In this document: in pieces, positions 1 through 64,000 of the stretch | How positions within the stretch are numbered: the first letter of the stretch is position 1 | Layout of the letters: every line of letters starts with the position of its first letter | From: an uncultured Eubacteriales bacterium | GTDB lineage: Bacteria > Acidobacteriota > Aminicenantia > Aminicenantales > UBA4085 | Length of the DNA stretch: 64,000 nt | NCBI GenBank assembly: GCA_964537875.1 | Contig: CAZIDN010000007.1 | Span: forward strand, 6,720-70,719 | Direction: 5' to 3' | Program-made: the position numbers and the translations under genes | The notes under the pieces: generated by a model | The model's input: only the letters and a program-made list of their open reading frames with translations | What the model was told of the DNA's origin: nothing | Database searches by the model: none

Positions 1-1
1 C

Positions 2-1558
2 GGTTCTGCATCCGGCCTGACCGCCGGATCCGTTCGGTTCGCCGTTTCCATCGACCCCGCGATCAGGACCGAACCTACATCGGGACGTATCCTGTTTCTC
101 CTCTCGCGGACCGAAAAGTTCAATCTGGGCATGAACGGGTCGCCCGTCTTTGGGAAGAACGTCGATGACCTAAGGCCGGGAGACCGGGTTTATATCGACG
201 AGACCGCCTTCGGCTATCCTATCCGGAGCCTGCGCAACATTCCCGAAGGCGAATATTTTGTTCAAGCCTGGCTTAACATCTACACGACCTTCAAGCGCTC
301 TGACGGCAAAATCATCAAGCTCCACATGGACCAGGGAGAAGGCCAGAACTGGCGCCGATCGCCGGGGAATCTTTTCAGCGACCCGGTTAAGGTAAAAATC
401 GCTGCGGCGGGTGAAGCCGAGCCTGCTCCCATCGTCCTAAACCGAGTCGTGCCGCCTATCCCCCCTTATCAAGACACGATGCATCTCAAACACATCAAAA
501 TCCAGAGCAAGCTTCTGACGGAATTCTGGGGACGGCCGATGGAAATCGGGGCGAACATCCTGCTGCCCAAGGGCTACGACGAGCATCCGGATGTCCGCTA
601 CCCGGTTCATTACATCCAAGGCCATTTTCCGCGCGGCAACGTCGGGCGCTTCAGCGAGGATCCCAACAACGCCGCCAACAAGATTTGGAACTCGGATAAT
701 ATGCCCCGCTTCATCCAGGTGACGATCGAGCACGCCTGTCCGTACTATGACGACTCCTACGGGGTGAATTCCGAGAACGCCGGTCCCTACGGCGATGCGA
801 TCATCACCGAGCTCATCCCTATCATTGAGAAGACCTTCCGGGCCATCGGCCAGCCTTGGGCCCGGGTGCTTTCGGGAGGCTCGACCGGAGGCTGGATTTC
901 CCTGGCCATGCAGGTCTTCTATCCCGACTTTTTCGGCGGAACCTGGACTTTCTGTCCCGACCCGGTGGATTTCCGAAAATACCAGATCGTTAATCTCTAT
1001 AATGACAAGAACGCTTACTATATCGAATATGAATGGACGCGCGTGCCGCGCGGCGGCGAGCGGGATACAAGCGGCAACATCATATACACTCAAGAACAGG
1101 AGAACCTTTACGAGGAAGCGATCGGCGACCGGTTCCGGTCTGGAGGACAATGGGCTATATGGAACGCGGTCTTTGCGCCCGTCGCTGAGGACGGCTACCC
1201 CAAGCCGCTCTGGGACCCGGTCACGGGAAAGATCGACAAGGATGCCGTAGCTTGGGCCGGCGAGCGCTACGATTTGCGCCGCTACTTGGAGAAGAACTGG
1301 GCGGCGGCCGGAACGAAGCTCGCTGGCAAAATCCACGTCTATTGCGGGCGCATGGATAACTTCTACCTCAACGAGGCCTGTTACCTGCTCCAAGAGTTTC
1401 TGGAGAGCGCGACGAATCCGCCCTATGGAGGCGAGTTCAAGTACGGCGACCGCGGCGGACACGGCTGGAACCCGTTCAGGGGCGACGCGCTGCAGCGAAC
1501 CATGGCCGAGCATGTCCTGCAAAATTCGCCGGATAAAAAGAAGGATTGGATCTATTGA
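2..1558 (+). CDS. Putative esterase / alpha-beta hydrolase family protein (enterochelin-esterase-like). The N-terminus lies outside the window, because the frame is open from position 2.
   Basis: No stop codon occurs in frame from nt 2 up to the listed ATG at 131, so the gene is 5'-truncated by the window. A GGSTGGW-type motif lies in an alpha/beta-hydrolase-like context. The family assignment is by recollection only. Confidence 0.4.
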   Translation, partial: GSASGLTAGSVRFAVSIDPAIRTEPTSGRILFLLSRTEKFNLGMNGSPVFGKNVDDLRPGDRVYIDETAFGYPIRSLRNIPEGEYFVQAWLNIYTTFKRSDGKIIKLHMDQGEGQNWRRSPGNLFSDPVKVKIAAAGEAEPAPIVLNRVVPPIPPYQDTMHLKHIKIQSKLLTEFWGRPMEIGANILLPKGYDEHPDVRYPVHYIQGHFPRGNVGRFSEDPNNAANKIWNSDNMPRFIQVTIEHACPYYDDSYGVNSENAGPYGDAIITELIPIIEKTFRAIGQPWARVLSGGSTGGWISLAMQVFYPDFFGGTWTFCPDPVDFRKYQIVNLYNDKNAYYIEYEWTRVPRGGERDTSGNIIYTQEQENLYEEAIGDRFRSGGQWAIWNAVFAPVAEDGYPKPLWDPVTGKIDKDAVAWAGERYDLRRYLEKNWAAAGTKLAGKIHVYCGRMDNFYLNEACYLLQEFLESATNPPYGGEFKYGDRGGHGWNPFRGDALQRTMAEHVLQNSPDKKKDWIY

Positions 1559-1565
1559 GAGGTAT

Positions 1566-1634
1566 GGGGTCAAACCTACTCGTTACGCTAAATTCTCTCG
1601 GGGAAGATGCGTAACGAGTAGGTTTGACCCCGGA
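1566..1634. repeat. Family-A palindromic element, copy A1. GGGGTCAAACCTACTCGTTACGC / loop TAAATTCTCTCGGGGAAGAT / GCGTAACGAGTAGGTTTGACCCCGGA. A partial tail TATTGACCCGGGATT follows.
   Basis: A perfect 23-bp stem is seen directly in the sequence. It sits immediately 3' of the stop of the first CDS. Three related copies are at 13529, 14064 and 16609. Confidence 0.85.
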
Positions 1635-1663
1635 TATTGACCCGGGATTCTTTCGGGAGCAAC

Positions 1664-2371
1664 ATGACGGAAAAAAAAGACAGGAAAAAAAGAGATAAGA
1701 GCGTCGTCCGCGAATATTTTGAGCTCATCGCCGAGACGGCCGTCTTCGTCTTTTTCGTGATGACGTTCGTCGTCCAGGCTTTCCAGATTCCCACGGGCTC
1801 GATGGAGCCGACGCTCCTCGTCGGCGACTTCCTCCTGGTCAACAAGCTCATCTATGCCAACACGATCTCGCCCATCGAAGAGAAAATTCTCTCCCGGAGA
1901 AATATCAAACGGAAAGACATCATTGTCTTCAAATGGCCGAATGACCTGACCAAGGATTTCGTCAAACGCGCCATCGGGCTGCCGGGAGAAAAACTGGAGA
2001 TCAAAAACAAGCAGGTTTATATCAACGACAGGCCGTTGGAGGAAAAATACAAGGTCCACTCCGACAGCGATATTAGGTCCGCGAATGATGCTGCCAATTA
2101 CAGTAATGACCCCCGCGACAATTTCGGCCCGGTCATCGTCCCCGAAGGGCATATTTTTGCCATGGGCGACAATCGCGACAACAGCGATGACAGTCGCTTC
2201 TGGGGCTTTTTGCCGCTCACCAACGTGAAAGGACGGCCGTGGTTCATCTACTTCTCTTACCAGGCGGAGCGGGACGCATACCAGAAGACCGGCTTCAGGG
2301 ACAGGTTGAATAAGCTGGTCAATTTCCTGCCGAAAGCAAGGTGGCGGCGGATCCTGAAAGTGATTCGCTGA
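1664..2371 (+). CDS. lepB: Signal peptidase I (S26 family)
   Basis: An N-terminal TM segment is present. The motifs GSMEPTL (catalytic Ser box), KRAIGLPGE (Lys box) and GDNRDNSDDSRFWGF (box E) are present. The ATG at 1664 is preferred over the tracked TTG at 1637 because a GGGAG Shine-Dalgarno lies 5 nt upstream. Confidence 0.85.
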   Translation: MTEKKDRKKRDKSVVREYFELIAETAVFVFFVMTFVVQAFQIPTGSMEPTLLVGDFLLVNKLIYANTISPIEEKILSRRNIKRKDIIVFKWPNDLTKDFVKRAIGLPGEKLEIKNKQVYINDRPLEEKYKVHSDSDIRSANDAANYSNDPRDNFGPVIVPEGHIFAMGDNRDNSDDSRFWGFLPLTNVKGRPWFIYFSYQAERDAYQKTGFRDRLNKLVNFLPKARWRRILKVIR

Positions 2372-2444
2372 TCGGCAAAATGAGATTTTTTTCTTTTAAT
2401 TTATTCCCAGGCTACGAAAAAAGGCCGGTTTTCGAAAACCCAAA

Positions 2445-2473
2445 TTGACAGGGCCTGCCGTATTCCTTATAAT
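2445..2473 (+). promoter_or_regulatory. Consensus sigma70-type promoter, TTGACA-17nt-TATAAT. A 14-bp perfect palindrome GGTTTTCGAAAACC (2427-2440) abuts the -35 and is a possible operator.
   Basis: Both hexamers match consensus exactly with a 17-nt spacer. The element lies 32 nt upstream of a small ORF that has a strong Shine-Dalgarno. Confidence 0.45.
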
Positions 2474-2504
2474 TCCTTCATGATTATGCAGGGGAGAAAA
2501 TAAT

Positions 2505-2687
2505 ATGTACGTTCTCACCGTCCACTTTAATGATGATACTTCGATTTCCGAGGATTTCGATATGCTGAGCCAGGCAGAAATCAGAGCCCACAAATTTTTG
2601 CAATCCGGATATAAAGGGAAGCAGGGAGAGAAGACGATCTTTTATCCTGTCCATACGATCAAAAAACTCGAGATCGCAACGAAATAG
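2505..2687 (+). CDS. Orphan small protein (60 aa), function unknown
   Basis: A GGGGAG Shine-Dalgarno sits 8 nt before the ATG. A perfect consensus promoter is upstream and a hairpin downstream. The ORF lies in an AT-rich (~40% GC) patch of a ~60% GC genome. No recognisable motifs were found. Confidence 0.4.
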   Translation: MYVLTVHFNDDTSISEDFDMLSQAEIRAHKFLQSGYKGKQGEKTIFYPVHTIKKLEIATK

Positions 2688-2713
2688 GAGACAGGGACAT
2701 CTGGGGGGACATA

Positions 2714-2735
2714 GCACTTTGTCCCCTGCTTTGAA
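2714..2735 (+). terminator. Hairpin GGGGACA-tagcactt-TGTCCCC followed by TGCTTTG. Weak intrinsic-terminator candidate for the small ORF.
   Basis: A 7-bp GC-rich stem with a U-containing tail lies right after the stop at 2687. Confidence 0.25.
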
Positions 2736-2982
2736 AAAGATATTTATTGGAAAATATTTCCTCTTTGCCGCGGCCGGAGCCCTGAACTCGGTAATTTCGC
2801 TTTTTTATTATTTTCGCATCGGCAGGGCTATGTTCATGGAAGAGAGTCTTCCGGATGTCCGCATCGAGCCTTCGGTCCCTGTCATTGCGGTCCTGGCGTT
2901 TTCGGCCCTGGCCCTCCTCGTTTTCGGTATTTTTCCTTCTCTCCTGACATCCTTGGCGGCCGCCTCGACCCTTCTCAATTAG
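2719..2982 (+). pseudogene. NuoN / antiporter-subunit C-terminal remnant (~85 aa, ...SVISLFYYFRIGRAMFMEE...), probable gene fragment
   Basis: The sequence matches the conserved C-terminal helix of NuoN/MnhD-type subunits (aVisLyYYlRvv...). There is no N-terminal 400+ aa. Its ATG lies inside the preceding hairpin and no Shine-Dalgarno is present. Confidence 0.35.
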
Positions 2983-3019
2983 CCGCAAAAATAACTTCGT
3001 TTTTCCCTCCAAGAAAGCC

Positions 3020-3049
3020 TTGACATTCCCCTTCGGAAAAAAATATACT
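3020..3049 (+). promoter_or_regulatory. Candidate promoter of the hydrogenase operon, TTGACA-18nt-TATACT
   Basis: The -35 is consensus and the -10 is near-consensus, ending about 12 nt before the ATG at 3061. The leader is therefore very short. Confidence 0.35.
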
Positions 3050-3060
3050 TTGCCTTCAAA

Positions 3061-4485
3061 ATGAACATTGAGACAATAACACTTCTCACTGTTTTTGTCC
3101 CAATCATTGGCGCCCTCACCATCCCGCTGGCCAGCCTCATCTCTAAGTCCGCCCGGTCGGCCTGGTCCGTCCTCCTCGGCGGCGTCACCGCGCTCCTCCC
3201 CTTGCTCCTCATCCCGACGGCCATCAGCGGCGGCGAAACCATTATCCGGAAGGAGTTCATCCTGGGGCTGGACTTCATCCTCATCATCGACCCTCTGTCC
3301 ATTTTCATGTCCATCGTCTCCTCGTTCGTCGGCTTCCTGATCATCGTCTATTCCCTCGGCTACATCCATCACGAGGAAAACCAGAATGAATACTACCTGA
3401 TGGTGGTCCTCTTCATCGGGGCCATGATGGGGCTGGTGTATTCGGGAAACCTGATCTTCATCTATCTTTTCTGGGAGATCATCGCCATCTGCTGCTGGCG
3501 CCTGATCGGATTTTACCGGCTGAAGGATCATATCCTCAAGGCCGACAAGGCCTTCCTGGTCACGTTCTTCGGGGCCGTGGTCATGCTCCTGGGATTCATC
3601 CAGATCTACGGAAGCACGAATTCATTCGACTTGACGGCAATGCGCGGAACTATGATTCCCGGGACCGCCGTCCTGATGATCCTCTTCGGCATGTTCTCCA
3701 AATCGGCGACGGTGCCCCTTCACACCTGGCTACCAGACGCCGGCGTCGCACCGACGACGGTGACCGCTTTGCTCCACGCGGCGGTGCTCGTCAAAATCGG
3801 CGTCTATGCCTACGCCCGACTTTTCTTGTATACGTTCAAGCTCCCCGGTGACTGGCCGCAGGTCATCCCCATCCTGGCCGTCATCTCGAGCTTGATCGCG
3901 GCCGCTGCGGCGACGGTTGAAAACGACTTCAAGCGCATCCTGGCCTACTCGACGGTAAGCCAGATCGGCTATATCTTTCTTGGCTTCAGTGTGGCCAACC
4001 AATCCGGGGTCTCGGGCTCGTTGCTTTTCATCCTGATGCACGGCCTGGCCAAGGCCGGACTCTTCCTCTGCGCCGGGATCGTCATCCACGCTACGCACAA
4101 ACGGGACATCCGAGAAATGGGCGGGCTGATCAAGACCATGCCCATCACCGCCGTCGCCTTCCTGCTCTGCTCTTTCTCGGTCATCGGCATTCCTCCCTTC
4201 GGAGGCTTCTTCTCCAAGTTCCTGGTCATCATGGGAACCGTCCAGGCCGGACAGGTCTGGGTTGCGGCCGTCGCCCTCTTCACGGCCGTCCTGACCATGT
4301 TTTACCTGCTCAAGGTTTTCAGCCAGGTCTTCCTGGGAGAAGTGAAAATCGCCGCGCCGGAAAAAACGAGATCCATGATTTTTGTCGTCGCCCTCCTGGC
4401 CATCTTATCCCTGGTCGCGGGCATCTTCGTCTCTTATCCCGCCAAAATGGCCGAGATCGCGACGACCCATATCATTGGCGGCTAA
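3061..4485 (+). CDS. Group 4 [NiFe]-hydrogenase membrane subunit, NuoL/M/N-type proton-pumping antiporter-like (HyfB/MnhD-like), copy 1
   Basis: Polytopic membrane protein. It carries the hallmark motifs PLHTWLPDA...TTVTALLHAA...KIGVYAYARL and AYSTVSQIGYIFLG. Confidence 0.8.
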   Translation: MNIETITLLTVFVPIIGALTIPLASLISKSARSAWSVLLGGVTALLPLLLIPTAISGGETIIRKEFILGLDFILIIDPLSIFMSIVSSFVGFLIIVYSLGYIHHEENQNEYYLMVVLFIGAMMGLVYSGNLIFIYLFWEIIAICCWRLIGFYRLKDHILKADKAFLVTFFGAVVMLLGFIQIYGSTNSFDLTAMRGTMIPGTAVLMILFGMFSKSATVPLHTWLPDAGVAPTTVTALLHAAVLVKIGVYAYARLFLYTFKLPGDWPQVIPILAVISSLIAAAAATVENDFKRILAYSTVSQIGYIFLGFSVANQSGVSGSLLFILMHGLAKAGLFLCAGIVIHATHKRDIREMGGLIKTMPITAVAFLLCSFSVIGIPPFGGFFSKFLVIMGTVQAGQVWVAAVALFTAVLTMFYLLKVFSQVFLGEVKIAAPEKTRSMIFVVALLAILSLVAGIFVSYPAKMAEIATTHIIGG

Positions 4486-4486
4486 A

Positions 4487-6352
4487 ATGACACCGAACAT
4501 GCTTCTATGGCCGATTCTCCTGCCGGCCCTCATTGCCATCATCTGCCTGATCATTCCCAAGCGCATCAAATATCTCAGAGAAGCCATAGCCCTGATAGCC
4601 TCCCTCGTCGTCCTCTACATGGGATTTAAGCTCTTCTCCGTCAAAAACCTGGAATTCCGCCTCCCCTGGATGGGACAGGGCATTAATTTCGAGCTTCGGC
4701 TGTACCATTTTTCGAGCTTCATCCTGCTCGGCCTGGCCGGATTTCTCTTCCTCATCACCCTATATTCCATCGTCAAGATGAAGGACCACCCACGCCGGAA
4801 TGAATATTATGCCTATGTCTTCCTGTCCGCCGCGCTGGCCAACGGGGCCGTCTTAGCCGACAACTTCGTCCCGCTGGTCTTCTTCTGGGAAGGCCTGCTT
4901 TTGACGCTCTACGGCCTGATCTCGCTCGGCCGGAAAGAATCCAACCGGACCGCGGTCAAGGCGTTCATCATCAGCGGGTTCTGCGATTTTTGCATGATCC
5001 TCGGGATCGGCATCCTCTGGACGATCACCGGCACGCTGACCATGTCCCAGATCTCGATCAAACCCGAAGGCCCGGCCGCGGCCGCGTTCATCCTGATGAT
5101 GATCGGCGCCATCGGAAAAGCGGGGGCCATGCCGTTCCACACCTGGATCCCCGATGCCGCCATCGATGCTCCCGTGACCTTCATGGCCTTCATGCCGGCC
5201 TCCTTTGAAAAGCTGCTGGGCATCTACCTTCTGGCCCGGATCACGCTCGACCTTTTCAAATTGGAAAAGGGCAGCGCTCTGTCCCTCACTCTGATGATCA
5301 TCGGCGCCGCGACCATCGTCTTCGCGGTCATGATGGCCCTCATCCAGAAGGATTTCAAGCGGCTGCTCTCCTATCACGCCGTGAGCCAGGTCGGATACAT
5401 GATCCTGGGCATCGGAACGGCCATTCCCATCGGCATTGCCGGCGGGATCTTCCACATGATTAACCACGCCATGTATAAATGCGGGCTCTTCTTGAGCGCA
5501 GGCTCGGTCGAGCACCGGACCGGAACAACGGAGCTGAAAAAACTGGGCGGCCTGAGCAGAGAGATGCCCTGGACGGCCTTCGGTTTTTCAGTTTGCGCTC
5601 TGGCCATCTCGGGAGTCTGGCCCCTCAACGGCTTTGTCTCCAAGGAAATGGTGTTCCACGGCGCCCTGGAAAGCGGCTATACCATCTTCGCCATCGCCGC
5701 TTGGGTCGGCGCGATCTTCACTTTCGCCTCGTTCCTCAAGGCCGGCCATTCCGTGTTCTTCGGGCCAAGAACGAAGGACGTTCCCGCCGTCAAAGAGAGC
5801 CAAGGCGCCATCGTCGTCCCGATCCTGATCCTGGCGATCCTCTGCATCACCTTCGGCGTGTTCAACAAGCTGCCCTTGACCAACTTCATCCAGCCCATTC
5901 TTGAAGGCCACTTCGAGGCCGGCGAAAGCATCGACTTCACGGCCCATGCCCTGAGCATCTTCAACCCCGTGGCCGGCATCTCGATCCTCTGCCTGCTGAT
6001 CGCCCTGGCCATCCATTTCTACGGCTGGAAACGCGGCGGCAAGAAAGCCTACATGGCCTCCGAGCCCGTTCACAAGTTCCCCGGGATCAAACAGGTTTAT
6101 GACCTGGCCGAAGCCCGCGTCTTCGACCTCTACGAACAGGGCATCATCTTCCTGAGAGGGCTGTCGGTCGTCCTGTTCAAGGGAATCGACCGGCCCATCG
6201 ATTTCTTCTACGAGAAAATCGTCACAGCCGTGGGCAGGGCCTTCACCGGCGTTTTGAGTAAAGCCCATACCGGCCATTACGCCAATTACCTGGCCTGGTG
6301 CCTGGCCGGGCTGCTCGTCATTGCCACCCTGATCAATTTGCTGATAAAATAG
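4487..6352 (+). CDS. Group 4 [NiFe]-hydrogenase membrane subunit, NuoL-type antiporter-like (long form, ~620 aa), copy 2
   Basis: Motifs MPFHTWIPDA and SYHAVSQVGYMILG are present. The ATG at 4487 follows the stop of the previous gene by 1 nt. The tracked start at 4382 overlaps the upstream gene and is unlikely. Confidence 0.8.
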   Translation: MTPNMLLWPILLPALIAIICLIIPKRIKYLREAIALIASLVVLYMGFKLFSVKNLEFRLPWMGQGINFELRLYHFSSFILLGLAGFLFLITLYSIVKMKDHPRRNEYYAYVFLSAALANGAVLADNFVPLVFFWEGLLLTLYGLISLGRKESNRTAVKAFIISGFCDFCMILGIGILWTITGTLTMSQISIKPEGPAAAAFILMMIGAIGKAGAMPFHTWIPDAAIDAPVTFMAFMPASFEKLLGIYLLARITLDLFKLEKGSALSLTLMIIGAATIVFAVMMALIQKDFKRLLSYHAVSQVGYMILGIGTAIPIGIAGGIFHMINHAMYKCGLFLSAGSVEHRTGTTELKKLGGLSREMPWTAFGFSVCALAISGVWPLNGFVSKEMVFHGALESGYTIFAIAAWVGAIFTFASFLKAGHSVFFGPRTKDVPAVKESQGAIVVPILILAILCITFGVFNKLPLTNFIQPILEGHFEAGESIDFTAHALSIFNPVAGISILCLLIALAIHFYGWKRGGKKAYMASEPVHKFPGIKQVYDLAEARVFDLYEQGIIFLRGLSVVLFKGIDRPIDFFYEKIVTAVGRAFTGVLSKAHTGHYANYLAWCLAGLLVIATLINLLIK

Positions 6353-6383
6353 TTAATTTGAAGAAAGATATAGAGGAGGACCT

Positions 6384-7865
6384 TTGATTTTCCTGTTCAT
6401 CGGCTTGCCCATCCTGGCCGCCGCCGTCCTGCCCCTGATAGGGAAAATATCCAAAAAATTTCTGCCCGATCTCGTCTCCAACGCCGTTTTCCTCTTCCTC
6501 CTCGTCCTTGCCGCAACCTCCGGCCGCCAGATGATCAGCCAGGGTCCCATCCTCAAGCAGCTCAACTGGCTGGGCGAACCGGTCAGCATCCAGGTCGCGG
6601 TCGACGGCTTCAGCCTGTTCATGCTGATGGTCATTTCGCTCCTGACCCTGTGCGTCGGCCTGTTTTCCATCAACTATATGGACCATTACGGCTCCAAGTC
6701 CATCTACTACGCCCTCCTTCTGATGATGATGGCGGGGATGAACGGGCTCGTCCTCGTGACCGACCTCTTCAGCGTTTATCTTTTCCTGGAAGTCGCCGCG
6801 ATCGCTTCCTACTCCCTTGTCGCCTACGGCCTGGAGCACGACGAGCTCGAGGCCTCCTTTAAATATTTGATGCTCTCGGTCATCGCCTCGGCGGGCATTC
6901 TGCTCAGCATCGCCGTCATCTTCGGAATGACGGGGAACCTCGGCTTTGCCGCCGTGGCCGAAAGCCTGCGGAGCCTGGACGCCAAATTCGTGGTCGGTTT
7001 TTGCGCCGCCCTCTTTATCATGGGCTTCGGCTTGAAGGCGGCCCTCGTCCCCTTTCATGCCTGGCTTCCGGACGCCCACCCTTCCGCGCCGGCCCCGATC
7101 TCGGCCATCCTGTCCGGCCTGCTCATCAAAGTTTCCGGCGTCTATGCTCTGGCCAGAATATTTTTTAACGTCTTCGGCCTGACCCCCGCCCTTTCCCAGA
7201 TCTTAATGTATCTCGGCGCCATTTCCATCGTGGTCGCCGCCTTTCTCGCCCTCGGCCAGAAAGACATGAAGCGCATGCTCGCCTACTCTTCGATCAGCCA
7301 GGTGGGATATGTCGTCCTGGGCCTGGGGATCGGCACGCCGCTGGGAATCGCCGGCGGGCTCTTCCATCTCTTCAATCACGCCGTGGCCAAAGGGCTCCTC
7401 TTCTTGAATTCAGGCTCGGTCCAGCAGTCGACCGGAACGCGAAACCTTGATGAAATGGGAGGATTGGCCAGGCGGATGCCCGTGACCGCGGCCACCAACC
7501 TCGTCGGCTCGCTCTCGATCTCGGGCGTACCGCCCCTCGGCGGATTCTGGAGCAAGCTGATCATCATCATGGCCCTGGTCCAGGCGGACGAGTGGTTCCT
7601 GGCCGTCGTCGCCGTCCTGGCCAGCGTGCTCACCCTCTGGTACTATCTCCTCATCCAGCGCAAGGCCTTCTTCGGCAAGTTGAATGAGCGCTGGAAGGAT
7701 GTCAAGGAGGCGCCGTTCTGGATGACGGCCTCGACCGTCATCCTGGCGCTCCTCGTCATCGGCATCGGCATCTTTTTCTCGACCGTCATATCATCCTGGA
7801 TCCAGCCCGCTTCGGACGTGCTGGCCAAGGGAGTCAATCTCTTGTTCGCGTCATGGGGATTTTAG
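6384..7865 (+). CDS. Group 4 [NiFe]-hydrogenase membrane subunit, NuoM/N-type antiporter-like (HyfD/F-like), copy 3
   Basis: Motifs VPFHAWLPDAHPSAPAPISAILSGLLIKVSGVYALARI and AYSSISQVGYVVLG are present. It uses a TTG start preceded by a GAGGAGGA Shine-Dalgarno. Confidence 0.8.
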   Translation: MIFLFIGLPILAAAVLPLIGKISKKFLPDLVSNAVFLFLLVLAATSGRQMISQGPILKQLNWLGEPVSIQVAVDGFSLFMLMVISLLTLCVGLFSINYMDHYGSKSIYYALLLMMMAGMNGLVLVTDLFSVYLFLEVAAIASYSLVAYGLEHDELEASFKYLMLSVIASAGILLSIAVIFGMTGNLGFAAVAESLRSLDAKFVVGFCAALFIMGFGLKAALVPFHAWLPDAHPSAPAPISAILSGLLIKVSGVYALARIFFNVFGLTPALSQILMYLGAISIVVAAFLALGQKDMKRMLAYSSISQVGYVVLGLGIGTPLGIAGGLFHLFNHAVAKGLLFLNSGSVQQSTGTRNLDEMGGLARRMPVTAATNLVGSLSISGVPPLGGFWSKLIIIMALVQADEWFLAVVAVLASVLTLWYYLLIQRKAFFGKLNERWKDVKEAPFWMTASTVILALLVIGIGIFFSTVISSWIQPASDVLAKGVNLLFASWGF

Positions 7866-7868
7866 AAG

Positions 7869-8351
7869 ATGATTCTGCAAATCGTTCTTTTAAGCGGATT
7901 GCTTCTCTTCTCCATCCTGGCCATCCTGTCCAAGGACCTTCTTAAATCGGCCATCAGCCTGGCCATCGCCAGCCTCCTTCTCGGAATCATTTTTTTCCGA
8001 ATGAGCGCTCCCTACGCCGGCGTCTTCGAGATTTCGGTCGTGGCCGGCTTGATCACGGTCCTCTTCATCCTGACCATCGCCCTAACCAAGGCGGAAGGCG
8101 ACGTCCGCGAGGCCAAGCTGGCCAAGCTCGTGTTCCCCCTGTTTTTCGTGATCTTCATCCTCATCGACGTCTTCGTCATGAAGAGCCTCCTCCAGAAGAT
8201 ACCGGCGCTCCCCGAGACCGCGGAGCAAGGCACCTTCGGGGATGTCCTGTGGAAGCAGAGGACGTTCGACCTCATCGGCCAGCTGGCGGTCATACTGGCG
8301 GGAGTCTTCTCCGTCCTGGCCCTGTTCCGAAAGAGGGACAAAAATGAATAA
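7869..8351 (+). CDS. Small hydrophobic hydrogenase/Mrp-type subunit (MnhB-like)
   Basis: A 160-aa protein with four predicted TM helices. Its position in the operon matches MnhB/MbhF-type subunits. Confidence 0.45.
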   Translation: MILQIVLLSGLLLFSILAILSKDLLKSAISLAIASLLLGIIFFRMSAPYAGVFEISVVAGLITVLFILTIALTKAEGDVREAKLAKLVFPLFFVIFILIDVFVMKSLLQKIPALPETAEQGTFGDVLWKQRTFDLIGQLAVILAGVFSVLALFRKRDKNE

Positions 8352-8652
8352 CACCTGGTTTCTATACATGGGCTTCGCGGCCGGCTTGATTTTTGTCGGC
8401 GTCTACTGTCTGTTGGCCATGAAAAACGTGATCAAGCTCTTCATCGGCATCGAAGTCATCAGCAAGGGCGTCAGCCTGGCCCTGCTGGCCAGCGGATTCG
8501 TCAGGAAGAACACGCTCCTGGCCCAGAGCCTGGTCATCACCTTCATCGTGGTCGAAGTCAGCCTCGTCGCCACCGCCTTGGCCATCATCATCAACATCTA
8601 CAAGCACACCAAGAGCCTGGACATCCGGAAGCTGACGAAATTGAAAGGGTAA
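8344..8652 (+). CDS. NuoK/MnhC-like small membrane subunit
   Basis: About 100 aa with 3 TM helices and a KNVIKLFIGIEVISKGVSLALL pattern typical of the NuoK/MnhC family. The ATG at 8344 overlaps the upstream stop by 8 nt. Confidence 0.5.
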   Translation: MNNTWFLYMGFAAGLIFVGVYCLLAMKNVIKLFIGIEVISKGVSLALLASGFVRKNTLLAQSLVITFIVVEVSLVATALAIIINIYKHTKSLDIRKLTKLKG

Positions 8653-8655
8653 ATT

Positions 8656-8997
8656 ATGAAAGGGATCGATATTCTTATCTCGCCGCCCGTGGCCTTCGTC
8701 CTCTTCCTCATCATCGCTTTTCTGCTCACCCTGCTCGGCAAGCGGATGGCGCCTCGGCTCACCAAAACCGGCGGAAAGCTCACAACCTACGCCTGCGGAG
8801 AGGACATCCCGGGCGTAAAGGTCCAGTTCGGCTACCGGCTTTTCTTTTTCGTGGCCTTGTTCTTCACCATCATGCACGTCGCCACCCTGATGATCGCGAC
8901 GGTGCCGTCCGGCAAGATCGTCTGGTTCGCCGTCCTGTACCTGGCCGTGATCTTCCTGTCCATCATGGCCCTCGTGACAAGGAGCGGAAATGCTTAA
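8656..8997 (+). CDS. NuoA-like membrane subunit
   Basis: A 113-aa protein with 3 TM helices and a YACGEDIP motif, which matches the NuoA YECG signature. Confidence 0.5.
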   Translation: MKGIDILISPPVAFVLFLIIAFLLTLLGKRMAPRLTKTGGKLTTYACGEDIPGVKVQFGYRLFFFVALFFTIMHVATLMIATVPSGKIVWFAVLYLAVIFLSIMALVTRSGNA

Positions 8998-9409
8998 CCG
9001 ACTTGTTCGCTGGTCCCGGATCAAGTCGCCGTGGATCCTGCATCTCAATTCGGGCGCCTGCAACGCCTGCGATATCGAGATTGTCGCGGCCCTGACCCCC
9101 CGCTTCGATGTCGAGCGGTTCGGCGTTCTTCTCAAAGCGACGCCTCGGCATGCCGATGTCATCATCGGCACGGGGCCGGTGACCCGTCAGATCAAGGACC
9201 GGATCATCCGCATCTACGATCAGACGCCCGACCCGAAATTCGTCATCGCCGTCGGCGCCTGCGCCATGTCGGGATGCGTCTACCGCGGCGCCTATAACAT
9301 CATGGGCGGACTGGACCAGGTCATTCCGGTGAATGTCTATGTCCCCGGCTGCCCAGCTCGTCCCGATGCCATCCTGGACGGCGTGATCAAGCTCCTGGGC
9401 AAACTCTAG
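8990..9409 (+). CDS. [NiFe]-hydrogenase small subunit, NuoB-like (EchC/MbhJ/HycG family)
   Basis: Four Cys ligands for a proximal [4Fe-4S] cluster are present (GACNAC..., GACAMSGC, VPGCPARPD), with the conserved NuoB fold motifs. Confidence 0.8.
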   Translation: MLNRLVRWSRIKSPWILHLNSGACNACDIEIVAALTPRFDVERFGVLLKATPRHADVIIGTGPVTRQIKDRIIRIYDQTPDPKFVIAVGACAMSGCVYRGAYNIMGGLDQVIPVNVYVPGCPARPDAILDGVIKLLGKL

Positions 9410-9422
9410 ATTTGAGGAGTCT

Positions 9423-9896
9423 ATGAACGACCTAGAGATTATCGAAAAAACGAAAAGCCTCCTCGGCGATAAGATCCTCGAGATTGCCAATCCGGCCGTG
9501 AGGCGCATTTTCATAAAAGTCGAACCCCAGAATCTGGTGCCCGTCGTCGGCGGCCTCAAGAAGAACCTCAACATCACCTATCTGGCGACCGTAAGCGGCG
9601 TGGATTTGGGAGAGTACTTTGAGATTCTCTATCATTTCGGCCACAACAACGGCAGCCTGACCGTCCGGACCCAGATCCCCAAGGCCAATCCCCACATCGA
9701 AAGCATCTGCTCCGTCATCCCCGGAGCGATCCTCTATGAACGGGAACTCCAGGATATGTTCGGCATCGTCGTAGACCATCTCCCCGACCCGAGACCGCTG
9801 GTCCTCCCGGATGGATGGCCGGCCGGCAACTTCCCCCTCCGGAAGGAGTGGAAATTCGAGCGTCCCGAAGAGATCATCCCCGGAGGCAAGAAATGA
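9423..9896 (+). CDS. NuoC-like (30 kDa) subunit of group 4 hydrogenase (EchD/MbhK-like)
   Basis: Size and position between the NuoB- and NuoD-like genes fit. The family fit of ERELQDMFGI is weak. Confidence 0.6.
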   Translation: MNDLEIIEKTKSLLGDKILEIANPAVRRIFIKVEPQNLVPVVGGLKKNLNITYLATVSGVDLGEYFEILYHFGHNNGSLTVRTQIPKANPHIESICSVIPGAILYERELQDMFGIVVDHLPDPRPLVLPDGWPAGNFPLRKEWKFERPEEIIPGGKK

Positions 9897-11095
9897 AGTT
9901 CACTATTCCCATCGGCCCCCAGCACCCCGCTCTAAAAGAGCCGATCAGCCTGCGGATGACCGTCGAAGGGGAAGTCATCCAGGACGCCGACATCCGCCTC
10001 GGCTATAACCACCGCGGCTTGGAGAAGCTGGCCGAAGAAAGGACATGGATTCAGAATATCTACCTGACCGAGCGCATTTGCGGCATCTGTTCCCACTCCC
10101 ACGCCACCTGCTATGTCCAGGGCGTGGAGAAGCTCATGGAGCTCAATCCTCCCAAGCGCGGCTTGTATATCCGGACGCTCGTCGCGGAGCTCGAGCGCAT
10201 TCACAGCCATCTGCTCTGGTTGGGCGTGGCGGGCCACGAGGCTGGCTTCGACTCGTTCTTCATGTACACCTGGCGGGATCGCGAAGTCGTGATGGACCTC
10301 CTGGAAATGATCTCGGGGAACCGCGTTCACTATGCCATTAATGCTATCGGCGGCGTGCGCCGGGACATCGACGAGATGCAAAGAAAGAAGATCCTGGACG
10401 GATTGGAGATCTTAAAGACGAGAACCGAATACTACTTCAAAATAGGCGTCAATGAGCCGACTTTCGTCGGCCGCCTGGCCGGAGTCGGGTATCTGTCCAA
10501 GGAAAAAGCCGTCGACCTGTGCGCCGTCGGCCCGATGGCCCGGGCTTCCGACCTGCCCCAGGACGTGCGCAAAGACGATCCCTATGCCGTTTACGATGAG
10601 GTCCCCTTTGATGTCTGCACCGCGGACACCTGCGATGTCCTGGGAAGGACTGTGGTCCGGATCAAGGAGCTGTTCGAATCCTACAAAATCTGCGAATTCC
10701 TGATGAAAAACCTCCCTCCCGGAGACATCGCCGTCAAGGCTCCGACGCGGGCCAAGCCGAACGAGGTCGTCAGCCGCTACGAAGCGCCCCGGGGAGAGAA
10801 TACTCATTACATCAAGTCCAACGGAACAAACAAGCCGGAGCGGCTGAAAGTCCGGGCGCCGACCCTGGCCAACTATCCGGCCACGGTGGAAATGCTCAAA
10901 AACGGGTTCATCGCCGATATTCCCCTGATTTTTGCCGCCATCGATCCCTGTATCTGCTGCGCCGAGCGGACCGTGAACATCGTCAACGCCCAAACCGGCG
11001 AAGAAAAAATCCTGCGCTTCGACGAGCTGAGGGCCCTGGCCGAAGAACGATTTAAAAAAATGCCTCCAAAAAGGAATGCGGTGTGGCCGTTCTGA
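9893..11095 (+). CDS. Group 4 [NiFe]-hydrogenase large (catalytic) subunit, NuoD-like
   Basis: The L1 motif RICGICSHSH and the L2 motif DPCICCAER are both present. These are the four Ni-Fe-ligating cysteines, which complex I NuoD has lost. A ~40-aa tail follows the L2 motif, the usual substrate of a HycI-type endopeptidase. The start is the ATG at 9893, overlapping the upstream stop. Confidence 0.85.
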   Translation: MKFTIPIGPQHPALKEPISLRMTVEGEVIQDADIRLGYNHRGLEKLAEERTWIQNIYLTERICGICSHSHATCYVQGVEKLMELNPPKRGLYIRTLVAELERIHSHLLWLGVAGHEAGFDSFFMYTWRDREVVMDLLEMISGNRVHYAINAIGGVRRDIDEMQRKKILDGLEILKTRTEYYFKIGVNEPTFVGRLAGVGYLSKEKAVDLCAVGPMARASDLPQDVRKDDPYAVYDEVPFDVCTADTCDVLGRTVVRIKELFESYKICEFLMKNLPPGDIAVKAPTRAKPNEVVSRYEAPRGENTHYIKSNGTNKPERLKVRAPTLANYPATVEMLKNGFIADIPLIFAAIDPCICCAERTVNIVNAQTGEEKILRFDELRALAEERFKKMPPKRNAVWPF

Positions 11096-12054
11096 AGGAT
11101 CTGCTTTACCTGATCGTCTATCCGGGGATCATTTTTCTCTTCGTCTATTCCACATTCTGCGAATGGTTTGACCGGAAAGTCTATGCCCGCCTGCAGAACC
11201 GAATGGGCCCGACACACACGGGCCGCTGGGGCCTCCTTCAGCCGGTGGCCGATTTTTTCAAGCTCATGGCCAAGGAAGACATCGTCCCCGATAAAGCCGA
11301 CAAGACGCTGTTCAACCTCCTTCCGGTCTTCGGCCTGGCCATCGTAGCCACGGCCGGGCTTCTTCTTCCCCTCTGGCACTATAATCCGGCAAAAGCGGGT
11401 TTCAATTCGTTCCCCGGAGACGTGATCGTTGTTCTCTATCTCTTGAGCCTGCCGACCTTGATCTTCTTCCTGGCCGGCTGGTCGTCGACGAATCTCTTTT
11501 CGACGATCGGCGGCACGCGCGTGCTGACCATGCTCTTCGGCTATGAAGTTCCCCTTTTCATGGCCGTCCTCAGCCCGGCCATCCTGGCCAATTCCTGGCG
11601 GCTCGTCGAGATCGCCGCGTTCTACCAGAAAAAACCGTGGCTCATTCTGCCCAACCTGCTGGGTTTGGTCATCGCCATCATTTGCGTCCAGGCCAAGCTG
11701 GAGCGGACGCCGTTTGATATTCCCCATGCCGAAACGGAGATCGTCGGGGGAACTTTCACGGAATACTCGGGCAAGAAGCTGGCCTTTTTCAGGCTGATGA
11801 CCGACATCGAAATGGTCGTCTCGAGCGGGCTTGTCGCCGCGGTCTTCCTGGGAGGCTTTCCAGGCGGGCTGTGGCTCGGCCTGCTGAATTTTGTCGTCAA
11901 GACGCTCTTTGTGATTTTCTTCCTGTCGCTCATCCGGGCTCTGACGTCGAGGATCAGGGTCGATCAGGTCGTCTCCTTCGCCTGGAAATATCTGGCTCCC
12001 CTGGCCGTCCTCCAGCTTCTCATCGTCATCTTAATCAAGGGATTGCTGTTATGA
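11083..12054 (+). CDS. NuoH-like membrane subunit (HycD/EchB/MbhM family)
   Basis: The motif ...RKVYARLQNRMGPTHTGRWGLLQPVADFFKL... is the NuoH/HycD signature. About 8 TM helices are predicted. It uses a GTG start. Confidence 0.8.
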   Translation: MAVLKDLLYLIVYPGIIFLFVYSTFCEWFDRKVYARLQNRMGPTHTGRWGLLQPVADFFKLMAKEDIVPDKADKTLFNLLPVFGLAIVATAGLLLPLWHYNPAKAGFNSFPGDVIVVLYLLSLPTLIFFLAGWSSTNLFSTIGGTRVLTMLFGYEVPLFMAVLSPAILANSWRLVEIAAFYQKKPWLILPNLLGLVIAIICVQAKLERTPFDIPHAETEIVGGTFTEYSGKKLAFFRLMTDIEMVVSSGLVAAVFLGGFPGGLWLGLLNFVVKTLFVIFFLSLIRALTSRIRVDQVVSFAWKYLAPLAVLQLLIVILIKGLLL

Positions 12055-12494
12055 AATTAGCGGTTTTTCTTCCGGAACTTCTTCGGAGTCTCTTCAAGAA
12101 GCCGAACACGGTGGATTATCCGTTCAAAAAACTTGAAGTTCCGAAGGATTTCCGCGGAACCCCCTTTCTCCATCCGGACCTCTGCATCGCCTGCCGGGCC
12201 TGCGAGCGGGACTGTCCGGCCGAGGCGATCGAGATCACTTCGGTGAGCGACGCCGAGAAGAAATTCAAGATGGTCATCCACAACGACCGCTGCATCCACT
12301 GCGCCCAATGCTTGGACTCCTGCCCCGTCGCGCCCGTGAAGGCCATGGATATGGACCACCTGTTCGAAATCGCCGACTTCGACCGCCATGACCTCAAGAA
12401 GGATTGGGTGTTCGTCAGGGCCGTCCTCAAGAAAGAGCCCAAGCCCGCGCCGCCTAACCCCGAACCCTCCCCGAAAACCGAGCCCGCCCAATAA
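12052..12494 (+). CDS. NuoI-like 2x[4Fe-4S] ferredoxin subunit (HycF/EchF/MbhN family)
   Basis: Two CxxCxxCxxxCP motifs are present (CIACRACERDCP and CIHCAQCLDSCP). The ATG at 12052 is preferred over the upstream-overlapping tracked start. Confidence 0.8.
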
Positions 12495-12630
12495 CAATAC
12501 GGGGACAGGTACTTCCGACCTTTTTTTCCAACTCATTGTTTAACAACGAACGGGAATTCATATCAGGACTCTGAGGTTTTTTGAAATAGTTTATTTATCT
12601 TTGGAAGGAAGGATTTCCATATATGTAATT

Positions 12631-12755
12631 TGGATGAGGTGCCGGAATCGCCCCCAGTCCCCTGGGGAACCAGTCCCGTCGGTTCCCCCCGTCGAATAAC
12701 GACGGGGCCCCCCTCCGCTATGGGGACTTTAGGGGCGATTCCGGCACCTCATCCA
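12631..12755. repeat. Family-B structured repeat, copy B1 (core in reverse orientation relative to B2-B4). The outer 23-bp stem is TGGATGAGGTGCCGGAATCGCCC / GGGCGATTCCGGCACCTCATCCA.
   Basis: The core (reverse complement) is CCCCATAGCGGAGGGGGGCCCCGTCG-ttatt-CGACGGGGGGAACCGACGGGACTGGTTCCCCAGGGG. It lies between the last hydrogenase structural gene and the maturation-protease gene. Confidence 0.85.
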
Positions 12756-12859
12756 AACCAAATAAACGGATATGCTTACTTTTTGGGATGCGTCCTGTTT
12801 TTTTACAACAAGAACGCTTAAAATATAGAAGTGAGTTTAGGCTCACGGTATTCGGTTTT

Positions 12860-13390
12860 ATGAAAAAAGATATGTCCTCTCCTCCTGCCGCCTGGAAAGG
12901 CCGGCTCAAGAAGGAAATCCTTTCCGCCCGAAGGATCGTCATCCTGGCCGCGGGAAATCTCACCAAAGGAGATGATGCCGCGGGCATTCAATGCGCCCAA
13001 AAGCTAAAAAAATTGATGGGCGGGAAAGCCCGCTCATGCTTGAAGATTTTGCTCGGCCATGAAACCCCGGAGAATGCCACAGGCGAGATTCGGAAGTTCC
13101 GGCCTGACCTTGTCCTGATCCTCGATGCCGCCCAGGGGGGACATAATCCCGGAACTGTTTTTATCGTTGAGAAAAACCAGATCGAAGATGAAAGCGTCTC
13201 AACACACACAATTTCGTTGGCGTTGCTTGTCGTTTATCTGGAAGAAACAATCGGCTGCAAAGTGATGGTTCTGGGGATTCAGCCCCTCAGCCTAGGCTTA
13301 GGCGAAAAAGTATCGGCCCGGATAATAAAATCTGCCGGGAGCCTCGCTGCTTTTCTTGCCCACGTTTTCACGGATACGAGCCTTAATTAG
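12860..13390 (+). CDS. Hydrogenase maturation endopeptidase (HycI/HyaD family)
   Basis: The motifs ILAAGNLTKGDDAAG, LVLILDAAQGGHNPG and TVFIVE match the metal-binding Asp/His pattern of hydrogenase C-terminal proteases. The ATG at 12860 (MKKDMS) is chosen because the tracked start at 12788 runs into the repeat. Confidence 0.7.
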   Translation: MKKDMSSPPAAWKGRLKKEILSARRIVILAAGNLTKGDDAAGIQCAQKLKKLMGGKARSCLKILLGHETPENATGEIRKFRPDLVLILDAAQGGHNPGTVFIVEKNQIEDESVSTHTISLALLVVYLEETIGCKVMVLGIQPLSLGLGEKVSARIIKSAGSLAAFLAHVFTDTSLN

Positions 13391-13528
13391 AACATTCCCG
13401 CCATATGTACCGCGCAAACCTTCGGTTTTCAATGGTCTTAGACTATGAATTCGCCCGTAGCAGGATCAACCCCGCTCATATGTTCCGGATCGGCCCGACG
13501 ATGACGCCGGCTGCCGCAGAGCATTGAC

Positions 13529-13613
13529 GGGGTCAAAGCTACTTTTTACGCATTATTCTCTCGGGGGGAAAGTGCGTAAAAAGTAGCTTTGACCCCGGAC
13601 TATTGACCCCGGA
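13529..13613. repeat. Family-A palindromic element, copy A3 (GGGGTCAAAGCTACTTTTTACGC / loop / GCGTAAAAAGTAGCTTTGACCCCGGA), plus a tandem partial repeat CTATTGACCCCGGATTTT
   Basis: Same architecture as A1/A2. The inner stem differs at 3 positions and each change is compensated. Confidence 0.85.
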
Positions 13614-13626
13614 TTTTCCCGGATTT

Positions 13627-13911
13627 TTAAGCCCTGATCTCAGCCCTGGCGTAGGCGTATTCCTTGAAAATCTTATCCCGAGACTCATGCTTTGAGCATT
13701 TCATCAAAAGAAGAAAGAGGTCTTCTTTGAGCCTTCTCCAAGCTTCTTCCTTGGTTTTTCCAACAGACCAAAAATCATAGATCGGGCAGTAGCAGAAATA
13801 GTATTTGGTCTGGTTTTTGATCTGTATGGGGGTTGATGGCGTCGCTGTTGCTGAAGTCTTCATAGTCCACCTCATCCAATCATCTTTGGTCGTCTGTTCC
13901 ATATCTCGCAA
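13627..13911 (-). CDS. UPF0150/HicB-like small protein (possible orphan antitoxin-like RNase-H-fold protein). Start codon uncertain; internal ATGs at 13902 and 13863 are alternatives.
   Basis: The segment IQIKNQTKYYFCYCPIYDFWSVGKTKEEAWRRLKEDL fits the UPF0150/HicB N-domain pattern (Y.a.vPe..G....G.T.EEA..n..eal). It lies in a 42% GC islet. No HicA-like partner ORF of at least 60 aa is present. Confidence 0.35.
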   Translation of the reverse strand: MRDMEQTTKDDWMRWTMKTSATATPSTPIQIKNQTKYYFCYCPIYDFWSVGKTKEEAWRRLKEDLFLLLMKCSKHESRDKIFKEYAYARAEIRA

Positions 13912-14063
13912 CTTTTCTTCCTTCCAGGATCATTTTTTCTTTTCCATATATATATACGAAGGCAAGGCCTGTTTTGTTGCCTCGTCTTTGCTAAAAATGA
14001 AAAAAATATGGTGAAGAGGGATGGAAGAGGGAAAGCCCCGTTTGCCGGTAAAATCCCTAGACG

Positions 14064-14132
14064 GGGTCAAACCTACTCGTTACGCATAATTCTCTTGGGG
14101 AGCGTGCGTAACGAGTAGGTTTGACCCCGGAT
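14064..14132. repeat. Family-A palindromic element, copy A2 (nearly identical to A1)
   Basis: GGGGTCAAACCTACTCGTTACGC-ATAATTCTCTTGGGGAGCGT-GCGTAACGAGTAGGTTTGACCCCGGA. Confidence 0.85.
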
Positions 14133-14217
14133 TTCTTATCAAGGAAAAGATATGGAAGGCCTAAGAATCCCCCTTCCCCCCAAACAAAGGCACAGGAGGA
14201 AAGGGGGATTCAACTCT

Positions 14218-15378
14218 CTAGATGATCTCGAGATAGTCCTTGCCGGGCAGCTTCGGGAAGGGCGCGTGCGGTTCGACCTGGTACCAATAGGCAACCGAGG
14301 CGATATCATCCTGGAGGGGCAGGTATCGCCCGCCGGACCTCCAGCCGAGCGCCTGGATCGTCACCTTGAGGTCTTTCTCGAAACGAACCGGGTCCATGAT
14401 GTGCCACCGATAGAGGCCGAAGCGCTGCTCAACATTGTAATGGCCGTCGCCCCGGATGACTTGGGCCAAGCCTGCGTACGGCGTCGTAAACTCGGTGTAG
14501 CGGATAACCCCATCCGGGCCGGGGGCATCGAAATCGTAAGATCCGCAGAAGTAATCCTCGGTCCCGGTTCCGGCGATCGTCGGAAAATCCGTGTCGCCGT
14601 CGAGGAAGAACTTGATTTCTCCCTCGCCCCACCAGCCGTTGTTGTTGACGCCCCAGGCCATATAGGTGCCGACATAGTGGCCCCAGCCTTTGACGCCGTC
14701 AAGGAGCGTATAGACGTTCTTATACGGCACCGGATTGACGCGCCGGAACTGGGCATGGAAGTAGCCGGCATCCTCGGGCACCTCAGTCAGGGTGTAATTG
14801 ATCTGGTAGTAAATCGTGAAATTTTCCTCGGCCATGTTTTCCAGGGTAACCTTGAAGGACTTGCGGAAAGGCATCTGCCAGTAAGAGTTGAAAGCCCGGC
14901 CCGGGTTGACGCAGACCGGAAGGGACGAGATTTGGGCGTACTTTCCCCAGCCGCAGGCGAAGAAATCGCCGATCGGAGCTTCGATCGAGGGCTCCTTTTC
15001 GCCGTCCCAATAGAATCGCAGGATGGCAAAGCGCCAGGTGCCGGACGGAGTCATCCAGATCTGTTGGATGGCGCCCATGCCCTGAACGTCGGCCAGGACG
15101 AACGTCTCTTTCGGCTTGATCACGACATAGGGTGACACCTTCCAGCCCTGGCCCAGGTCGCGTGCGGACTTCAGGGCCGGCCCGTCCGTCGACATGCCGG
15201 CCTTGCCTTTTTCGCCCGTGAAATTCTCCGGGCTGATCGACCGCGTCTTAGCATGAGACAGCCGGGAGAGGTTCCCCAGGTCAAGATAGAGTCCATCAAA
15301 CGGTTTTTTTTCCTGGGCGGCGTAAAGAACGATCCCCGCCAGCAGAACGACTGCCAATTTAACAACAGCTTTCTTCAT
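14218..15378 (-). CDS. DUF2961 / GH172-family glycoside hydrolase, secreted
   Basis: A signal peptide (MKKAVVKLAVVLLAGIVLYA) follows a perfect AGGAGG Shine-Dalgarno. The WGEGEIKFFLDGD and GTGTEDYF motifs are characteristic of DUF2961. Confidence 0.6.
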   Translation of the reverse strand: MKKAVVKLAVVLLAGIVLYAAQEKKPFDGLYLDLGNLSRLSHAKTRSISPENFTGEKGKAGMSTDGPALKSARDLGQGWKVSPYVVIKPKETFVLADVQGMGAIQQIWMTPSGTWRFAILRFYWDGEKEPSIEAPIGDFFACGWGKYAQISSLPVCVNPGRAFNSYWQMPFRKSFKVTLENMAEENFTIYYQINYTLTEVPEDAGYFHAQFRRVNPVPYKNVYTLLDGVKGWGHYVGTYMAWGVNNNGWWGEGEIKFFLDGDTDFPTIAGTGTEDYFCGSYDFDAPGPDGVIRYTEFTTPYAGLAQVIRGDGHYNVEQRFGLYRWHIMDPVRFEKDLKVTIQALGWRSGGRYLPLQDDIASVAYWYQVEPHAPFPKLPGKDYLEII

Positions 15379-15620
15379 AAAAACCTCCTTCCGAAATCGT
15401 TGATTTGATTTATATTTGCCGCGTCGAAAAAAGTCAAGCTTCTTCCTAGGTATCCAAAGCTGCCGATAATAGGAACGCACCAACCACGGTCTCTGAGCCT
15501 TCCATCAAAGCGCAACGAAGTGCCGACGCCCGACGGTGATTCTATCCGCGCATCTGGCTCAACAGAGGCTCGATAAAATCCGAAAATTATCGGATAATAG
15601 TCGCAAACGCCGGAGGATCC

Positions 15621-16592
15621 ATGGAACGACATCCCAAAAATCCGATATTGACCCGTAAGGATATTCCCGACATCCCTCCCCTGCTGACCGACGCCACATC
15701 GGTCTTCAATCCGGGCGCCGTCAAGTTCGGCGGCAAATATCTTCTCATGCTCCGCGTTCAGAGCCGCTCGCGCGAAACGTTTTTCTTGATGGCCGAGAGC
15801 CAGGATGGCGTGAAATTCACTGTCACCCGTGATCTCGTGGAACTCAAGGGAATCGAGAAGGTCAAAGAAAAAATCTACCATGTCTACGACGCCCGTATCA
15901 CTCAAATCGAAGGGGCTTACTACATCATGTTCGCCATGGATATGGACAGCGGCTGCCAGCTCGGCCTGGCTAAAACAGCCGATTTCCGCAGCTTCGATTT
16001 TCTTGGGATCACATCGACGGACGACGTCCGGAACGGCGTGCTCTTCCCGGAAAAAGTGGGCGGTAAGTATCTCCGGATGGAAAGGCCCAACAAAGCGCGC
16101 CTCGAAGGCGGTCCGACGACCGGCAGCACAATATGGCTGTCCGAATCCGAGGATCTCATCCATTGGAAAGAGCGCGCCCCACTGATTAGCGGCCGATTTC
16201 ATTACTGGGACGAATTTATCGGTTCCGGGCCGCCGCCCGTAAAAACACGAAGCGGCTGGCTTCATATCTACCACGGCGTAGCCACCCATTTCGGAAGCGC
16301 CAACATCTATCAGGCGGGCGTGATGCTGATGGACCTCCATGACCCGGCCAAAGTCATCGGCCGGTGCAGAGGAAATATCCTTGAGCCGCGTGAGTTGTAT
16401 GAGCTTGCCGGCCAGGTCCCCAACGTCGTTTTTCCCAGCGGGATGATCGTTGAGAAATTCGATCAGGCTGGATTCGCGATCCCTGAAAGTCCAGTGAAGG
16501 TTTATTACGGCGCCGCCGACACTACCGTCTGCCTGGCTACAACGACCATTCGGGAACTGCTTGCCGCCGCCCATGAATCGCCGATAATGTGA
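15621..16592 (+). CDS. GH130 family glycoside phosphorylase (beta-mannoside phosphorylase-like)
   Basis: The N-terminal NPILTRKDIP...VFNPGAVKFGGKYLLMLRV and the five-bladed propeller signatures of GH130 are present. Confidence 0.75.
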   Translation: MERHPKNPILTRKDIPDIPPLLTDATSVFNPGAVKFGGKYLLMLRVQSRSRETFFLMAESQDGVKFTVTRDLVELKGIEKVKEKIYHVYDARITQIEGAYYIMFAMDMDSGCQLGLAKTADFRSFDFLGITSTDDVRNGVLFPEKVGGKYLRMERPNKARLEGGPTTGSTIWLSESEDLIHWKERAPLISGRFHYWDEFIGSGPPPVKTRSGWLHIYHGVATHFGSANIYQAGVMLMDLHDPAKVIGRCRGNILEPRELYELAGQVPNVVFPSGMIVEKFDQAGFAIPESPVKVYYGAADTTVCLATTTIRELLAAAHESPIM

Positions 16593-16608
16593 TTGGCGGG
16601 ATCTTGGC

Positions 16609-16687
16609 GGGGTCAAGCCTCAACATTCAACATAATCTCTTTGGACTCACTCTTTATTCTTCTTGTTGAATGTTGAGGTTTGACCCC
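16609..16687. repeat. Family-A element, divergent copy A4. Conserved ends GGGGTCAA/TTGACCCC; unrelated 16-bp inner stem GCCTCAACATTCAACA/TGTTGAATGTTGAGGT; 31-nt loop containing TAATCTCTTTGG.
   Basis: Seen directly in the sequence. It lies immediately 3' of the GH130 gene and 5' of the Fur-family promoter. Confidence 0.7.
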
Positions 16688-16696
16688 GTTTTTCTC

Positions 16697-16745
16697 TTGA
16701 CAAGGACCCATAGTTTGTATAGAATCCAATTTGTAATGATTACAA
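16697..16745 (+). promoter_or_regulatory. Sigma70-type promoter TTGACA(16697-16702)-17nt-TAGAAT(16720-16725), plus the perfect 7-1-7 palindrome TTGTAATGATTACAA (16731-16745) that resembles a PerR/Fur box
   Basis: The palindrome spans the predicted +1 and the ATG (16736) of the Fur-family gene. It matches the PerR-box consensus TTATAATnATTATAA at 13 of 15 positions. Confidence 0.45.
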
Positions 16746-17188
16746 ATAAGGCATTGCTCAAAGACCGGCTCATGAGCAAGGGCATCAAGCCCACCTACCA
16801 GAGGACCGCCATTCTCGGCTTCCTCTTGGATAACAGAATCCACCCCACGATCAAATCCCTGCACCACAGCCTGGTCAAGACCATCCCCACCCTCTCCAAG
16901 ACAACCCTGTACTCGACCCTCGAACTGTTTGCGGCGAAAGGGCTGGTTGCTCCCTTAACCATTGATCGTTCCGAGGTCCGCTATGACGGTCTGGCCTCGT
17001 CCCATCATCATTTTTTCTGCGAGCGCTGCGGCCGGATCATTGACCTCGATGTCTCCTGCGCCAACAGCCGGCGGGGCGAGATCGAGGGACACCGGATCAA
17101 GGAAGTCCATGGCTATTTCAAGGGCATCTGTAAAGACTGCTTGAAGCAAACATATAAAACCAATAAAAGGAGAATTTTTCATGCCTAA
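16736..17188 (+). CDS. Fur-family metalloregulator, probably PerR-type peroxide sensor
   Basis: Shows the [13 protein letters not shown]-binding helix, an HHHF motif, and the CERCG...CKDC structural Zn site. It lies directly upstream of dfx and rbr. The start is placed at the ATG at 16736 (MITNKALL...), giving the normal ~18-aa lead before the TxQR helix and a leaderless mRNA. Confidence 0.75.
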
Positions 17189-17564
17189 CGTTTCAAAACG
17201 CCTGCAGGTATTCCGCTGCGCAGTCTGCGGCAACATCGTCGAAGTAATGCGCGTTGGCGCCGGCGAGCTGGTCTGCTGCGGCCAGCCGATGACGCTACTT
17301 GTCGAAAACACAGTGGATGCATCCAAGGAAAAGCATGTCCCGGTGATCGAGAAGACCGCGGACGGCGTCAAGGTCAAAATCGGCAGCGTTCCCCATCCTA
17401 TGGAGGAAAAGCATTACATCCAGTGGATCGAGCTCATCGTCGATGACAAGACCTACATCGCCTTCCTGAAGCCCGGCCAGGCGCCCGAAGCCTCATTCTG
17501 CGTAAAGGGCACGGCCATGACGGCCAGGGAATACTGCAACTTGCATGGCCTTTGGAAATCATAA
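17181..17564 (+). CDS. dfx: Desulfoferrodoxin (2Fe superoxide reductase)
   Basis: The N-terminal desulforedoxin site [10 protein letters not shown]...CCG and the C-terminal SOR site ([28 protein letters not shown]) are both present. Confidence 0.85.
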
Positions 17565-17582
17565 AGAATAAAGGAGTTACCC

Positions 17583-18161
17583 ATGGCAAAATCCACCAAA
17601 GGAACTAAGACCGAGAAAAATCTTTTAGCCTCTTTCGCCGGCGAATCCCAAGCGCGGAATCGTTACACGTATTTTTCAAGCGTCGCCCGGAAAGCCGGCT
17701 TCGAGCAAATTTCCGCGATCTTTCTGGAGACCGCTGAAAACGAGAGAGAGCATGCCAAGCGGTTCTTCAAGCTGCTGGAAGGCGGAGATCTAGAAATCGT
17801 GGCCGCCTACCCGGCCGGCGTCATCGGCGACACCGCCGCCAACCTAGAGGCCGCTGCCGCCGGCGAACATCTGGAATGGACCAAACTCTACAAGGAAGCC
17901 GGAGAAGTCGCGGCCAAGGAAGGATTCCCGGAAATCGCCAAGCAGTTTCAGGAGATCTCCGAAGTCGAAGCCGAGCATGAGAAGCGCTACCGCAAGCTCT
18001 TGAAGAATGTCAGAGAGGGCAAAGTCTTCAAGAAGGACACGGTTGTCAAGTGGAAATGCCGGAACTGCGGCTATGTCTCTGAAGGAATTGAGGCGCCGAC
18101 GAAGTGCCCGGCCTGCGACCACGCCCAGGCGTTCTACGAGCTGATGGCGGAAAATTACTGA
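17583..18161 (+). CDS. rbr: Rubrerythrin
   Basis: The diiron motifs ENEREHAKRF and EVEAEHEKRY and the C-terminal rubredoxin-like CRNCGY...CPACDH are present. Confidence 0.85.
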   Translation: MAKSTKGTKTEKNLLASFAGESQARNRYTYFSSVARKAGFEQISAIFLETAENEREHAKRFFKLLEGGDLEIVAAYPAGVIGDTAANLEAAAAGEHLEWTKLYKEAGEVAAKEGFPEIAKQFQEISEVEAEHEKRYRKLLKNVREGKVFKKDTVVKWKCRNCGYVSEGIEAPTKCPACDHAQAFYELMAENY

Positions 18162-18179
18162 AAACGCAGATATCCTTGT

Positions 18180-19172
18180 TTATATGATTTGGGGCCGGAT
18201 GACGCGGGCGCCACGGTTCGTGAGTTCGGAGACCAGCGTATCGTACATCTCCTGGCCCTTGTAGATTCCGAGAATCGACCCGCCGGACCCGGCGAACTTG
18301 GCCGAGGCGCCCAAACGGCGGGCGGTTTCGATCATTTCTATGTTGCCCGGATGGATATTCATGATCTTGCGCCGAAGGTCGAAATTCTTGTTCATCATGT
18401 CGAACAATGCTTCCCTGTCTCCGGCGAGCATAGCCGCTTTTCCCATCTCGGCGAGGCCGGCGATCTGCCGCAGCGTTTCGATGACAAACGCATCTCCCCT
18501 CTCGTGACGAATCCGGATATCGTTCAGGACCTTGCCTGAGACCTTCCCGAGCGACGGTTTGTATGCCAAGTAAAGGTCCGGCAGAAGCTGCGGATTGAGT
18601 CGCTCATAAATACCGTAGCCCTTTTCTTTGATCATCGCTTCAGGGAGGTCCATATAGACACAGCCCTCATAGACCTGGGTTACCCTGTCCATAAAACCGG
18701 CGCTTATGTCCAGCTCATCCCGTTCCGCGCTCAGGATGAGGGAAGGCTGGATATGGATCGGAATCTCGACTCCGTAGAATTTCATCAGAGCCCGGAGGGT
18801 CGCCGTGACGATGGCGCTCGAACCTCCCAGCCCGACTTGCCGGGGAATCGTCGATTCATAGCGGATGGTGAAGTTCTGTCCTTGAAGAGGGATGTCCTGG
18901 CTCCGGCAGTATTCGTAAAATTTCTTCAGCGCCGCTTTGATTAAACGGACACCACCGTAATACCCGTAGAGGCCCACGGACTCGGCCAGTTCCTGGAGAC
19001 TTCCGTACGCTTCCCTGTCCTCGGCTCGAAGCTCGATCCGGAGTTGTGCGGATTTTTCAAGGATGCAGCGGGCGGCAAAATTTTTGACAGAAATAGCGAT
19101 GATCTTCCCGAAATAGCCGTCCGATGGATTTCCCAGGATGCCCGCCCGCGCGTAAGCAACGCCTTCAATCAT
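18180..19172 (-). CDS. GHMP-family sugar kinase (specific substrate not determinable)
   Basis: The GHMP ATP-binding motif PRQVGLGGSSAIVTA is present. Total length is 330 aa. Confidence 0.6.
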   Translation of the reverse strand: MIEGVAYARAGILGNPSDGYFGKIIAISVKNFAARCILEKSAQLRIELRAEDREAYGSLQELAESVGLYGYYGGVRLIKAALKKFYEYCRSQDIPLQGQNFTIRYESTIPRQVGLGGSSAIVTATLRALMKFYGVEIPIHIQPSLILSAERDELDISAGFMDRVTQVYEGCVYMDLPEAMIKEKGYGIYERLNPQLLPDLYLAYKPSLGKVSGKVLNDIRIRHERGDAFVIETLRQIAGLAEMGKAAMLAGDREALFDMMNKNFDLRRKIMNIHPGNIEMIETARRLGASAKFAGSGGSILGIYKGQEMYDTLVSELTNRGARVIRPQII

Positions 19173-20035
19173 GCTTTTGCCCCGTCGATCGCGGCCAATG
19201 CGCCTCGGATATAGCCGATGGATTCGGCGGCGCCGGGAAGAGGATCTTTTTCGTCCTTCTCATATTCCAGGCTGACCGTCCCGGCATAGCCCAGCTTTAT
19301 CAGCGTCCTTAAAAACTTGGGGATATCGATCACGCCCCGTCCGACCTCAATGGCTCCCCCTTCGGCCGAGGAGGCCGTGACGTCCTTGATATGGACGTCG
19401 AGCAGGCGGTCGAAAAACTGCTCGGCCGCCGCCGCCGGGTCCACGGCACTGCGCTGGGTATGACCGATATCCAGGCATAGGCCGATTCGCGGATCGAGCT
19501 CCTTGATCTTCTCGACAATGCTCTCAGGCGTTGGGTAGAGCTTGTCCGACGGGCCATGGTTGTGGATTGCCATCCGGATGTCGTACTCCTGCACTTTTTT
19601 ATGGACCAAGCCCAGCAACTCGTGGTTCGGAACGCCGACGATGATCTGCATGCCGGCAGCTTTGGCATAATCAAAGGCTTGCTGCACTTCCTGCTCATTC
19701 TTCATATAGATCACACCGCCTGCGTAGGGATCGAGACCGGCCGTTTTGACTTTCGTCACCGCCGCCTGGATGGCCTCGGCGGTGCTGTCGAGCGGCAGAT
19801 GGAAACTTTTAAAGGAGATCCTCTCCAGTCCCAGCCGTTTTGTGAAGATGAGCGTCTCGTCCAGGCCGAAGGCTCGAAAAGTGTATGAAGCCATGCCGAG
19901 CTCGAATTTTGGCGCGGCCTTGGGGATTTCTTGGCGGCTTTTCTCAGGCGAAGTCCGGACCATAGTCGCGCACGACGGCGCGGCCAGAGTAATTCCTAAG
20001 GCTTTTAGGAAATGCCTTCGCGATGTTTTTTTCAT
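19169..20035 (-). CDS. Xylose-isomerase-like TIM-barrel protein (sugar phosphate isomerase/epimerase family), TAT-secreted
   Basis: A twin-arginine signal (SRRHFLKALGITLAAPS) is present. The AP-endonuclease-2/XylA-like barrel motifs ...MAIHNHG...CLDIGH... are present. Confidence 0.65.
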   Translation of the reverse strand: MKKTSRRHFLKALGITLAAPSCATMVRTSPEKSRQEIPKAAPKFELGMASYTFRAFGLDETLIFTKRLGLERISFKSFHLPLDSTAEAIQAAVTKVKTAGLDPYAGGVIYMKNEQEVQQAFDYAKAAGMQIIVGVPNHELLGLVHKKVQEYDIRMAIHNHGPSDKLYPTPESIVEKIKELDPRIGLCLDIGHTQRSAVDPAAAAEQFFDRLLDVHIKDVTASSAEGGAIEVGRGVIDIPKFLRTLIKLGYAGTVSLEYEKDEKDPLPGAAESIGYIRGALAAIDGAKA

Positions 20036-20149
20036 ATCTCTGTCCCTCGGTTCAAATCGCCTTCACTGGCTTGGGCTTTTTGATGCTTTTTATATATACA
20101 CTAAAAAAAGAGCCGATTCCAGCGGACGCAGAAAGCAGGTCAATTTGTG

Positions 20150-20286
20150 TGATTTCAAAGAAGCGTGGCAGTTGCCCCTGAGGCCCCCATAGCGGAGGGG
20201 GGCCCCGTCGGTTTGTCGACGGGGGGAACCGACGGGACTGGTTCCCCAGGGGGCAAGGGGGCAACTGCCACGCTTCTTTGAAATCA
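20150..20286. repeat. Family-B structured repeat, copy B2. A 30-bp perfect outer stem TGATTTCAAAGAAGCGTGGCAGTTGCCCCT / AGGGGGCAACTGCCACGCTTCTTTGAAATCA encloses the conserved core.
   Basis: It sits in the divergent intergenic region between the TIM-barrel gene and the DUF1080 gene. Confidence 0.85.
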
Positions 20287-20366
20287 TATATTTGGGGAGG
20301 CTTTCGGGAACCATTGCCGACAGTTGAAATTTTCGGCCGGGTTTGTCATGATGACCGTGAAGGAGA

Positions 20367-21176
20367 TTGAATCCCATGAGAAGAAAGATACATACGGCTA
20401 TTTTCATTGCGGCCGCGACTCTGGTCATGGCTTCCCTATGCGTCCAATCGGCCCAGAACAAGACCGCAGCTCCTCAATCCACGCCAAACCTCAACGCTCT
20501 GACAAAAGATGAAGCCGGACAAGGCTGGATCTTGCTCTTTGACGGAAAAACCTTCAACGGCTGGCGCGGGCTGGGCCGCAATGCGGTCCCTAAAGAGCAC
20601 TGGATCCTCGAGGACCATGCCATCAAAAAAGTTCCCACCAAGGATGTGCCTCGCCAGGCGGACGGCCAGCCCCTCGCCGGCGGAGACCTCATGACGATCG
20701 AGACGTTCGAAGATTTCGAGCTGGCCTTTGACTGGAAGATCAGCCCGGCCGGGAACTCCGGCGTGAAATACAACGTCTCCGAGGAGATGTCTGTGGCCAA
20801 TGCCCCCAATCGCGCCGCCCTCGGCTTTGAATACCAGGTTCTTGACGATGAGAAAAATGCGGACGCCAAAAACGGCCCCAACAGGACGGCCGCCGCACTC
20901 TATGACCTCATCCCGCCCCAGAATCAAAAACTCAAGCCGGTCGGCGCGTATAACACGGCCAAGATCGTCTTCAAGGGCAGCCACGGCGAGCACTGGCTCA
21001 ACGGCCTCAAAGTGCTGGAGTATGACCTAGGGACGCCCCGAATGAACGAGCTCCTGGCTAAAAGTAAATACAAAAATATCCCCAATTTTGCCCAGAAGCG
21101 GAAAGGCCACATCGTGCTTCAGGACCACACGGATGCGGTCTGGTATAGAAACATCAAGATCCGCAGGCTCAAATAA
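20367..21176 (+). CDS. DUF1080 family protein (3-keto-disaccharide hydrolase-like, concanavalin-type fold), secreted
   Basis: A signal peptide is present. The motifs GW..LFDGKTFNGW, DFELAFDWKISPAGNSGVKY, EYQVLDD and HIVLQDH fit the PF06439 pattern. Confidence 0.6.
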   Translation: MNPMRRKIHTAIFIAAATLVMASLCVQSAQNKTAAPQSTPNLNALTKDEAGQGWILLFDGKTFNGWRGLGRNAVPKEHWILEDHAIKKVPTKDVPRQADGQPLAGGDLMTIETFEDFELAFDWKISPAGNSGVKYNVSEEMSVANAPNRAALGFEYQVLDDEKNADAKNGPNRTAAALYDLIPPQNQKLKPVGAYNTAKIVFKGSHGEHWLNGLKVLEYDLGTPRMNELLAKSKYKNIPNFAQKRKGHIVLQDHTDAVWYRNIKIRRLK

Positions 21177-21188
21177 GAAGGACGACGG

Positions 21189-22094
21189 TTATTTCCACAA
21201 TTTTTTTGGATAGACGCCGGCGCCGACAAGCTTCACCAATTCTTCCTTGACTCGGGGCTTGTCCTCTCGATAGGTCACGCCGAACCATTTTTCCTTGGTC
21301 TCCAGGACCTTGACCGTAACCTGCCCGTTCTTCACCAGTTTATTGATCACCAGGGGAATGAAAATCTCAGCCTTGGGGTTCTTCAGGTTTTCCGCGAGGA
21401 AATTCTCGAACGCCCGCTTGGCAAAACCGAAAAACGTCGGCGTGAAACCCCAAAAATTCATGGACACGATCTCATCCCCCCGGAAGGGCGCCAACTGGCC
21501 CTGGTCATCCTTGAAAAATATCCCGCGCGGCGTTTTTTCGATATGGACTCTCTCGACGATGTCCAGGAGCATACCCTGATCGTCGGCCTGGCAGACTCCC
21601 CTAGCCACCGAGCCGTGTTCAGACAGGGTGCTGCTGAGGTCATACCCGACCAATGAGTACGCGTTTTCCTCACTTTTTACTTTCAGCAGAAAGTCCGCCA
21701 TGACTTTGAAGGCGCCCGCCCCGTAAAAATCATCCGCGTTGATGACGGCAAAAGGTCCGCCAATATTCTTCTCGGCGGCGAGCACGGCATGGGATGTTCC
21801 CCACGGCTTTTTTCTGTCGGGGGGGACCTGGAATCCAGCCGGGACGTCCTCCAGTTCCTGGAACACATAGCCCACGTCGGCCCGGCGTTCCCAGCGCTTG
21901 AGGAGAGCTTCCTTGAACTCCTCCTCGATGCTCTTGCGGATGACGAAAATCACGTCCCCGAAACCGGCCCGCAGGGCATCAAAGATGGAATAATCGATGA
22001 TCGTTTCCCCTGAGGGGCCGACTTGGTCGACCTGCTTCAGGCTTCCATAGCGGCTGCCAATCCCCGCGGCCAGGATGACGATCGACGGTTTCAT
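21189..22094 (-). CDS. Sugar-phosphate nucleotidyltransferase family protein
   Basis: The N-terminal IVILAAGIGSRYG (NTP-transferase G-rich loop) and the KPWGTSHAVL...INADDFYG core are present. The start is placed at MKPSIV. Confidence 0.55.
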   Translation of the reverse strand: MKPSIVILAAGIGSRYGSLKQVDQVGPSGETIIDYSIFDALRAGFGDVIFVIRKSIEEEFKEALLKRWERRADVGYVFQELEDVPAGFQVPPDRKKPWGTSHAVLAAEKNIGGPFAVINADDFYGAGAFKVMADFLLKVKSEENAYSLVGYDLSSTLSEHGSVARGVCQADDQGMLLDIVERVHIEKTPRGIFFKDDQGQLAPFRGDEIVSMNFWGFTPTFFGFAKRAFENFLAENLKNPKAEIFIPLVINKLVKNGQVTVKVLETKEKWFGVTYREDKPRVKEELVKLVGAGVYPKKLWK

Positions 22095-22218
22095 GATCAA
22101 AACTCCCGCCCCTATTCCTATCATATTCTATCCCGCATTGACAACCTTCTCTGCTCATGTTTTAATTCTAGTTGAAAGAAGAGACCAAGCCGCGCCGTCT
22201 AAAAGATGAGGACGACCG

Positions 22219-24150
22219 ATGAAATGCCCATCCTGTCAGGCTGATAACCGCGAAGACAGCCGGTTCTGCCACCAGTGCGCGACCCCTCTTCCTAAGGACA
22301 TTCAGCCGCCTGTCGCCCCGACAAGGACCATGCTGACCCCTTTCGAGGACCTTTCCCGGGGCACGGTCTTTGCCGGCCGCTACGAAGTGATCGAAGAGAT
22401 TGGCAAGGGCGGCATGGGCAAGGTCTTCAGAGTCTATGACCAGAAGATCAACGAGATCGTCGCCTTGAAGCTCATCAAGCCCGAGATCGGCTTCAACGAA
22501 AAGGCCGTCGAGCGCTTCAAGAATGAGCTGAAGATCGCCCGCAAGATCTCTCACAGGAATGTCTGCCGCCTCTACGACCTGGGCGAATACGGCCTGGCCC
22601 ACTTCATCACCATGGAATATGTGGAAGGTGAGGATCTCAAGAAATTCATCCGGCGGGCGGGCCAAATGACAACGGGCAAGGCCATCTCCCTTTCCAAGCA
22701 GGTCTGCGAAGGATTGATCGAAGCCCACCGTCTCGGGGTCGTCCATAGAGACCTCAAGCCGCAGAACGTCATGATCGACCGCGACGGCAACGCCCGGATC
22801 ATGGACTTCGGCCTGGCCCGTTTCGTCGAGGCCGAAGGCGTGACGGGCTCGGGCGTCCTGCTCGGCACTCCCGAATACATGTCCCCGGAGCAGGTGGACC
22901 TCAAGGAAGTCGACGCCCGGTCGGACATCTACTCGCTGGGCATCATTTTATATGAAATGGTGACGGGAAAAGTCCCCTTCGAAGGAGAAACGCCGCTCAG
23001 CATCGCCATCAAGCACAAGAATGAAAAGCCGAGGGATCTCCATGAGCTGAATCCGCTGGTGCCGGACTCCCTGACCCGCGTGATTTATAAATGTCTGGAA
23101 AAAGACCGCGCCGAGCGCTACCAGAGCGGGGAGGAGCTTCTCCAGGACCTGACCCGGATCGAAGAGGGACTCCCGACGGCCGGCAAAGAGAAGCCTAAGA
23201 CAAAAGGCGAGCCTCTGGGGACCAAGGAAATCACTGTTAAGTTCACGCTGAGAAAGCTTCTCGTTCCCGCGCTCCTCCTGATCATCATCGTCCTCGGCGC
23301 TCTGATCCTTTTCAAAAAGCCAGCCCAGGACACGCGCGGAAACCGGCCGCCTTTTTCCACCGACGCAAGCTCTGGAAAAACGCAACCTTCTTACTTCCGT
23401 GATGTCAATCAGCCTCCTCCTCCGGGAACTCCGCCGAGCGATACTTTGGGACGGATCGGAAGCGCTCTCTCCAAATTTATCCCTTCCAAAGAACAGCTCG
23501 ACGTTCAGGGGACTGAAAAATTCATGGAGAGCATCAAAGGGATCATCCCGGAAAAGGGGCCCTATCAGGAGGCCTACAATAAGGCGGTCGAGCTCATCCA
23601 ACAAAGAAAAAAATTAAGCGACACGGGAAATTCAGAGGGCGCCCGACAGACCAGCAAAGACGCCCAGGGAGAAATGCAGAAGCTGCTATCCCTGGTCTCC
23701 GAACGTCAGTCGGCCCAAAAAGCGAAGGAAATCATGACCGTCGCCAAAACGCAGGCCAGGCAAAAAGCCAATCTGGAAAAGAATCTTTTGTTCCGGCTGG
23801 CCAGCTACGAAGAAAGCAATGCCAACGAAGCCTTCGTCAAGAACGACTACTCCGGCGCCAAGATCCTCTACCAGCTCCTGGATAGGATTTTCGTTCTCTG
23901 CCCCCAATGCGGAAACGATAAAAGCTGCGTCGACACTCTTCAGCTCTTGGTGGCCGGCCTCAAGAAAGACGTGGAGAGATTGCCGGCGGGCTCGGTCGAT
24001 CAATGGCTGAATGAATACGCCAGGCAGATCGAAACTCAGGCGGCGGCATTCTTGGAGAAGCGGGAGTTCGAGAATGCAGGCGGGGCTTATATCCGAGCGG
24101 CCTTCCTCTATGAAAAGATTCTTGAGCCGGCCTCTCCGGCAGGCAAGTAA
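22219..24150 (+). CDS. Hanks-type Ser/Thr protein kinase with N-terminal zinc ribbon, single TM and C-terminal extracytoplasmic/coiled-coil domain
   Basis: The zinc ribbon is CPSCQ...CHQC. The kinase motifs GKGGMGKV, VALK, HRDLKPQN, DFGLAR and SPE are present. A TM segment is at LLVPALLLIIIVLGALILF. Confidence 0.8.
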   Translation: MKCPSCQADNREDSRFCHQCATPLPKDIQPPVAPTRTMLTPFEDLSRGTVFAGRYEVIEEIGKGGMGKVFRVYDQKINEIVALKLIKPEIGFNEKAVERFKNELKIARKISHRNVCRLYDLGEYGLAHFITMEYVEGEDLKKFIRRAGQMTTGKAISLSKQVCEGLIEAHRLGVVHRDLKPQNVMIDRDGNARIMDFGLARFVEAEGVTGSGVLLGTPEYMSPEQVDLKEVDARSDIYSLGIILYEMVTGKVPFEGETPLSIAIKHKNEKPRDLHELNPLVPDSLTRVIYKCLEKDRAERYQSGEELLQDLTRIEEGLPTAGKEKPKTKGEPLGTKEITVKFTLRKLLVPALLLIIIVLGALILFKKPAQDTRGNRPPFSTDASSGKTQPSYFRDVNQPPPPGTPPSDTLGRIGSALSKFIPSKEQLDVQGTEKFMESIKGIIPEKGPYQEAYNKAVELIQQRKKLSDTGNSEGARQTSKDAQGEMQKLLSLVSERQSAQKAKEIMTVAKTQARQKANLEKNLLFRLASYEESNANEAFVKNDYSGAKILYQLLDRIFVLCPQCGNDKSCVDTLQLLVAGLKKDVERLPAGSVDQWLNEYARQIETQAAAFLEKREFENAGGAYIRAAFLYEKILEPASPAGK

Positions 24151-24251
24151 TAGCAGGGCCGGGTCAACTTTAGATTCAATGAGAGGGATTGCCGGAACAG
24201 GTTCTCCGAACTCTTGTCATAGATCGTGACTTCCCGATAGTTGTAAACCAG

Positions 24252-27614
<3,363 letters not shown>

Positions 27615-27835
27615 GACAATCTCCTTTAAGCATTTTTCCCTGATAGAGATAGGAGCCCGTCATTCCGAGAAGCGAAGCGACGCGGCAATCTCATTGGGAA
27701 TATTATATAAAGAAAGGCAAAAAAATCCATTCTTTATCTATGACGAAATCTAGAATTGAAAAGTTCACCTTGGGGGCGTCAAGAACTCCGGGTTATGCGA
27801 AATCGCAGCGAATTCTCGTGGAAGCACCCAAACAA

Positions 27836-27973
27836 GTGATTTTCTATCGGTACCGCAATCGCCCCCAAGGCCCCATAGCGGAGGGGGGCCCCCGTCGGCT
27901 TTTCGACGGGGGGAACCGACGGGACTGGTTCCCCAGGGGCCGGGGGGCGATTGCGGTACCGATAGAAAATCAC
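27836..27973. repeat. Family-B structured repeat, copy B3. A 31-bp perfect outer stem GTGATTTTCTATCGGTACCGCAATCGCCCCC / GGGGGCGATTGCGGTACCGATAGAAAATCAC encloses the conserved core.
   Basis: It sits in the divergent intergenic region between the tricorn-like and M48 genes. Confidence 0.85.
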
Positions 27974-28061
27974 ACAGGCGGATATGCTTACGAGTCCCTC
28001 TTTCAACTTGCCAACACGGCTGTGTTCTCTTACTATAGGGAGACGGTAGCCGGAGACCGAC

Positions 28062-29804
28062 ATGGAACAACGAGCCTTGAAGCGAAACCTGGCCCGGGAC
28101 TTTTACGAGATCCAAAAACAGCAGTCCAGGAAAAGTCAGGGGATCCTGGCCGTCCTCGTTGTTTTTTATTTCCTGGCCGTCAGCCTGATCGCGTTCACCA
28201 TCTGGCTGAGCACGGGCTTGATTCTGGCCAGGGCCCCTCTCTTCACCGGCGCCTTCTGGACAAAATTCCTCCTTACGTGTTTCGGCGCAGCCGTCATCTT
28301 CGCCATCCTGCATTATTATGATGCCCGGAAGTTTGGCGCCTCATTCATCCTCAGGAGGCTGTGCGCCCAAGAGCCGGACCGGTCCGACCGCTATCACCTG
28401 CAGTTCATCAATGCCGTGGAGGAGATGCAAATCGCCAGCGGGCTGCCCAAGGTCAAGCCCTCGATCCTTCCCACATTTGCCATCAATTCGCTGGCCCTTA
28501 TCGAATCTGACAAGACTCCCTGCGTCGTCGTGACCGAGGGGCTCCTGGCGGATTTCACAAGGGACGAGCTGGAGGCCGTCGTCGCCCATGAACTGGCCCA
28601 CATTGCCCGGGGCGACACACTGTATATGACCCTGGTCTGCTCGCTGGCCAATTTTTTTGAGCGCATCAGGGAAGCCTTAGAGCCCGGGGATACGGACTCG
28701 GGAGAATTCGCCGAAACCCGGGGCGACAGGCGCCATCCTTCATCCCTGGTCTATGTGGCGGTGGCCATTTCGACGATGGTGATGCGTCTTCTCAGCATGT
28801 TGATCAGCCGGCAACGCGAGCTCCTGGCGGACGCTGCCGCCGTCGAATTCAGCCGAAATCCTGTAGCCTTAGCCCGGGCTATCTACAAAGCTCATGTCAA
28901 AAATTCGTTTGTCGGAGATTTCAACCAGACCTACAGCCCGCTGTTCATCGTCGCCCCGGACGCCCACAGTGAATCCGAGGACTTCCTGAGCCGCCTGATC
29001 AGCACTCATCCGCCGCTCATGACGCGCATCGGGCACCTGGCTCAAATGGCCGGCCTGACCCCAGCGGCCGTCATCGATCAGGTGCGGGACATTCAAAAAG
29101 AGAGAGAAAAAGCGAAAATCGTCCTTCATGCCTTTGAGGAAACGCATCAAGGAGCCGTCCTGCCGGCTCCCGATCCCTCGATCTTGTCGGCTCTTGCCCA
29201 AGACAAGGTCTGGCTGATCCTTTCTCCCAAGCAACAATGGCAGGGGCCCTATTCCCTTCAGGACCTCCTCTTTCTCCCGAACTTCACGCCGCTCGTCCTC
29301 ATCAAAAATATCCAGGAAGGCGTCGAAGCCCGGGCCCGACAATTCCCCCAGATCCGGACCGCCCTGGAAAAGCTGGCCCGCAAAAAGCCGGTCAACGAAG
29401 CCGTCCTCAACAAATGCCCGCGCTGCAAGATCCCCTTGACCGATACCTTCTACGAGGGCGTCCCGGTGAAGATCTGCAGCCGGTGTTCCGGGAAGCTTGT
29501 CGACCAGGCCGCCATGGAGCGTATTCTCGACCGCCAGGAGGTCGGATTCTCCGAGGATCTGGCCAAGAAGGCACAGGAATTCAAGGAAAAATTCTTGCTC
29601 AACCCGATCAAAACGCAGAAAATATCGGCCAAGGAGCAGCCCAATTCATACTGTCCGAATTGCGGCTACAAAATGACGCCTCGACCTTACAACTACCAGT
29701 ATTTCATCCCGGTGGATAAATGTCTCTCCTGCTTCAAGGTCTGGTACGATGCCGACGAGCTCGAAATCCTTCAGGTTCTCGTCGAGAAGGCCAAAGCCGG
29801 CTGA
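28062..29804 (+). CDS. M48-family (HtpX-like) zinc metalloprotease with N-terminal TM helices and two C-terminal zf-TFIIB-type zinc ribbons
   Basis: The HELAHIARGD (HExxH) motif lies after TM helices. The C-terminal CPRC...CSRCSGKLVDQAAMERIL and CPNC...CLSCFKVWYDADELEILQ each match the CPxC...CxxCgGvWlDagEL ribbon pattern. Confidence 0.65.
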   Translation: MEQRALKRNLARDFYEIQKQQSRKSQGILAVLVVFYFLAVSLIAFTIWLSTGLILARAPLFTGAFWTKFLLTCFGAAVIFAILHYYDARKFGASFILRRLCAQEPDRSDRYHLQFINAVEEMQIASGLPKVKPSILPTFAINSLALIESDKTPCVVVTEGLLADFTRDELEAVVAHELAHIARGDTLYMTLVCSLANFFERIREALEPGDTDSGEFAETRGDRRHPSSLVYVAVAISTMVMRLLSMLISRQRELLADAAAVEFSRNPVALARAIYKAHVKNSFVGDFNQTYSPLFIVAPDAHSESEDFLSRLISTHPPLMTRIGHLAQMAGLTPAAVIDQVRDIQKEREKAKIVLHAFEETHQGAVLPAPDPSILSALAQDKVWLILSPKQQWQGPYSLQDLLFLPNFTPLVLIKNIQEGVEARARQFPQIRTALEKLARKKPVNEAVLNKCPRCKIPLTDTFYEGVPVKICSRCSGKLVDQAAMERILDRQEVGFSEDLAKKAQEFKEKFLLNPIKTQKISAKEQPNSYCPNCGYKMTPRPYNYQYFIPVDKCLSCFKVWYDADELEILQVLVEKAKAG

Positions 29805-29807
29805 GGC

Positions 29808-30530
29808 TCAATCGAATATCTTCTCCAGGGCTTGATACTTGGTGTGGAGCGTGTCCACGCCTTTTTCCATGCCGGCATGGTCGTGGGCTTGACCGGCGGC
29901 ATCGAGAGCCTTGGCCGCGTCCAAAAGCTCAGCCGCCGCCGTCTTAAAAGCTCCGGCCTTGGCTTCTAGCCTTGTTGGAAGAGTCGTTTTGGTGACGGCC
30001 TCCGCTTTACCCACGAGGTCCGCGCCGGCGCCCCGGATCTTGTCGTATTCCTTGTTGGGCAGGTATTTGTGATAGACGACATATAGAACCTGATGGAAAG
30101 CATCCATCTCTTTGAGGACCGGTCTGAGAGTCCTGACCAGGGATTCATACTTGGCATGGAGCGCCTCGGCCGCGTTTAGAAGGGCCTGGTCATCCTTGCC
30201 GGCTGCGGCGGCATTGTAGTCGTCAACAGACTTTTCGAGCTGGGCCACGCCCTCTTTCCACTTGGCTTCCTTTTCGCGAAGGATTCCGGGCAGCTTAGCA
30301 CCGTAAATTTTGGCCGCCAGCTCATTGATCTGGGGGACGAAGCTGCGCAATGCCTTATAATCTTTATCCGGATAGGCCGTGTGCCAGATTGGATAGATCA
30401 CGTCATGGAAAGCGGTCAGCTCGGGCACCTCGCTCTTGGTTTCGGCCGATTGCTCCTGGGCCACCGCCCAGGCGCTCACGCCGCAGACCAGCATCATCAG
30501 GCCAAACAGGCTTAAAATTCTCTTATGCAT
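29808..30530 (-). CDS. Secreted protein of unknown function with an internal tandem duplication
   Basis: A signal peptide is present. The two halves are similar (FHDVIYPIWHTAYPDKDYKAL... versus FHQVLYVVYHKYLPNKEYDKI...). Confidence 0.4.
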   Translation of the reverse strand: MHKRILSLFGLMMLVCGVSAWAVAQEQSAETKSEVPELTAFHDVIYPIWHTAYPDKDYKALRSFVPQINELAAKIYGAKLPGILREKEAKWKEGVAQLEKSVDDYNAAAAGKDDQALLNAAEALHAKYESLVRTLRPVLKEMDAFHQVLYVVYHKYLPNKEYDKIRGAGADLVGKAEAVTKTTLPTRLEAKAGAFKTAAAELLDAAKALDAAGQAHDHAGMEKGVDTLHTKYQALEKIFD

Positions 30531-30605
30531 GAAAACCTCCAGAATAAGGAAATAATGAGCTACCTATTATGATCAACTTTCAGAAATTTTCAAGCTCTTG
30601 ATCGG

Positions 30606-31691
30606 CTATAAAATCGATTTTTTTCTTTCCAAATAATACAGGTAATTCTCAAAAGTGACATCCGGGGGGACGCGGTGGTCCACCGTGGGGATAAATCCGC
30701 CTTTGGCGATGAGCGGAACGAGCCCCTCCAACTCACGATCAATCGCCTCGCGGCCCCGGATGAGGCTCAGCTTGTTGACGCCGCCCAGAAGCAGGACCCG
30801 GTCGCCGTAGATCTCCCGCAATTCGAAGGGATCTGTGTGCAGCGCTTCGATAGGAAACATGACGTTGATTCCTGCTTCAAGCCAGCCGGGAACGAGCTCG
30901 TAGATCCGGCCGTCGCAGTCGAGGACATTGAGGTCGATCCCAAGCTTCTTTAGCGCCGCCGTCACCCGCTTATAGCGAGGGACCATCATTTCCTGAAAGA
31001 GCTTGGGGGAAAGGAGAGGGCCGTGGTTGTAGCACATGTCCTCCCACCACCAGCCGACGTCAATTCCGTTCTCCGGAAATCCTTTCTCTATGAGATAGAG
31101 TGTCATCTCCGTGAGATGCTCCATCATCTCTTCGACCCAGGGCCGATCTTCCATAACGGCGATCGAAAAATTCTCGAGCCCCATCCAGTTCCGCGGCCAG
31201 CCGTAGAGAGACCCGGGATCGAAAATGACGAGCGTCCCGGACGCCCGGGCTTCGTCGACGGCTTTTTTGACATCGCCGATACGGCCGGGATTCTTATAAT
31301 CCAGATACTCACGTTTCACCCGCTCCCAATCCTGCCGGCTCTCGATGATATACTTGAGAAACTTCGGCATGGTGCCGCGCCCAGGGGGAACTTCGCAGAG
31401 GTTACCGTCCTCATCCTGCATCAGCAGGCGGTCGCCCAAATCCTTGATGACTTTTTTTTCAAAGGCCGGAAACAGGCCGTTTTTGATGGGCACTTTCGTG
31501 AAAATGGAAACCCCCTCCAGGCCCAAATATCTTTCCACGGCCTCGTTGTCGTGAATGTTCAGCGGCAGCCCCTGCCTGTGCCAAGCTTCGATCGTCTCGT
31601 CCCAGTAGCCGAACTCCAGGTTGGGCAGCCGGTCGGGCGCTTGCCAATGAAAGACCCGCAGAAACCGCTCCCGCGTCGTCATCGGCTTCAT
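30606..31691 (-). CDS. Uroporphyrinogen-decarboxylase (URO-D/MtaA)-like family protein
   Basis: The N-terminal MTTRERFLRVFHWQAPDRLPNLEF matches the family signature (M..rER....DRvPv). The TIM-barrel length fits. Confidence 0.5.
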   Translation of the reverse strand: MKPMTTRERFLRVFHWQAPDRLPNLEFGYWDETIEAWHRQGLPLNIHDNEAVERYLGLEGVSIFTKVPIKNGLFPAFEKKVIKDLGDRLLMQDEDGNLCEVPPGRGTMPKFLKYIIESRQDWERVKREYLDYKNPGRIGDVKKAVDEARASGTLVIFDPGSLYGWPRNWMGLENFSIAVMEDRPWVEEMMEHLTEMTLYLIEKGFPENGIDVGWWWEDMCYNHGPLLSPKLFQEMMVPRYKRVTAALKKLGIDLNVLDCDGRIYELVPGWLEAGINVMFPIEALHTDPFELREIYGDRVLLLGGVNKLSLIRGREAIDRELEGLVPLIAKGGFIPTVDHRVPPDVTFENYLYYLERKKSIL

Positions 31692-34180
31692 GGACCCGGC
31701 TTTCTCGCGACCTTGATCGTTTTGATCTCGAAGGGCTCGAAGGAAAGGCCGATGGTCGTTCCTGCCGCCTCGATTTTTTTGACCGGCCGCTCGATCAGGT
31801 CCGTCTCCCAGGCATCCACGGGCCAGGGCAACTCGATCTTTGCCTCTGTCTTTTTGCCGAAGGCTTCATAGAACCGCAGGATCAAGCCGCGGTTGTAATA
31901 GCCCATTTCTTTTTTGAGCGCGGAAAGGATGATGTTGTCGGGCCCGACGTTGACGAACGACCGGCTTGCCGGAAGCGGCCCGGGGTGGGCCATGGCCACT
32001 CTCGGCATGAGCGGGCTGTTGAATTCATAGCCGCGGCGGACGGTCAGGGCGTCTTTCCATGTGCCGCGATGAGGATAGAGGGAATAAAGGAGTTCGTGAG
32101 GCCCCCGGTCGGCTTCCGGATCCGGGTTTGTGGCGCCGTGTATGACCGAAAGCCTGAGTGTTCCGTTCTTCACATCAAACCCGTATTTGCAGTCGTTCAG
32201 CAGGCTGACTCCATAGGCGCCGGACTCATCGCTCAGGTCGACCCAGCGGAGGGCCGGCACTTCCCGGCCGTCGGCAGGCCTGGAAATAGACCCGAAAGGA
32301 ATCTCGAAATCCGCTTTGTCATTTTTCAGGTTGAGCGGGAAGGCCGCCTTGACCATGACGTTCCTCTCCTGCCAGTTCAGACCCAGCCGAAAATCAAGCC
32401 GCGGAATCTTGCTGTAAAGGATGATGTCCTGGCTGAACGCAGAATTCCGAAAAAGACTTTTGACCCGAACCACGGCCCGCACCGGCCCTGCTTCAAGGAC
32501 CTCAACCTTGGCCCCCTCTTCTCCGATATTCCAGGATTGATCTTTCAAGCCAAGCTCCCAGGCGGACATGTTTTCGGGCTCATCCACGATCGCCTGCAGG
32601 ACGTTGCCCCGCCCCTGCAAGATTTCCCGGTTATTGACCTTATCGAAAATGCTCTCCAGCCAGCCCGTAGACGGGTTCAAGCGGACTTTGAAGAATTCGT
32701 TCTCGAGCGAGTCGGCGGCGGCGGTTAAAGCCGATTTGAATTCGGGCGCCTTATCCATACCCGTGACCCGGTACAGTTTATAGCCGAAGGACGGGACGCT
32801 CTCGGCGATAAACACGACTCTGAAGCGATTCTGCGGTCCTTTGTCGTCTTTCAAGACGACTTGAAACGGGATCTCCGTTCCCTGTTCATCCAGGATCTTG
32901 AAGCCGTTGAATTTTTTCATTAGATAGAATTCGGCGACAACGGGCTCCGTCCTCTCCCAAAACAGCGGATTGTACACTACCAGCGGCAGGCCCTCGCCCC
33001 TCGTGTCGATGCTGTTGGAGACCGCCTCCAAGGAAAAATTGAGAGCCCGCCGTCCCCTCTCAAAAACTTGTTGATAGAATTCCTTCACCTCATCATAGAC
33101 GGGTCCGATGCTCGAACCGTCCAGGATGTCATGGAATTGATTTCGAAGCACGATCTTCCAGGCTTCATCCAGGTCCCTTTCCGGGTAATAATCTCTGTAG
33201 CCGCCCGCCGCAGCCAGAGCCGAAAATTTTTCTGCCGTTAGCAACAGGGCTTCCGATTTTCTGTTGTTCTTCTTTGTCAGGGCTTGGGTCGTGTAGCAGG
33301 CCGGGAAGGTGAAATTCAGCTCGTTCGCAAAAACGGGGATTTCCAGTTTCTTGGTTTCGAGGAGCTTGAAATAATCGTCGGGCCCGGCGAACTTCATCCG
33401 GGGTTGGGCTTTGTCCTTTTTGAACTTCTTGATGGCCTCAACGTCCGAATCTCTGGGCCCGCCGCCGTGGTCGCCTTCTCCGTAGAGAAGCAGATAATCC
33501 ATGAGCGGCGAAACCTTGGCCGCCTCAAAAATCACGTCTTTCGTCCCATTCTTGAGGTTTGCCAGATACCAGCCCGGCGGGACATAAGCCAAGACCTTCG
33601 ACCCGTCCATGCCCTGCCACTGGAAGAGGTGCGTCTTTTCCGGGGCACATCGCTCGAAGATGTAATATTTAAGGCCGGCTTTGGCCATGATCTGCGGCAG
33701 CTGCCAATTGTGTCCGAACGAATCCGGATTCCAGCCGACCTTGACGTCCACGCCGAACTTGTCCAGGAAATATCTCTTCCCATAGAGAAGCTGCCTGGCC
33801 AGCGACTCGCCGTCGGGCATGTTCAAATCCGGCTCGACCCACATGCCTCCTACCGGAAGCCAGGTGCCTTCCTTGACTTTGGCCTGAATGGCCTTGAATA
33901 AATCGGGATAGCTTTTTTCGACGGCCTCATAGACGGCGGCCTGGCTCTGGGCAAATGTCAAGCCGGGCATCTTGTCCATCTGGGCCAGGGTTCCTTTGAA
34001 CGTTTGGACGGCGACATCATGGACGGTCTCTTCCCATCGCCAGAGCCAGCTCAGGTCGATATGGGCGTGGCCGATGAGATGAGCCGTAAAATCGCGCGGA
34101 TTTTTTTCCTGGGCAAAATTGGCCGAGCCCAGAAACAACGTTAAGAGGCCTATCAAAAGAATTTTGTGGATGCTTCGCAT
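31688..34180 (-). CDS. GH38 alpha-mannosidase, secreted
   Basis: A signal peptide is present. The GH38 catalytic-domain motifs HIDLSWLW, GGMWVEPDLNMP and WNPDSFGH are present. Confidence 0.8.
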   Translation of the reverse strand: MRSIHKILLIGLLTLFLGSANFAQEKNPRDFTAHLIGHAHIDLSWLWRWEETVHDVAVQTFKGTLAQMDKMPGLTFAQSQAAVYEAVEKSYPDLFKAIQAKVKEGTWLPVGGMWVEPDLNMPDGESLARQLLYGKRYFLDKFGVDVKVGWNPDSFGHNWQLPQIMAKAGLKYYIFERCAPEKTHLFQWQGMDGSKVLAYVPPGWYLANLKNGTKDVIFEAAKVSPLMDYLLLYGEGDHGGGPRDSDVEAIKKFKKDKAQPRMKFAGPDDYFKLLETKKLEIPVFANELNFTFPACYTTQALTKKNNRKSEALLLTAEKFSALAAAGGYRDYYPERDLDEAWKIVLRNQFHDILDGSSIGPVYDEVKEFYQQVFERGRRALNFSLEAVSNSIDTRGEGLPLVVYNPLFWERTEPVVAEFYLMKKFNGFKILDEQGTEIPFQVVLKDDKGPQNRFRVVFIAESVPSFGYKLYRVTGMDKAPEFKSALTAAADSLENEFFKVRLNPSTGWLESIFDKVNNREILQGRGNVLQAIVDEPENMSAWELGLKDQSWNIGEEGAKVEVLEAGPVRAVVRVKSLFRNSAFSQDIILYSKIPRLDFRLGLNWQERNVMVKAAFPLNLKNDKADFEIPFGSISRPADGREVPALRWVDLSDESGAYGVSLLNDCKYGFDVKNGTLRLSVIHGATNPDPEADRGPHELLYSLYPHRGTWKDALTVRRGYEFNSPLMPRVAMAHPGPLPASRSFVNVGPDNIILSALKKEMGYYNRGLILRFYEAFGKKTEAKIELPWPVDAWETDLIERPVKKIEAAGTTIGLSFEPFEIKTIKVARKPGP

Positions 34181-34245
34181 AATTTCTCCTCCCTGGACAA
34201 CCTCGAGACTAATATCAGCGTAATAATTAAAATGACATCCCCGTT

Positions 34246-34373
34246 GGGGGCGGCGCTTAGGCCGTCCTAAAGCCCCCGTAGCGGAGGGGGGACCCGTCGG
34301 CTTTTCCGACGGGGGGAACCGACGGGACTGGTTCCCCGGGGCCCGGGGGCTATGGGCGGCCTAAGCGCCGCCC
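34246..34373. repeat. Family-B structured repeat, copy B4. The imperfect 19-bp outer stem GGGGGCGGCGCTTAGGCCG / CGGCCTAAGCGCCGCCCAT encloses the core, which carries one variant (GTAGCGG instead of ATAGCGG).
   Basis: It lies between the GH38 gene start and the 3' end of the beta-barrel gene. Confidence 0.8.
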
Positions 34374-34404
34374 ATACATTGTCACTTTATTTATCGCGTT
34401 AATA

Positions 34405-35163
34405 TTAATATTCCATACCGACGGCCAAGCCAAAGTTGGTGACCGTCGGTCTCTCAAGCAAATGGCGCATGTCTTTATCCAGTCGATGGTTCCATTCAAG
34501 ATGCGGTCGGACATAGAGAAAATCTTTGAGATAGTAGGTCAGGGAGATTTCTACGGCCATCCCGTTAAAGGCAGATTTTTCCCAAAGGGCATAAACGCCG
34601 TTGAACTTGGCATTCGCCCAATCGAACCGCAGGGCCCCGTCGACCGATAATTTCGAGGAAATTTCCCGGTGGTATTCCAATCCCACTTCTCCGACATAGG
34701 CTCCGCCGTACTCCATAAAATCAAAATAATGGGTGGTTTGGATAACAAACGGACCGGCGAGATAAGACACCTGGACAGAAAGTTCTCCGGTCGCAGGCTC
34801 TCCTCTCTGGTTAGGATAAATATAGAACTGAATCGCCGGCTCAAACTCAAAATTCTTCCATTTGCCACGGTATGAAAGGCGGCAGTCAAATTCATTGAAC
34901 CGGCCCTGGTTGGGCTCCTGGTTGAGGACAAAATTGCTCCAGCCGGAAAGCGTGAAGCTTGAGCGCGAGACCCAGACACTTGGCTGGATGACGGCACCCT
35001 CGCTCCAAGCGAGTCCCCGCCAGATATAGATGGAGTTAAAATCCGCCTCGCCGCCGAACATCCACGACCTCTTTTTTTCTTCGGTGGCCTGGCCAAGGAC
35101 GAAGAGAGGATACACGATCAAGCCCAAGAAAAAAAATCCGGCGGCGAAACATTTTATCTTTAT
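34405..35163 (-). CDS. Putative outer-membrane beta-barrel protein
   Basis: An N-terminal signal/TM segment is present. Alternating amphipathic strands are seen and the C-terminus ends in an aromatic residue (...GMEY). No specific family is recognised. Confidence 0.3.
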   Translation of the reverse strand: MKIKCFAAGFFFLGLIVYPLFVLGQATEEKKRSWMFGGEADFNSIYIWRGLAWSEGAVIQPSVWVSRSSFTLSGWSNFVLNQEPNQGRFNEFDCRLSYRGKWKNFEFEPAIQFYIYPNQRGEPATGELSVQVSYLAGPFVIQTTHYFDFMEYGGAYVGEVGLEYHREISSKLSVDGALRFDWANAKFNGVYALWEKSAFNGMAVEISLTYYLKDFLYVRPHLEWNHRLDKDMRHLLERPTVTNFGLAVGMEY

Positions 35164-35276
35164 CATAGACGCCTTTCTCTCTGCCGGCCACAAACGGCCG
35201 CATGATAAAAATCATTCCCCGCGGCAAGTCACGGAGCATATTCGCCGCTCGTCACCTATTATCCCTGAATGATCCA

Positions 35277-37307
35277 TTATTTGACAGAAACCGTAGGGAA
35301 CGAAGAGATCCGCAATCGAGCGCATCCCATCGGAATCAGGGTGATGTCCTCCAGGGGTTCGCTCGTCTGGACCGGGCTGGCCGGCAGCTCGCCGGCCATG
35401 CGCTTTTCCTCCTTCCACAGCGGGATGCGCCTGGCTTTAGCCCTGAGGACGATAGGCGCCGCTTCCGGCGTGAAAGGCTGGTAGCCCGGCGGCTTTTGAG
35501 CGGTGAGGCTGATCGTGGATGCCGGGCTTGCGGGATTAAGGGCGAGCCCGTAGTTCCATGATGTCGTGGGCAGAATTTCAAAGGCCGGCCACTCGTCCGT
35601 CCCGCTATAGCGGTTCCATCTTTCCCCGATCTTCAGAGAATACCAGAGCGGGCCCCGCCGGACGGAAACCGCGTTCCCCAGCTTTGTCCAGGTTTTCACT
35701 TCGATATTCTGGGGAAGCTCGAGCCGGATTTGATCTCCGTTGGACCAAGTGCGCTTGAGAACGACATACGACGAAGGCTGAACCTGGGCTTTTAAATCTT
35801 CGCCGTTCACGAGAATTCTCGCGTTCTTCGACCACTCCGGAATCCGCAGATAAAGAGGGAACTCAACAGACTTGTCTGTCCATAGGGTCAGGTCGATAAA
35901 ATCTCCGAAGGGATGCCAGGTATCCTCCGCAATCCGGACTTCGGCCCCGTCCCCCACGTTGGCCGTCACCTGAGAAGGCGCATAGAGAACGGCGGCCAGC
36001 CCGTTGTCCTGCGTGGCCAGCCAAAGATGCTCGGAAAAATAAGGCCAGCCGAAGGCGAAATTGTGCTGGCAGCAGCGGTAGCTCCAGGGATCGTAAGAGA
36101 CGAGCGTGCCGCCGTTTTGGAAATCATGATCGCCCGAGCTGTCGCAGGAAATGAGGTTGGGCGCCGTCAGGTAATGAAGCCCGCGCAGGTCTGGCGTCAA
36201 AGCCGCGGGCAGGGAATTAAAAGCGATTTCTTCGCAGCGCTCGGCATACCGCGTGTCTCCGGTGATTTTCAGGAGCGACTCGTTCGAATACATGAATTCG
36301 ACCATCGAGCACGTCTCCGCGCCCTGCCGCGGATCGCCGTAGCCCGGCCTGATATTCTCGTCGGCGCCGAACATGCCGCCCGGTTGCTGGCCGTATTCAT
36401 CCATGACCTGCCTGTAATTTCGCTCGACGGCCTCCAGATATTTTTTGTCCTTGGCCTGCTGGAAATACACGCCCGGCTGGCGAAAGCCCATGGTGATGTT
36501 GACTCCGTGATAGAACGAGCTCGCTTCGAGCTTTTTATCCCTGTCGGCCGTGAGGATGGGAGACGTCCAGTCCGATGTCCTCTCGAAAAGCCGCCGTCCC
36601 AGGTCGAGCAGAAATTTTTCACCGGTCCGGTTATAAAGCCAATAGACGCTCTCGAGGTTATCGCCGCCTCGCAGCTTCTGCCAGCTTCCCGAGAGGAGCT
36701 CGTCCGCGGGCAGGTTGAGCTCGTGGCGAAAATATTTCGTCATGAACGGGACGACACGCTTGTCTCCGGTCGCTTCATAAAAGCTCTGCAGACAAAAAAG
36801 TACGAGCATGTTGGGCCAGAGGTCATGGTTCTTTTTGTTGTCGGCCGGCCCGAAATAGCCGTCCGGCTGCTGGTTGCTGAGCGCTTCGTCCAGCCATTGC
36901 CTCGCCTCGGCGATCAGCGCCGGGTCTTTCAAGATATAGCCGAGGTCGCCGAATCCCTTCAGCCAGTAGGGCATCTCCTCCCAACCCTTGTCCTTCAAGG
37001 TCAGCCAGCCGCTGCCGGAGCTCAAAAATTTACTCAGTTCCTTGAGGCGACCGCTGAATCCGTTCCGCATCAGCTGGAGCTGGCTGAGCAGCCAGCCTTT
37101 GGGCTCGATCGCCCCGATGGGAAGCTTGATCAGCGGGCTGGACGCGAGGGGTTCCTTGTTCGAGATATAATGGCGGTTCTGGCCGACCGTGGCAGGGACC
37201 TTCACCATAAAGATGCTTGTATTCAGGCTTTTTTGACCGGCCGATTCGCTCGAGCGGACGGCCAGCAAACAAACGGCACAGGCCATAACAAGAAAAACAT
37301 ATTTCAT
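35277..37307 (-). CDS. GH127 / DUF1680 family (beta-L-arabinofuranosidase-like), secreted
   Basis: A signal peptide is present. The Glu-x-Cys (AETCSM) and adjacent Cys-Cys (RCCQHN) are 79 residues apart. This reproduces the Zn-binding Glu338/Cys340/Cys417/Cys418 arrangement of characterised GH127. Confidence 0.65.
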   Translation of the reverse strand: MKYVFLVMACAVCLLAVRSSESAGQKSLNTSIFMVKVPATVGQNRHYISNKEPLASSPLIKLPIGAIEPKGWLLSQLQLMRNGFSGRLKELSKFLSSGSGWLTLKDKGWEEMPYWLKGFGDLGYILKDPALIAEARQWLDEALSNQQPDGYFGPADNKKNHDLWPNMLVLFCLQSFYEATGDKRVVPFMTKYFRHELNLPADELLSGSWQKLRGGDNLESVYWLYNRTGEKFLLDLGRRLFERTSDWTSPILTADRDKKLEASSFYHGVNITMGFRQPGVYFQQAKDKKYLEAVERNYRQVMDEYGQQPGGMFGADENIRPGYGDPRQGAETCSMVEFMYSNESLLKITGDTRYAERCEEIAFNSLPAALTPDLRGLHYLTAPNLISCDSSGDHDFQNGGTLVSYDPWSYRCCQHNFAFGWPYFSEHLWLATQDNGLAAVLYAPSQVTANVGDGAEVRIAEDTWHPFGDFIDLTLWTDKSVEFPLYLRIPEWSKNARILVNGEDLKAQVQPSSYVVLKRTWSNGDQIRLELPQNIEVKTWTKLGNAVSVRRGPLWYSLKIGERWNRYSGTDEWPAFEILPTTSWNYGLALNPASPASTISLTAQKPPGYQPFTPEAAPIVLRAKARRIPLWKEEKRMAGELPASPVQTSEPLEDITLIPMGCARLRISSFPTVSVK

Positions 37308-37334
37308 GGCTCTCTCCTTGCGGAATGGTCCCCT

Positions 37335-38558
37335 TTATTTCTTGAGGATGGCGCCGGCGACGACGTTGGCCACACGGCATCGTTTGATGACGATTTCGCC
37401 CTTGTCGTCGGGATGGACCCTGTTGGTGAGGAAAATCACGACGGTCTCTGTTTCCGGGTCGATCCACATCGATGTTCCCGTGTATCCTGTATGTCCGTAC
37501 GAGCGCGGGCCAAAAATATCGCCAGCCGAGCTAGCATACGCCGAGCTAAGATCCCAGCCCAAGCCGCGGCCAGCAAAAGCGGCTTTGGGATAGACCGAAG
37601 TCATCCGCTCCACGGTGAGAGGGCTGAGAATCCGGACACCCTTGAATTCGCCCTTGTTCAGAAGCATCTGGGCAAATATGGCTAGGTCATCGGCCGTGGA
37701 AAAAAGCCCGGCGTTCCCGGAGACACCTCCCTGGAGCCGGGCCAGAGGATCATGGACGATTCCGACGAGCGGCTTCTCCTCATAGACTTGCGTCGGGACG
37801 CAGAGGCTGAGGAATTTTGGCGGCGGGTTGTAGAACGTATGCCTCATTTTGAGAGGCCGGAAGATATTTTGTTCGGCGAATTCGGCGATCGTCTTCCCCG
37901 TGACCTTTTTGACGATGTAGGCCAGGGTGATATAGCCGAGGCAGCTGTACGTAAACTTCTCTCCCGGCGGCGCCTCTTTTTTAAGTTGTCCGATTTGGAT
38001 GACCAGCGTATCGACGGGGCAGGGACGGCCATATTTCTTTTCAACTTCGTCGGCAGGCGTGTATGCCGGGAGACCGGAGGTGTGGGTCAGAAGATGCCAG
38101 AGCCGGGCGTCCTCTCCCGGTTCGACCTTCTTGTTCGGTTCGGTCTTTTCAGCCATGTAAGGAGTAAATTCCGAGACATAATCCTTAACTTTTTCATAAA
38201 GGCTGAGCTTCCCCTGCTCAGCCAGGATCATGAGGGACGTGGCCGTGGCAATGGGCTTGGTGAGCGAGGCCATGTCAAAAATCATTTCCGCCGTCATCGG
38301 CTTGTGCTGCGGGACCCATTGGCTCTCGCCATAAGCCTCGCGCAGAACGACCTTGCCCTTGCGCGACACGAGCAGAACCGCCCCCGGAAAATCCTTACGA
38401 GCAATGGCCTCTTTGATGACGACCGATGCCTGGTTGAGGCGATCCTTCGACATGCCGACATCCTCGGCGCCCGATCGAGGCAGCGTCTTGCGTCCGCAGC
38501 TAAGACTGATAAAGAGGATCGCGAGAAGACTGAGGGCAATTTTTTGCGACGATTTCAT
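37335..38558 (-). CDS. Beta-lactamase-family serine hydrolase (PBP/esterase type), lipoprotein
   Basis: A lipobox (LSLSCG) follows a GGGGAGG Shine-Dalgarno at the start 38558. The S-x-x-K active-site motif (MASLTKPIA) is present. Confidence 0.65.
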   Translation of the reverse strand: MKSSQKIALSLLAILFISLSCGRKTLPRSGAEDVGMSKDRLNQASVVIKEAIARKDFPGAVLLVSRKGKVVLREAYGESQWVPQHKPMTAEMIFDMASLTKPIATATSLMILAEQGKLSLYEKVKDYVSEFTPYMAEKTEPNKKVEPGEDARLWHLLTHTSGLPAYTPADEVEKKYGRPCPVDTLVIQIGQLKKEAPPGEKFTYSCLGYITLAYIVKKVTGKTIAEFAEQNIFRPLKMRHTFYNPPPKFLSLCVPTQVYEEKPLVGIVHDPLARLQGGVSGNAGLFSTADDLAIFAQMLLNKGEFKGVRILSPLTVERMTSVYPKAAFAGRGLGWDLSSAYASSAGDIFGPRSYGHTGYTGTSMWIDPETETVVIFLTNRVHPDDKGEIVIKRCRVANVVAGAILKK

Positions 38559-38764
38559 CGGTGCCTCCCCTGGCTTGGATAAATGGAGGAGTTTCTCATA
38601 TGCCACCTGAAATCTCCAAACACTATTAACACATTTTGGTGTTCTTTGCAAAACCCTCTAGGCCGGACAAGGCTGTGCCGCGCAGGCAGAGAAATCGATT
38701 GCGAGGCGCTACGAAGTGTTGGGGAAAGACGATGCCCTATCGGAAGGTGAGATGACGAAGGGCT

Positions 38765-39862
38765 TTATTCTTTTATCCCTTCCCGTATTTTGTTGAACTC
38801 ATCTTTGAGTTCAACAAAGGCCTTGACGATCTCCGGGTCGAAGTGCGTCCCGCTCGAGGCAAGAACGATCTTCGTGCTCTCTTCATGAGAAAAAGCGGGT
38901 TTATAACAGCGCTTCGCCCTCAAGGTCTCATAGACGTCTGCCACCGCCATGATGCGCCCGGCCAGCGGGATCGCCTCGCCCGCCAAACCCTGGGGATAGC
39001 CGCTGCCGTTCCACTTCTCATGATGAGATCCGGCGATGGTGATTCCCATGTCGAGAAGGGCATTTCCCGGGTATTTCCGCCGGACGGCCTCCAGAGTATC
39101 AGCCCCGAGCCTGGCGTGGGTCTTCATCACTTCGAATTCTTCAGGCGTCAGCTTGCCGGGCTTGAGGAGAATGTGATCCGGGATGGCGACTTTGCCGATA
39201 TCGTGCATAGGACTCGCATGAAAAATGTTCTCGACAAAGGCTTCATCAATCTGTCCGCTCCAGCGGGAGCGCTGTTTCAGCTTGGCGGCCAGCCGTTTGC
39301 AAAAAACCTGGACTCGTTCCAGATGCATTCCGGTATCATCATCGCGAGATTCTGCCAACTTGGCCAGGGCAAATATCATGGCCAGCTGCGTGTCTGAAAT
39401 TTGCTTCACCTGGGCTTGAACAAGCTTCTCCAATTCGAGGTTATGCATCTCGAGCTCTTTTTGAAGGCATCGGAGCTTCAGGTGTGTTTCCACGCGAGCC
39501 TGGACTTCCTCAAACTGAAAGGGCTTGGAGATGTAGTCAACTCCGCCGACGGAGAACGCCCTGACTTTGTCCAGGATTTCGTTAAGAGCGCTGATAAAGA
39601 TGACGGGGATTTCCTTCAGCTGTCCGTCCGCTTTCAGGCGTTCACAGACTTCGTAGCCGTTCATCTCCGGCATGTTGATGTCGAGCAGGATCAGGTCCGG
39701 CGGGTCGCTCCGGGCCGCTTGAAGGGCCAGAATTCCGCTGGGAACCGGCCTCGTTTTATACCCTCGTTCCTTCAGCATATTCGCCAACAGCTGGAGGTTG
39801 GCCGGGGTATCATCCACGATAAGGACATTCGGCTCAGGTGGATGGGCGATGGATGATTTCAT
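38765..39862 (-). CDS. Response regulator with receiver and HD-GYP (c-di-GMP phosphodiesterase) domains
   Basis: The receiver carries VLIVDD...DLILLDINMP. The HD-GYP domain carries HASPMHDIGK and HHEKWNGSGYP. Confidence 0.8.
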   Translation of the reverse strand: MKSSIAHPPEPNVLIVDDTPANLQLLANMLKERGYKTRPVPSGILALQAARSDPPDLILLDINMPEMNGYEVCERLKADGQLKEIPVIFISALNEILDKVRAFSVGGVDYISKPFQFEEVQARVETHLKLRCLQKELEMHNLELEKLVQAQVKQISDTQLAMIFALAKLAESRDDDTGMHLERVQVFCKRLAAKLKQRSRWSGQIDEAFVENIFHASPMHDIGKVAIPDHILLKPGKLTPEEFEVMKTHARLGADTLEAVRRKYPGNALLDMGITIAGSHHEKWNGSGYPQGLAGEAIPLAGRIMAVADVYETLRAKRCYKPAFSHEESTKIVLASSGTHFDPEIVKAFVELKDEFNKIREGIKE

Positions 39863-42800
39863 CGGGCGTTTCTTCTTGTCTGTAAAAGCTCAAGGAGTTC
39901 CGAGTATTCAAAACGTTCGATAAGACTTCGCAGTTCCTGGGCGACAAGGATGTTGTGGTCCTCGACGCCGCCGGCCAACTCCATCATTAGGTCGAAGTCC
40001 GCGTTGGTAACGGCGTCCCGCATCTTATTGATGGACTCCTCCGGCAGAACCGACAAAATTTCTGCCGTCATTGCGCTCATCACCGCGGCGCCGGGCAGCA
40101 GTTTTGCGAGCCCAGCCTCATCGGAAAAAACGTACGCAACCCCCAGGAGCTTTCCGATCGTCTCGTAAAGCACCGCTTCCCGAAAAGGCTTGGCAATAAA
40201 ATCGTCGGCGCCGGCCCGGAGGGCTTCCTGGCGGTTCTGGGAAAACGCGCTGGCCGATATACTCACGATCTTGACGTCCCGGCCGCCGGCGCCGGCCCTG
40301 ATAAGGCGGATGGCGTCGTAGCCGTCCATCACGGGCATGCGCATGTCCATGAGGATCAGGTGCGGCTGCCAGGCCGTGAACTCCTCGACGGCTTCTTGGC
40401 CGTTGGTCACCTGCCGTGTCTCGAACCCGATATTGCCGAGCATCTGGGAAATGAGCGTCAGGTTCGTGTCCTCGTCATCGGCAATCAGGATTCGGTACGT
40501 CGGCTGTCCCGGCCGGAGGCCTTTCACCCGAGCCGATTCCGGCTTTTTCTTGTCTGAGCCAGCCTCGCACTCTCCCAGATGAACATCGAACTTGATTAAG
40601 CTCCCAGTCCCGTCCTTGCTGTCGACCGTGATGTCCCCTTCCATCAGGCGGACAAATTCCTTGCTGATCGCCAGGCCCAAACCCGTGCCCGATCCAGCCC
40701 GGCGGCTATTCTGCGTTTGCTGGAAAGGCTTAAACAGGTTATTCAGTTCCGTTTCCGGAATGCCCACTCCCGTGTCTTCCACTTCCGCTTGCAAACGAAG
40801 TCTGTTCGAACTCTCCTGATTCATATGCACTCTCAGAACGATGCCGCCCTTTTCGGTGAACTTTACGGCGTTCCCGAGCAGGTTGATGAAGACCTGGCGG
40901 AGTTTGCCCTCATCCCCCACGACATAATCAGGTATATGACTTAGGCCCTCCACGGCAAAATCCAGCTTTTTCGCATCCGTACGCACGCGAAACATCATCT
41001 CCAGATCCTCGAGCAGCGCCCGGAGGTCGAATGTCGTGGCGTTGAGAGTCGTCCGGCCGGCTTCTATTTTCGACATTTCCAGCACATCGTTAATGAGCGC
41101 CAGCAGGTGCTCGCCGCTCCGGTTGATGGTGTCAAGATGCTTTCGTTGCTGGGGATTCAGCGTATCATCTTGCCCCATCAGCTGGGAAAATCCAAGGATG
41201 GCGTTCAGCGGCGTCCGAATCTCATGCGACATATTGGCCAGGAAGATACTCTTGGCCCGGTTGGCCGCATCGGCGTCCTGCTTCGCCCCTTCGAGCTCTT
41301 TGGTTCGCTCCTTGACAAGTTCCTCGAGGTGCTCCCGGTGCTTGCTCAGCTCTTCCTCCCCCCGCTTGCGCTCGGTGATGTCGCTGAGAAAATTCAATGT
41401 CGCGGGTTTGTCTTCCCAGGCGACCAAGACCGCATCGATCTCCACCCACTTGATGCTCCCGTCTTTGTTAATCAACCTGAACGCATATCTGGGCAGAGAC
41501 ACATCGCCCTTGAGGCGTCTCAAATAATGCTCGCCCACCATCTGCCGGTCATCCGGATGAACGAACTCGAGAAAAGGCGAGGAACGCAGTTCTTGCTCCG
41601 AATAACCGGATATCTCACTCGCCATACGATTGACGAACTTCAGCATGCCGTCTTGGGCGATGAGGATGGCTTCGGCGGCGTTTTCCACCAGAGTCCGATA
41701 TTTCTCTTCGCTCTCTTGCAGCGCTTCTTCGGCCCGCTTGCGCTCGGTGATGTCTTCAATGGTTCCATCGAAATATTGGATGCTTCCGTGCTCATCTTTG
41801 ACGGCAACCGCCGATAGGGAATAAATGAACGGTTTCCCGTCCTTTTTCTCGACGTGTACTTCCTCATTTCTGATAAATCCTTTGGTGAGCAGCTTTTCGA
41901 TGAGTCTTTCTCTGTCCTCTACGTTTTGGTATAAATCGGAGAGGTTTAAGGCCAGGAATGCCTTTCTATTCTTATAGCCGAACATCCTGACCAGGGCGGG
42001 ATTGGCCTCCATAAATCGGTTTTTGGGTCCTGCCGTGTTTCTAAAGACGCCGACGTTGATGTTTTCCGTCAAAGTCCGATACTTCTCCTCATTTTCCTTC
42101 AACGCCTGTTCGCCTTTCTTGCGCTCCGTGATGTCTCTGGCGATTCCCAGGACGACCGCTTTTCCCTCTAATCTTACGGGGTGGGTGCTGATTTCAACCG
42201 CGACCTTGCTGCCGTCTTTTCTTTTCAAAATAAATTCATCGGGCCCGGTCGGCTTGCCTCTTAGGTTTTTGACTAAAAGATAAGCGGCTTTCGGAATAAG
42301 CTCCGCAGAAAGCAGGTTCAGCTTCAAAAAGCTCATTCCGACGAGCTCCTCCCTCTTATAGCCCGTCAGTTTCTCCGCGGCCTTATTGCCGTCAATAAAA
42401 TGGCCTTTCAGGTCGTTCAAATAGTAGGCGTCGGGAGCAGATTCGAACACAAGTCTGAACCGCTCTTCCGACCTTTTGAGATCTTCCTCCGCCCGCTTGC
42501 GTTCGGTGGTGTCGCGGAAGAATCCAACGAGATACGGCCTGCCGGCAATGGCAACCGTGGTTGCGTTGATGTCCGCGTAGAAAATGGTTCCGTCCTTCCT
42601 GAGGCAGGGAAGATCCGTGGCTAGCGTTTTCTCTCCCCGTATCTGGGCTTCGAACTCGGCCGCAACGTGCGACAAAGCATCTTTCGGGTGAATGTTCGAA
42701 ACGCCTAGAATTCTCAATTCGTCCTCGGTATATCCGAGCATTCGACACATAGCCGGGTTCGCGTACTGGAAACCTTTCGTTTCATTGTCGGCGATCAGGA

Positions 42801-44898
42801 TGCCATCGGCGTTGTGTTCAAAAAGCGCGTGGTATCTTGCTTCAGAATCCCGCAGCGTCTCCTCCGCCCGCTTGTGCTCGGTGAAGTCTTCCCCTGAGCA
42901 AAGGATGCCCATGAAGTTCCCGGCTTCATCTTTCAAAGGAATATTGTGCCAGGCGATGATTCTCTCCTCCCCTCGTTGAGTGAGAACCGGATTTTCATAG
43001 TATTCAAGAGGCTCGACTTCTCCGGCCGCCAACCTTTTGAAAACATGTTGTACCTCATTCTTGATTCGTGCCGGTAAGAAGGTCTCGCACCAGTTCTTTC
43101 CGATGATCTCATGCTCCGGATAGCCGAGAATTTCGCATCCTTTTTTATTGATTAGGGTAACCGTGGCCGATGAATCCAAAATGACGATCATCACGCCTGC
43201 GATATCCAGATATCTTTGGGCCTTATCCTTCTCCTTACCCAGCTCTTTTCTCTTCTGCTTCTCGTCGATGATGTGGGCAATATAGCTGGCGATAGCCTGA
43301 AGGACTGAGACATCGTCTTCAGAGAAGGCGTTGACCTGCGTCGCCTGAAGGTCGAGAACGCCGATGAGCTGATCTTGGACAACCAGGGGAATGATCAACT
43401 CCGCTTTTGTCTCCGTGAGGTGAAAAGCGATATAGTCCGGCTCTTTGAAAACGTCGTTGGCGACGATCGTTTGTTTCAAGTGCCCCGCCTTGCCGATCAG
43501 CCCTTGTCCCAGCTTCTGTCTATGGCCCCTGGGGATAAGAAGGCCCGATTTGTTCCAGCCGGTCAGATATTCGATTTCCTCCGTTTCCGGATCATAAAGG
43601 TTCACGGAAATCTTGTAATATCCGAAGGACTTCCCGATGCTTTCGGCTGCCTGGACGATCACCGTTTCAATATCGGTATTCACCGGAATTTCGCTTTGAA
43701 TATGATGAATCAGCTCGAGCTGGATGTTGCGCTTTTGAAGGGCCTCTTCGGCCTGTCTCCGGTCGGTCATATCCCACATGTAGGAGCGAGTCCCGACAAG
43801 CCGTCCGTCTTCTCTCAAATCAACGACATCCACCTCAAGATATCGGACGGATCCATCTTTCTTGATGCCTCTGAATTCATATTTCGATGGGACATTTTTA
43901 TTTCGAAGACGTTCTTCATGATAGGTCACGACCTTTTCTCTGTCCTCAGGATGGACGAGTGATTGGACAGGCTGTTTTAGCATCTCCTCCATAGAATATC
44001 CAAAAATTTCCGCGTACCTTTCATTGAAATATTTGAGATTCCCTTGGCTGTCATCGCTTGATATAGCGATCCGGGATTTTTCGACTAAATCCCTAAAATG
44101 TTCTTCTGATTTTTTTAAGGCCTCCTCCGCCCGCCTGCGCTCGGTAATGTCTCTTGTAACTGCGACAAAGCCTTTCAGCTCTCCTTCGATACCACAAACC
44201 AGGGCGGAACTGAGTTCACCGATAAATCGGGTTCCGTCTTTCTTAAGCAGGGTATATTGTGCGTCTTTTAGAATGCCGTCTTTCATAGTTATCTGAAGAT
44301 TTTTCTTCGCCCGTTCGCGATCCTCCGGAGAAATGAGCTCAAGAGCGTTTTGCCCGATGAGCTCTTGGGGACTTTTAAAACCGTGGAGCTCGAGAGTTCG
44401 GGGGGAAACGTAGGTAATCCTGCCCTCCATATCCGTTGCCGTGACCGCTTCCGGAGAGGTTTCGATCATCATTCGAAACCATTGTTCGGACTTGAGAATA
44501 TGTCGTTCTGTTTTTTTGCGTTCAATGGCGTAGCTGATCGACGTCGCCAGCCGGCTGGTGTTGAGTTGCTCTTTGACAAGATAATCCTGTGCCCCTCTTT
44601 TTATGGCATCGAGAGCAACCGTTTCATCGGCGAGACCAGTCAGCACGATAATCGGAACCTCTTGTTTCTGAGCATTGACCTTGATGAACGTCTCAAGTCC
44701 CCGGCTGTCGGGCAACCCGAGATCCAAGAGGATGACGTTATGCAAGGTCTCTTCGATTTTCTCCAAGCCCTCCTTGAGGCAGGAGGCAGTTTCAAGATCA
44801 AACAGGCTGATGTCCACTTCCTTAAACATTTCGCGAATGAGGAGGATATCCCCCGGGTTATCCTCGATCATCAGCACCTTGATCTGTTTGTCGGTCAT
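39859..44898 (-). CDS. Multi-sensor hybrid histidine kinase (N-terminal receiver, about 7 PAS/PAC, GAF, HisKA-HATPase, two C-terminal receivers)
   Basis: Receiver motifs occur at the N-terminus and twice at the C-terminus (ILIADDEDTNL...; ...DMRMPVMDG). Repeated PAS signatures are present (RDITERKRAEE x6-7). The H-box SHEIRTPLNAI and the N/G boxes are present. It overlaps the downstream RR gene by 4 nt. Confidence 0.85.
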   Translation of the reverse strand: MTDKQIKVLMIEDNPGDILLIREMFKEVDISLFDLETASCLKEGLEKIEETLHNVILLDLGLPDSRGLETFIKVNAQKQEVPIIVLTGLADETVALDAIKRGAQDYLVKEQLNTSRLATSISYAIERKKTERHILKSEQWFRMMIETSPEAVTATDMEGRITYVSPRTLELHGFKSPQELIGQNALELISPEDRERAKKNLQITMKDGILKDAQYTLLKKDGTRFIGELSSALVCGIEGELKGFVAVTRDITERRRAEEALKKSEEHFRDLVEKSRIAISSDDSQGNLKYFNERYAEIFGYSMEEMLKQPVQSLVHPEDREKVVTYHEERLRNKNVPSKYEFRGIKKDGSVRYLEVDVVDLREDGRLVGTRSYMWDMTDRRQAEEALQKRNIQLELIHHIQSEIPVNTDIETVIVQAAESIGKSFGYYKISVNLYDPETEEIEYLTGWNKSGLLIPRGHRQKLGQGLIGKAGHLKQTIVANDVFKEPDYIAFHLTETKAELIIPLVVQDQLIGVLDLQATQVNAFSEDDVSVLQAIASYIAHIIDEKQKRKELGKEKDKAQRYLDIAGVMIVILDSSATVTLINKKGCEILGYPEHEIIGKNWCETFLPARIKNEVQHVFKRLAAGEVEPLEYYENPVLTQRGEERIIAWHNIPLKDEAGNFMGILCSGEDFTEHKRAEETLRDSEARYHALFEHNADGILIADNETKGFQYANPAMCRMLGYTEDELRILGVSNIHPKDALSHVAAEFEAQIRGEKTLATDLPCLRKDGTIFYADINATTVAIAGRPYLVGFFRDTTERKRAEEDLKRSEERFRLVFESAPDAYYLNDLKGHFIDGNKAAEKLTGYKREELVGMSFLKLNLLSAELIPKAAYLLVKNLRGKPTGPDEFILKRKDGSKVAVEISTHPVRLEGKAVVLGIARDITERKKGEQALKENEEKYRTLTENINVGVFRNTAGPKNRFMEANPALVRMFGYKNRKAFLALNLSDLYQNVEDRERLIEKLLTKGFIRNEEVHVEKKDGKPFIYSLSAVAVKDEHGSIQYFDGTIEDITERKRAEEALQESEEKYRTLVENAAEAILIAQDGMLKFVNRMASEISGYSEQELRSSPFLEFVHPDDRQMVGEHYLRRLKGDVSLPRYAFRLINKDGSIKWVEIDAVLVAWEDKPATLNFLSDITERKRGEEELSKHREHLEELVKERTKELEGAKQDADAANRAKSIFLANMSHEIRTPLNAILGFSQLMGQDDTLNPQQRKHLDTINRSGEHLLALINDVLEMSKIEAGRTTLNATTFDLRALLEDLEMMFRVRTDAKKLDFAVEGLSHIPDYVVGDEGKLRQVFINLLGNAVKFTEKGGIVLRVHMNQESSNRLRLQAEVEDTGVGIPETELNNLFKPFQQTQNSRRAGSGTGLGLAISKEFVRLMEGDITVDSKDGTGSLIKFDVHLGECEAGSDKKKPESARVKGLRPGQPTYRILIADDEDTNLTLISQMLGNIGFETRQVTNGQEAVEEFTAWQPHLILMDMRMPVMDGYDAIRLIRAGAGGRDVKIVSISASAFSQNRQEALRAGADDFIAKPFREAVLYETIGKLLGVAYVFSDEAGLAKLLPGAAVMSAMTAEILSVLPEESINKMRDAVTNADFDLMMELAGGVEDHNILVAQELRSLIERFEYSELLELLQTRRNAR

Positions 44899-45327
44899 TT
44901 TTTATCTTCTGTAGGGAGTTTCATCGTGGCCAGCCCGTTAAGGTTTCCAGCGCCTTCCGAATCTGAGCTTGTCTCATCATGTTGACGGATGTCTTCATCT
45001 TAATTTCTCTGTTTCAGGAAAAAATGATGAGCTGCTGTTTTCCTCCCCTCACGGCCCCAGGATTATGGCGTAATGCTCTCCGTGCCCGTCAGGCCTGTCT
45101 GAGATATACCACCTCGATTTCTGCTCGGCATGCTAAAATTGTCGGGGGAATCTTTCAGTTTAACAATCCCCTCTTTGAATGAAGTTTAAGATGATTTTTA
45201 TTCGGGTTTTATCACCTATAAGGGGGATGTCGGCTTAATTACAGACGTCTTGATCTGTAAACTTTCTTACAAGTTATTTATTTTAAAGGAGGTTAGAGGA
45301 TGAAAAGGATATTTTTCCTCGTCATTT

Positions 45328-45789
45328 TCACTTGCTTCCGTCCGGCGGCAGCTTGACCACAGTCAGCCAGAAGTCCTCGATGGATTTCACGACCTTGATG
45401 AATTGATTCAGGTCAATGGGCTTTGTGATAAAACAGTTCGCATTGAGGTTGTACGTCTTCAGGACGTCTTCCTCATCCTTAGAAACCGTCAAGATAACCA
45501 CTGGGATTCGCTTCAGGTCGGGGTCTCCTTTGATCTCTGCCAGAACCTCCCGGCCGTCTTTTCCGGGAAGGTTGAGGTCCAGCAGGATGAGGTCGGGCCG
45601 CTGCACTCGAGCATGCTTACCCTCTTTCCGGAGAAAATCCATCGCCTCCTGGCCGTTATCCACCAGATGCAGAGTGTTGCGGACTTTGGCGTCCTGGAAA
45701 ACTTCCCAGGCCAGCCGGGCATCCCCCGGGTTGTCCTCAACCAATAAGATTTCGATGGGATGGACCGCGATTTCGGAAACCATAATCAT
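45328..45789 (-). CDS. Single-domain response regulator (CheY-like)
   Basis: [10 protein letters not shown]...[14 protein letters not shown]...K receiver motifs are present. Confidence 0.75.
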
Positions 45790-47003
45790 TCCCTCCTTTT
45801 TGGTATTGTGAAAAAGAAAGTGGAGCCATTGCCGGGCTCTGATTCCACCCAGATCCGCCCGCCATGCCTTTCCACAATCTTCTTGCAGATGGCCAGCCCG
45901 ATGCCCGTTCCCGGATACTCTTCTCTGCTGTGCAGACGCTGGAAGATGACGAAAATTCGGTCGAAATATTCTTTGGCTATGCCTATGCCGTTATCCCGGA
46001 CTCCAAACATCCATTCTTCCTCCCTCGACTCAGAAAAGACATGGATCCGGGGCGGCTCCTTTCCCCTGAATTTTATGGCATTTCCGATCAGGTTCTGGAA
46101 TAGATGGAGCATCTGGGAAGCATCGGCAGTGATCTCAGGCAAGGATTCATGGGTTAGAAGAGCCTGGTTCTCCTCTATTAAAAGAAGAAGGTTGACGTGA
46201 ACGTGGGCCAGGATCTCTTCGCTGTTGACAGGCTCGAAAGGCATGCCGCGGGTGGAAAGGCGGGAGTAGGATAAAAGGTCATTGATCATGTGCTGCATGC
46301 GGTTGGCGCCATCCACGGCAAACTCGATGAATTCATCGGCGCTCTTGTCGAGTTTTCCTTTATAGCGCTGCTCCAAGAGCTGGGTGAAGCTGGAGATCAT
46401 TCTCAGCGGCTCCTGAAGGTCATGAGAGGCGACATAAGCGAACTGTTCAAGATCTCTGTTGGAACGTTCCAGTTCCCTGTTCAGGGCGGAGAGTTGAACG
46501 ACCCGGCTCTCAAGGTCCTTATTTAATCTTATGATCTCTTCCTCAGCCTTTTTGAGGGCGGTGATGTCCTGCTGGGCCATAAGTAAGACTCGCTGTCCGC
46601 CTAATTCTATCTGGTCGATGTTGAGGAGAGCATAAAAAGCTGTCCCGTCCTTTCTCTTCATCCTGACTGTGTAATCCCGGACTTTGCCTGTTTCCTCCAG
46701 GATTTTGAGCATCTCCCTGCGATCGTTGGCATCCGCGTAAGTTTCCCCAACATTGATTGTCTTGAATTCCTCTTGCGAATAGCCTGTCATCTCCTCCACC
46801 ATCCGGTTTATAGAATAGACATTCCCCTTCAGGTCTAATATCCCTATGCCTACGGGCACCGCCTCAACCAGCTTGGGCAATTTCTCCTCAGATTCACGGA
46901 GCGCCTCTTTCACCCGCTTGAGCTCGGTGAGACGTGAATCCGCGCCGGCAAGTGACGGAGGGTTTTTCGATTTCTTTTTTTTGATATTAGCTTTTCCTTC
47001 CAT
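45786..47003 (-). CDS. PAS-domain sensor histidine kinase
   Basis: PAS signatures, the H-box SHDLQEPLR and HATPase N/G boxes ([14 protein letters not shown]) are present. It overlaps the receiver gene by 4 nt. Confidence 0.75.
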
Positions 47004-47290
47004 ATTTAGGCCATCCTATTTGGGTGCGTTTTTTTAAGCAGGATTCGCTTTTGTTCCTGAGCATGGCTATGCTTTCGAAATCGATGATCGAGCTCTCTAG
47101 CATGATTAGCCAAAAACCCCTCCGCCCTTTCAGCTGAATTTTATCTTGTGCTCTATGGGGAAGATCATAAATCGAGACCCGCGCGATTGTCAAGCCGGCG
47201 ACACCGGTGCTTTTTCCTTTAGGATGAAAGAAAATAGCGAGACATCACTCTGGGGGGATTACCTCTTTTTTTCATCCTCTCTATAATCGA

Positions 47291-48400
47291 TTATTTGTCC
47301 TTCCACACTTTCCCGTCCTGGCTGATGTACCAGGCCTCGCCGGATTTGCCACGGTAAATGGCCTCAAACAGGCTTGTCGTGGTCTGGATGACGGGCGGAA
47401 AGACAAAATCGTCGACTTTGAGGTCTTTTTCTTTGAGCCCGAGAGCTCCCAGGTCTGGGGAAAAATTTCCTTTTTCGGCTTTGAAGGCCCACTCTTTATA
47501 GTAGATTTTCCGTAGAGCCCATTTAGCTGCTTCCTCAGGCTTGTCCTGGAACGAATCTTTTCCCCGGCCGGCGGTCTTCCCGGAGAACTGGACATAGCCC
47601 CACATCTCGGGATAATGGATGTTGATCAAGCCCATGGGCGACCAGACCCAGTTGTCTTCGGCAAAAGGCTTTCCCGTCGCCGGATCCTTGGCTTTGACAT
47701 ATTGCCCGTTCTCGACGTTTATGCGATATTCCACCCGGGAAAAGTTGACGCGCCATTGATCTCCCGGCTTGGGCAATGACTTCGCCGCGGCGGCTTCTTT
47801 GAGGACCTCCCAAGGCATGGCGATCTCGACAAACCAGCCTTTGTCCTTGTCGCCGGGATTGTTGACTGTCCCGTTGACCTTGACCGCCGTCTGGAGTCCC
47901 TGGATATCCCAGGCATGGATCGCAGGCCCCCCATCCCGGTAGGGCCTGACCAGGAAAAGATCCCAGACCGTATTCAGGGCATTGATCTCGAGCTCGTAGT
48001 AGTTGTGGGTATCGCCGTCGGGATCGATGAAGACCTCGAAATCATTGTCTTGGTAAATGATCGAATCGCGCTTGGTCAGCGTGGCCCAGACATCGGGCTC
48101 CTCGAGAAAGGCTCCGAAGTAAAAATAATCATTGTCCCAGAGCATTTTGACCATCGTTCGGTGCCGCGGCTTAGAACGGAGCGAGCCTTCGATATCCACA
48201 AAATTGTCCGACCAGGGGACCTTGGACCAGACCTCTTCATCCAAATTGCCGTCGACTTGGACCGGCCCGGCCGCCCTGTAACAAATAGATTTTTTGGGAT
48301 TAAAGGCAATCTTCGGCTCGGGAACCTTGGTTCCGTCCGAAAACCCTAGGATGATCGCAAGAAAACAAGCAGAAACAAGAAAAAAAATCCGCGATTTCAT
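47291..48400 (-). CDS. Secreted CBM9-like / DOMON-like carbohydrate-binding family protein
   Basis: A signal peptide is present. Aromatic-rich WSD...DNDYFYF...FEVFIDPDGDTHNYYE motifs resemble CBM9-like domains. The assignment is by pattern only. Confidence 0.4.
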   Translation of the reverse strand: MKSRIFFLVSACFLAIILGFSDGTKVPEPKIAFNPKKSICYRAAGPVQVDGNLDEEVWSKVPWSDNFVDIEGSLRSKPRHRTMVKMLWDNDYFYFGAFLEEPDVWATLTKRDSIIYQDNDFEVFIDPDGDTHNYYELEINALNTVWDLFLVRPYRDGGPAIHAWDIQGLQTAVKVNGTVNNPGDKDKGWFVEIAMPWEVLKEAAAAKSLPKPGDQWRVNFSRVEYRINVENGQYVKAKDPATGKPFAEDNWVWSPMGLINIHYPEMWGYVQFSGKTAGRGKDSFQDKPEEAAKWALRKIYYKEWAFKAEKGNFSPDLGALGLKEKDLKVDDFVFPPVIQTTTSLFEAIYRGKSGEAWYISQDGKVWKDK

Positions 48401-48609
48401 CGTTCTCTCCTATGCCCGTTTTCCCTTATTTCTAGTTTTCCGAGGTGTGAGGGCAAACATTCTATTTACCTCCTTTAATGTCCAAGGAGAAAGGAAGTTT
48501 AATAATTTTCGTTCTGCTCCATTTTATTCGGAAAACATAGTGAGGAAACGATCCGGATTGTTTCGCCTTTCTGTTCTCACGAAATGTGAGAGACTCATTT
48601 CTTCTTACC

Positions 48610-49770
48610 TTATCTTCCTTTCAATACTTCGCCAAGGGCCTTCCAGTGCTCATCCGTCATCGAGCTCATGGCGAACAGGGTGATTCCTCGCGCTCCGCCC
48701 TTGAAGGATCCCTCAACCGCTCGAGAAAGCTCCGCGGGCTTGATCTGAGAGATAAAAAGGCCGCTGTAAAGAGGACGCGACGAAGGCAGCTCGGCGACGC
48801 CCTCCCGTGTGGCCGGCTCCAGCCAATCCAAATCCTTGGCGTAATAATAATGATAGATCATCGGATGGACTGTATCGAGCCTCCACTTCGGCCAGTCTTG
48901 GCGGACGTAGCGGCGGGAGAGCTCCGGCGTGGCAAAGACCGCCGCCGAAATCGGCTTTCCTTTTCTGTGGGCCGCATCGGCCAGCTTGTCGACGATGTTG
49001 GTAATCGTCTGATAACGGTAGTTCTTCCAGGCTTGATGAGAGGAAGGATCCTCGATTCTAAGCGGGTCGATGCCTTCGATCTCTTCGAAATTCTTGCGGC
49101 AGACAGGACAATAACAGAAATCGAACTGGGGATACTCTTTATCCTGGACGAGATTGTACTTGGGCTGCAGGGCTTCCGGCAGAATCACGTCCGGGTAGCG
49201 GATATAATCGAGGTGGATGCCCTTGATCCCTTCAATATCCGCCAGTTCCCGCACGAAATTTTCCAGGTATTCATAAACTTCGGGGCGCGAAGGACAGAGC
49301 CATTTGTAAGAAGGGATATATGGCTGTTTGGCCAGCGTCGAATCGCCGCTGCGGCTGACAACGAACCAGTCGGGATGATCTTTCTCGACGGCCGCGGCAT
49401 TGCAGATCAGGGCGCAGATCCAGGCGTGGACTTCGAGACCGGCTTGCTTGGCCGCGGGCAAAATCTTGGCCAATTCATCGACCTCATGGACGGCAAAAGA
49501 GCTTGGATAAAAGGCCTTGGCCCCGGTATAGCTCAGAAGATGGACCGCCTGGATCCCCGCCCCGGCCGCTTGGTCGAATTTTCTTTTCCATGACTCGGCC
49601 GAAATTTTCGGGTCAGGATGAGCCCACATCCAGTTCTTAATCTCATTTTTCGGCGCCTTTTCAAGCGGCTGCGCCTCTTTCGTGAATAGATGAGTCCCGG
49701 CGATCGTTAAGGCGCCCGCTCCCAAGCCGGCCAAAAATTCCCGTCTTTTCATACGACCTCGTTCATTCAA
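48610..49770 (-). CDS. Glycoside-hydrolase-like family 10 (GHL10/DUF187) TIM-barrel protein, TAT-secreted
   Basis: A twin-arginine signal (RREFLAGLGAGAL) is present. The VHAWI and HLDYIRYP motifs fit GHL10. Confidence 0.45.
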   Translation of the reverse strand: MNERGRMKRREFLAGLGAGALTIAGTHLFTKEAQPLEKAPKNEIKNWMWAHPDPKISAESWKRKFDQAAGAGIQAVHLLSYTGAKAFYPSSFAVHEVDELAKILPAAKQAGLEVHAWICALICNAAAVEKDHPDWFVVSRSGDSTLAKQPYIPSYKWLCPSRPEVYEYLENFVRELADIEGIKGIHLDYIRYPDVILPEALQPKYNLVQDKEYPQFDFCYCPVCRKNFEEIEGIDPLRIEDPSSHQAWKNYRYQTITNIVDKLADAAHRKGKPISAAVFATPELSRRYVRQDWPKWRLDTVHPMIYHYYYAKDLDWLEPATREGVAELPSSRPLYSGLFISQIKPAELSRAVEGSFKGGARGITLFAMSSMTDEHWKALGEVLKGR

Positions 49771-49973
49771 TTTAAACAGAAAATTATGAAGGGGTCAAAT
49801 CCCAAAATTCCCATTGGGATCCGCCATTATTGATAGCCGAATGCTATTCATGAAGATAGATTAATAGAAAGGAGCATCCTCCCATGAATTCATCGCCAAA
49901 TGCTCCTGGGAAGGAAGGAAACCCTAGGCAAGGGTTTTCTTCCAAGAGTATCCGACAGGCCCCGCGCCTTTTC

Positions 49974-52900
49974 CTAGAATCCCGGATAGAAGCTGAATTG
50001 CCAGTAGCCGCTCTTACTGTAGAGGGGACGGTCGAACGGCCAGACATAGTTGACGCCGAGCACGAGATACCCCAGGAGGTTGACTCTCAGGCCGAAACCC
50101 GCGCTGGAAATGGGCTTCTGGATTCCATGCGGCGAAAGGATCGGCAAGCGCGGACTGTTGGTGGAATCCCAGGCGACTCCGACATCATAGAAGGCCAGGA
50201 AATCCACGGGGAAGATCCCGTAAAATCCCTTGCCGATTCCCAGGGCCCCGAACAGCGGAAAACGCAGTTCAAAATTGGCGACCATCATCCGGCTTCCCCA
50301 CAGCCTGTTGAAATCGAAAGTATCTTTGGTTTCGGGATCGACTTCCTGCGCGGTAAAGGACCCGTAGTTGTAGCCCCGCACGAGAGTATCGTATCCGAGA
50401 AACATCGGATACAGCCTCTGATCATCAGAGCCCTTTCCATAGCGTCCATAAGTCATGACACGGAAGGCCAAGGTGAACGGCTTGACGGGCATTAAATACC
50501 GCCTGTAATCCCCCAACAAGGAATAAAATTTGAGCGATCCGACGGTAGGCGAAGCCTCGAGTCTGTAGCTCTGGCCCAGAATCGGGGCTGTCGCGCCGAA
50601 GAAGGCGCTGTCATAGACCAAGGCGGCGGAGGCATAGGCCATGGCCAGGCCCGGAGGGGACGGCAGCTTGGTTTTTTCATCCAAGATGAGGGTGTTGTCG
50701 TACATGGAGTAAGCGCGGGTGTAGACGACATTGTTAAAATCAATGTAATTTAGTCCAGCCGACAATTCAAACCGTTGCATCTGACTGAAAGGATAGGAAG
50801 CAAAGCCTCCGATCTGATAATAGATCTGTCGATAAAGAACTTCCTCTTCGATATAGGCCGGCTCATTGAAGACATAGTCTGTGTAGACGTTATAGCCGCC
50901 ATAAACATAGGGGATGCGATAGGCAATGGCCCCCCAATTCAGGCGATTCCTCGAGTTCACGTACTGGGCGAGGAAAGAGGAATCTTCCAGCCGGTTGTAG
51001 ACCTGGACCATCGTGGCCAGGTTATGGAAGCCGAGCATGTCGCTCCAGAACAGGGTGATCCCGCCGCCCCCGTAGGTGCCGTAGCGGTCGACGCCGACTC
51101 CCATCTGGGGCGGCGTGGCAAAGTCCAGGGACAGCTTGGGCTTGTACTGGCTGAAGCCGAATTTGGTTGCATCCGGAAGCCCGAACCAGGGATTCTTGAG
51201 CAGTCCGAGAATCTCGGATCCGGATCGCTCTTTGGGAGGCAGCACGGCCGGAGAGTATTGCCCTGCCGGGACCTCCACGGCTTTGCCCGCCAGCAAATCA
51301 TGAGGTTCGATGGTGTAGATGCTGAAATTTCCGTCGTCATAGACGCTATACAGCAGGTCATTCGTTTTCGCTGCGATCGACAGGGCCGGGCTGAGCTGGG
51401 TTATCCCGCTGACCCCGGTATAGAGGTTGGTGACCTCGGTTACATTTCCGGATTCGATGGCCAGCCTGTACACGTTGGGAATGCCGTTTTGGTCGGAGAT
51501 AAAGTGGAGACTCTTGGAATCCGATGACCATTGGGGATTGACGCTTTTTGCGGCATCAAATGTTTTCAGCTCCTTGATCTCGCCCGATTCAGGATCCATC
51601 AAGGCCAGACGGAAACCGCCCATATTCAACACATCCATCTTCGTCGTGAATCGTTCGGTCACGAAGGCGATCGTGCGTCCGTCCGGCGACCAGACGGGAT
51701 GAATATCTCCGTAGGGATCCCCCGTCATATTCTTCAGTTTCTTCGTTTCCAGGTCATAGATATAGAGATCGGTATAGCCGCCGGCCAATCCCGAGAAGGC
51801 GATCTTTTTGCCGTCCGGTGACCAGGTCGGGTTGAGGATCTCGCCGAGTTCGGGGAACTTGATTTCCTCGCTGATCTTCTGACCTTCGACATCGAGAAGG
51901 GCCAGCACCGGCTTGCCGGCGCTCACCGCCCCGAAGACAAACTGTTTGCCCGTCATGTCCCAGGAGCCGGCGGAATTGATAAACTGGATGCTCTGGAAAT
52001 GGGGATCTACAGACGTCCGGGTGATTCTTCTGGTCGTTTTTCCCGTCTTTGCGTCTCCGATGAACATATCGAGTGAGAACAAGTCTCTCGAAGAAATGTA
52101 GACAAACTTCTTGCCGTCCGGGCTGAGCACGGGAGCGACATTATACGGGTCGTATTCAGAGCCTTTGACCAGCAGCCGTCCCGTCGCCGTCGGGGGCTGG
52201 GTTGTCTGCTGGTAGGGGCTGTAATCTTTCTTCAGGGCGGCCTGCCAGTCTTCGGACAATTTTTTCAAGTTGATGCCGAGCGCCCTTTCCATGGCCTTCT
52301 CGTAGTCGGCGCCCCGGACGATGTCTTTCATCACTTTAACCACGACCAGGTCGCCCCAACGGCCGCCGATATACGCCCAGACCGCCTGGCCGTAGCGGTA
52401 GGGAAAATAGCGATAAGGATCCCTGAGGTCTTTGATCGTGGGCATCTTCTTTTTCTTGATCACATCCCGCATCCACATCGCCGTGTTCGAGTCCACGGGA
52501 CCGATCGAAAGATATTCGGCCATCCCCTCGACGACCCAGAGGGGCGCCCGTTCCAAGCCGCCCATGCTCTGTCCGGAATACTGTTGAGCCGGCCCGGCCG
52601 CCATATCGTACTGGAAGGCATGGACCAGCTCGTGGCCGATGACATGGTCTGTTTCTTCGAGCGAGGCGCCGAAGGGCAGGATGATGCGCCGCTTCATGGA
52701 TTCCGTGACGCCGCCCGTCCCTTCGCCGATGATATCGGACAGGACCGTGGTCTGCTCAAACTGAGGGTGGCTGGCGTACATAATCAGGGCCTGGCGGCCG
52801 CGCAGTTCGTAATTGAAGAGCCGGGCGTATCTCTTGTACCAGCGCTCGGCCATCCGGGCGCCCACCTTGGTAGCCTGTTCTTCCTCCGGATAAAAATAGA

Positions 52901-53072
52901 CGTCGAAATGCTCGGTCTTTAAAACTCTATAATCAAATTTCTCGTATTGGACCTTGTTCCGGCCGAAGTACTGCCCGAACACGGGCTGTAGGGTCAACAC
53001 CAGGCCTAAACACAGGGCAGCCAAGAAAAAAACCGTCTTCCGAGGGCGTTTTAACATTATCCTTGAAATCAT
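49974..53072 (-). CDS. Fusion outer-membrane protein: N-terminal HExxH metallopeptidase-like domain, PD40/TolB beta-propeller, and C-terminal Omp85/BamA-type beta-barrel
   Basis: A signal peptide (MISRIMLKRPRKTVFFLAALCLGLVL) at the ATG 53072 is preferred over the tracked start. The HELVHAFQYD motif is present. Repeated SPDGKKIAF blades are present. The C-terminus (...FELRFPLF...GFGLRVNLLGYLVLGVNYVWPF...FSFYPGF) resembles the PF01103 barrel. Confidence 0.5.
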   Translation of the reverse strand: MISRIMLKRPRKTVFFLAALCLGLVLTLQPVFGQYFGRNKVQYEKFDYRVLKTEHFDVYFYPEEEQATKVGARMAERWYKRYARLFNYELRGRQALIMYASHPQFEQTTVLSDIIGEGTGGVTESMKRRIILPFGASLEETDHVIGHELVHAFQYDMAAGPAQQYSGQSMGGLERAPLWVVEGMAEYLSIGPVDSNTAMWMRDVIKKKKMPTIKDLRDPYRYFPYRYGQAVWAYIGGRWGDLVVVKVMKDIVRGADYEKAMERALGINLKKLSEDWQAALKKDYSPYQQTTQPPTATGRLLVKGSEYDPYNVAPVLSPDGKKFVYISSRDLFSLDMFIGDAKTGKTTRRITRTSVDPHFQSIQFINSAGSWDMTGKQFVFGAVSAGKPVLALLDVEGQKISEEIKFPELGEILNPTWSPDGKKIAFSGLAGGYTDLYIYDLETKKLKNMTGDPYGDIHPVWSPDGRTIAFVTERFTTKMDVLNMGGFRLALMDPESGEIKELKTFDAAKSVNPQWSSDSKSLHFISDQNGIPNVYRLAIESGNVTEVTNLYTGVSGITQLSPALSIAAKTNDLLYSVYDDGNFSIYTIEPHDLLAGKAVEVPAGQYSPAVLPPKERSGSEILGLLKNPWFGLPDATKFGFSQYKPKLSLDFATPPQMGVGVDRYGTYGGGGITLFWSDMLGFHNLATMVQVYNRLEDSSFLAQYVNSRNRLNWGAIAYRIPYVYGGYNVYTDYVFNEPAYIEEEVLYRQIYYQIGGFASYPFSQMQRFELSAGLNYIDFNNVVYTRAYSMYDNTLILDEKTKLPSPPGLAMAYASAALVYDSAFFGATAPILGQSYRLEASPTVGSLKFYSLLGDYRRYLMPVKPFTLAFRVMTYGRYGKGSDDQRLYPMFLGYDTLVRGYNYGSFTAQEVDPETKDTFDFNRLWGSRMMVANFELRFPLFGALGIGKGFYGIFPVDFLAFYDVGVAWDSTNSPRLPILSPHGIQKPISSAGFGLRVNLLGYLVLGVNYVWPFDRPLYSKSGYWQFSFYPGF

Positions 53073-53432
53073 GGTCAGGTCTCCTTTCCGCGGCTTGCCG
53101 CCCGGAGGGGCAGCCGCAGGTTTAAATATAGGTAATCCTATAGGATTTGTCAATTCTAAGGTGGAGCACAAATCTTTCATCCTGGTCTCTTGCCTCTCTT
53201 GTATACAAAAAACGTGCCAAGTCAGCCTTCCTGAACGAAGAAAAAGGGAAGGCCCAGACTGTCCTTTGTTGGTGACAACTGACTGTCCTCAAGGTCATTG
53301 CTTGCATATCTTAACCCATAAATTAGACAATTCAAAATCAACTTTTCTTGGCACGGCCATCCCCTTCTAATCATTAAAGATATGAGGTGATGCGGGCCAA
53401 ATTCCGCAGATTGCGGAAGACAGCCCCGGAAT

Positions 53433-56087
53433 TCATCGAATCTCGATCTTTGCGGTCAGGACCTGGTCAGGCCATTCGGCCGCCTGCCCCTTGAAGCCGG
53501 GCTGGATTCCTCCGACGGACACCTCAAACACCCCCGGTTCGACAGCCCTCTTAAGATCCTTGCCAATCAGCGAAAATTGTTCGGGCCTCAGGCTGAATCT
53601 GACGGTTTTCTTTTCTCCGGGGTTCAAGAAAACCCTCTCAAAACCCTGCAGCGCCTTTAGAGGAACCGGAACGGAAGCTACGACATCCGTGAGGTAAAGT
53701 TGGACGACCTCCTCACCCGCCTTGGCTCCTATGTTCTGGACGTCCACGGCGACAGTCACGTCGCGATCGGCCGTTACGATTTCGGGGACCGCAAGATTCG
53801 AATACTCGAATTTCGTGAAGCTCAGCCCGAAGCCGAACGGATAAAGCGGCCGGCCTTGGAAATAGCGGTAGGTGCGTCCTTTCATCGCATAATCCTTAAA
53901 AGGAGGGAGGTCGTTCACGGACCTATAAAATGTGACCGGCAGCCGGCCGCCCGGATTATAGTCGCCGAACAAAACGTCGGCGACGGCATACCCGGCTGCC
54001 TGGCCGGGGTACCAGGCTTCGATGATAGCGGGGATGTTCTCGCTGGCCCAGTTGACCGCCACGGCGCTGCCATTCAGAAGGACCAGGACGACCGGCTTGC
54101 CGAGCCCGGCGACCGACTTCATGAGGTCCTCCTGGACGGCCGGCAGGTCAAGGGTGAGCCTGTCCCCGCCCGCAAACCCCTCTACGGGCACATCCATCTC
54201 TTCTCCCTCGAGCCGCGGGGACAGGCCCATGGCCAAGATCACGACATCCGCTTTCCCGGCTTTTTCCAGGGCCTCTTTCTTGTGATCGATGCCGGGCAGC
54301 CTCCATAAAAGCCTGATCTGGGCGTCGCCCGCCCGCTCAAAAAATTCAACCTTGATCTTGTAGCGCTTGCCGCCGAGGAGGTCCACAGGCTTATAGGTTT
54401 TTCGAGGATGATGCGTCCCCTCAAAACTGACAAGAAGCTTTTCGTCGAGAAAAATCCGGAATCCGTTGAACCCTTCGGCGCCGAGCATGTAGATCCCGGA
54501 CACCGGCGGGACGATCTCCCCTGTCCAGCGCACGCCGAAATTGTCCGGGTCAAAATTTGGGTCCGGCGCTCCGTCCCACCAGTTGAAATCGAGCCTCTTG
54601 TCGATACGCATGAACACCGGCTCTCCCTGAAAATCACGGTTATTGAAATATTCGCCCTTCAGGCCGTTCACCGGTTTGCCGGCATCAGAGGTGAGGAAAG
54701 CCGTGGCCGGCACGACTTCCAGGACCGGCATATTCGCCGCCCATTCGCAGCCCAGAGCGTAAAGGACTTTCGTCTCAGGACCGACCTTGTCGATGATTCC
54801 CTGCAAAAGCGTTTCCGGATTGGACGGTGTCCCGTTATAGTTGCCGAGCAGGACTTCCACATCGGCGGCGTTCGGCCCGATAACCGCGATCGTCTTCAAA
54901 GCCCTGGACAAAGGGAGAATTTCCTTATCGTTCTTTAAAAGAACGATCGATTTTCTGGCGGCTTCGAGGGCCAGGATCCTATGCGACTTGCTGTCGACGA
55001 CCGAATAGGGGATCTTCGCGTAGGGCACCATCTCCGGCGGGTCGAACATGCCCAGCTTGAAGCGCGCCCGGAAAAGCCTTTTGACGGAAACGTCGATCTC
55101 TTTCTCTGTGATCCACCCTTTCTTGACGGCCTCCATCAGATTCTTGTACTCGTGGCCGCAGCTGAGATCGCATCCGGATTTCACGGCCAGCGCCGCCGCT
55201 TCGGCCGAAGTTGCGACGATCTTGTGTCCCGCGGTGATATCGGTGATGGCGCCGCAGTCAGAAACGACATATCCGCTGAAACCCCATTCATTGCGCAGGA
55301 TGGACGTCAGCAGACGGGAGCTGCCGCAGCATGCTTCGCCCATGTATCTGTTGTAAGCGCACATCACGGAAAACGCCTTGGCTTCCATGATGCAGGCCTG
55401 GAAATGAGGCAGATAGGACTCGAGGAAGTCCCGCTCGTCCGTGACGGCGTCGAAGGAATGACGGTCTGTCTCGGGCCCGCTGTGGACGACATAATGCTTG
55501 GGCGTTGCGACGACCTTCAAATAACGCGGATCCTGGCCTTGCAGACCCTGGATGAAGGCCACGCCGAAGCGGCCGGTCAAATACGGATCTTCTCCGTACG
55601 TCTCCATCCCCCGGCCCCAGCGCGGGTCGCGGAACAGGTTGATGTTCGGCGACCAGAATGTGAGACCCTGGTAGATCCCGCGCAGGCCCCTCCGGACGAA
55701 CTCGTGGTGTTTGGCCCTGGCTTCGTCCGAAATTGCCGTCGCCACCCTTTGCATGAGATCGGTATCCCAAGTTGCGGCCAGCCCGATGGCTTGGGGAAAA
55801 ACTGTGGCCAGGCCCGCCCGCGCCACGCCGTGCAAGCCTTCGTTCCACCAGTCATATTTTGGAATGTCGAGCCTGTCGACGGCGGCCGCATCGTTCATCA
55901 TCTGGGAGACTTTTTCCTCAAGCGTCATCCGCGAGACCAAATCATAGAGCCGTTTTTCAAGGGGGAGTCCGGGGTCTTTATAAGCCGGCCCAGGACTCAT
56001 CTTTTTCGCGCACCGGCTGCCGCCAACGACAAAGAAAACAGCGATCAAAAGAGGGGAGAAAAGTTTCCAATGACGGCGCACGTCCAT
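53433..56087 (-). CDS. GH3 beta-glucosidase/beta-xylosidase-type enzyme with PA14 insertion, secreted
   Basis: A signal peptide is present. The GH3 nucleophile motif GFSGYVVSDCGAI is present. A PA14-like segment and a C-terminal Fn3-like domain are present. Total length is 884 aa. Confidence 0.8.
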   Translation of the reverse strand: MDVRRHWKLFSPLLIAVFFVVGGSRCAKKMSPGPAYKDPGLPLEKRLYDLVSRMTLEEKVSQMMNDAAAVDRLDIPKYDWWNEGLHGVARAGLATVFPQAIGLAATWDTDLMQRVATAISDEARAKHHEFVRRGLRGIYQGLTFWSPNINLFRDPRWGRGMETYGEDPYLTGRFGVAFIQGLQGQDPRYLKVVATPKHYVVHSGPETDRHSFDAVTDERDFLESYLPHFQACIMEAKAFSVMCAYNRYMGEACCGSSRLLTSILRNEWGFSGYVVSDCGAITDITAGHKIVATSAEAAALAVKSGCDLSCGHEYKNLMEAVKKGWITEKEIDVSVKRLFRARFKLGMFDPPEMVPYAKIPYSVVDSKSHRILALEAARKSIVLLKNDKEILPLSRALKTIAVIGPNAADVEVLLGNYNGTPSNPETLLQGIIDKVGPETKVLYALGCEWAANMPVLEVVPATAFLTSDAGKPVNGLKGEYFNNRDFQGEPVFMRIDKRLDFNWWDGAPDPNFDPDNFGVRWTGEIVPPVSGIYMLGAEGFNGFRIFLDEKLLVSFEGTHHPRKTYKPVDLLGGKRYKIKVEFFERAGDAQIRLLWRLPGIDHKKEALEKAGKADVVILAMGLSPRLEGEEMDVPVEGFAGGDRLTLDLPAVQEDLMKSVAGLGKPVVLVLLNGSAVAVNWASENIPAIIEAWYPGQAAGYAVADVLFGDYNPGGRLPVTFYRSVNDLPPFKDYAMKGRTYRYFQGRPLYPFGFGLSFTKFEYSNLAVPEIVTADRDVTVAVDVQNIGAKAGEEVVQLYLTDVVASVPVPLKALQGFERVFLNPGEKKTVRFSLRPEQFSLIGKDLKRAVEPGVFEVSVGGIQPGFKGQAAEWPDQVLTAKIEIR

Positions 56088-56263
56088 AAGGCCCTCCTTG
56101 AAATTGGGACGGTTATCTACTCCGACGACATCGTTTCAGAAAAGAGGGCCGTCCCTTTGATTGACTTTTTTGATCTGCCCTGCATGGCTTCGATGGGGAC
56201 GATGTTCATCTCGATCCGTTCCTTGCCCCGGATGATGGTCAAGACGAGCGGCTTCCGGGGAAA

Positions 56264-58111
56264 TCACCAGGCGATCCCGTAATCATCGCCGAAATTGCTC
56301 GAGCCTCCCCAGAACGTGCCGTGCTTCCAGTCGAAAAAGATGGCGTTGATCGGACCGGAGGTGTATTTTTTGACATCGAGGGCATAGCCCATGGCTTTAA
56401 GCTTTTCCCGGACATCCGGCGGGACTTTCTCGTTGATCTCGAGCTTTCCCGGAATGGGCCTATGGTCATCAAAAGAGTTTCTCATCTGGTAGCTCGTGAT
56501 GTTTGGCGCTTCGCAGGCCTCCTGGACATTCATCCCCCACTCCACGACATCCAGGAAAAACTGAAGCAGGTTCTGGTCCTGGGTATCCCCTCCCTGGACG
56601 GCGAAGGAAAGGAAGGGCTTCCCGTCCTTGAGGGCGAGACCGGGGGTAAGCGTGGCCCTCGGCCTTTTTCCGGGTGCGATGACGTTGAAAGGATTCTCCG
56701 CTTCGGCCAAGACAAAGCTTTGGGCGCGCTGGCTCTGGCCGATCCCCGTCCTTCCCGCGATCACGGCCGGGACCCAGCCGCCGCTGGGGGTGACAGACAC
56801 GACCCAGCCCTTTTCATCGGCCGCTTGGATGGATGTCGTGCCTCCCCAGAAACTTTCTTCCTTGGCGGCCGTCTCTTTTTCCGAGGGCGGCCACTTCTCC
56901 AAATATCTAAGGAACGGATTCTTTTTGCCTTCGTAAGGATACGGGTCGCCGGGTTTTGTTCCCGGATCGTTCCGGCTCCAATTGATGAGCTTCATTCGCT
57001 CCTTGGCATAGGCTTTGGACAAAAGGCCTCTGATCGGTTCCTCGGGAGGAAAATAGGGATCTCCGTAATAAAAATCGCGGTCGGCGAAGGCCAAGTTCAT
57101 GACCTGATAAAGCGCGTGGATGTAGCTGGCGCTGTTGAAACCCATGGATTCGAGATCCAGGTTCTCCAGCATGTTCAGCGCCTGGAGCATCACCGGTCCC
57201 TGGACCCAGGAATTCAGCTTGTATACGTCGATCCCTTTGTACCTTCCCATCACCGGTTCTTCGATATAGACCTTCCATTTGGCCAGGTCTTCCATGGTGA
57301 TGAGACCGCCCTGTTCTTTGGAGCCGCGGACGAATTCTCGGGCAATGTCGCCCTTGTAGAAGCGGTCATAGGCGGCTAAAAGGGCTTCCTTCCGGTTTTT
57401 TCCCTTGGCCAATGCCTCCTGCTCGGCGCTGACCAATTTTTTCAAGGTCTCCAAAAGGTCCGGCTGGCGGAAAATCTCGCCCGGCAAGGGAGCTTCATGG
57501 TTCTCGCCCAGATGAGGGAGCATGACCTCTTTGGAATAGGGCCACTGCTTGATCTTTTCCTTGTCTTTTTCAATCCTGTCGGCCGTGTCTTTCTCCATCG
57601 GATAGCCCTCTGCCATCTGCATGGCGGGAGCGAGCACATCTTTAAGGCTCATTGTTCCGTATTCGGCCAGCATCGTGATCAGGCCGCCGGGCGTGCCCGG
57701 AGTCACCGCAGACAGCGGGCCGGTCGCCGGCGGATAATTCATCCCCTTGGATCTATAGAACTCGGGCGTCGCCCCGGTCGGGGCCACGCCCAGGGCGTTG
57801 ATGGCTATTACCTTCTTTGTCCCGGGATTGTAGATGAGGGCTTGGGTCTCCCCTCCCCAGCTCAAGACGTCCCACATTGTGCAGACGGCGCCGAGCATGG
57901 CGCAGGCAGCGTCGACGGCGTTCCCGCCTTTGGCGAACATCATGGCGCCTGCCGTAGCGGCAATCGGCTTCCCGGTGATCGCCATCCAGTGCTTTCCGTG
58001 GAGCACCGGCTTTTCCGTCCGCTCAGGATACATCGAATTCGCTCCGATCACGATCATCAAAGCCAATAAGAGAACACATCTTCGACCCCTTGACAAGCCT
58101 TTTGTAAGCAT
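56264..58111 (-). CDS. Gamma-glutamyltranspeptidase (Ntn-hydrolase family)
   Basis: A signal peptide is present. The autoprocessing/nucleophile region GGTTSIQAADEKGWVVSVTPS...AVIAG parallels GGT TTHYSVVDKDGNAVAVT...IVAG. Confidence 0.65.
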   Translation of the reverse strand: MLTKGLSRGRRCVLLLALMIVIGANSMYPERTEKPVLHGKHWMAITGKPIAATAGAMMFAKGGNAVDAACAMLGAVCTMWDVLSWGGETQALIYNPGTKKVIAINALGVAPTGATPEFYRSKGMNYPPATGPLSAVTPGTPGGLITMLAEYGTMSLKDVLAPAMQMAEGYPMEKDTADRIEKDKEKIKQWPYSKEVMLPHLGENHEAPLPGEIFRQPDLLETLKKLVSAEQEALAKGKNRKEALLAAYDRFYKGDIAREFVRGSKEQGGLITMEDLAKWKVYIEEPVMGRYKGIDVYKLNSWVQGPVMLQALNMLENLDLESMGFNSASYIHALYQVMNLAFADRDFYYGDPYFPPEEPIRGLLSKAYAKERMKLINWSRNDPGTKPGDPYPYEGKKNPFLRYLEKWPPSEKETAAKEESFWGGTTSIQAADEKGWVVSVTPSGGWVPAVIAGRTGIGQSQRAQSFVLAEAENPFNVIAPGKRPRATLTPGLALKDGKPFLSFAVQGGDTQDQNLLQFFLDVVEWGMNVQEACEAPNITSYQMRNSFDDHRPIPGKLEINEKVPPDVREKLKAMGYALDVKKYTSGPINAIFFDWKHGTFWGGSSNFGDDYGIAW

Positions 58112-58192
58112 CGCATTTACCTCCCTAGAATATTCCAGCTCACCAATAATCGTTTTATCATCACGAGTATCTCCGGCCTAAATGGAAATTTG

Positions 58193-58445
58193 GATGGGTT
58201 GTCGGAATGGCAGAAGCGACCATAGAGGGTTTAGCCTTCGCGAACCGCCTTTCGAGGGTACCCGCTTGTTCGGGCGCCGAGAATGTATGAGCTTCAGCGA
58301 AAAAGGGCAGTCGCCACAATGAGGACAAGGACACTCTTGATGCAGCTCTGTTTAATCATGCGAGAAACGCAGGCGCCGAGAAAGGCGCGGTGAGCGAACG
58401 GCGTTAAAAACCCGAAAGGGAGCAAGGTCATTCCGACAACCCATC
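58193..58445. mobile_element. MITE-like element: 253 bp bounded by 17-bp perfect terminal inverted repeats GATGGGTTGTCGGAATG / CATTCCGACAACCCATC, with no ORF
   Basis: The inverted repeats are seen directly. The interior contains an internal short repeat GGCGCCGAGAA x2. No target-site duplication is evident. Confidence 0.3.
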
Positions 58446-60488
58446 TCACTTCTTAACCCTGCTCTTCTCGAACCAGGCCATGAGGTAGGCCTGCTGGAGA
58501 AGCCGGTGCGACGGCCGCCTCCAGCCGTGAAATTCCTCGGGCATCCGGACGAGGAGGGTGTCTTTCTTCAACATTTTGAGGGCGCGGTAGAACTCCTCGC
58601 TCTGGCTGATCGGCGTCCGCAGGTCGGCCTCCCCCGTCATGACCATGGTCGGCGTGGTCACGTTGGCCACATAGTTGAGCGGCGAGCGCGCCGCATATTC
58701 CAGCGGATCTTCCCAGGGATATTTTTTGAACTGCTTGTACCAACTCGGGCCGTCCGTGATGCCCACGAAGGAATGCCAGTTGATCACCGGCCGCATGGAA
58801 ACCGCGGCCCGGAAGCGGTTGGTGTGGCCGACGATCCAGGCCGTCAGCACGCCGCCGCCGCTCCCGCCGCAGACGAATAAATTATCCTTGTCAATAAAAC
58901 CCTTGGCCAGGGCCGCATCGACGCCGGCCATCAGATCATCGTAATCTTTGCCGGGATAGGAGTATTGAATGCCATTCACGAAATCCTGGCCGTAGCCCGT
59001 GCTTCCCCTGGGATTCATGAACAGCACCGCATACCCGTTCGCGGCGAAGTTCTGCCAATCCCAATTGAAGGCCACCGAATACATCGACCAGGGGCCGCCG
59101 TGGATATAGAGCAGCATGGGATATTTTTTGGCCGGGTCGAATTCGGCCGGCTTGATCAACCACCCCTGGAGGTCAAGGCCGTCCGGCGCCTTGAACCTTA
59201 GCTCCTCGACGTCGCCGAGCTTGACGTCCGTCAGGATATCGGTATTGACGTCCACGAGTTCTTTGACGGCATCGGGCTTCATCATCTGAAAAGCGACAAG
59301 ACAGCCCGGCCGGTTGGAGGTCGTGAGGATGGCCGCCGCCTGGCCGTTTCTGGCTGTGGAAACACCCGACAGGACATGGGCGCCTTTCGTGATTTTCTTG
59401 ACGGGGCTGGCCAGTCCGGCAAAATAAAGATTGGCCTCGCCGCTCGAATCCATCTGGTAATAGACGCCGGAATTGTCCGGGGCCCAGAAGACATTGGATG
59501 GCGAGCTCGGCAGATTCCCGGCCAGAAGCCGCTTGGCCCCGCCGCTTGAATCCATGAGATAGAGGCTCGAAAGATGGCTCGTGTAATTCTTCTCGTCATA
59601 GCCGGTGTAGGCGACCCATTTCCCGTCCGGGGAGAGGCGCGGGCTTCCATCCGGACCTTTGCGGTCGGTCAAGGCCTTGATCTCCAGAGTTTTGAGGTCG
59701 ACGGCATAGATCTCGGAATCGCCGAACTGGTATTCGGCATCCGGCTTCCGGATGGCGCTGAAATAAATGACCTTTCCGTCGGCCAACCATTGGGGATCAT
59801 TATGCGAATAGTCGCCTGATGTGACCTGCTTGGGCGTCCCTCCCAGCTCGGCATCAATGATAAAGACATGGGTATATCCCTTGGGAAGCCATCCCCGTCC
59901 ATCGGCGCGCCAGGCAAGCCGGTCTACGAGCACGGCCGGCGCTGCCCACTTCGCGCCCTCAGGCCGCTTGGGAAGCTTGACGTTGAGGATCGGCTTATCG
60001 TCCGGAACAAACGCGGTGAAGGCCAGCCTCTTGCCGTCGGGGGACCAGACAAGGCCGGCCGGGGCCCGTTCCAAGTGGGTGAGCTGGGCCACTTCGCCCG
60101 TGTCGAGCCACATGACATGGATCTGGGTCGTTTCGTCGCGTTCCGAAAGAAAGGCGATCTTCTTCCCGTCCGGCGACCAGACCGGCGAAGAATCGCGCCA
60201 GTTGCCGCGGGTCAGCTCCCGGACTCGCTTCCCTTCGATGTCGGCGATCCACAGATTGCTCCGCGATTGATCGTTGATCTTATCGATCCAGCCCCTGGTG
60301 AAGATGATGCTTTTGCCGTCGGGCGAAATCTGGGGGCTGCCGACCGATTCCATTTCAAAATAGGTCTCGGTCTCGAGCAGCTTATAGTTCTTCTGAGCGG
60401 CCGGGGACATTCCCAGCAGAAGAAAAACGGTCGCCAGGCACAGAATGAAAGACCGGAAAAAGTTTTTTTTCATATGATCCTCCGACAT
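58446..60488 (-). CDS. S9-family prolyl oligopeptidase/acylaminoacyl-peptidase (N-terminal beta-propeller plus alpha/beta hydrolase domain), secreted
   Basis: PD40 blades (SPDGKKIAFLS) are present. The nucleophile elbow is GGSGGG. The catalytic Asp/His regions lie in the C-terminal domain. Confidence 0.75.
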   Translation of the reverse strand: MSEDHMKKNFFRSFILCLATVFLLLGMSPAAQKNYKLLETETYFEMESVGSPQISPDGKSIIFTRGWIDKINDQSRSNLWIADIEGKRVRELTRGNWRDSSPVWSPDGKKIAFLSERDETTQIHVMWLDTGEVAQLTHLERAPAGLVWSPDGKRLAFTAFVPDDKPILNVKLPKRPEGAKWAAPAVLVDRLAWRADGRGWLPKGYTHVFIIDAELGGTPKQVTSGDYSHNDPQWLADGKVIYFSAIRKPDAEYQFGDSEIYAVDLKTLEIKALTDRKGPDGSPRLSPDGKWVAYTGYDEKNYTSHLSSLYLMDSSGGAKRLLAGNLPSSPSNVFWAPDNSGVYYQMDSSGEANLYFAGLASPVKKITKGAHVLSGVSTARNGQAAAILTTSNRPGCLVAFQMMKPDAVKELVDVNTDILTDVKLGDVEELRFKAPDGLDLQGWLIKPAEFDPAKKYPMLLYIHGGPWSMYSVAFNWDWQNFAANGYAVLFMNPRGSTGYGQDFVNGIQYSYPGKDYDDLMAGVDAALAKGFIDKDNLFVCGGSGGGVLTAWIVGHTNRFRAAVSMRPVINWHSFVGITDGPSWYKQFKKYPWEDPLEYAARSPLNYVANVTTPTMVMTGEADLRTPISQSEEFYRALKMLKKDTLLVRMPEEFHGWRRPSHRLLQQAYLMAWFEKSRVKK

Positions 60489-60616
60489 TTTAGATCCTCC
60501 TGAAAAAAATGGGGATAGATACTTGATTCGGGAAGCACGTACCTGTCCCTATTTTTTGTCCTCATTTTTGTGTGTCCCCATTTTTGTATACCCGTTTTTT
60601 CAGCTTCTTTTTAGCA

Positions 60617-61876
60617 TTATTTTGCGATAGTGTCTATGATTTCCTGGAGACCGATAAACAAGAAAAAGCCCAGGATCAAGATAAGAATGAGGTTCGTGAT
60701 CCATCTGTTTTTGAATTCCCTGCCGACCCAGGCCGGCCTGGTGTTCAGGAGAAGCAAGGTCAGTGCTAAAAGGGGCATGAAAAAAGCGCCCATCACCGCA
60801 TAGATAAGCTGGACCTGCTGCACTTTAAACCAGAGAAGATGGATGGGCACAAGGGCGAGGGCCAGCAGGTAACCCCGATATTCCTTGGTCTTGGTGATAT
60901 TTTTATCCCGGCTTTCGTCAAGGATGATGCCCCGCCGGAGATGGAGGAAGTCGGCAAACAAGTAAGGAACGCTCTGCCAGACTCCGAGAAGACTGGAAAA
61001 GACCGCGCCCCAGAATCCCCAGAGAAATATCCATTTCCCGGCCGGTCCCAGGACGCCGGCAAGCTGGTCGGCCAGGACGAGCGCCACAGTAGCGCCCTGG
61101 CCTTCGATCGTCACCCTGGACCCGATGATGACCATGGCGGCGCCAAAAAAAGCAGTCAATCCATAGCCTATCCCGAGGTCGAGACGGCAGTCCTTGACGC
61201 CTTGCCGGCCGGCCCTATTCTTCTCCCGAACCCAATAGCTGTAGGAAAGTAGCGTCACGGTCCCGCCGATCCCTCCCAGCACTCCCAGGAGCCAGGCGGT
61301 TCCTCCTCTGGGCAGGGCGGGATGGAAAATCGTTTTCCCTATCGCCGCCCAATCAGGCGATATCAAAAATACCGTCGATAAAACGGTCACGAACATGATC
61401 GCGGTCAGGAACGACATGGCAACCTGGAAGATCCTGAAGCCGCCGATCCAAACCAGCGTCAGTCCGACGACCGAATGGACGATCCCCCAAAAAATTTTCG
61501 AAGTTTGCGGATCGCCGATAGGAAGCAAGCCCACTCCGGCCACACCGCAGGCATTGATCAGGGCGCCGCCGACGCAATAAGACCAGAGAACAAAATAAAT
61601 AAAAAAGATCCATTGAACCCAGCGGCCGAGCCGCAGCACCCAGCCTTCGAGGACCGTCGTCCCGGTAGCCATCTGCCAGCGGGCGATGCCCTCTGCCAGG
61701 ACAAACTTGATGAAGGCGCCCCCCAGGGCCGCCCAGACCAAGACGACGCCGATCTGCGACCCGGCCAAGCTGGCCGTGATTAGATCGCCGGCCCCGACGC
61801 CCGTGGCCGCTACGACAAGACCCAGGATGATTTTTGAAAACCAGAAATCGCCTGAACGACTCGGTCTTTTGGACAT
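60617..61876 (-). CDS. NRAMP-family divalent metal (Mn2+/Fe2+) transporter-like membrane protein
   Basis: About 11 TM helices are predicted. An N-terminal GAGDLITASLAGSQ segment resembles the NRAMP DPGN region. The family call is by pattern only. Confidence 0.45.
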   Translation of the reverse strand: MSKRPSRSGDFWFSKIILGLVVAATGVGAGDLITASLAGSQIGVVLVWAALGGAFIKFVLAEGIARWQMATGTTVLEGWVLRLGRWVQWIFFIYFVLWSYCVGGALINACGVAGVGLLPIGDPQTSKIFWGIVHSVVGLTLVWIGGFRIFQVAMSFLTAIMFVTVLSTVFLISPDWAAIGKTIFHPALPRGGTAWLLGVLGGIGGTVTLLSYSYWVREKNRAGRQGVKDCRLDLGIGYGLTAFFGAAMVIIGSRVTIEGQGATVALVLADQLAGVLGPAGKWIFLWGFWGAVFSSLLGVWQSVPYLFADFLHLRRGIILDESRDKNITKTKEYRGYLLALALVPIHLLWFKVQQVQLIYAVMGAFFMPLLALTLLLLNTRPAWVGREFKNRWITNLILILILGFFLFIGLQEIIDTIAK

Positions 61877-61949
61877 TAATACTTGTTATTAAGGGCGTGA
61901 TTTTCCGACGGTTCCTATGATCACAGCCGAGGCGAATTTCAAGCCGGTC

Positions 61950-62216
61950 TCAATCCTCGACTTTTTCGACGATGATCGTCAATTTGGAAACAAGGGCGGC
62001 GATGGCCCCGACGGCGGCCACGACCGGCGCCAAAGCGGCTCCGACGATGCCTACCGTGAGCGGGATCTCCAGGAACGTCTTTCCTTCCTCATTCTTGAGG
62101 ATGATCCGGCGGATATTCCCCTGGTGGATAAGCTCCTTGAACTTGTTGAGGATCTCGCCGCCGGCGAGCTTGAACTCTTCGGTCCTTGTCTTTCCCGTCT
62201 TTTTTTCTTCGACCAT
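61950..62216 (-). CDS. DUF4342-like small protein
   Basis: An 88-aa protein with the pattern ...FKELIHQGNIRRIILKNEEGKTFLEIPLTVGIVGAALAPVVAAVGAIAAL... Confidence 0.35.
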   Translation of the reverse strand: MVEEKKTGKTRTEEFKLAGGEILNKFKELIHQGNIRRIILKNEEGKTFLEIPLTVGIVGAALAPVVAAVGAIAALVSKLTIIVEKVED

Positions 62217-62267
62217 GATTTTCTCCTCTATTTCAAGATACGTATTTTGCCGCCGCTTTGTTCAAAT

Positions 62268-63512
62268 TCAGCGGGCAAAATAGCCCAGACGATGGCTGAC
62301 GGAATTGTCTTTGTCCTTGACCCGGACAGAAATCGTTCTGAACGAGCCGTCTTTCTGCGCGTTCGTAGGGGTATAATAAAGGAGATAGTATTTTCCCGCA
62401 TTATCCGCTGCCTTTTTAAAGCCGGCGCCCGGGTTCTGAGAGCTATCCATCATGCCGCCCGTGACGCGGATGATCTGGTTGAAGATCCGGAAGACGTCTT
62501 CGGACTGTTCCCGCATCGTCACGCCGTACTGGTATTTGGCTGTGTTATCGATGAAGATGAAGTTGAAATTGGCGCCGCAGTCGGCAAAGGGCCGGCTGAT
62601 CTTGTTCAAGTCGAAACTGATGTCCCGGTTATAGAACTGGAAAAGCTCGGCCAAGCTGGCCCGGATGTCCTCCCGGTCCTGGTTGGCCATCATCAGCTGG
62701 TTCAAGATATTGCCGTTGATTTCCGGCCGGAATTCCCTTTGGTAGAAGAAAAAGACGAATTTCTGACCGCCGCCCGCTCTCAGGAGGTCGGCGAAGCTCA
62801 CGAATTTTTTGGGTTCGACGAGACGCAGGGCCTCGAGCTTCTGAACGGCTTCCTTATAGTGTGTCAGCATGAACTCGAGCGAGGACGTTCCTTCGGCGGA
62901 GAGAGCATCGACATCCCCCGCCGCGGGATCTTGATCGCGGCTCGCACCGGGGCCCGCGATCGTCCTGACAAGCCTTTTCAATTCATTGAGGAGAGATCTG
63001 TATTCACCGGCCCCCTTTTGGATATCCTTTCTCAAAAGGCTGTTCATTTCCTTGGCTAGGCTTTCGCGGGTCTTCGTTTTCAAGGCCTGCGGCGAGAGGG
63101 AGTACGGCTTCAGCGGCGTGATGAGAGTGACGCTGTCTCCGGGCTGGAGCACGTCCTTGAATAGATAATCGATCGCTTCTTCGATTTTGGCGAAGTACTC
63201 CGTCATCTGGAAAAACAGATAAAAAACCCTCGCCGTCTGCGGACGGAAGTTCGTCTCCGGCAACGCCTCCTCTCGGACGACTTGTCCTTTCTCGATCAGA
63301 TACAGCGCTTCGACCTTTTCTGGACGGCCGTCTTCCAAAAGCTCGAAGTCCTCCGGACGCAGGGTCTCGACAAATTGGTTTCCGCCGTAGACCCGCACAG
63401 GAACCTCAATGAGCACACTCTTGGCGGGCGGCGTTTGGGTCTGAGATGCGAACCCTAAAGACCACAGCAAAATAAGAAGGACGAACCATCGCGCGATAAC
63501 TCCACTTTTCAT
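62268..63512 (-). CDS. VWFA-related Acidobacterial domain protein (TIGR03436-like), secreted
   Basis: A signal peptide is present. The N-terminal VLIEVPVRVYGGNQFVETLRPEDFELLEDGRPEKVEALYL matches the characteristic V.V.V.D..G..V..L...DF.V.EDG..Q.I pattern of this Acidobacteria-expanded family. Confidence 0.4.
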   Translation of the reverse strand: MKSGVIARWFVLLILLWSLGFASQTQTPPAKSVLIEVPVRVYGGNQFVETLRPEDFELLEDGRPEKVEALYLIEKGQVVREEALPETNFRPQTARVFYLFFQMTEYFAKIEEAIDYLFKDVLQPGDSVTLITPLKPYSLSPQALKTKTRESLAKEMNSLLRKDIQKGAGEYRSLLNELKRLVRTIAGPGASRDQDPAAGDVDALSAEGTSSLEFMLTHYKEAVQKLEALRLVEPKKFVSFADLLRAGGGQKFVFFFYQREFRPEINGNILNQLMMANQDREDIRASLAELFQFYNRDISFDLNKISRPFADCGANFNFIFIDNTAKYQYGVTMREQSEDVFRIFNQIIRVTGGMMDSSQNPGAGFKKAADNAGKYYLLYYTPTNAQKDGSFRTISVRVKDKDNSVSHRLGYFAR

Positions 63513-63551
63513 TTTTTTGCCTCCTTGTTATTGAAACACATAAAAAAACAT

Positions 63552-64000
63552 CTACTTGCACTTCTCGATGAGAGCCTGGATAGCGGTCCTCTCTTCTTGA
63601 GTCAGTTTGTCTTTTTTAAGCTCAAGGTATTTCTGGAAACACTGAAGGGCCCTGGCCTTATTTCCTTTTTCCAGATAGGCCTGTCCCAAATTCAAGGTCG
63701 AAAAGTCATCGGCCGGGCTGGTTTCAATCGCTTTCTCCCAGGCGGCGATGGCCTCATCGCGATTGCCGGCCGTCTGGAATGCATAACCCAAACCCCTGAA
63801 GGCCAGGTTCATGGTGGGGTCAAGGGCGACGGCTCGGCGAAAATTTTCTACGGCGGCCGTGAGATTCTCCGGCTTCTGATTCTTGAAATACAAAGACAGG
63901 GACACCGCACCGATATTCGAATAAGCCAGGGCAAAGGTCTTATCGAGAGCGATCGCCTTGCCGAAATACTCCAAGGCTTTCTCGAATTCCCCCCTTCTCA
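63552..64000 (-). CDS. TPR-repeat protein (N-terminus beyond window end)
   Basis: Several TPR-like AxxYxxxGxAxxxxGxxxEAI repeats are present. The frame stays open to nt 64000 (...RRGEFEKALEYFGK...), so the tracked M is an internal Leu. Confidence 0.55.
   Translation of the reverse strand, partial: RRGEFEKALEYFGKAIALDKTFALAYSNIGAVSLSLYFKNQKPENLTAAVENFRRAVALDPTMNLAFRGLGYAFQTAGNRDEAIAAWEKAIETSPADDFSTLNLGQAYLEKGNKARALQCFQKYLELKKDKLTQEERTAIQALIEKCK

Follow-up and report, generated by a model that had tools for sequence, protein, structure and literature searches.

The whole 64,000-nucleotide stretch analysed here (the window) carries four short palindromes, and the question they raise is what kind of element they are and why their arms have stayed complementary. 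An earlier note had described them as a hairpin family at gene 3' ends under selection for its stem, consistent with a REP/BIME-like terminator or mRNA-stability element and apparently undescribed. We find that the four are genuine copies of a short hairpin-forming repeat of the REP/REPIN type, as that note had supposed, while the RNA part of its reading and the claim of novelty are not supported, for the reasons set out below.

Four hairpins in the window

All four copies were recovered, no strand being assigned to the hairpins themselves: A1 (1566-1631), of 66 nt, with perfect 23-bp arms (GGGGTCAAACCTACTCGTTACGC) and the loop TAAATTCTCTCGGGGAAGAT; A3 (13529-13596), of 68 nt, a G10/T16/T17 subtype with perfect 24-25 bp arms; A2 (14063-14128), of 66 nt, again with perfect 24-25 bp arms; and A4 (16609-16687), of 79 nt, with the arms GGGGTCAARCCTCAACATTCAACA and a 31-nt loop. 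Arm complementarity is 96-100% overall (100% over 25 nt in A2 and A3), with fold energies of -48 to -59 kcal/mol and z-scores of -7.9 to -11.6. Over 70 nt, A1 and A2 share 91% identity. A3 departs from both at three positions of the arm (10, 16 and 17), and in each case the opposite arm shows the matching change. The inner stem of A4 is unrelated to that of the other three and defines a second family, also seen at L031:62 and L213:200; its 25-nt arms are 96% complementary, with a single G/T pair at position 9. A search of the window for the pattern GGGGTCAA-N30-60-TTGACCCC gave three matches against none in 100 shuffles, the 63-nt gap of A4 being the sole reason why that copy was missed; TTGACCCC itself occurs 11 times (2.95 expected).

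The tails reported for A1 and A3 are real. On the plus strand, A1 is followed (1632-1648) by GGAT and then 13 nt that imperfectly duplicate the element end and flank in tandem (ATTGACCCGGGAT, 1636-1648), a tail which is missing at the orthologous site in L094 and L120 and present in L108, and is thus a secondary, polymorphic duplication. The plus-strand tail of A3 (13597-13628), a member of a general tail class, consists of GGACTA and the element-end duplicate TTGACCCCGGA, followed by two copies of CCCGGATTTT as a second-level repeat. Orthologues of A1 itself are present in L094, L120 and L108, and those of A4 in L001/L002, L101 and L108; the A3 subtype recurs in L056, L064, L125, L174 and L212, and the left edge of A2 coincides with a synteny break relative to three relatives.

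The statement that every copy lies immediately downstream of a stop codon holds for two of the four. A1 is 7 nt 3' of an esterase stop and 32 nt ahead of the LepB ATG (1664), and A4 is 16 nt 3' of a GH130 stop, followed by GTTTTT, a promoter-like site (16697-16725) and the Fur gene (start 16736). A2, however, lies 89 nt past the stop of a minus-strand GH172/DUF2961 gene, and since all four loops point in one direction on the plus strand, it is antisense to its upstream gene. A3 is 138 nt 3' of HycI, between that gene (stop 13390, plus strand) and a 94-aa ORF (stop 13627, minus strand), and the stop triplet adjoining it closes merely a 40-aa ORF. Position right after a stop codon is a tendency and not a rule.

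A conserved box and a bracketed transposase gene

A metagenome scan yielded at least 120 element loci, and the window alone holds four copies in 64 kb. Eighty-seven long-stem palindromes sort into 33 unrelated families from many phyla, which nevertheless have in common a 12-nt box, GGGGTCAARYCT. This box goes beyond what the search pattern imposed: position 9 is a purine in 29 of the 33 families, position 10 a pyrimidine in 27, and positions 11 and 12 are C and T, respectively, in 26 each, while the sequence is random from position 13 onward. None of the 87 elements showed a target-site duplication, nor was a conserved flank seen.

The earlier note's suggestion that a REP-associated tyrosine transposase be looked for proved fruitful in close relatives. 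A tblastn search of the window returned no homologue, so that the link of the enzyme to this genome rests on those relatives. In three metagenome contigs, identical copies of the 66-nt hairpins directly flank a transposase gene on both sides: L111 (hairpin 110-175, 320-aa ORF 193-1155, hairpin 1157-1222), L235 (hairpin 210-275, gene 305-1255, hairpin 1258-1323) and L141. In L033, which comes from a MAG with 92-95% identity to the window, a hairpin adjoins the stop codon of a transposase gene, and the product of this gene shares 97% identity with the L111 protein.

The protein in the Aminicenantes relatives has 316-320 residues and combines a Y1 (HUH) domain with a C-terminal helix-turn-helix like DnaA domain IV; Pfam recovers Y1_Tnp (E 4e-12) plus Bac_DnaA_C. 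The NCBIfam model "REP-associated tyrosine transposase" matches with E 5e-19 over model positions 3-146 of 146, its 68.6 bits falling under the equivalog cut-off of 80. The HUH (NHxHL) and YIHLNPV motifs are invariant across 23 homologues. The top PDB match of the AlphaFold model (pLDDT 81) is 4ER8, E. coli TnpA-REP with a bound REP hairpin (E 7e-6, target TM 0.74), followed by the IS608, ISDra2 and IS200 TnpA structures, and the C-terminus resembles the DnaA DNA-binding domain (3PVP, target TM 0.74; profile E-value 5e-7).

Five further contig lineages, including Deltaproteobacteria, Desulfobacterales and Synergistales, have homologues of about 50% identity bracketed by inverted repeats beginning GGGGTCAG, which brings the lineages with a gene physically associated with box-tipped repeats to six. 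The repeats are 27 nt and 96% complementary in L231 (GGGGTCAGTTCTTCATTCTTGACA), 24 nt and perfect in L236, and likewise box-bearing in L232-234 and L237; in the Synergistales contig L088 the gene is bracketed and dispersed hairpins with identical arms occur on the same contig. In an additional Nitrospirota lineage (L230), the variant GGTGTCAGGTCT alone is seen, as a repeat upstream of the homologue. These bracketed homologues explain why 33 otherwise unrelated families have GGGGTCAARYCT in common.

Proposed mechanism and rival readings

We consider it probable that the elements are non-autonomous, REPIN-like "TIR dimers" of a Y1 (HUH) transposase of the TnpA-REP/RAYT lineage, of the class termed TIRYT/TIRtron. 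The full unit is a gene, about 0.95 kb long, set between two inverted arms of 24-28 nt, both beginning with GGGGTCAARYCT, and the hairpins of 52-94 nt are these two arms joined via a short loop. If the enzyme behaves like E. coli TnpA-REP and IS200/IS605, its substrate would be the element in single-stranded form, folded into a hairpin, as could happen on the lagging-strand template; in vitro, single-stranded REP is processed by E. coli TnpA-REP (PMC8266576). Arm pairing would bring both element ends together and place the box at the stem foot as the site of recognition, possibly by the DnaA-like domain, and of cleavage, with excision and insertion leaving no target duplication. The arms might stay complementary through a need for the stem or through mismatch correction inside the folded stem, leaving loop and inner stem free to diverge between lineages. 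The earlier inference of selection on the hairpin stands to the extent that compensated changes are real at four stem positions. As a strict rule, however, it is not supported: 43% of copies have a mispair at position 17, mixed-subtype arms are common and uncompensated changes occur in orthologous copies, so that a perfect stem can be no more than loosely required. The elements are presumably mobile, but about 40 orthologous comparisons, at loci fetched for containing an element and hence subject to ascertainment bias, gave no clean empty site.

That the hairpins are kept for an RNA-level function, whether factor-independent termination or 3'-end stabilisation of the upstream mRNA, with an incidental or historical transposase link, appears unlikely to us. 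Their stability, the GTTTTT and promoter-like site after A4 and the retention of orthologous copies where flanks are only 75-85% identical would suit such a role. So would the placement of copies relative to stops, which the earlier note had wanted tabulated: between co-directional genes the median element lies 14 nt past the upstream stop and 41 nt ahead of the next start, with 56 of 79 copies within 30 nt of the stop, and convergent spacers hold 30% of copies against 21% of spacers. Yet 21 of 142 placed copies (15%) sit in divergent, promoter-bearing spacers, and loop orientation relative to transcription is unbiased (27 same, 27 opposite). An RNA role predicts an excess of G.U, whereas sense-strand transition mismatches comprise 18 G.U against 25 A.C. 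Moreover, A1-A3 have no T-run, Rfam returned no match for the elements, and a sequence box at the stem foot that persists across phyla is not expected of a terminator. RNA function is thus not supported as the reason for conservation, though RNA effects could arise as by-products of the hairpin.

Recombination sites like integron attC, serving the gain and loss of small gene cassettes, would be a different account of the same loci, and one we hold to be very improbable. Polymorphisms between one element and element-cassette-element do recur (L130 versus L005, with a Phd antitoxin; L165 versus L160); an RHH+ParE pair lies between the L108 elements at 5616-5682 and 6454-6520, the window has the arrangement A3-[94-aa ORF]-A2 with the synteny break at the A2 edge, and in some single elements the left arm corresponds to one flanking copy and the right arm to the second. 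Ordinary recombination or slippage deletion between two flanking copies would, however, give the same polymorphisms. No integrase lies near the elements, the AAC/GTT core triplets are not conserved (position 9 is G in 17 of 33 families), and copies are dispersed among housekeeping genes in both orientations. Least credible of all is derivation as classical MITEs, internally deleted DDE-type insertion sequences moving by cut-and-paste. The terminal inverted repeats of 24-41 bp, with a conserved tip and variable inner part, fit this, and the GGGG tip recalls the Tn3 family. It is already contradicted by the lack of target duplications, by the lack of a recurring DDE transposase in 0.8 + 0.8 Mb of flanking DNA and by the arms bracketing no gene other than that of the Y1/HUH enzyme; the elements also lack the Tn3-type inner motif (TAAG).

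Relation to known systems

With IS200/IS605 and its miniature derivatives (PATEs, Nezha), the elements have in common the HUH/Y1 catalytic domain, hairpins as recognition elements, the absence of target duplication and independence from double-stranded ends. However, IS200/IS605 carry differing subterminal hairpins at each end without terminal inverted repeats and insert beside a fixed 4-5 nt target. Like attC sites, they are imperfect palindromes conserved only at their ends, with variable inner stem and loop, are probably recognised as folded single strands and border small cassettes such as toxin-antitoxin genes; unlike these, they lack the RYYYAAC/GTTRRRY core and extrahelical bases and do not form one-directional arrays.

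The likeness to the REP/REPIN-RAYT systems (REPtrons) of Enterobacteria and Pseudomonas is closer: short multicopy extragenic palindromes, a Y1 transposase gene flanked by inverted palindromes, a repeating unit that is a hairpin doublet and shows compensated stem changes, the absence of target duplication, copies long kept at orthologous sites and E. coli TnpA-REP as the top structural match. Nevertheless, our elements have no GTAG or CGTC tag, a single arm is not itself palindromic, the hairpin being two plain inverted arms, and the putative recognition box is contained in the foot of the stem. The enzyme, with its DnaA-like DNA-binding domain, has twice the length, and the box is common across phyla whereas REP sequences are species-specific.

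The closest known system is the TIRtron with its TIR-associated tyrosine transposase, or TIRYT (Di Nocera 2013, PMC3733652), equivalent to TnpA-REP subclass 2.1.2, which carries Bac_DnaA_C (Quentin 2018, PMC6006769); the class had therefore been published. Both have a Y1/HUH transposase that exceeds classical RAYTs in length and carries the C-terminal helix-turn-helix, and a gene bracketed by terminal inverted repeats of which the right one may overlap its 3' end. Dispersed repeat copies, whether single, dimeric or clustered, are likewise common to both (PMC3733652), and the motif GGGGWSAS that flanks TIRYT genes fits the tip GGGGTCAG of L231, L232, L236 and L088. The Aminicenantes box GGGGTCAA, in contrast, has a final A in place of the S that this motif demands, conservation of the box reaches 12 nt, and the Aminicenantes gene is flanked by whole hairpins and not single arms. 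TIRYTs have been regarded as "less productive", with no REP-like repeats found near subclass 2.1 genes (PMC6006769), whereas here the dimeric hairpin form is dominant and high-copy. The elements are thus a new, unusually abundant member of the system type described in 2013.

Hairpin elements of the window and their family in the Aminicenantes

Inspection of the sequence confirmed the four hairpin elements that the earlier note had placed in the window: A1 (1566-1631), A3 (13529-13596), A2 (14063-14128) and A4 (16609-16687), the last of which represents a second family. Their two inverted stem halves, hereafter arms, are complementary over 25 nt at 100% in A2 and A3 and over 25 nt at 96% in A4, while A1 and A2 are 91% identical to each other. 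The pattern GGGGTCAA-N30-60-TTGACCCC finds three matches in the window as against none in 100 shuffles, A4 falling outside it solely because its gap is 63 nt. Folded as single strands, the four elements have energies between -48 and -59 kcal/mol, with z-scores from -7.9 down to -11.6. Searches of the window with Rfam 15 gave no match at the gathering threshold and only generic miRNA-like hairpins below it, and a tRNA scan of the window returned nothing.

The claim that every copy lies directly after a stop codon holds for A1, between an esterase gene and LepB, and for A4, between GH130 and Fur, which follow real stops by 7 and 16 nt, respectively. It does not hold for the other two: A3, on the HycI side of a minus-strand 94-aa ORF, is 138 nt from HycI and its adjoining 'stop' merely ends a 40-aa ORF, while A2, between that ORF and a minus-strand GH172/DUF2961 gene, lies 89 nt past the stop of the latter gene, to which it is antisense. 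The region behind A4 (16688-16736) contains GTTTTT, then a near-consensus promoter, TTGACA-17-TAGAAT (16697-16725), and then the Fur gene; hence, A4 may keep the GH130 transcript apart from the fur promoter. Elsewhere in the window, an intergenic spacer at 49791-49830 has a solo box-like GGGGTCAAATCC. A small hairpin, ATCCCAA-N8-TTGGGAT, comes after it, and the closing TTGACCCC is absent; this site could be a remnant or a chance occurrence. We also observed an unrelated second repeat family, GC-rich, palindromic and about 90-180 nt long, at 12605-12781, 20130-20305, 27836-27990 and 34263-34349. Its core reads ...CCCCATAGCGGAGGGGGGCCCCGTCGG...GGGGGGAACCGACGGGACTGGTTCCCC..., and its first copy runs in the opposite orientation to the other three.

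The window is Aminicenantes-like. The metagenome-assembled genome (MAG) JAPKZH01 (loci L094 and L101), which is 92-95% identical to it, shares the sites of A1, A2 and A4, and all three copies there show uncompensated substitutions. A metagenome scan with the query GGGGTCAAASCTA...TAGSTTTGACCCC recovered at least 120 loci, which together with the earlier loci bring the family to at least 169 non-redundant dimer copies, i.e. two arms joined by a short loop without a gene between them. Across 169 copies, arm positions 14-24 pair perfectly in 88, with one mismatch in 44 and with more in 37. Arms of two different subtypes are commonly combined in one copy, for instance at L005:3791, L108:5616, L108:6454 and in L139. 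When 142 copies were placed relative to genes, using crude gene calls, 79 were found in co-directional, 42 in convergent and 21 in divergent spacers, against 346, 122 and 109 background spacers. In the co-directional spacers they lie at a median of 14 nt past the upstream stop and 41 nt ahead of the next start, with 49 copies nearer the stop and 29 nearer the start.

The covariation of the stem proposed in the earlier note is real, with qualifications. The changes that distinguish A3, at arm positions 10, 16 and 17, are all mirrored on the opposite arm. Of the 87 copies in the ACGCA subfamily, 67 have C:G, 14 have G:C and 6 have a mispair at position 10; at position 16 the counts are 71 for C:G, 8 for T:A and 8 for mispairs. 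Among 63 distinct 66-nt copies, 25 cells are changed on both sides against 9.6 expected, a value that none of 500 shuffles reaches; two-sided pair changes occur at four of the 24 pairs, a number reached by 29 of 500 shuffles. The signal rests on few events inherited by subfamilies, alongside much mispairing at position 17, where the same subfamily shows G:C in 24 copies, A:T and T:A in 13 each and a mispair in 37 (43%). At this position (window 1582, 13545 and 14079 with their opposite-arm partners) G, A and T occur at about the same frequency, and most mispairs are transitions. The CG at arm positions 16-17 is a hot spot, as expected for a deamination-prone CpG.

A tyrosine transposase between the same repeats

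The search for a REP-associated tyrosine transposase (RAYT) that the earlier note had recommended succeeded outside the window: no homologue is found within its 64 kb, while four loci from relatives (L111, L141, L235 and L033) have a Y1 transposase gene next to the hairpins, with hairpins on both sides in the first three. The proteins encoded at L111:193-1155 (320 aa) and L141:64-1014 (316 aa), both found in arrays of closely spaced copies, combine a Y1_Tnp domain (Pfam, E 4e-12) with a Bac_DnaA_C domain (Pfam, E 7e-7). They match the NCBIfam model 'REP-associated tyrosine transposase' (NF047646) over its full length with 68.6 bits (E 5e-19), below its equivalog cut-off of 80. The HUH motif NHxHL and the tyrosine motif YIHLNPV are invariant in the homologue alignment. 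An AlphaFold model (pLDDT 81) has as its best PDB match 4ER8, TnpA-REP with its REP hairpin (E 7e-6, target TM 0.74), followed by the IS608, ISDra2 and IS200 transposases. The C-terminus matches the DNA-binding domain of DnaA both by profile (PDB DnaA domain IV, E 5e-7) and by fold (3PVP, target TM 0.74).

In L111, one hairpin lies 18 nt upstream of the gene and a second 1 nt downstream; L235 has the same layout, the gene of L141 is likewise flanked on both sides, and in all three the flanking repeats are in inverted orientation. In L033, from the MAG closest to the window, the protein is 97% identical to that of L111 over the 156 aa available, and a hairpin abuts its stop codon. L111, L235 and L033 have a common right-hand neighbour sequence, and L141 (87% identical) shares the spacer between hairpin and start codon. 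About 8000 candidate homologues were recovered, many of them on contigs of 1-2 kb and many named 'REP element-mobilizing transposase RayT' by JGI. An autonomous element was also sought in the first 101 loci as a pair of matching arms separated by 150-6000 nt, which brought up only neighbouring hairpins. Among the neighbouring ORFs of the genome-scan loci, clustering and Pfam showed only ABC ATPases, kinases and the like to recur, with two matches to IS66, neither in L012. In the metagenome set the largest ORF clusters are housekeeping paralogues, with the transposase in a small cluster of three loci.

We then examined homologues about 50% identical to this transposase in six lineages. In five of these (L231, L232-234, L236, L237 and L088), inverted repeats that start with the box, the conserved 12 nt at the arm tip, bracket the gene. 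The tip is GGGGTCAG in L231, L232-234, L236 and L088, whereas L237 combines a left-hand GGGTCAGG with a right-hand GGGGTCAG. The repeats of L231 (ATAGGGGTCAGTTCTTCATTCTTGACA) are 27 nt long and 96% complementary, with the stop codon of the gene within the right one; those of L236 are 24 nt and perfect. L088, from Synergistales, has a whole hairpin upstream of the gene and a single arm downstream, with same-arm hairpins dispersed on the contig. In the sixth lineage, L230 from Nitrospirota, only a variant, GGTGTCAGGTCT, is repeated upstream, and a flanking inverted-repeat pair was not found. The bracketing of the gene by box-tipped repeats in five lineages indicates that the hairpins are the two terminal arms of such a unit without its gene. 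In three loci the right repeat and the end of the transposase gene overlap (L231 3935-3961; L236 10935-10958; L237 10935-10958), the repeat encoding a conserved C-terminus ...SRMKT (SRVKT in L237) with the TGA of the box as stop. In part, the box is therefore constrained as coding sequence.

The wider hairpin class, its tails and variable segments

A scan of 185,579 species genomes, with the tips plus TCTCT as query, gave 99 loci, about 70 of which contain long perfect palindromes. Counting bystander copies in these loci, 87 elements have at least 13 contiguous stem pairs and fall into 33 families with unrelated inner stems, from hosts including Duganella/Rugamonas, Gammaproteobacteria, Syntrophobacterales, Chlamydiota, Clostridium, Myxococcales, Nitrospirae, Synergistales and Aminicenantes. 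The first 8 nt of the box are imposed by the search pattern. Beyond them, position 9 is R in 29, position 10 Y in 27, position 11 C in 26 and position 12 T in 26 of the 33 families, with randomness from position 13 onwards; this conservation past the imposed part defines the box as GGGGTCAARYCT. A viral collection contributed just two loci, both from one Mu-like prophage region with the hairpins in intergenic spacers, and BLAST of the Duganella copy against plasmids found no match. A literature text search on the tip sequences and 12-mers gave nothing relevant; the class was recognised only through the identity of the protein.

Some layouts depart from the simple hairpin. In an Actinomycetota MAG (L036 4100-4620 and 5430-5990), arrays of 3-4 direct units that contain GGGGTCAACCC, followed by 3-4 inverted units, spaced by about 45-50 nt, lie on both sides of a nitroreductase gene. 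In the family from uncultured Clostridium MAGs (L045, L058, L070 and L097), a near-copy of each arm lies inverted immediately beyond the element and also pairs with that arm, in the arrangement GATGTTTTTTGGGAC|GGGGTCAAAAAACATC ... GATGTTTTTTGACCCC|GTCCCAAAAAACATC, and a three-hairpin structure is possible for this family.

Several other readings of the hairpins were weighed. The earlier note held the elements to be consistent with a terminator or mRNA-stability element, and the T-run after A4 would suit an intrinsic, Rho-independent terminator; however, A4 alone has such a run, and the loop has the same orientation as transcription in 27 cases and the opposite one in 27, i.e. without bias. A terminator scan did not call the stems of A1-A4, its only call in the area being a small stem in the A1 tail (1629-1646). 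A constraint at the RNA level predicts an excess of G.U among sense-strand transition mismatches; these comprise 18 G.U against 25 A.C and show no such excess. If the hairpins do end or stabilise transcripts, this would be a side effect.

Among mobile DNA, a DDE-type MITE is contradicted by target-site duplications at 0 of the 87 elements, and a Tn3-derived miniature element by the absence of both the 5-bp duplication and the TAAG inner motif. An integron attC site would have RYYYAAC ... GTTRRRY cores, whose AAC/GTT triplets are destroyed by G at position 9 in 17 of 33 families; further, the stems are perfect, without the bulges of extrahelical bases, and no integrase occurs among the neighbouring genes. 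The box resembles GTTCAARYC, and derivation from a tRNA T-arm was dropped as unneeded. A reading as outward-facing -35 promoter boxes was likewise considered and dropped.

Tails, the tandem duplicates at element ends, comprise the last 5-13 nt of the element plus 2-10 nt of local flank and occur at 20 of 166 ends against one in reverse orientation. The tails are polymorphic between close relatives: that of A1 occurs in the window and in L108 but not in L094 or L120. Tails also occur beside gene-flanking repeats (the single left arm of L236; the upstream copies in L088 and L230), so that simple slippage stalled at the hairpin is not sufficient to explain them.

Polymorphisms between 'one element' and 'element-cassette-element' recur, often involving toxin-antitoxin genes. 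The cassettes between two hairpins (L005 3791-4649; L160 122-990; L108 5616-6520) comprise a Phd/YefM antitoxin, RHH+ParE and a CopG-like antitoxin, with a relative having a single hairpin (L130 1160-1226; L165 814-880). This single hairpin joins the outer arms of the pair, its left arm matching that of one flanking copy and its right arm that of the second, and the polymorphism could arise by deletion between flanking copies or by insertion at a copy. On a larger scale, LepB and GH172 are 1.7 kb apart in L108 (10709-12260; LepB 94% identical) against about 11 kb in the window (2400-13400), where the interval contains a Mrp/hydrogenase-like block, HycI and A3; L108 has in addition an AbiE pair and a DUF5128 gene. 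Hairpins lie at the borders of these variable segments. A further difference, about 175 nt at window 2776-2952 that read as the C-terminal part of a membrane-subunit gene against 20 nt in L094 (2268-2288), is an indel in a gene remnant unrelated to the hairpins. A flank-pair search gave no clean empty site; next to LepB homologues at 78-80% identity the upstream gene differs, so that the site is not comparable, and LepB-based extension of the window yielded one 1.7-kb contig only.

Proposed mechanism and relation to known repeat-transposase systems

The best-supported reading is that the element acts as a folded single strand cleaved by the Y1 enzyme at the foot formed by the box. By analogy with the E. 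coli TnpA-REP, which processes folded single-stranded REP in vitro (PMC8266576), the arms would pair and place the box at the stem foot, where the enzyme is predicted to cut and rejoin, presumably leaving no duplication. The inner stem and loop would be free to vary as long as pairing is roughly kept; compensated subtypes might arise through selection for pairing or through mismatch correction and template switching in the folded stem, and the data fit either. With its fixed box and free inner stem, the hairpin offers a simple substrate for studying DNA recognition by a Y1 enzyme that also carries a DnaA-like domain.

A more sweeping proposition, which we think rather unlikely, is that this enzyme class, far from being a minor 'unproductive' relative of the RAYTs, is the engine of REPIN-like hairpin populations in very many, mostly uncultured phyla, all read through one 12-bp stem-foot box, possibly by the DnaA-domain-IV-like module; on this view the enzyme's nicks at the box would, in addition, give rise to the orientation-specific tails and make it easier for small cassettes, toxin-antitoxin genes among them, to be acquired or lost between adjacent copies. 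More immediately, an orphan repeat of the uncultured phylum Aminicenantes is assigned to a defined enzyme system, and a little-studied branch of REP transposases is tied to abundant hairpins with one 12-nt box across many phyla. The hairpins mark synteny breakpoints and variable cassettes. They also break short-read assemblies, as seen in the many short transposase contigs and in the Logan contig L109 from the window's organism, which starts just downstream of A1.

The hairpins resemble the REP/REPIN-RAYT unit, or REPtron, in having the gene between inverted repeats (L111, L235 and L141). Unlike it, they lack the GTAG/CGTC tag at both element ends, the conserved part being GGGGTCAARYCT inside the stem. 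Moreover, whereas a REP unit is itself an imperfect palindrome of 20-40 nt, single arms here (e.g. GGGGTCAAACCTACTCGTTACGCA) are not self-complementary and fold only as a pair, and the protein scores below the NF047646 equivalog threshold (68.6 vs 80 bits). The closer likeness is to the TIRtron, a transposase gene between terminal inverted repeats (TIR), and its enzyme TIRYT, both names coined by Di Nocera et al. 2013 (PMC3733652), who gave the TIR motif as GGGGWSAS and described the TIR families as 'moderately abundant', occurring as singles, dimers or clusters. Quentin et al. 2018 (PMC6006769) placed 20 of 26 described TIRYT examples in TnpA-REP subclass 2.1, with group 2.1.2 having Bac_DnaA_C, and did not find REP-like repeats near subclass 2.1 genes; according to Bertels et al. 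2017, only RAYT groups 2 and 3 go together with abundant flanking repeats. Such statements, which give the TIRYT branch few or no associated repeats, contrast with the abundance of hairpins seen here. As in subclass 2.1.2, the gene in the relatives encodes a Y1/HUH transposase with HUH motif and catalytic Tyr and a C-terminal helix-turn-helix extension, here Bac_DnaA_C (the class also allows HTH_23 and HTH_28). The tips fit GGGGWSAS, the Aminicenantes GGGGTCAA at 7 of 8 positions, and the repeats are dispersed, as in the at least 169 Aminicenantes dimers, the four elements of the window and the hairpins of L088. The sequence family that the earlier note took to be undescribed therefore belongs to a published class (PMC3733652, PMC6006769): the hairpins are a REP-like system with its tyrosine transposase identified, a member of the barely studied TIRtron/TIRYT class. 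Modestly new are the 12-nt box, the finding that the hairpin form is abundant and phylogenetically widespread, and the tails.

Follow-up and report, generated by a model that had tools for sequence, protein, structure and literature searches.

The locus raises the question of whether an operon with the subunit list of complex I encodes a hydrogenase, what would supply it with electrons, and whether a repeat next to its maturation gene belongs to the system. It lies in a window of 64,000 nt (the whole stretch of DNA that was analysed) from a Candidatus Aminicenantes bacterium (Acidobacteriota) originating from sediment. We consider it likely that positions 3020-13390 specify a membrane-bound, energy-converting [NiFe] hydrogenase of group 4 with 11 subunits, along with the protease that processes its C-terminus, and that the repeat, B1, is a recent mobile insert outside the system.

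Layout and distribution of the operon

A single operon of 11 genes occupies positions 3061-12494 of the forward strand (Table 1). Three antiporter-like genes are followed by NuoJ/MbhD-, NuoK-, NuoA-, NuoB-, NuoC-, NuoD-, NuoH- and NuoI-like genes. The gene positions and order given in a preliminary description of the locus are confirmed. A conserved promoter of its own precedes the operon: most of the 45 relatives listed carry the motif ahead of their first gene, and it is identical in the closest relative (L002), whose large subunit is 94% identical. With only 11 nt between the -10 box and the first ATG, the operon mRNA is nearly leaderless.

Table 1 Features of the hydrogenase locus, in window coordinates.
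Feature	Position	Strand	Basis
Sigma-70-type promoter	3020..3049	+	TTGACA-18 nt-TATACT, 11/12 consensus matches
Antiporter-like subunit 1 (NuoL/M/N / MrpD family), 474 aa	3061..4485	+	Pfam Proton_antipo_M 4.8e-74, Proton_antipo_N
Antiporter-like subunit 2 (NuoL/MrpA/MbsH'-type), 621 aa	4487..6352	+	Pfam Proton_antipo_M 3e-56
Antiporter-like subunit 3 (MrpD/NuoM/N-like), 493 aa, TTG start	6384..7865	+	Pfam Proton_antipo_M 1.6e-74
NuoJ-like subunit, 160 aa	7869..8351	+	Pfam Oxidored_q3 40.4 bits, MbhD 34.5 bits (both exceed the cut-off)
NuoK/MrpC-like subunit, 102 aa	8344..8652	+	Pfam Oxidored_q2 3.2e-18
NuoA/ND3-like subunit, 113 aa, three transmembrane helices	8656..8997	+	Pfam Oxidored_q4, 22.0 bits (cut-off 23.3)
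Hydrogenase small subunit (NuoB-like), 139 aa	8990..9409	+	Pfam Oxidored_q6 2e-29
NuoC-like subunit, 157 aa, separate from large subunit	9423..9896	+	Pfam Complex1_30kDa 3.5e-28
[NiFe] hydrogenase large subunit (NuoD-like), 400 aa	9893..11095	+	Complex1_49kDa, NiFeSe_Hases
NuoH-like membrane anchor, 323 aa, GTG start	11083..12054	+	Pfam NADHdh 7e-88
NuoI-like 2x[4Fe-4S] subunit, 147 aa	12051..12494	+	Fer4 family matches
B1, 177-nt palindromic MITE-like element	12605..12781	-	Core antisense to operon; TTTGG direct repeats on both sides
HycI-type maturation endopeptidase, 176 aa from conserved start	12860..13390	+	Pfam HycI (PF01750) 1.3e-10

The HycI match falls inside an open reading frame at 12788-13390, within which the N-termini of homologues make 12860 (MKKDM...) the most likely start. 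In 45 of 71 relatives, hycI follows nuoI at a distance of less than 450 nt. Homologues of hypA, hypB and hypF were not found within the 64,000-nt window.

The operon is collinear across 80 species-level relatives wherever the contig reaches far enough. Nearly all relatives carry it, and it is the rule for this lineage and no oddity; contrary to an earlier proposal, its occurrence is not notable in an Acidobacteria-type genome. It is likely to be an ancestral, vertically kept trait of Aminicenantia. Group 4 hydrogenases have already been reported in Aminicenantes MAG papers (PMC10766756). The nearest relatives outside the lineage (47-53% identity) share the core layout and comprise Methanoregula, Anaerolineales, a Bathyarchaeota cluster and one further contig. 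The large subunit of the Bathyarchaeota cluster is 49% identical, and the genes follow the Nuo-type order A-B-CD-H-I-J-K-L-M-N.

Catalytic site and membrane arm

The large subunit retains both Ni-Fe cysteine pairs, in the L1 motif RICGICSHSH and the L2 motif DPCICCAER, which correspond in alignments to the Ni-Fe ligand motifs in Pyrococcus furiosus MbhL and Escherichia coli HycE, its best PDB matches (2e-81 and 2e-80, respectively). All four cysteines are invariant in 79/79 homologues. A HycE-like C-terminal tail of 41 residues follows the Arg of DPCICCAER, and measures 38-51 residues among the homologues. The small subunit has the four Cys needed to hold a single proximal [4Fe-4S] cluster, and its motifs GxCNxC, GxCxxxG and PGCP are present in 73/76 homologues. 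A tandem CC in this subunit is a mark of complex I; here the motif is CxxC, with no tandem CC. The NuoI-like subunit, which carries two CxxCxxCxxxCP motifs in 67/68 homologues, is the presumed entry point for ferredoxin.

These sequence features support a group-4-type energy-converting [NiFe] hydrogenase rather than complex I. The same assignment had been made before on the retained CxxC motifs and the tail, both of which stand, and to which the adjacent HycI and the CxxC of the small subunit can be added. The subunits form the same set as in 11-subunit complex I, and the large subunit reaches 335 bits with the NCBIfam NuoD model, close to the cut-off of 360; both points would favour an 11-subunit complex-I-like or Ehr-type enzyme reducing quinone or some other acceptor. 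Against such a non-hydrogenase stand the invariant Ni-Fe cysteines, the cleavable tail with its dedicated HycI and the CxxC of the small subunit, features that are lost in NuoD/FpoD and Ehr (PMC7886697, PMC6349859), and we regard it as extremely unlikely.

The membrane arm is complex-I-like, as the preliminary description held, and fuller than it stated: with NuoA-, NuoH-, NuoJ- and NuoK-like proteins and three antiporter-like subunits, the subunit list is that of the Q-module plus the P-module of complex I. The TM5 Glu, TM7 Lys and TM12 Lys motifs are canonical in all three antiporter-like subunits, the first of which is 31-32% identical to the other two; the third matches an MrpD-like subfamily best in NCBIfam. 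Antiporter-like subunit 2 covers positions 3-610 of the 615 in the NCBIfam NuoL model, and Foldseek returns full-length matches to MrpA, NuoL/ND5/NdhF and MbsH'. Its AlphaFold model contains helices at 534-542, 548-590 and then 597-620, a predicted NuoL-type C-terminal lateral helix followed by a final transmembrane helix, with low confidence in the lateral-helix region (pLDDT about 50-60).

The protein at 7869-8351 had been labelled MnhB-like. It has instead the length of NuoJ, and its N-terminal half matches MbhD best in the PDB (6cfw_D, 5e-10), ahead of MbsD (6.5e-7) and NuoJ (E about 0.07-0.16); judged by this length, it may represent fused MbhD and MbhE. Two membrane glutamates can be read from the sequence of the NuoK-like subunit, in the motifs GIEV and VVEV. 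The NuoA-like gene sits where the mbh operon has mbhI. Searched against the PDB, a profile built from 17 homologues matched ND3/NuoA/NdhC and nothing else (E 0.0065-2.4); MbhI did not appear even among hits with E below 10. In the NuoA-like subunit, the loop motif YACGED can be aligned with the YECGF(D/E)-type loop of ND3, and TM2 has an invariant His where ND3 has acidic residues. With scores this weak (E 0.0065 at best), the NuoA-like assignment is tentative.

The B1 repeat

The palindromic element B1 lies in the spacer between nuoI and hycI, and was previously proposed, if co-transcribed, as a candidate RNA processing or attenuation site that divides the structural from the hycI transcript. 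Read as forward-strand RNA, the region contains a perfect stem of ~26 bp within a structure of -124 kcal/mol (z = -6.8), and long duplexes of bacterial palindromic repeats such as Correia and ERIC are cut by RNases, both of which speak for a selected element. The distribution of B1 points the other way. The site is empty in L002: with 12605-12786 removed, the spacer is collinear with that of this relative (146/195 identical, 196 versus 201 nt). B1 is absent from every relative's nuoI-hycI spacer that was read directly, and its core from this spacer in all 80 relatives' loci. The spacer usually measures ~15-250 nt.

The core, ~70 nt long, nearly invariant and G+C-rich, was found in more than 120 metagenome contigs, and copies of the family also sit between divergent genes. 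The arms differ between copies while remaining complementary, 17/53 pairs being changed on both sides among only four copies, and show no strand-specific G-U bias (341 versus 301). At this locus the conserved core runs antisense to the operon, and Rfam returned no match. To judge from these comparisons, B1 is a recently inserted, lineage-specific mobile palindromic repeat outside the hydrogenase system, with a TTTGG direct repeat on either side (12600-12604 and 12782-12786); no transposase was identified for it. As a dispersed mobile palindrome that is missing in the closest relative, it is rejected as a conserved control site, and a selected role in processing or attenuation is very unlikely. 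An incidental effect on the transcript is possible.

B1 resembles the palindromic MITE-like repeats Correia/NEMIS and ERIC, being ~180 nt long and intergenic, with long imperfect inverted arms that form one hairpin, a short flanking direct repeat, many dispersed copies and presence or absence between close relatives. It differs in pairing a near-invariant core with arms that vary between copies.

Proposed electron flow and comparison with known systems

Homology suggests a mechanism, including its donor, ion and direction. Electrons from fermentation-derived reduced ferredoxin would enter the two [4Fe-4S] clusters of the NuoI-like subunit and pass through the single NuoB-like cluster to the Ni-Fe site of the large subunit, where protons would be reduced to H2. 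The free energy would be transmitted through the NuoH/NuoA/NuoJ/NuoK interface to the three antiporter-like subunits, which, tied together by the NuoL-like lateral helix, would translocate H+ or Na+. The reaction is probably reversible. HycI would cut off the tail of the large subunit once the metal is inserted.

No genes for a formate dehydrogenase, CODH or ferredoxin-oxidoreductase were found among the ORFs checked (1 to ~37 kb of the window), which upholds an earlier observation. The conclusion drawn from it, that the donor is unclear, is true only formally: coupling to ferredoxin is presumed for group 4g enzymes (PMC5037454), and partnerless enzymes of this type are presumed to accept electrons directly from reduced ferredoxin (PMC5037454, PMC7886697). 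By analogy, reduced ferredoxin is the likely donor, and no partner gene would be required. A formate- or CO-coupled hydrogenlyase (Hyf/FHL-2-like or Coo-like) with its dehydrogenase encoded elsewhere in the genome would agree with the three antiporter-like subunits, with HycE as a PDB match as good as MbhL and with the HycI-type protease, which goes with FHL enzymes. It is nonetheless improbable: fdhF, hyfA/hycB-type polyferredoxin and cooS/cooF genes are absent from the operon and the ORFs checked in the same range, none of these genes was seen around the three relatives' loci examined (L081, L083, L084), and the separate NuoC and NuoD and the NuoA- and NuoJ-like subunits are unlike Hyf (PMC3144371).

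The free energy of H2 formation from ferredoxin is small, textbook estimates allowing about one ion per H2, and three pumping modules are thus left unexplained by the proposed mechanism. Three intact modules, more than a weakly exergonic forward reaction calls for, would fit better if the same enzyme ran in reverse, with the membrane potential driving H2-dependent ferredoxin reduction as in methanogen Eha/Ech, since several ion channels would let a small ion-motive force push the uphill reaction. Loh et al. put this direction forward for the 11-subunit Hfo (PMC7886697), whose gene order is shared by a Bathyarchaeota cluster, one of the nearest relatives. Conversely, MAG studies describe Aminicenantes as H2-evolving fermenters (PMC10766756), and no CO2-fixation or other ferredoxin-consuming pathway adjoins the operon among the ORFs checked (1 to ~37 kb). 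Direction is not readable from sequence; we give the reverse reaction a real but clearly minor chance, and prefer H2 evolution from ferredoxin.

Mbh of P. furiosus (group 4d; PDB 6CFW) provides the best solved-structure matches for the large subunit and, in MbhD, for the N-terminal half of the NuoJ-like subunit, and MbhH matches the antiporter-like subunits. The core order of the mbh operon (D/E-G-...-I-J-K-L-M-N) is the same. Mbh also takes ferredoxin without a partner enzyme, as proposed here. It differs in having MbhA-C and MbhF (the Mrp E/F/G-type Na+ module) and one antiporter-like subunit instead of three. The ND3/NuoA-like sequence at the mbhI position and the predicted long lateral helix further set the Aminicenantes enzyme apart.

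Hyf (hydrogenase-4, FHL-2; group 4a) of E. coli and Pectobacterium shares the number of antiporter-like subunits (three), the NuoK-like subunit and a protease of the HycI family. Its NuoC-D large subunit is fused, it includes the polyferredoxin HyfA and it works with formate dehydrogenase; the Aminicenantes operon has NuoC and NuoD unfused and neither HyfA nor FdhF, and the label Hyf-like does not apply. Sequence searches found neither NuoA nor NuoJ in Hyf (PMC3144371). The 11-subunit complex I and Fpo-like complexes (NDH-1 without NuoEFG) share the identical subunit list, the NuoL-type lateral helix and the ND3-type loop subunit, but their Ni-Fe cysteines have been lost and their electron acceptor is quinone or methanophenazine (PMC7886697, PMC3144371), whereas the Aminicenantes enzyme keeps the cysteines, the processing tail and the protease.

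The closest described system is Hfo of Bathyarchaeia, an Fpo-like, 11-subunit [NiFe] hydrogenase of HydDB subgroup 4g-6 described in 2021 by Loh, Herve & Brune (PMC7886697), and the 11-subunit architecture is therefore already known. Both have the same subunits (A, B, C, D, H, I, J, K and three of the L/M/N type), keep the L1/L2 Ni-Fe motifs and lack NuoEFG/FpoF and the Mrp E/F/G Na+ module. Hfo is archaeal and the Aminicenantes enzyme bacterial, and the likeness drawn here is one of subunit list and of the Bathyarchaeota locus. The Aminicenantes order, antiporters-J-K-A-B-C-D-H-I with its Mbh-like core, contrasts with the Nuo-type order of the Bathyarchaeota locus, where NuoC and NuoD are fused; in the Aminicenantes operon they are separate and hycI adjoins.

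Operon layout and catalytic core

The structural genes form a block of eleven closely packed + strand genes at 3061-12494, with a spacing that ranges from an 8-nt overlap to 31 nt. Subunit assignment by Pfam gives the order X-L-X-J-K-A-B-C-D-H-I and confirms the gene content and order of the preliminary description. The first antiporter gene is preceded by its own promoter, indicating that the operon is a self-contained transcription unit that starts there. Most of the 45 relatives compared have a similar motif ahead of their first gene. In the subclade of the window (L002-L005, L015-L029 and other loci), the end of the -10 box lies 8-11 nt from the start codon (11 nt in the window), and no Shine-Dalgarno sequence is present at 3044-3063 or at the equivalent sites. 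As judged from the sequence, the operon mRNA of this subclade would therefore be almost leaderless. In other subclades the promoter is located ~35 nt upstream, and a AAGGAAGG motif precedes the ATG. The hairpin of 5 pairs at 12500-12517, of which two are G-T, resembles a terminator only weakly and was not counted as one; in L002, the locus of the closest relative, it is even weaker.

Features of the hydrogenase operon and its surroundings
Feature	Position	Strand	Basis
Truncated nuoN 3' end, 87-codon ORF	2719-2982	+	PDB sequence search
Near-consensus promoter, TTGACA-18 nt-TATACT	3020-3049	+	sequence motif
Proton_antipo_M protein (subunit 1)	3061-4485	+	Pfam
Proton_antipo_M protein (subunit 2)	4487-6352	+	Pfam
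Proton_antipo_M protein (subunit 3)	6384-7865	+	Pfam
NuoJ/MbhD-like	7869-8351	+	Pfam
NuoK	8344-8652	+	Pfam
NuoA, weak match	8656-8997	+	Pfam, 22.0 bits vs cut-off 23.3
NuoB	8990-9409	+	Pfam
NuoC	9423-9896	+	Pfam
Large subunit, Complex1_49kDa and NiFeSe_Hases domains	9893-11095	+	Pfam
NuoH	11083-12054	+	Pfam
2x[4Fe-4S] protein	12051-12494	+	Pfam
HycI-family protease	12860-13390	+	Pfam
Three further family-B copies, core orientation opposite to B1	20131-20305, 27836-27973, 34248-34373
Family A hairpins, perfect 23-25 bp, CGGGGTCAAA...TTTGACCCCG	1566-1631, 13528-13597, 14062-14129, 16608-16688

The published group 4 patterns are C[GS][ILV]C[AGNS]xxH for L1 and [DE][PL]Cx[AGST]Cx[DE][RL] for L2 (PMC7886697). 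The NuoD-like large subunit contains RICGICSHSH and DPCICCAER at these sites; the Cys at the fifth L2 position, where the pattern has A/G/S/T, is a minor deviation (PMC7886697). The four Ni-Fe cysteines line up with those of MbhL and HycE, and both pairs are invariant in 79/79 related large subunits. The closest solved structures in a PDB search are P. furiosus MbhL (2e-81, 277 bits) and E. coli HycE (2e-80, 274 bits), compared to 209.5 bits for Nqo4 and 53 for the group 3 protein FrhA; the grouping with group 4, and not with groups 1-3 or NuoD, is the ranking of these scores. The 41 residues beyond the Arg of L2 align with the cleaved tail of HycE, and the C-terminal tail measures 38-51 residues across 79 homologues. 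The small-subunit ligands CxxC...C...C are kept in 73 of 76 homologues, and the two CxxCxxCxxxCP motifs of the NuoI-like subunit in 67 of 68. As in group 4 enzymes, a small subunit with a single proximal [4Fe-4S] cluster shares one operon with NuoC-, NuoH- and NuoI-like genes.

In complex I and in the Ehr complexes the Ni-Fe ligands were lost (PMC7886697, PMC6349859). Retention of the cysteines rules out complex I or an 11-subunit NDH-1, as does the NuoB motif, which is GACNAC (CxxC) and not the tandem CC of complex I. None of the NCBIfam models for NuoD, NuoH and NuoL reaches its cut-off. An Ehr complex, group-4-like but without Ni-Fe ligands, is ruled out by the presence of these ligands. 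The Aminicenantia complex is, as predicted from these motifs and alignments, a group 4-type [NiFe] hydrogenase, and the ligand alignment to MbhL and HycE upholds the earlier description of a hydrogenase that is not complex I.

By homology, electrons would pass from reduced ferredoxin through the NuoI-like subunit and the NuoB cluster to the Ni-Fe site, where H2 would be formed, with coupling via NuoH/A/J/K into the three ion-translocating modules. Such a scheme would need no partner gene. The preliminary description saw no formate dehydrogenase (FDH), CODH or ferredoxin-oxidoreductase partner nearby, and no FDH, CODH or other oxidoreductase gene was found among the ORFs checked between position 1 and ~37 kb of the window. 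The reaction may proceed in reverse, as proposed for Hfo, the 11-subunit [NiFe] hydrogenase of Bathyarchaeia. No hypA/B/F genes and no second nuo or hydrogenase copies were found in the 64-kb window. A Fur-family regulator, desulfoferrodoxin and rubrerythrin are encoded in a row at 16670-18161. Strict anaerobes typically carry such an oxidative-stress set, which fits a fermentative host.

The membrane arm

All three antiporter-like proteins contain the TM5 Glu, TM7 Lys and TM12 Lys motifs. Their pairwise identity is only 31-35%, indicating old paralogues and not recent duplicates. Subunit 2 (621 aa) covers nearly the whole NCBIfam NuoL model, from position 3 to position 610 of 615. Its AlphaFold model, built with 35 database homologues (mean pLDDT 72, with a less confident C-terminal region), predicts helices at 534-542 and 548-590 and, after them, a final transmembrane helix (597-620). 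Over its full length, the model aligns in Foldseek with MrpA, NuoL/ND5/NdhF and MbsH'.

The 160-aa protein matches MbhD (5e-10) with its N-terminal half and has the total length of NuoJ. The profile of the 113-aa protein, searched against the PDB, matches only ND3/NuoA/NdhC chains (E 0.0065-2.4), with all three helices covered; MbhI is not among the matches. An invariant loop of this protein, YACGE(D/N), corresponds in the alignment to the ND3 loop of the YECGF(D/E) type. Residues 69-76 in TM2 form an invariant FFT(I/M)MHVA motif with a His, in place of the ND3/NuoA FxxFDxE motif with its two acidic residues. The His may mark an altered coupling channel.

These identities give a list of A, B, C, D, H, I, J and K together with three L/M/N-type proteins. 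The list would correspond to the Q- and P-modules of complex I combined with a Ni-Fe site, where the A subunit is assigned on weak scores.

The B1 repeat, hycI and the flanking sequence

The spacer between nuoI and hycI contains the B1 repeat, an imperfect palindrome at 12605-12781 that includes a perfect inverted repeat of ~26 bp (12629/12632-12654 and 12732-12754/12757). All four copies of family B in the window have in common a nearly invariant, G+C-rich core of ~70 nt. The arms differ between copies but stay complementary, with changes on both sides in 17 of 53 pairs. The copies are all intergenic, and two of them are located between divergent genes. The outer arm ends are alike in B1, B3 and several metagenome copies, e.g. 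AAACGGAGATGCTT.

The B1 site is empty in L002, the closest complete genome, with a large subunit 94% identical to that of the window. Without 12605-12786, the spacer measures 196 nt and is collinear with the 201 nt of L002 (146/195 identical), and TTTGG is found on either side of B1 in the window. Among the matches listed, the exact 27-nt core is present in more than 120 metagenome contigs (L085-L204 and others), in many of them within ~200 nt of a contig end. Only one of the 80 Aminicenantes hydrogenase loci, L007, contains the core, ~7.5 kb downstream of nuoI; in the nuoI-hycI spacer it is absent from all 80, including L007. The empty site, the flanking direct repeat and the dispersed copies indicate that B1, which has no coding capacity, is a recently inserted MITE-like palindrome.

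The preliminary description proposed B1 as a processing or attenuation site that separates the structural from the maturation transcript. The absence of B1 in L002 and the dispersal of its family leave this boundary function unsupported. The G-U pairs in the family-B arms are nearly symmetric between strands (341 vs 301), and the arms thus give no indication of an RNA strand. By overall fold energy the core-sense strand is favoured; at B1, with its core opposite in orientation to the other three copies, this strand is antisense to the operon. A known structured RNA family was also rejected, since Rfam gives no match at the gathering score over the whole window and, with the B1 region searched at E up to 5, only chance-level matches. 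Provided that nuoI and hycI share a transcript, the inserted palindrome could be cleaved or pause transcription, as a by-product and not as a designed boundary. Family B, with its invariant core, its co-changing paired arms and more than 120 copies among the matches listed, may represent a type of mobile element not yet described. B1 serves as a caution that a striking hairpin within an operon can be a recent mobile insertion and not regulation.

We placed the hycI start at 12860 because of the N-termini of homologues. The longest ORF begins at 12788 and its extension is open in L002 too, but distant homologues begin at the position equivalent to MKKDM, only 14-30 nt after nuoI. In 45/71 loci fewer than 450 nt separate the operon from the protease gene downstream, and in 5 the distance is 0.5-5 kb. 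The gene was not found in the fetched sequence (up to ~10 kb downstream) of the other 21/71, which include a large subclade (L022, L026, L042, L044 and L045 among them). This indicates that hycI is not stably linked to the structural genes. Further downstream, two family-A hairpins bracket a small ORF (13627-13911, - strand) without a convincing Pfam match.

Directly upstream of the hydrogenase promoter, a short ORF matches only the last ~70 residues of NuoN/ND2/NdhB (~409-479 of 488, E 0.0035) and has no match in Pfam. This nuoN fragment has no counterpart in the flanks of the 80 related loci, which points to a rearrangement or deletion at the window site. Between window positions 1-3008 and L002 positions 1-3120, only the last ~52 nt before the first gene, containing the promoter, are common. 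The upstream genes of the window comprise an esterase, a signal peptidase, a 60-codon ORF and the nuoN fragment. Those of L002, read from translations, are a GltD/NfnB-like oxidoreductase, a 224-aa ORF, an ORF of 146 aa for a possible kinase-like ATPase, and an Fe-S protein similar to an FeFe-hydrogenase-like sensor.

Distribution and relation to known enzymes

Database homologues of 72-100% identity carry the labels Candidatus Aminicenantes, Aminicenantales, Saccharicenans or Acidobacteriota. Collinearity of the eleven genes extends to 80 species-representative genomes as far as their contigs reach, and the operon is a hallmark of the Aminicenantia class. Group 4 hydrogenases had already been noted in Aminicenantes MAGs (PMC10766756), and to call the operon notable in an Acidobacteria-type genome was the wrong emphasis. 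Public metagenome labels often read 'NADH-quinone oxidoreductase subunit D' for the large subunit and 'subunit L' for subunit 2. Such labels would falsely imply respiratory complex I in probable H2-evolving fermenters.

Respiratory complex I is held to descend from energy-converting hydrogenases, and enzymes that join a working Ni-Fe site to a full complex-I arm are the most informative intermediates. To our knowledge, no enzyme of HydDB subgroup 4g, Hfo included, has been characterised biochemically. Here, an 11-subunit enzyme of this type is conserved throughout a bacterial class that is abundant in the environment. This conservation offers many natural variants for structure prediction and the analysis of coupling residues, as well as candidate genes for heterologous expression. 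We propose tentatively, and regard as rather unlikely, that it is the first bacterial counterpart of archaeal Hfo, a Ni-Fe enzyme with the whole seven-subunit proton-pumping arm of complex I. In this reading it would combine a subunit whose ND3-type loop can be recognised from the sequence with a NuoJ-length subunit and with a NuoL-type lateral helix that reaches over further antiporter modules, in an operon that keeps an mbh-like order. If true, a hydrogenase would have acquired the entire membrane arm of complex I before the loss of the Ni-Fe site, in Bacteria as well as in Archaea, and a widespread, abundant lineage would provide a tractable system for asking why the low-energy ferredoxin/H2 couple carries three to four ion channels.

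An older claim holds that NuoA and NuoJ are missing from all hydrogenases (PMC3144371); it no longer holds in view of the MBH structure (PMC8165549) and of Hfo. Asgard archaea are likewise reported to contain transitional complexes (bioRxiv 10.1101/2024.07.04.601786). Beyond the Aminicenantia, the closest large subunits (47-53% identity) include those of Methanoregula, Anaerolineales, Pelolinea, Desulfaltia and Bathyarchaeota. Three of these outside neighbourhoods have the order J-K-antiporters-small protein-B-C-D-H-I-HycI or a close variant, and a Bathyarchaeota locus (L206, 49% identity) has A-B-CD-H-I-J-K-L-M-N. In this Hfo-type locus, the last antiporter gene is directly followed by a gene for an FrhB/FdhB-like protein with an extra Fer4 and a CBS domain (17370-18896), which may serve L206 as an input module. 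The Aminicenantes operon contains no similar gene.

Among the established types, the Mrp-linked Mbh label (group 4d) was dropped. The Mrp E, F and G-like genes define 4d, and this Na+ module (MbhA-C/F) is absent from the window cluster, with no such genes among the eleven structural genes between the promoter and hycI. The complex-I-like membrane arm of the preliminary description stands, but its comparison with Hyf does not. In contrast to Hyf/FHL-2 (4a), NuoC and NuoD are unfused in the window, and neither HyfA nor FdhF is encoded in the operon or among the ORFs checked from 1 to ~37 kb. Hfo sits in HydDB subgroup 4g, presumed ferredoxin-coupled and uncharacterised (PMC7886697, PMC5037454), and the relatives of the window enzyme include Bathyarchaeota enzymes of the kind classed as 4g (PMC5037454, PMC7886697). 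The enzyme resembles Hfo in its complete set of 11 core subunits of the Nuo/Fpo type (A, B, C, D, H, I, J, K, L, M and N) with the Ni-Fe motifs retained. It differs in that C and D are separate and in its order, which is Mbh-like and not the fpo/nuo order A-B-C-D-H-I-J-K-L-M-N. Judged by its genes, the Aminicenantes enzyme is a putative bacterial member of an already described kind, with the subunit list of Hfo in an Mbh-like order.

Follow-up and report, generated by a model that had tools for sequence, protein, structure and literature searches.

Family B repeats of an Aminicenantes bacterium as probable foldback MITEs with a conserved, branched centre

What are the GC-rich repeats that recur in this DNA, each enclosed by a long self-complementary stem? 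The window analysed here is the whole 64,000-nucleotide stretch of contig CAZIDN010000007.1. It holds four copies, termed Family B, which have in common a GC-rich centre some 75 nt long and whose coordinates are essentially unchanged from those of an earlier note on this DNA. The copies are small non-coding mobile-element remnants in the genome of an uncultured Aminicenantes bacterium, and Family B very probably represents non-autonomous foldback transposable elements (MITEs) of Aminicenantes. The unusual part of the family is its centre, which is more conserved than the arms around it.

Four copies in the window

The 21-mer GGAACCGACGGGACTGGTTCC is present exactly in all four copies, with none expected by chance. 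Allowing up to three mismatches, there are exactly four matches in the window, at 12666-12686 on the minus strand and at 20225-20245, 27912-27932 and 34315-34335 on the plus strand; dinucleotide shuffles of this census gave none. A covariance model run with filters off likewise returned only these four copies in the window (next match E=0.95), which confirms that they are real. All of them are intergenic, and their gene context agrees with the earlier description: B1 lies between hydrogenase structural and maturation genes, B2 and B3 between divergent genes, and B4 upstream of a GH38 gene. All four extend outward beyond the stems first delimited into conserved termini. Each whole element is a discrete insertion of 172-194 bp, made up of long inverted-repeat arms and an asymmetric conserved centre, as follows.

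12607..12779, minus strand: B1 whole element, 173 bp, alpha backbone, termini GGAAGGATTTCC... / ...GGATATGCTTAC
12598..12606 (left, TCTTTGGAA) and 12780-12788 (right, TTTTTGGGA): B1 putative 9-bp target duplication, 7 of 9 positions matching
12629..12654 (left arm) and 12732-12757 (partner): B1 perfect 26-bp inverted repeat
12655..12731, minus strand: B1 conserved centre, with P2, J strand, P3 and P4
20131..20305, plus strand: B2 whole element, about 175 bp, alpha backbone, right terminus degraded
20150..20178 (left arm) and 20258-20286 (partner): B2 perfect 29-bp inverted repeat, L-type block CAAAGAAG in both arms
20179..20257, plus strand: B2 conserved centre
27820..27991, plus strand: B3 whole element, 172 bp, alpha backbone, termini GGAAGCACCC... 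/ ...GGATATGCTTAC
27836..27866 (left arm) and 27943-27973 (partner): B3 perfect 31-bp inverted repeat, R-type block CTATCGG in both arms
27875..27888, plus strand: B3 J strand ATAGCGGAGGGGGG, near-invariant single-stranded motif, consensus R-U-A-G-C-G-G-A-R-G-G-G-G-G
27890..27911, plus strand: B3 P3 hairpin CCCCGTCG-GCTTTT-CGACGGGG, variable, covarying helix
27912..27932, plus strand: B3 P4 hairpin GGAACC-GACGGGACT-GGTTCC
34212..34405, plus strand: B4 whole element, 194 bp, delta backbone, terminal inverted repeats ATATCAGCGTAATAA / TTATCGCGTTAATAT
34210..34211 (left) and 34406-34407 (right): B4 TA target-site duplication, the target being the TA of the TAG stop codon of a mipA-like gene
34248..34264 (left arm) and 34357-34373 (partner): B4 perfect 17-bp inverted repeat, with imperfect extension to the element ends
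34265..34356, plus strand: B4 conserved centre, including an internal loop, P2 and an extra G-run

The B1 core, on the minus strand, is flipped relative to the B3-type arm asymmetry. The outer inverted repeats are long and perfect in B1-B3, as had been described, with lengths now revised to 26, 29, 31 and 17 bp. Both hairpins of the core exist; P3 has the 8 bp claimed for each of them, but P4 has 6 bp. Centre identity is 96-97% among B1-B3 and 91-94% against B4, so the earlier figure of at least 95% was slightly too high.

Arms, termini and insertion sites

The stems had been thought totally unrelated between copies. They are instead diverged homologues within elements that share terminal inverted repeats: those of B1, B2 and B3 align with one another (as in GGTGCCGGAATCGCCCC and GGTACCGCAATCGCCCC, whose two differences are each compensated in the opposite arm), and the 'copy-specific stems' are the elements' own arms. 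The expectation that they are consistently self-complementary was borne out in 97 of the 97 copies examined. One centre, with homologous inner arms, is common to two backbones. The alpha/beta backbone (B1-B3) has termini GGAAGCATCTCC.../...GGAGATGCTTAC and a target duplication of ~9 bp; the gamma/delta/epsilon backbone (B4) has termini ATAC(G/A)AACGCAATAA.../...TTATTGCGTT(C/T)GTAT and a YTAG target, of which the TA is duplicated.

On the gamma/delta/epsilon backbone TA is found on both sides in 14 of 19 copies, with reconstructed targets TTAG (seven), CTAG (six) and CTAA (one). For B4 the TA is duplicated inside TTAG, the empty site (L241-L243) reading GGAATAT-TA-GGATCC and the occupied site GGAATAT-TA-[194 bp]-TA-GTCTCG. 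The closest relative at this locus (89% protein identity) is empty and more distant ones (83%, 70%) are occupied, a distribution that calls either for precise loss of the element or for more than one insertion at that TA. A TA duplication at YTAG is what marks IS630/Tc1-mariner transposition. None of the fetched loci contained an autonomous element or a transposase with matching ends, so the proposed link from MITE to transposase is drawn from target duplications alone. On the alpha/beta backbone, 9-bp repeats are seen as CCTGACACC in L102 and with seven of nine matches in L012 and B1, and direct-repeat scores average 1.83, where the null gives 0.55 +/- 0.38. The orthologous spacers of B1 are empty in L116 and L118 (a single CCTTGGAA, then TGCATCC, in the latter) and occupied at the same place in L113 and L115. 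Neither the B1 nor the B4 empty site contains a palindrome. Empty-site comparison, which the earlier note had set beforehand as a refuting test, thus shows plain insertion with ordinary direct target duplications. Together with the shared terminal inverted repeats, this overturns the view that the pattern is not that of classical MITEs and leads to foldback MITEs on two backbones.

Two arm blocks are found in the alpha elements, CAAAGAGG (L-type) and CTATCGG (R-type). L003, L032, L055 and L071 have one of each, B2, L010 and L070 have the L-type on both arms, and B3 has the R-type on both. We infer that the arms are kept complementary by block copying from one to the other. They would drift at a roughly neutral rate and yet remain complementary because one arm is repeatedly re-copied from its partner, possibly by intrastrand template switching or by gene conversion within the hairpin.

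Across many Aminicenantes MAGs the element is present at more than 112 loci, and same-genome copies are 85-91% identical over about 220 nt. The centre is also found in five Patescibacteria MAGs of 34-44% GC, on entirely different arms, with one copy in frame inside uvrC (52 codons); no obvious target duplication or shared termini were seen in the Patescibacteria copies examined. No gene family is enriched among the seven largest neighbour clusters inspected, the four arrangements of flanking genes are about equally frequent (21/18/17/15), and element orientation has no bias with local GC skew.

The conserved centre

The centre is predicted to form a three-way junction, in which the stems covary and the strand RUAGCGGARGGGGG is near-invariant. 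In the proposed model it would consist of a closing helix, this single strand, the variable hairpin P3 and the hairpin GGAACC-GACGGGACU-GGUUCC. Folding of B3 gives -116 kcal/mol (z = -11.4) for one strand and -111 kcal/mol (z = -10.8) for the other. In an alignment of 108 distinct copies, fitted to the covariance model so that its statistics lean towards structure, the paired share of cells is 92.5%, compared with 80.4% in shuffles and 39-59% in slid controls. In the same alignment 18 of 24 pairs are changed on both sides, and the covariation score of 0.26 (against 0.079) was reached by none of 500 shuffles. These statistics bear out the description of the core as a conserved structured module with covarying helices, and an Rfam search of the centre gave no family match.

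Most positions of the J strand are conserved in at least 93% of 109 copies, independently of the search 21-mer, the exceptions being the final G (about 84%) and the two R positions, each of which is G or A. P4 never varies among the collected copies but is itself the search key; in copies not selected by the 21-mer it carries one to three changes, all uncompensated. Wobble mismatches favour one strand. Across 80 distinct sequences P3 has 580 Watson-Crick pairs, with 13 G.U on the core strand and two on the opposite strand, and G.U stands to A.C at 13:2 in P3, 74:34 in all helices and 133:72 in the arms, counts that come from related copies and are not independent. These patterns suggest that the centre is under sequence- and strand-specific constraint, and to judge from the sequences it most likely acts as a single strand. 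It may accordingly be a cis-acting mobility module, without which the element would not spread, or else a structured RNA that arises through read-through transcription. A terminus-binding transposase needs no conserved centre, so classical MITE biology leaves a centre found on two backbones and in two phyla unexplained.

In 14 copies the asymmetric AACGGAGATG bulge is on the 3' side of the core, and in five it is on the 5' side as the reverse complement. L244 occupies the same TA as B4 with its centre in the opposite orientation, whereas its outer arms agree more closely with those of B4 when not inverted (82% vs 75% and 76% vs 64%), suggesting that the centre is sometimes inverted in place by arm-arm recombination. 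The case for in-place inversion comes from a single orthologous pair, whose arms are nearly palindromic. B1 has the same orientation as L113 and L115, though the neighbouring proteins are only 84% identical.

Alternative explanations and known systems

A less likely explanation is that the centre and its closing helix serve first of all as a functional structured RNA under RNA-level selection, for which the transposon features are only a vehicle. The RNA would then be a candidate new self-cleaving ribozyme, protein- or ligand-binding RNA or sRNA, and this reading is compatible with the MITE explanation. Covariation of P1, P2 and P3, the strand preference of the wobble pairs, the near-invariant J motif and the presence of one centre in two phyla on unrelated arms are in its favour, as is the near identity of the J strand and P4 in the orthologous pairs B1/L113 and B4/L244, where the arms have diverged by about 20-30%. 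However, element orientation relative to neighbouring genes is random, which is not how an element of a 5'-UTR or a terminator would behave. A scan of B1 and B4 showed no promoter or terminator that reads into the core from within or beside the element; the only promoter-like match is at the B4 terminus, facing outward, and B1 sits behind a conserved terminator-like hairpin. The lack of an Rfam match and the uncompensated P4 changes also count against an RNA function, and decay is seen in old orthologous copies (L244 has lost P3, P4 of L245 has about six substitutions and a second element is nested in L113). The earlier suggestion of a free-standing structured RNA may still hold for the centre, but is weakened by the random orientation and by the lack of an inward promoter in B1 and B4. 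The other earlier suggestion, that the ~75-nt core is itself mobile and targets the centres of pre-existing palindromes or generates inverted flank duplications on insertion, is very unlikely. It would account for a centre carried by at least two backbones and by unrelated Patescibacteria hairpins, and for L066 and L108 of Aminicenantes, which have short inner arms only and no recognisable termini. Yet it is largely refuted by the palindrome-free empty sites, where the inserted unit is arms plus core, by flank duplications that are direct rather than inverted, and by the arm terminus motif, which has a core no more than 220 nt away in 41 of its 42 occurrences (~0.73 Mb scanned) and is almost never coreless. 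The arms are moreover homologous between copies and genomes and so do not derive from local flanking DNA.

Two further readings are also very improbable. If each copy were an inverton, a phase-variable switch with a dedicated recombinase flipping the centre between the inverted repeats to regulate neighbouring genes, the two centre-to-arm orientations (14 vs 5), the difference between B4 and L244 and the placing of two of the four window copies between divergent genes would follow; but orientation is constant among B1, L113 and L115 despite their protein divergence, no recombinase gene recurs near the copies, the GC-rich centre is without promoter-like sequence (B1 and B4 scanned), and the arms are only 76-92 bp apart, a very short span for synapsis of the invertase type. 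Just as improbably, the elements would be of REP/REPIN type, moved by a RAYT (Y1 HUH) through a GTAG tag and hairpins on single-stranded DNA. Family B has target duplications and terminal inverted repeats, which REPs and IS200/IS605-type elements are not known to make. Its GTAG does not lie at a hairpin foot, its units measure 170-195 bp instead of 20-40 bp, no bias is seen to gene 3' ends or replication strand, and no Y1 transposase gene is among the recurrent neighbour families (seven largest clusters inspected). These points stand against a J strand that begins GTAG or ATAG, a CGTC within P3, a strand-specific mismatch bias, and the copy in uvrC, which recalls the REPs documented in the uvrA, uvrB and uvrD genes (PMC3733652).

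Foldback MITEs remain the preferred explanation, and several known systems resemble them in part. By shape alone, the topology of Family B and the two orientations of its centre against the stem could be likened to parvovirus/AAV inverted terminal repeats. These are T-shaped hairpins of a long stem and two small hairpins, with flip and flop forms. Family B elements are, unlike them, internal chromosomal insertions rather than ends of a linear genome, no Rep gene was seen, and orientation is stable between B1 orthologues. By target site, Family B (TTAG, CTAG, CTAA) resembles the IS630/Tc1-mariner group. IS630 reportedly transposes preferentially to the TA in 5'-CTAG-3', going by the title of a 1991 paper of Tenzen and Ohtsubo cited in PMC2170065. 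Like Family B, IS630 and ISY100 insert at TA and duplicate it (PMC2170065); unlike them, Family B has no transposase gene, and three of the four window copies are on the backbone with the ~9-bp duplication. Rickettsia palindromic elements are documented in many genes (PMC2229807), and like them and the intragenic REPs a palindromic Family B copy interrupts a conserved gene in frame, namely the uvrC of a Patescibacteria MAG. This is, however, a single intragenic case, there is no sequence similarity, and the four window copies are intergenic.

Closest to Family B are the TA-flanked MITEs, namely Correia/NEMIS of Neisseria, ERIC/IRU of enterobacteria and RUP of Streptococcus pneumoniae, which have terminal inverted repeats, TA termini, long stem-loops and some in-frame gene fusions (PMC2229807). 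The gamma/delta/epsilon elements, including B4, are like these 100-200 bp long and non-coding, with terminal inverted repeats, a TA duplication and a long stem-loop; they too are intergenic in either orientation, with size variants made by internal insertions and an occasional in-frame fusion. The Family B centre is, in contrast to the simple hairpin of these MITEs, a branched three-way structure, and it also occurs on the ~9-bp-duplication backbone and on hairpins in another phylum. No cognate IS is known for Family B. In Correia, ERIC and RUP the termini are conserved and the interior varies, whereas in Family B the interior is the most conserved part.

Copies of Family B in the window and in other genomes

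The four copies of Family B reported in the earlier note are all present where it had placed them, each with a GC-rich centre enclosed by inverted-repeat arms. Allowing up to 3 mismatches, the window contains four occurrences of the 21-mer GGAACCGACGGGACTGGTTCC, which lies in the P4 region of the centre and served as search key; shuffled sequences contain none. An unfiltered search of the whole 64 kb with a covariance model for the centre returns the same four copies, with the next match at E=0.95. The centres of B1-B3 are 96-97% identical, and that of B4 is 91-94% identical to the others. The predicted folding energies of B3 are -116 kcal/mol (z = -11.4) for one strand and -111 kcal/mol (z = -10.8) for the other. 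The window copies measure 172-194 bp, and the open reading frames that cross Family B elements are either spurious or belong to host genes, the elements having no coding capacity of their own.

Inverted repeats of the four Family B copies (window coordinates)
B1, 12629-12654 / 12732-12757: perfect inverted repeat, 26 bp
B2, 20150-20178 / 20258-20286: perfect inverted repeat, 29 bp
B3, 27836-27866 / 27943-27973: perfect inverted repeat, 31 bp
B4, 34248-34264 / 34357-34373: inverted repeat, 17 bp perfect, then an imperfect continuation

The gene context first described for these copies is likewise borne out. B1 has a ferredoxin-type hydrogenase subunit on one side and hycI on the other, and lies behind a conserved terminator-like hairpin; B2 and B3 each lie between divergent genes; and B4 lies between a mipA-like stop codon and the beginning of the GH38 gene. 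The genes beside the four copies are of hydrogenase, glycosidase and protease type. For copies more widely, a tally with a GC3 filter against spurious reading frames across the GC-rich element gave 21 convergent, 18 tandem-antisense, 17 divergent and 15 (+2) tandem-sense gene arrangements. Orientation bears no relation to local GC skew, giving no sign of replication-strand bias. Clustering of the neighbouring reading frames for a transposase, reverse transcriptase or recombinase produced housekeeping families only among the seven largest clusters inspected (the largest at 8/112 loci), and no promoter or terminator directed into the core was found in or beside B1 and B4, the two copies scanned. 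The window also holds other repeats, Family A, which are ~70-nt palindromes GGGGTCAAACCTACTCGTTACGC...GCGTAACGAGTAGGTTTGACCCC at 1563-1635, 13526-13599 and 14060-14132 (83-91% identical). A further stretch at 41347-46934, with eight copies of a 36-nt motif mostly 366-381 nt apart and a GC content of 49-51% against about 56%, looks as if it encodes a protein built of tandem ~125-aa repeats.

A scan with the 21-mer, using one genome per species, located Family B at more than 112 loci among the matches listed, with at least 5-10 or more copies per MAG among those matches. Nearly all listed loci belong to Candidatus Aminicenantes MAGs, Saccharicenans included, and some listed bins labelled Eubacteriales or Clostridiales hold the same subfamilies. 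Five Patescibacteria MAGs are also among the matches listed (Yanofskybacteria, Woykebacteria and three 'Patescibacteria group' bins); their loci have a GC content of 34-44%, which excludes mis-binned Aminicenantes DNA. Copies of one genome are 85-91% identical to each other, and occupancy varies between relatives, with orthologous sites filled in some and empty in others. No viral contig in IMG/VR contains the 21-mer, and blastn of B4 against plasmids and phages gave no match. The Patescibacteria-type J motif AGTAGTGGAAGGGG has 120 matches in metagenomes, none with P4-like sequence downstream, which shows a 14-mer to be too short for a metagenome collection; the matches are due to chance. Searches of the literature on the sequence motifs or on Aminicenantes repeats found nothing relevant.

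Termini, insertion sites and probable arm-to-arm conversion

Family B elements are foldback MITEs, a known kind. Self-complementary arms occur in 97/97 copies examined (median 30 paired positions) and form homologous subfamilies with shared termini, where the earlier note had taken the outer stems to be totally unrelated. Alpha/beta elements, with alpha comprising B1-B3 and six loci of other genomes (L003, L010, L032, L055, L070 and L071), have GGAAGCATCTCC... at one end and ...AAACGGAGATGCTTAC at the other, and GGAAGCATCTCC / GGAGATGCTTAC termini are found at both ends in 12 copies. Gamma/delta/epsilon elements, whose delta members are B4 and loci L028, L008 and L068, have the ends ATAC(G/A)AACGCAATAA... 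and ...TTATTGCGTT(C/T)GTAT, both of them recognisable in 19 copies of 189-212 bp. The inner ~20 bp of the arms is homologous in every subfamily (G.GC.C.GGA.GCCGCCC), and 41/42 occurrences of the delta/gamma terminus motif in the fetched loci have a core no more than 220 nt away, from which it follows that arms and centre constitute a single unit.

Comparison of contigs carrying orthologues of the mipA-like protein gave empty and occupied versions of the B4 site. In the closest relatives (L241-L243, 89% identity) the empty site reads ...GGAATAT-TA-GGATCCGAG..., and in the window it reads ...GGAATAT-TA-, the 194-bp element (ATATTAACGCGATAA...TTATTACGCTGATAT), then -TA-GTCTCGAGG..., so that insertion duplicated the TA of the mipA-like gene's TAG stop. 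Of the 19 copies in which both ends of this backbone can be recognised, 14 are bordered by TA on either side, and the reconstructed targets are TTAG (7), CTAG (6) and CTAA (1). At window 34405-34407 the stop is recreated as TAA from the duplicated TA and the first base of the element. The closest relative at this locus (89% protein identity) is empty and relatives at 83% and 70% are occupied at the same TA, a pattern which implies either precise loss or repeated insertion at one TA. The terminal part of B4 (window 34379-34406) contains an outward-facing sigma-70-like match, TTGTCA-16-AATATT, and every gamma/delta/epsilon copy ends in the same sequence class. Correia elements supply outward promoters, and by analogy the gamma/delta/epsilon elements might do the same.

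For B1, the comparison was made across orthologues of HycI. Loci L116 and L118 have short hycI spacers with neither element nor palindrome; in L113 and L115 (84% identity) an alpha element, oriented like B1, occupies the junction where B1 is found. The B1 element is flanked by TCTTTGGAA and TTTTTGGGA versus one CCTTGGAA in L118, an imperfect 9-bp duplication (7/9). Further 9-bp direct repeats flank alpha/beta elements at L102 (perfect, CCTGACACC), L051 (8/9) and L012 (7/9), and the mean direct-repeat score of this backbone is 1.83 versus 0.55 +/- 0.38 in mismatched flanks. The spacer that separates hycI from the hydrogenase ferredoxin subunit (window 12495-12860; L113, L115, L116, L118, L119) is a hot spot for insertions: L116/L118 have none, the window has B1, L113/L115 have Family B plus a nested element, and L119 has an unrelated palindromic element whose arms, GGGAAACGATCCGGAGACGGCC, are 22 bp long. 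The terminator-like hairpin (window 12500-12517) is kept in all these loci.

Because the backbones differ in termini and duplication length, two different transposases are implied, and the same centre is carried on both. No autonomous insertion sequence with matching termini is present in ~0.73 Mb of fetched loci. The earlier note had judged the pattern not MITE-like; shared terminal inverted repeats and direct target duplications, the latter an outcome it had itself named as contrary, overturn that judgement. Its proposal that the stem pre-exists or arises from the flanks is excluded by the plain insertion seen at the empty sites of B1 and B4.

The arms of alpha elements carry one of two blocks, CAAAGAGG ('L-type') or CTATCGG ('R-type'). 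L003, L032, L055 and L071 have one arm of each type, leaving an internal mismatch; in B2, L010 and L070 both arms are L-type, and in B3 both are R-type. The same block on both arms argues that whole blocks are copied from arm to arm, presumably by intrastrand template switching or gene conversion within the hairpin. We infer from these block patterns a signature of arm-to-arm copying, rather than of base-by-base compensatory selection. Block copying also accounts for the orthologous arms of B1 and L113, which differ at ~30% of positions with each copy remaining self-complementary. Family B is a clean natural example of long palindromes kept perfect without selection, in which conversion can be read directly from copies with one alternative block on both arms.

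The arms are asymmetrical, in that one has a bulge, AACGGAGATG. In 14 copies the bulge is on the 3' side of the core, and in 5, B1 and B4 among them, its reverse complement is on the 5' side. Locus L244 is inserted at the same TA as B4 and its outer arms fit the same orientation better (82% vs 75%; 76% vs 64%), with a centre opposite to that of B4 and P3 deleted. We read such centre inversion as rare recombination between arms; B1 and L113/L115 share one orientation, which speaks against a fast switch.

Aminicenantes are an abundant uncultured sediment lineage, for which Family B is a first described repeat family. Its repeats break assemblies, as shown by the many copies at contig ends, and can yield chimeric contigs. 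L114 may be one of these: at ~1080-1470 a delta-type left arm and an alpha-type right arm are joined via the shared centre, and its left flanking gene is unlike that of L113. This locus arose either by ectopic recombination between two copies or as an assembly chimera at the repeat.

Structure and possible roles of the centre

The anatomy of the centre was derived from 109 copies aligned to the covariance model, its structure being specified by hand and the copies then realigned.

Parts of the Family B centre, in order
Inner closing helix: CCC/GGG
Small internal loop
P2: GCCCCC with the second 3' G-run; CCCAG/CTGGG in Patescibacteria
Junction (J) strand, single-stranded: R-U-A-G-C-G-G-A-R-G-G-G-G-G
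P3: variable hairpin
P4: hairpin GGAACC-GACGGGACU-GGUUCC
Return strand: CC-GGGG(U)

A covariation analysis came out in favour of the structure: the helices of the centre covary across 108-109 copies, judged against shuffle and slide controls in a model-fitted alignment. Paired cells make up 92.5% of the alignment versus 80.4% when shuffled, 18/24 pairs show changes on both sides, and the covariation score is 0.26, a value that 0/500 shuffles reach, versus 0.079; sliding the 3' partners as a control drops pairing to 39-59%, and the alignment behind all these figures, being fitted to the model, leans towards structure. A plain MAFFT alignment points in the same direction. RNAalifold, given a plain MAFFT alignment, recovered P4 alone owing to misaligned arms. 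P3 sequences are diverse (for example CCCGTCG/CGACGGG, CCCATCG/CGATGGG, CCCAGC/GCTGGG, CCCATAAC/GTTATGGG and CTGTAC/GTACAG). P4 is invariant in the set selected with the 21-mer, itself the search key, and copies found independently via the J motif have a P4 with 1-3 uncompensated changes. Most positions of the J strand are at least 93% conserved, independently of 21-mer ascertainment, the exceptions being two purine positions and the last G. Mismatches of G.U (core strand) versus A.C type number 13:2 in P3, 74:34 in all helices and 133:72 in the arms, counts that are not independent, as copies are related, but the P3 events span several positions and several subfamilies.

Of the G-runs that had raised the possibility of a G-quadruplex, all but one or two pair with C-runs in the fold that the alignment supports. 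An alternative minimum-energy fold of a single sequence, in which the 5' strand of P3 pairs with CGACGGG of the P4 loop, was rejected because the P3 variants do not keep this pairing. Across the 64 kb Rfam gave 0 matches at gathering thresholds; relaxing the limit to E = 10 brought up long-hairpin miRNA models and noise only, all far under their cut-offs. This check, suggested by the earlier note, thus identified no known family, self-cleaving ribozymes, riboswitches and retron msr included. A tRNA/tmRNA search found none, and possible resemblances to 5S rRNA and tmRNA were dropped, as no Rfam model scored.

Several copies are altered within the centre. L244 and L098 are decayed old copies without P3, and L245 has many substitutions. 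At L031:3048-3353 (Candidatus Saccharicenans subterraneus) three units are arranged in tandem with a period of ~106 nt. P4 is damaged (GGAACCGACGGGACTTCTTCC) and the 3' arm missing in the two upstream units, which makes this a local tandem duplication of one copy. Family B centres can also harbour, in or beside P3, a nested small palindromic element of another kind, whose ends are ACTCTTGGAGG.../...CCTCCAAGAGT (L103:~225-345; the same position in L017 and L038; L113/L114/L115:~1160-1390), with a short form in L245. Given its placement in the P3 region in either orientation, it appears to target these centres.

The interior, and not the ends, is the most conserved part of Family B. Both backbones have the same centre, as do Patescibacteria hairpins of 105-115 nt whose arms are unrelated; in orthologous copies it is nearly unchanged where the arms have drifted, and its wobble mismatches are biased towards one strand. 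A transposase that binds termini would have no need of this interior, and a MITE whose ends are less conserved than an interior found on two backbones and in two phyla departs from the usual picture. The centre may be a cis-acting module required for spread, or a structured RNA working after read-through transcription; alternatively, gene conversion between copies may homogenise the centres. The conserved centre, a covarying three-way junction that matches no Rfam family, is a real and unusual feature, and sets Family B apart from plain MITE membership. A bolder reading, which we consider rather unlikely, is that the ~100-nt centre (closing helix, RUAGCGGARGGGGG, P3, GGAACC-GACGGGACU-GGUUCC and the G-rich return strand) belongs to an undescribed class of structured single-stranded element riding transposons, acting as an RNA, possibly catalytic or factor-binding, or as a single-stranded-DNA recognition module, and persisting in Aminicenantes and Patescibacteria via at least two unrelated transposon backbones and simple hairpins. 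Were this so, the centre would be a selfish structured module spread by transposons and no mere by-product. As an RNA it would be a candidate new structured class with hundreds of natural variants for covariation analysis; as a DNA module it would point to a new host or transposase factor that very different bacteria share. Interest would be high if it proved to be a functional RNA or a cross-phylum recognition module.

Comparison with known systems

CRISPR arrays consist of short direct repeats at a regular 25-50 bp spacing; Family B copies in the window are 6.4-7.7 kb apart with one inverted, in keeping with the earlier note, which had set such arrays aside. Its suggestion of an attC- or retron-like fold did not hold. 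An attC site has conserved outer R/L boxes and a variable centre, with cassettes and IntI, and a retron has an adjacent reverse transcriptase; the conservation pattern of Family B is the reverse of that of attC. Invertons occur in both orientations at a locus, with a promoter or gene part inside and an invertase nearby, and here the B1 orthologues have a fixed orientation, the centres of B1 and B4 contain no promoter-like site and no recombinase recurs. REP/REPIN sequences are 20-40 nt palindromes with GTAG or CGTC at the foot, no target duplication and an associated Y1 transposase (PMC3733652). In contrast to REP/REPIN with RAYT, GTAG in Family B is part of the junction strand instead of marking the foot of a hairpin, and target duplications occur; these duplications, and the lack of a recurrent neighbouring transposase, led us to reject this identity.

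The B4 backbone is closer to a known group. IS630 reportedly prefers CTAG, going by the title of a 1991 study by Tenzen and Ohtsubo. IS630/Tc1-mariner elements insert at TA, which is duplicated (PMC2170065), and the B4 backbone resembles them in its TA target, 2-bp TA duplication and CTAG-like preference. Lastly, in a Patescibacteria MAG (L094:~274-431, JBBTYS010000040.1) a unit with an enlarged P3 lies in frame in uvrC, spanning 52 codons with no stop, between the GIY-YIG region on one side and a conserved GPF motif on the other. This in-frame copy parallels RPEs and intragenic REPs (PMC2229807, PMC3733652).

Follow-up and report, generated by a model that had tools for sequence, protein, structure and literature searches.

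A solitary HicB-like small gene among REP-like hairpins in an Aminicenantes-type genome: probably inherited in place, not a mobile cassette

Within the window, the whole stretch of 64,000 nucleotides analysed here, an AT-rich islet with one small gene lies between two copies of a palindromic repeat. This raises the question whether the gene was brought there as a mobile cassette, as the sequence-only reading had proposed in the form of a composite mobile unit or an inserted passenger gene. According to our analysis, the islet is probably a vertically inherited small gene of an Aminicenantes-type genome that stands among REP-like hairpins, and not a mobile cassette. The locus is composed as follows.

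12788..13390, plus strand: hycI, coding for a HycI-like hydrogenase maturation protease (Pfam PF01750)
13368..13527, plus strand: unique 160-bp filler from the hycI end to A3, with a 40-aa ORF remnant that stops 2 nt short of A3
13528..13597, no strand: hairpin A3 (family A), stem CGGGGTCAAAGCTACTTTTTACGCA, loop TTATTCTCTCGGGGGGAAAG
13598..13626, no strand: partial tandem copies of the element end, GGACTATTGACCCCGGATTTTCCCGGATTTTT
13627..13863, minus strand: small CDS, 78 aa (MKTSATATP...AEIRA), solitary HicB/UPF0150-like, domain-only
13864..14010, minus strand: conserved AT-rich promoter-like block (CGGCAACAAAA, CGTATATATAT) and 85-nt purine-rich leader
13867-13873, minus strand: Shine-Dalgarno sequence GAGGTGG ahead of the ATG at 13863
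14062..14129, no strand: hairpin A2 (family A), stem CGGGGTCAAACCTACTCGTTACGCA, loop TAATTCTCTTGGGGAGCG
14165..14211, minus strand: short GC-rich hairpin directly 3' of the GH172 stop, GAATCCCCCTTCC...GGAAAGGGGGATTC
14218..15378, minus strand: GH172 (DUF2961) gene, the small gene's invariant upstream neighbour on the same strand

The AT-rich islet between two repeats was confirmed, with 42.9% GC at 13614-14063 and A3 and A2 on its two sides. The background of about 60% GC assumed earlier was too high; the window mean is 55.1%, though the flanking GH172 and GH130 genes reach 56-59%. The islet is among the lowest 1% of 450-bp windows by GC, a rank that about five further patches share. Other 450-bp patches with less than 45% GC were located at 2251-2850, 43800-44300, 44850-45550 and 60250-60900. 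Pfam assigned the neighbours to PF01750 and DUF2961/GH172 in agreement with their first annotation, and GH130 is the next gene after GH172. A3 lies 30 nt beyond the small-gene stop codon, where this gene and hycI converge, and A2 is placed between the 3' end of GH172 and the putative promoter of the small gene. The two hairpins were correctly described as having the same orientation: both loops read ATTCTCT..GGGG on the plus strand, followed by GGA(T)TT.

A single minus-strand gene with the HicB-like motif had been reported, and 13627-13911 is indeed the only conserved ORF of the islet. In its longest form, it codes for 94 aa from a TTG at 13911, while the ATG at 13863 gives 78 aa. This ATG, preceded by GAGGTGG, is likely the real start. 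In-frame stops in L116, L117 and L002 imply that translation begins at MRW.MKTS or MKTS and not at the upstream TTG. Public data contained 11 clusters of the protein with 65-90% amino acid identity, each on one to three contigs. DNA context was obtained from seven lineages, namely the window, L003/L004/L005, L115, L002, L001, L116 and L117/L118. In all seven, the small gene directly follows GH172 and is encoded on the same strand, with GH130 on the far side of GH172 wherever the contig extends to it. A second ORF conserved between GH172 and the next gene was found in none of them.

The gene and its composition were apparently inherited together. Pairwise comparison of the seven lineages gave dN/dS values of 0.19-0.52, which indicates purifying selection, and dS values that reach about 1. 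The GC content of the CDS was 41-46% and that of the intergenic-plus-gene block 42-47% in every lineage. The GC3 of the small gene is 0.54 and equals that of hycI; the deficit lies mainly in GC1 and thus reflects amino acid composition. Low GC can be attributed to the AT-rich promoter-like block and leader and to the high content of Lys, Tyr, Phe and Ile in the protein, and is not a sign of recent foreign origin. Between the window and its closest relative L003, the islet is 92.7% identical and the flanking genes are 95.4-95.6% identical, which is the pattern predicted by vertical inheritance. A 45%-identical relative (P0015 in L199) was found in a different context with no hairpins, no partner and less depressed GC.

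These findings speak against the cassette. The islet occupies the same position in seven lineages, is single-copy and has neither a target-site duplication nor a transposase or integrase. No relative with an empty site was found, and neither was a second copy of the repeat-bracketed unit, although both had been suggested as places to look. It had also been argued that relatives which keep the islet and its GC but have no repeats would speak against a cassette. In the main this is what was observed: the islet and its low GC are kept, and the repeats, though mostly kept too, vary independently of the gene. A currently mobile cassette between direct repeats, or an integron-type cassette with attC-like ends, is therefore very improbable. 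The same orientation of the repeats in the window genome would suit it, and toxin-antitoxin-like genes are common as integron cargo. The attC R-box consensus is RYYYAAC/GTTRRRY, from which GTCAAAC/GTTTGAC differs by one mismatch. Like attC cassettes, the islet has a gene with a putative promoter and a toxin-antitoxin-like product between palindromes whose structure is conserved above their sequence. In contrast to attC sites, the stems are perfectly paired without extrahelical bases or an unpaired spacer, and the orientation is flipped in L115. The hairpins are also single and scattered among housekeeping genes and form no array, and the family-A pattern was found in no viral contigs.

The product of the small gene had been described as HicB/UPF0150-like. 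This holds as a remote relationship that emerges through profile intermediates, but not as a direct match. A direct Pfam and NCBIfam search with the protein gave no HicB-family match (PF15919, PF21748, PF05534 or an NCBIfam model); the only Pfam match with E<=1 was zf-like at 0.01, and a direct PDB sequence search returned nothing meaningful. A profile built from 12 close homologues reached 66 representatives at E<=1e-3 among 1.8 billion proteins searched. The consensus of these relatives is ..CP.LDV.SQG.T.EEA..NL.EAL.LFL.SC. When 70 aligned sequences were scanned with Pfam, UPF0150 was matched by 9, HicB_lk_antitox by 5 and PHD_like by 9, all weakly, with best E-values of about 4e-5 that stayed under the gathering scores. 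Four HicB/UPF0150 chains were among the eight weak, sub-threshold matches of a PDB profile search. In the AlphaFold2 model, the small protein has a predicted beta-beta-alpha core with a pLDDT of 94-97. C26 and C56 are a conserved pair of cysteines, and the motif appears in an F-W-S-V-G variant. What follows the core helix is just a short helix and a tail without a Pfam match, and the C-terminal RHH/HTH domain is absent.

The protein shares with the HicB/UPF0150 family (PF15919, PF21748; 6g1c, 2yzt, 2dsy) the motif C-P-x-hydrophobic-D-x-x-S/A-x-G-x-T-x-E-E-A ahead of a long helix and possibly the fold of its predicted core, and its distant profile relatives match these Pfam families. It differs in having no Pfam or NCBIfam match of its own, no adjacent HicA and no RHH/HTH tail, and in being fixed by a glycoside hydrolase gene and not in a mobile or defence context. 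The absence of a HicA partner, as first stated, was borne out by a scan of small ORFs near the islet and by all seven lineages, none of which has a partner gene for this clade. A crude, improvised phmmer search with HicA sequences gave nothing near the islet; one weak match inside a 656-aa ORF at 4687-4800 was judged spurious. In a distant relative (P0040 in L202), an overlapping downstream gene of 77 aa matches HicA_toxin with E=4e-4 over almost the full model, yet below the Pfam threshold. This arrangement suggests, as far as sequence comparison goes, that the wider family contains genuine two-gene modules. With no adjacent HicA and no DNA-binding tail, the product of the islet cannot be a self-contained toxin-antitoxin module. 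The partner and the tail would have been lost, or may never have been present. The protein can fairly be described as a diverged, solitary, domain-only HicB/UPF0150 relative, and to call it an antitoxin goes beyond the evidence.

About 150 nt upstream of the small gene are near-identical in the alignment of all seven lineages. This region contains CGGCAACAAAA, CGTATATATAT, the 85-nt purine-rich leader and GAGGTGG, and the promoter-like block with its leader (13864-14010, minus strand) is conserved more than the coding sequence. A sigma-70 consensus scan made no call in 13864-14010. RNA structure in the 5' leader was not supported, with -5 kcal/mol and one covarying pair. A 17-aa upstream uORF was considered as the reason for the conservation and rejected, as it varies across lineages. 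From its conservation, we infer that the block is a putative promoter of the small gene, which would then form an independent transcription unit.

The hairpins on both sides are strong. A2 and A3 have 25-nt arms with 100% complementarity. Folded as RNA, they reach -58 to -60 kcal/mol, and comparison with shuffles gives z-scores of -8 to -10. They differ from each other at three stem positions, each of them compensated (AAAGCTACTTTTT/AAAAAGTAGCTTT versus AAACCTACTCGTT/AACGAGTAGGTTT). A hairpin at the downstream site of A3 is present at the orthologous position in all seven lineages, decayed in L117 and with a long loop insertion in L116. The upstream site of A2 is occupied in six of seven; the hairpin is doubled in L003, has an inverted loop in L115 and is absent from L117/L118. 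The inverted loop means that direct orientation is not a conserved property, and the same orientation of A2 and A3 in the window genome is incidental. Family-A hairpins stand on both flanks in five of seven lineages. Such persistence suggests more than a random scatter of repeats and counts against our main explanation.

A role in transcription would fit the positions of the two hairpins. A2 would probably insulate or terminate the GH172 transcript ahead of the small-gene promoter, and A3 stands where the small gene and hycI converge. On the plus strand, A3 is followed by a 4-bp stem and ATTTTT. A consensus terminator scan called neither A2 nor A3, and a canonical U-tract is absent from both on the strands that transcribe GH172 and the small gene, so that they are at most candidate terminators. 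L117/L118 have a short CCCCCTTTCC-type hairpin at the upstream site instead, like the one at 14165-14211 in the window, which is probably the GH172 terminator.

Two further members of family A are found in the 64-kb window, A1 at 1566-1631 and A4 at 16608-16688. The inner stem of A4 is wholly different yet fully compensated, and GTTTTTCTCTT, a T-run, follows it. When one genome per species was scanned with the pattern GGGGTCAARSCT-N30-60-AGSTTTGACCCC, at least 109 loci were obtained, of which at least ten lie on one Aminicenantes chromosome. Among the matches listed, about 70% belong to Aminicenantes/Acidobacteriota MAGs and the others to Desulfobacterales (including two closed Desulfospira chromosomes), Actinomycetota, Nitrospirota, Verrucomicrobiota, Kiritimatiellae, Elusimicrobiota, Spirochaetes and further groups. 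Crude gene calls place 44 of the listed matches between convergent, 33 between tandem and 20 between divergent neighbours; the other 12 fall within ORFs. Stop codons are a median of about 10 nt away, and tandem copies lie near the upstream stop. Clustering of the ORFs around the 109 listed loci revealed no recurrent neighbour gene. Rfam, applied to the whole window with gathering thresholds and to 13350-14250 by E-value, returned only generic miRNA-type hairpin matches. In the literature searched, the motif occurred in full texts only as unrelated primers, and no paper ties Aminicenantes to REP elements.

The stem positions 13-24, which the search pattern leaves unconstrained, were paired in 81-98% of cases compared with 41-76% in shuffles. 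Up to four Watson-Crick pair types occurred per position, and G-T pairs made up only 1-5%. This bears on a further explanation in which the hairpins are RNA-level elements, either structured 3' UTRs or a family of sRNAs, on which expression of the small gene would depend. Very stable RNA folds, the location at 3' ends and compensated changes at orthologous sites in the window, L003, L002 and L001 agree with it. Against it stand the rarity of G-T(U) pairs, a frequency of mismatches that does not fall below that of wobble pairs, the variable orientation to transcription, the restriction of Rfam matches to generic hairpins and the 20 listed copies between divergent genes. Rare G-T pairs and free orientation indicate a DNA-level palindrome and not a selected RNA, and we regard an RNA-level element as highly unlikely. 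Bidirectional intrinsic terminators are likewise only partly similar. Strong hairpins about 10 nt from both stops, as in the 44 convergent pairs among the matches listed, and the T-run after A4 resemble them, but most copies have no U-tract, some lie between divergent genes, and the hairpins form a multi-copy family with a conserved base.

The closest known counterpart is the REP/BIME type of repeat. Like REPs, family A consists of short, stable extragenic palindromes with many dispersed copies at gene 3' ends and convergent junctions, in lineage-specific subfamilies with Watson-Crick-compensated stems. The stem of the Aminicenantes subfamily also contains the CTAC/GTAG tetranucleotide. Target-site duplications are missing in both; at 128 family-A hairpins, no flanking direct duplication was found beyond chance. 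Tn3-type terminal repeats were considered in view of the GGGGTC terminus. This idea was dropped, since the arms measure only about 25 bp and target-site duplications, of 5 bp or any other length, are lacking. End-to-end and nested partial copies are a further common trait. Full hairpins often have partial copies of the element's terminal 10-15 nt (TTGACCCCGGA...) beside them, in tandem or nested, as at 13598-13626 and 1632-1655 in the window, where the tail GGACTATTGACCCCGGATTTTCCCGGATTTTT follows A1 as well, at 10376-10388 and 13619-13645 in L001, at 476-499 in L013 and also in L003. Such copies suggest repeated insertion into, or slippage at, element ends. Family A differs from REPs in its greater length (about 55-85 nt with stems of about 25 bp) and in its 12-bp base GGGGTCAAA(C/G)CT, which is common to several phyla, whereas classical REPs are species-specific. 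It also differs in that no flanked RAYT gene was found at the loci listed. Family A is thus REP-like in every respect tested save a cognate transposase.

Other palindromes were observed alongside family A. Long intergenic palindromes of at least two more families are present in the window at 12605-12781, 20131-20305, 27836-27973 and 34248-34373, one family with GATTTCAAAGAAG.GTGG...GCCCC and another with GGGCGGCGCTTAGGCCGYCC. L002/L003 have both of them, and hairpin repeats crowd the genome. A DnaJ-domain gene of two Desulfospira species is bracketed, at orthologous sites, by a pair of hairpins from the superfamily of family A (L018 6659-7470, L081 4421-5312). The palindrome of these hairpins extends outward (GAGTAATGGGGTCAAACC...), and this is a second case of a gene between hairpins in conserved synteny.

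Local rearrangements were observed at family-A hairpins, the first of them at the islet itself. A 2.4-kb segment of L003 (2176-4586), with a Peptidase_M28 gene and a hairpin of the GGGCGGCGCTTAGGCC type, is missing from the window at 13367-13529. On the 95%-identical L003 contig, it separates the small gene from hycI; in L001 and L115, too, M28 comes next after the small gene. The breakpoints are the first base of A3 and the last ~20 nt of hycI, so that the C-terminus of hycI differs. The segment is replaced by 160 bp of unique DNA with the 40-aa ORF remnant, which marks a deletion/replacement junction, and tblastn detected no M28 remnant in the window. hycI adjoins the islet here only because the M28 segment is missing.

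The second case is an IS200-like Y1/HUH transposase of 147 aa which lies exactly between family-A arms on an Aminicenantes chromosome (OY969696.1, L104 5513-6199) and has its own end hairpins CCCCGYGGCAAGCCRCGGGG. It was considered as the mobiliser of family A (a REPtron) and rejected. None of 46 close relatives from metagenomes with sufficient flanks had family-A arms on both sides, and a single arm-like motif stood beside one. The transposase, the only Y1 enzyme found by such arms, is therefore probably an incidental insertion into a hairpin loop. In a Verrucomicrobiota MAG (L098 503-2368), two perfectly inverted family-A arms of 30 nt enclose 1.85 kb with an Rhs/YD-repeat fragment and a small RHH-like ORF. 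Neighbouring ORFs end with ...GVKP* inside the arms, since GGGGTCAAACCTTGA encodes G-V-K-P-stop. Taken with the loss of M28, both insertions make family-A hairpins appear linked to local rearrangements.

Such events lead to the explanation that an ancestor common to these lineages acquired the small gene as a hairpin-bounded insertion, the palindromes serving as hot spots of recombination or insertion, and that the gene was then fixed. The persistent low GC and the hairpins on both sides in most lineages are compatible with this ancient capture, as are the insertions that family-A hairpins do take up (the IS200-like element of L104 and the Rhs/RHH cargo of L098). The same is true of the missing M28 segment, which ends exactly at A3, and of the distant homologue P0015, which has another context without hairpins. 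The islet is, however, flanked by two complete hairpins and not by two halves of one, and L117/L118 have no upstream hairpin with gene and putative promoter intact. As GC3 is not unusual and an empty site was found in no relative, an ancient capture is considered unlikely. A wider proposal would make family A an undescribed cross-phylum palindromic DNA element with the invariant 12-bp base GGGGTCAAA(C/G)CT and lineage-specific stems that are only Watson-Crick-compensated. It would be spread or maintained by a putative ssDNA enzyme or a conserved host factor and would be a hot spot of insertion, deletion and capture, with the HicB-like gene as an ancient capture and the M28 loss as a recent deletion. 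We regard this whole as speculative and quite doubtful, and vertical inheritance of a small gene among REP-like hairpins is retained as the probable explanation.

For genomes crowded with intergenic palindromes, the locus teaches that repeats on both sides of an AT-rich gene are no evidence of mobility. The locus itself is ordinary, and the interest that remains lies in the hairpin family and its apparent role in local rearrangements. This REP-like family is outside Rfam and the literature searched, and its 12-bp base is common to Aminicenantes, Desulfobacterales, Actinomycetota, Nitrospirota and other MAGs. In these uncultured groups, it could be used to mark 3' ends, breaks in assemblies and hot spots of rearrangement. 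The small gene, in turn, belongs to a small clade of solitary, domain-only HicB-like proteins fixed by glycoside hydrolase genes, in which an antitoxin domain has possibly been co-opted away from toxin-antitoxin function.
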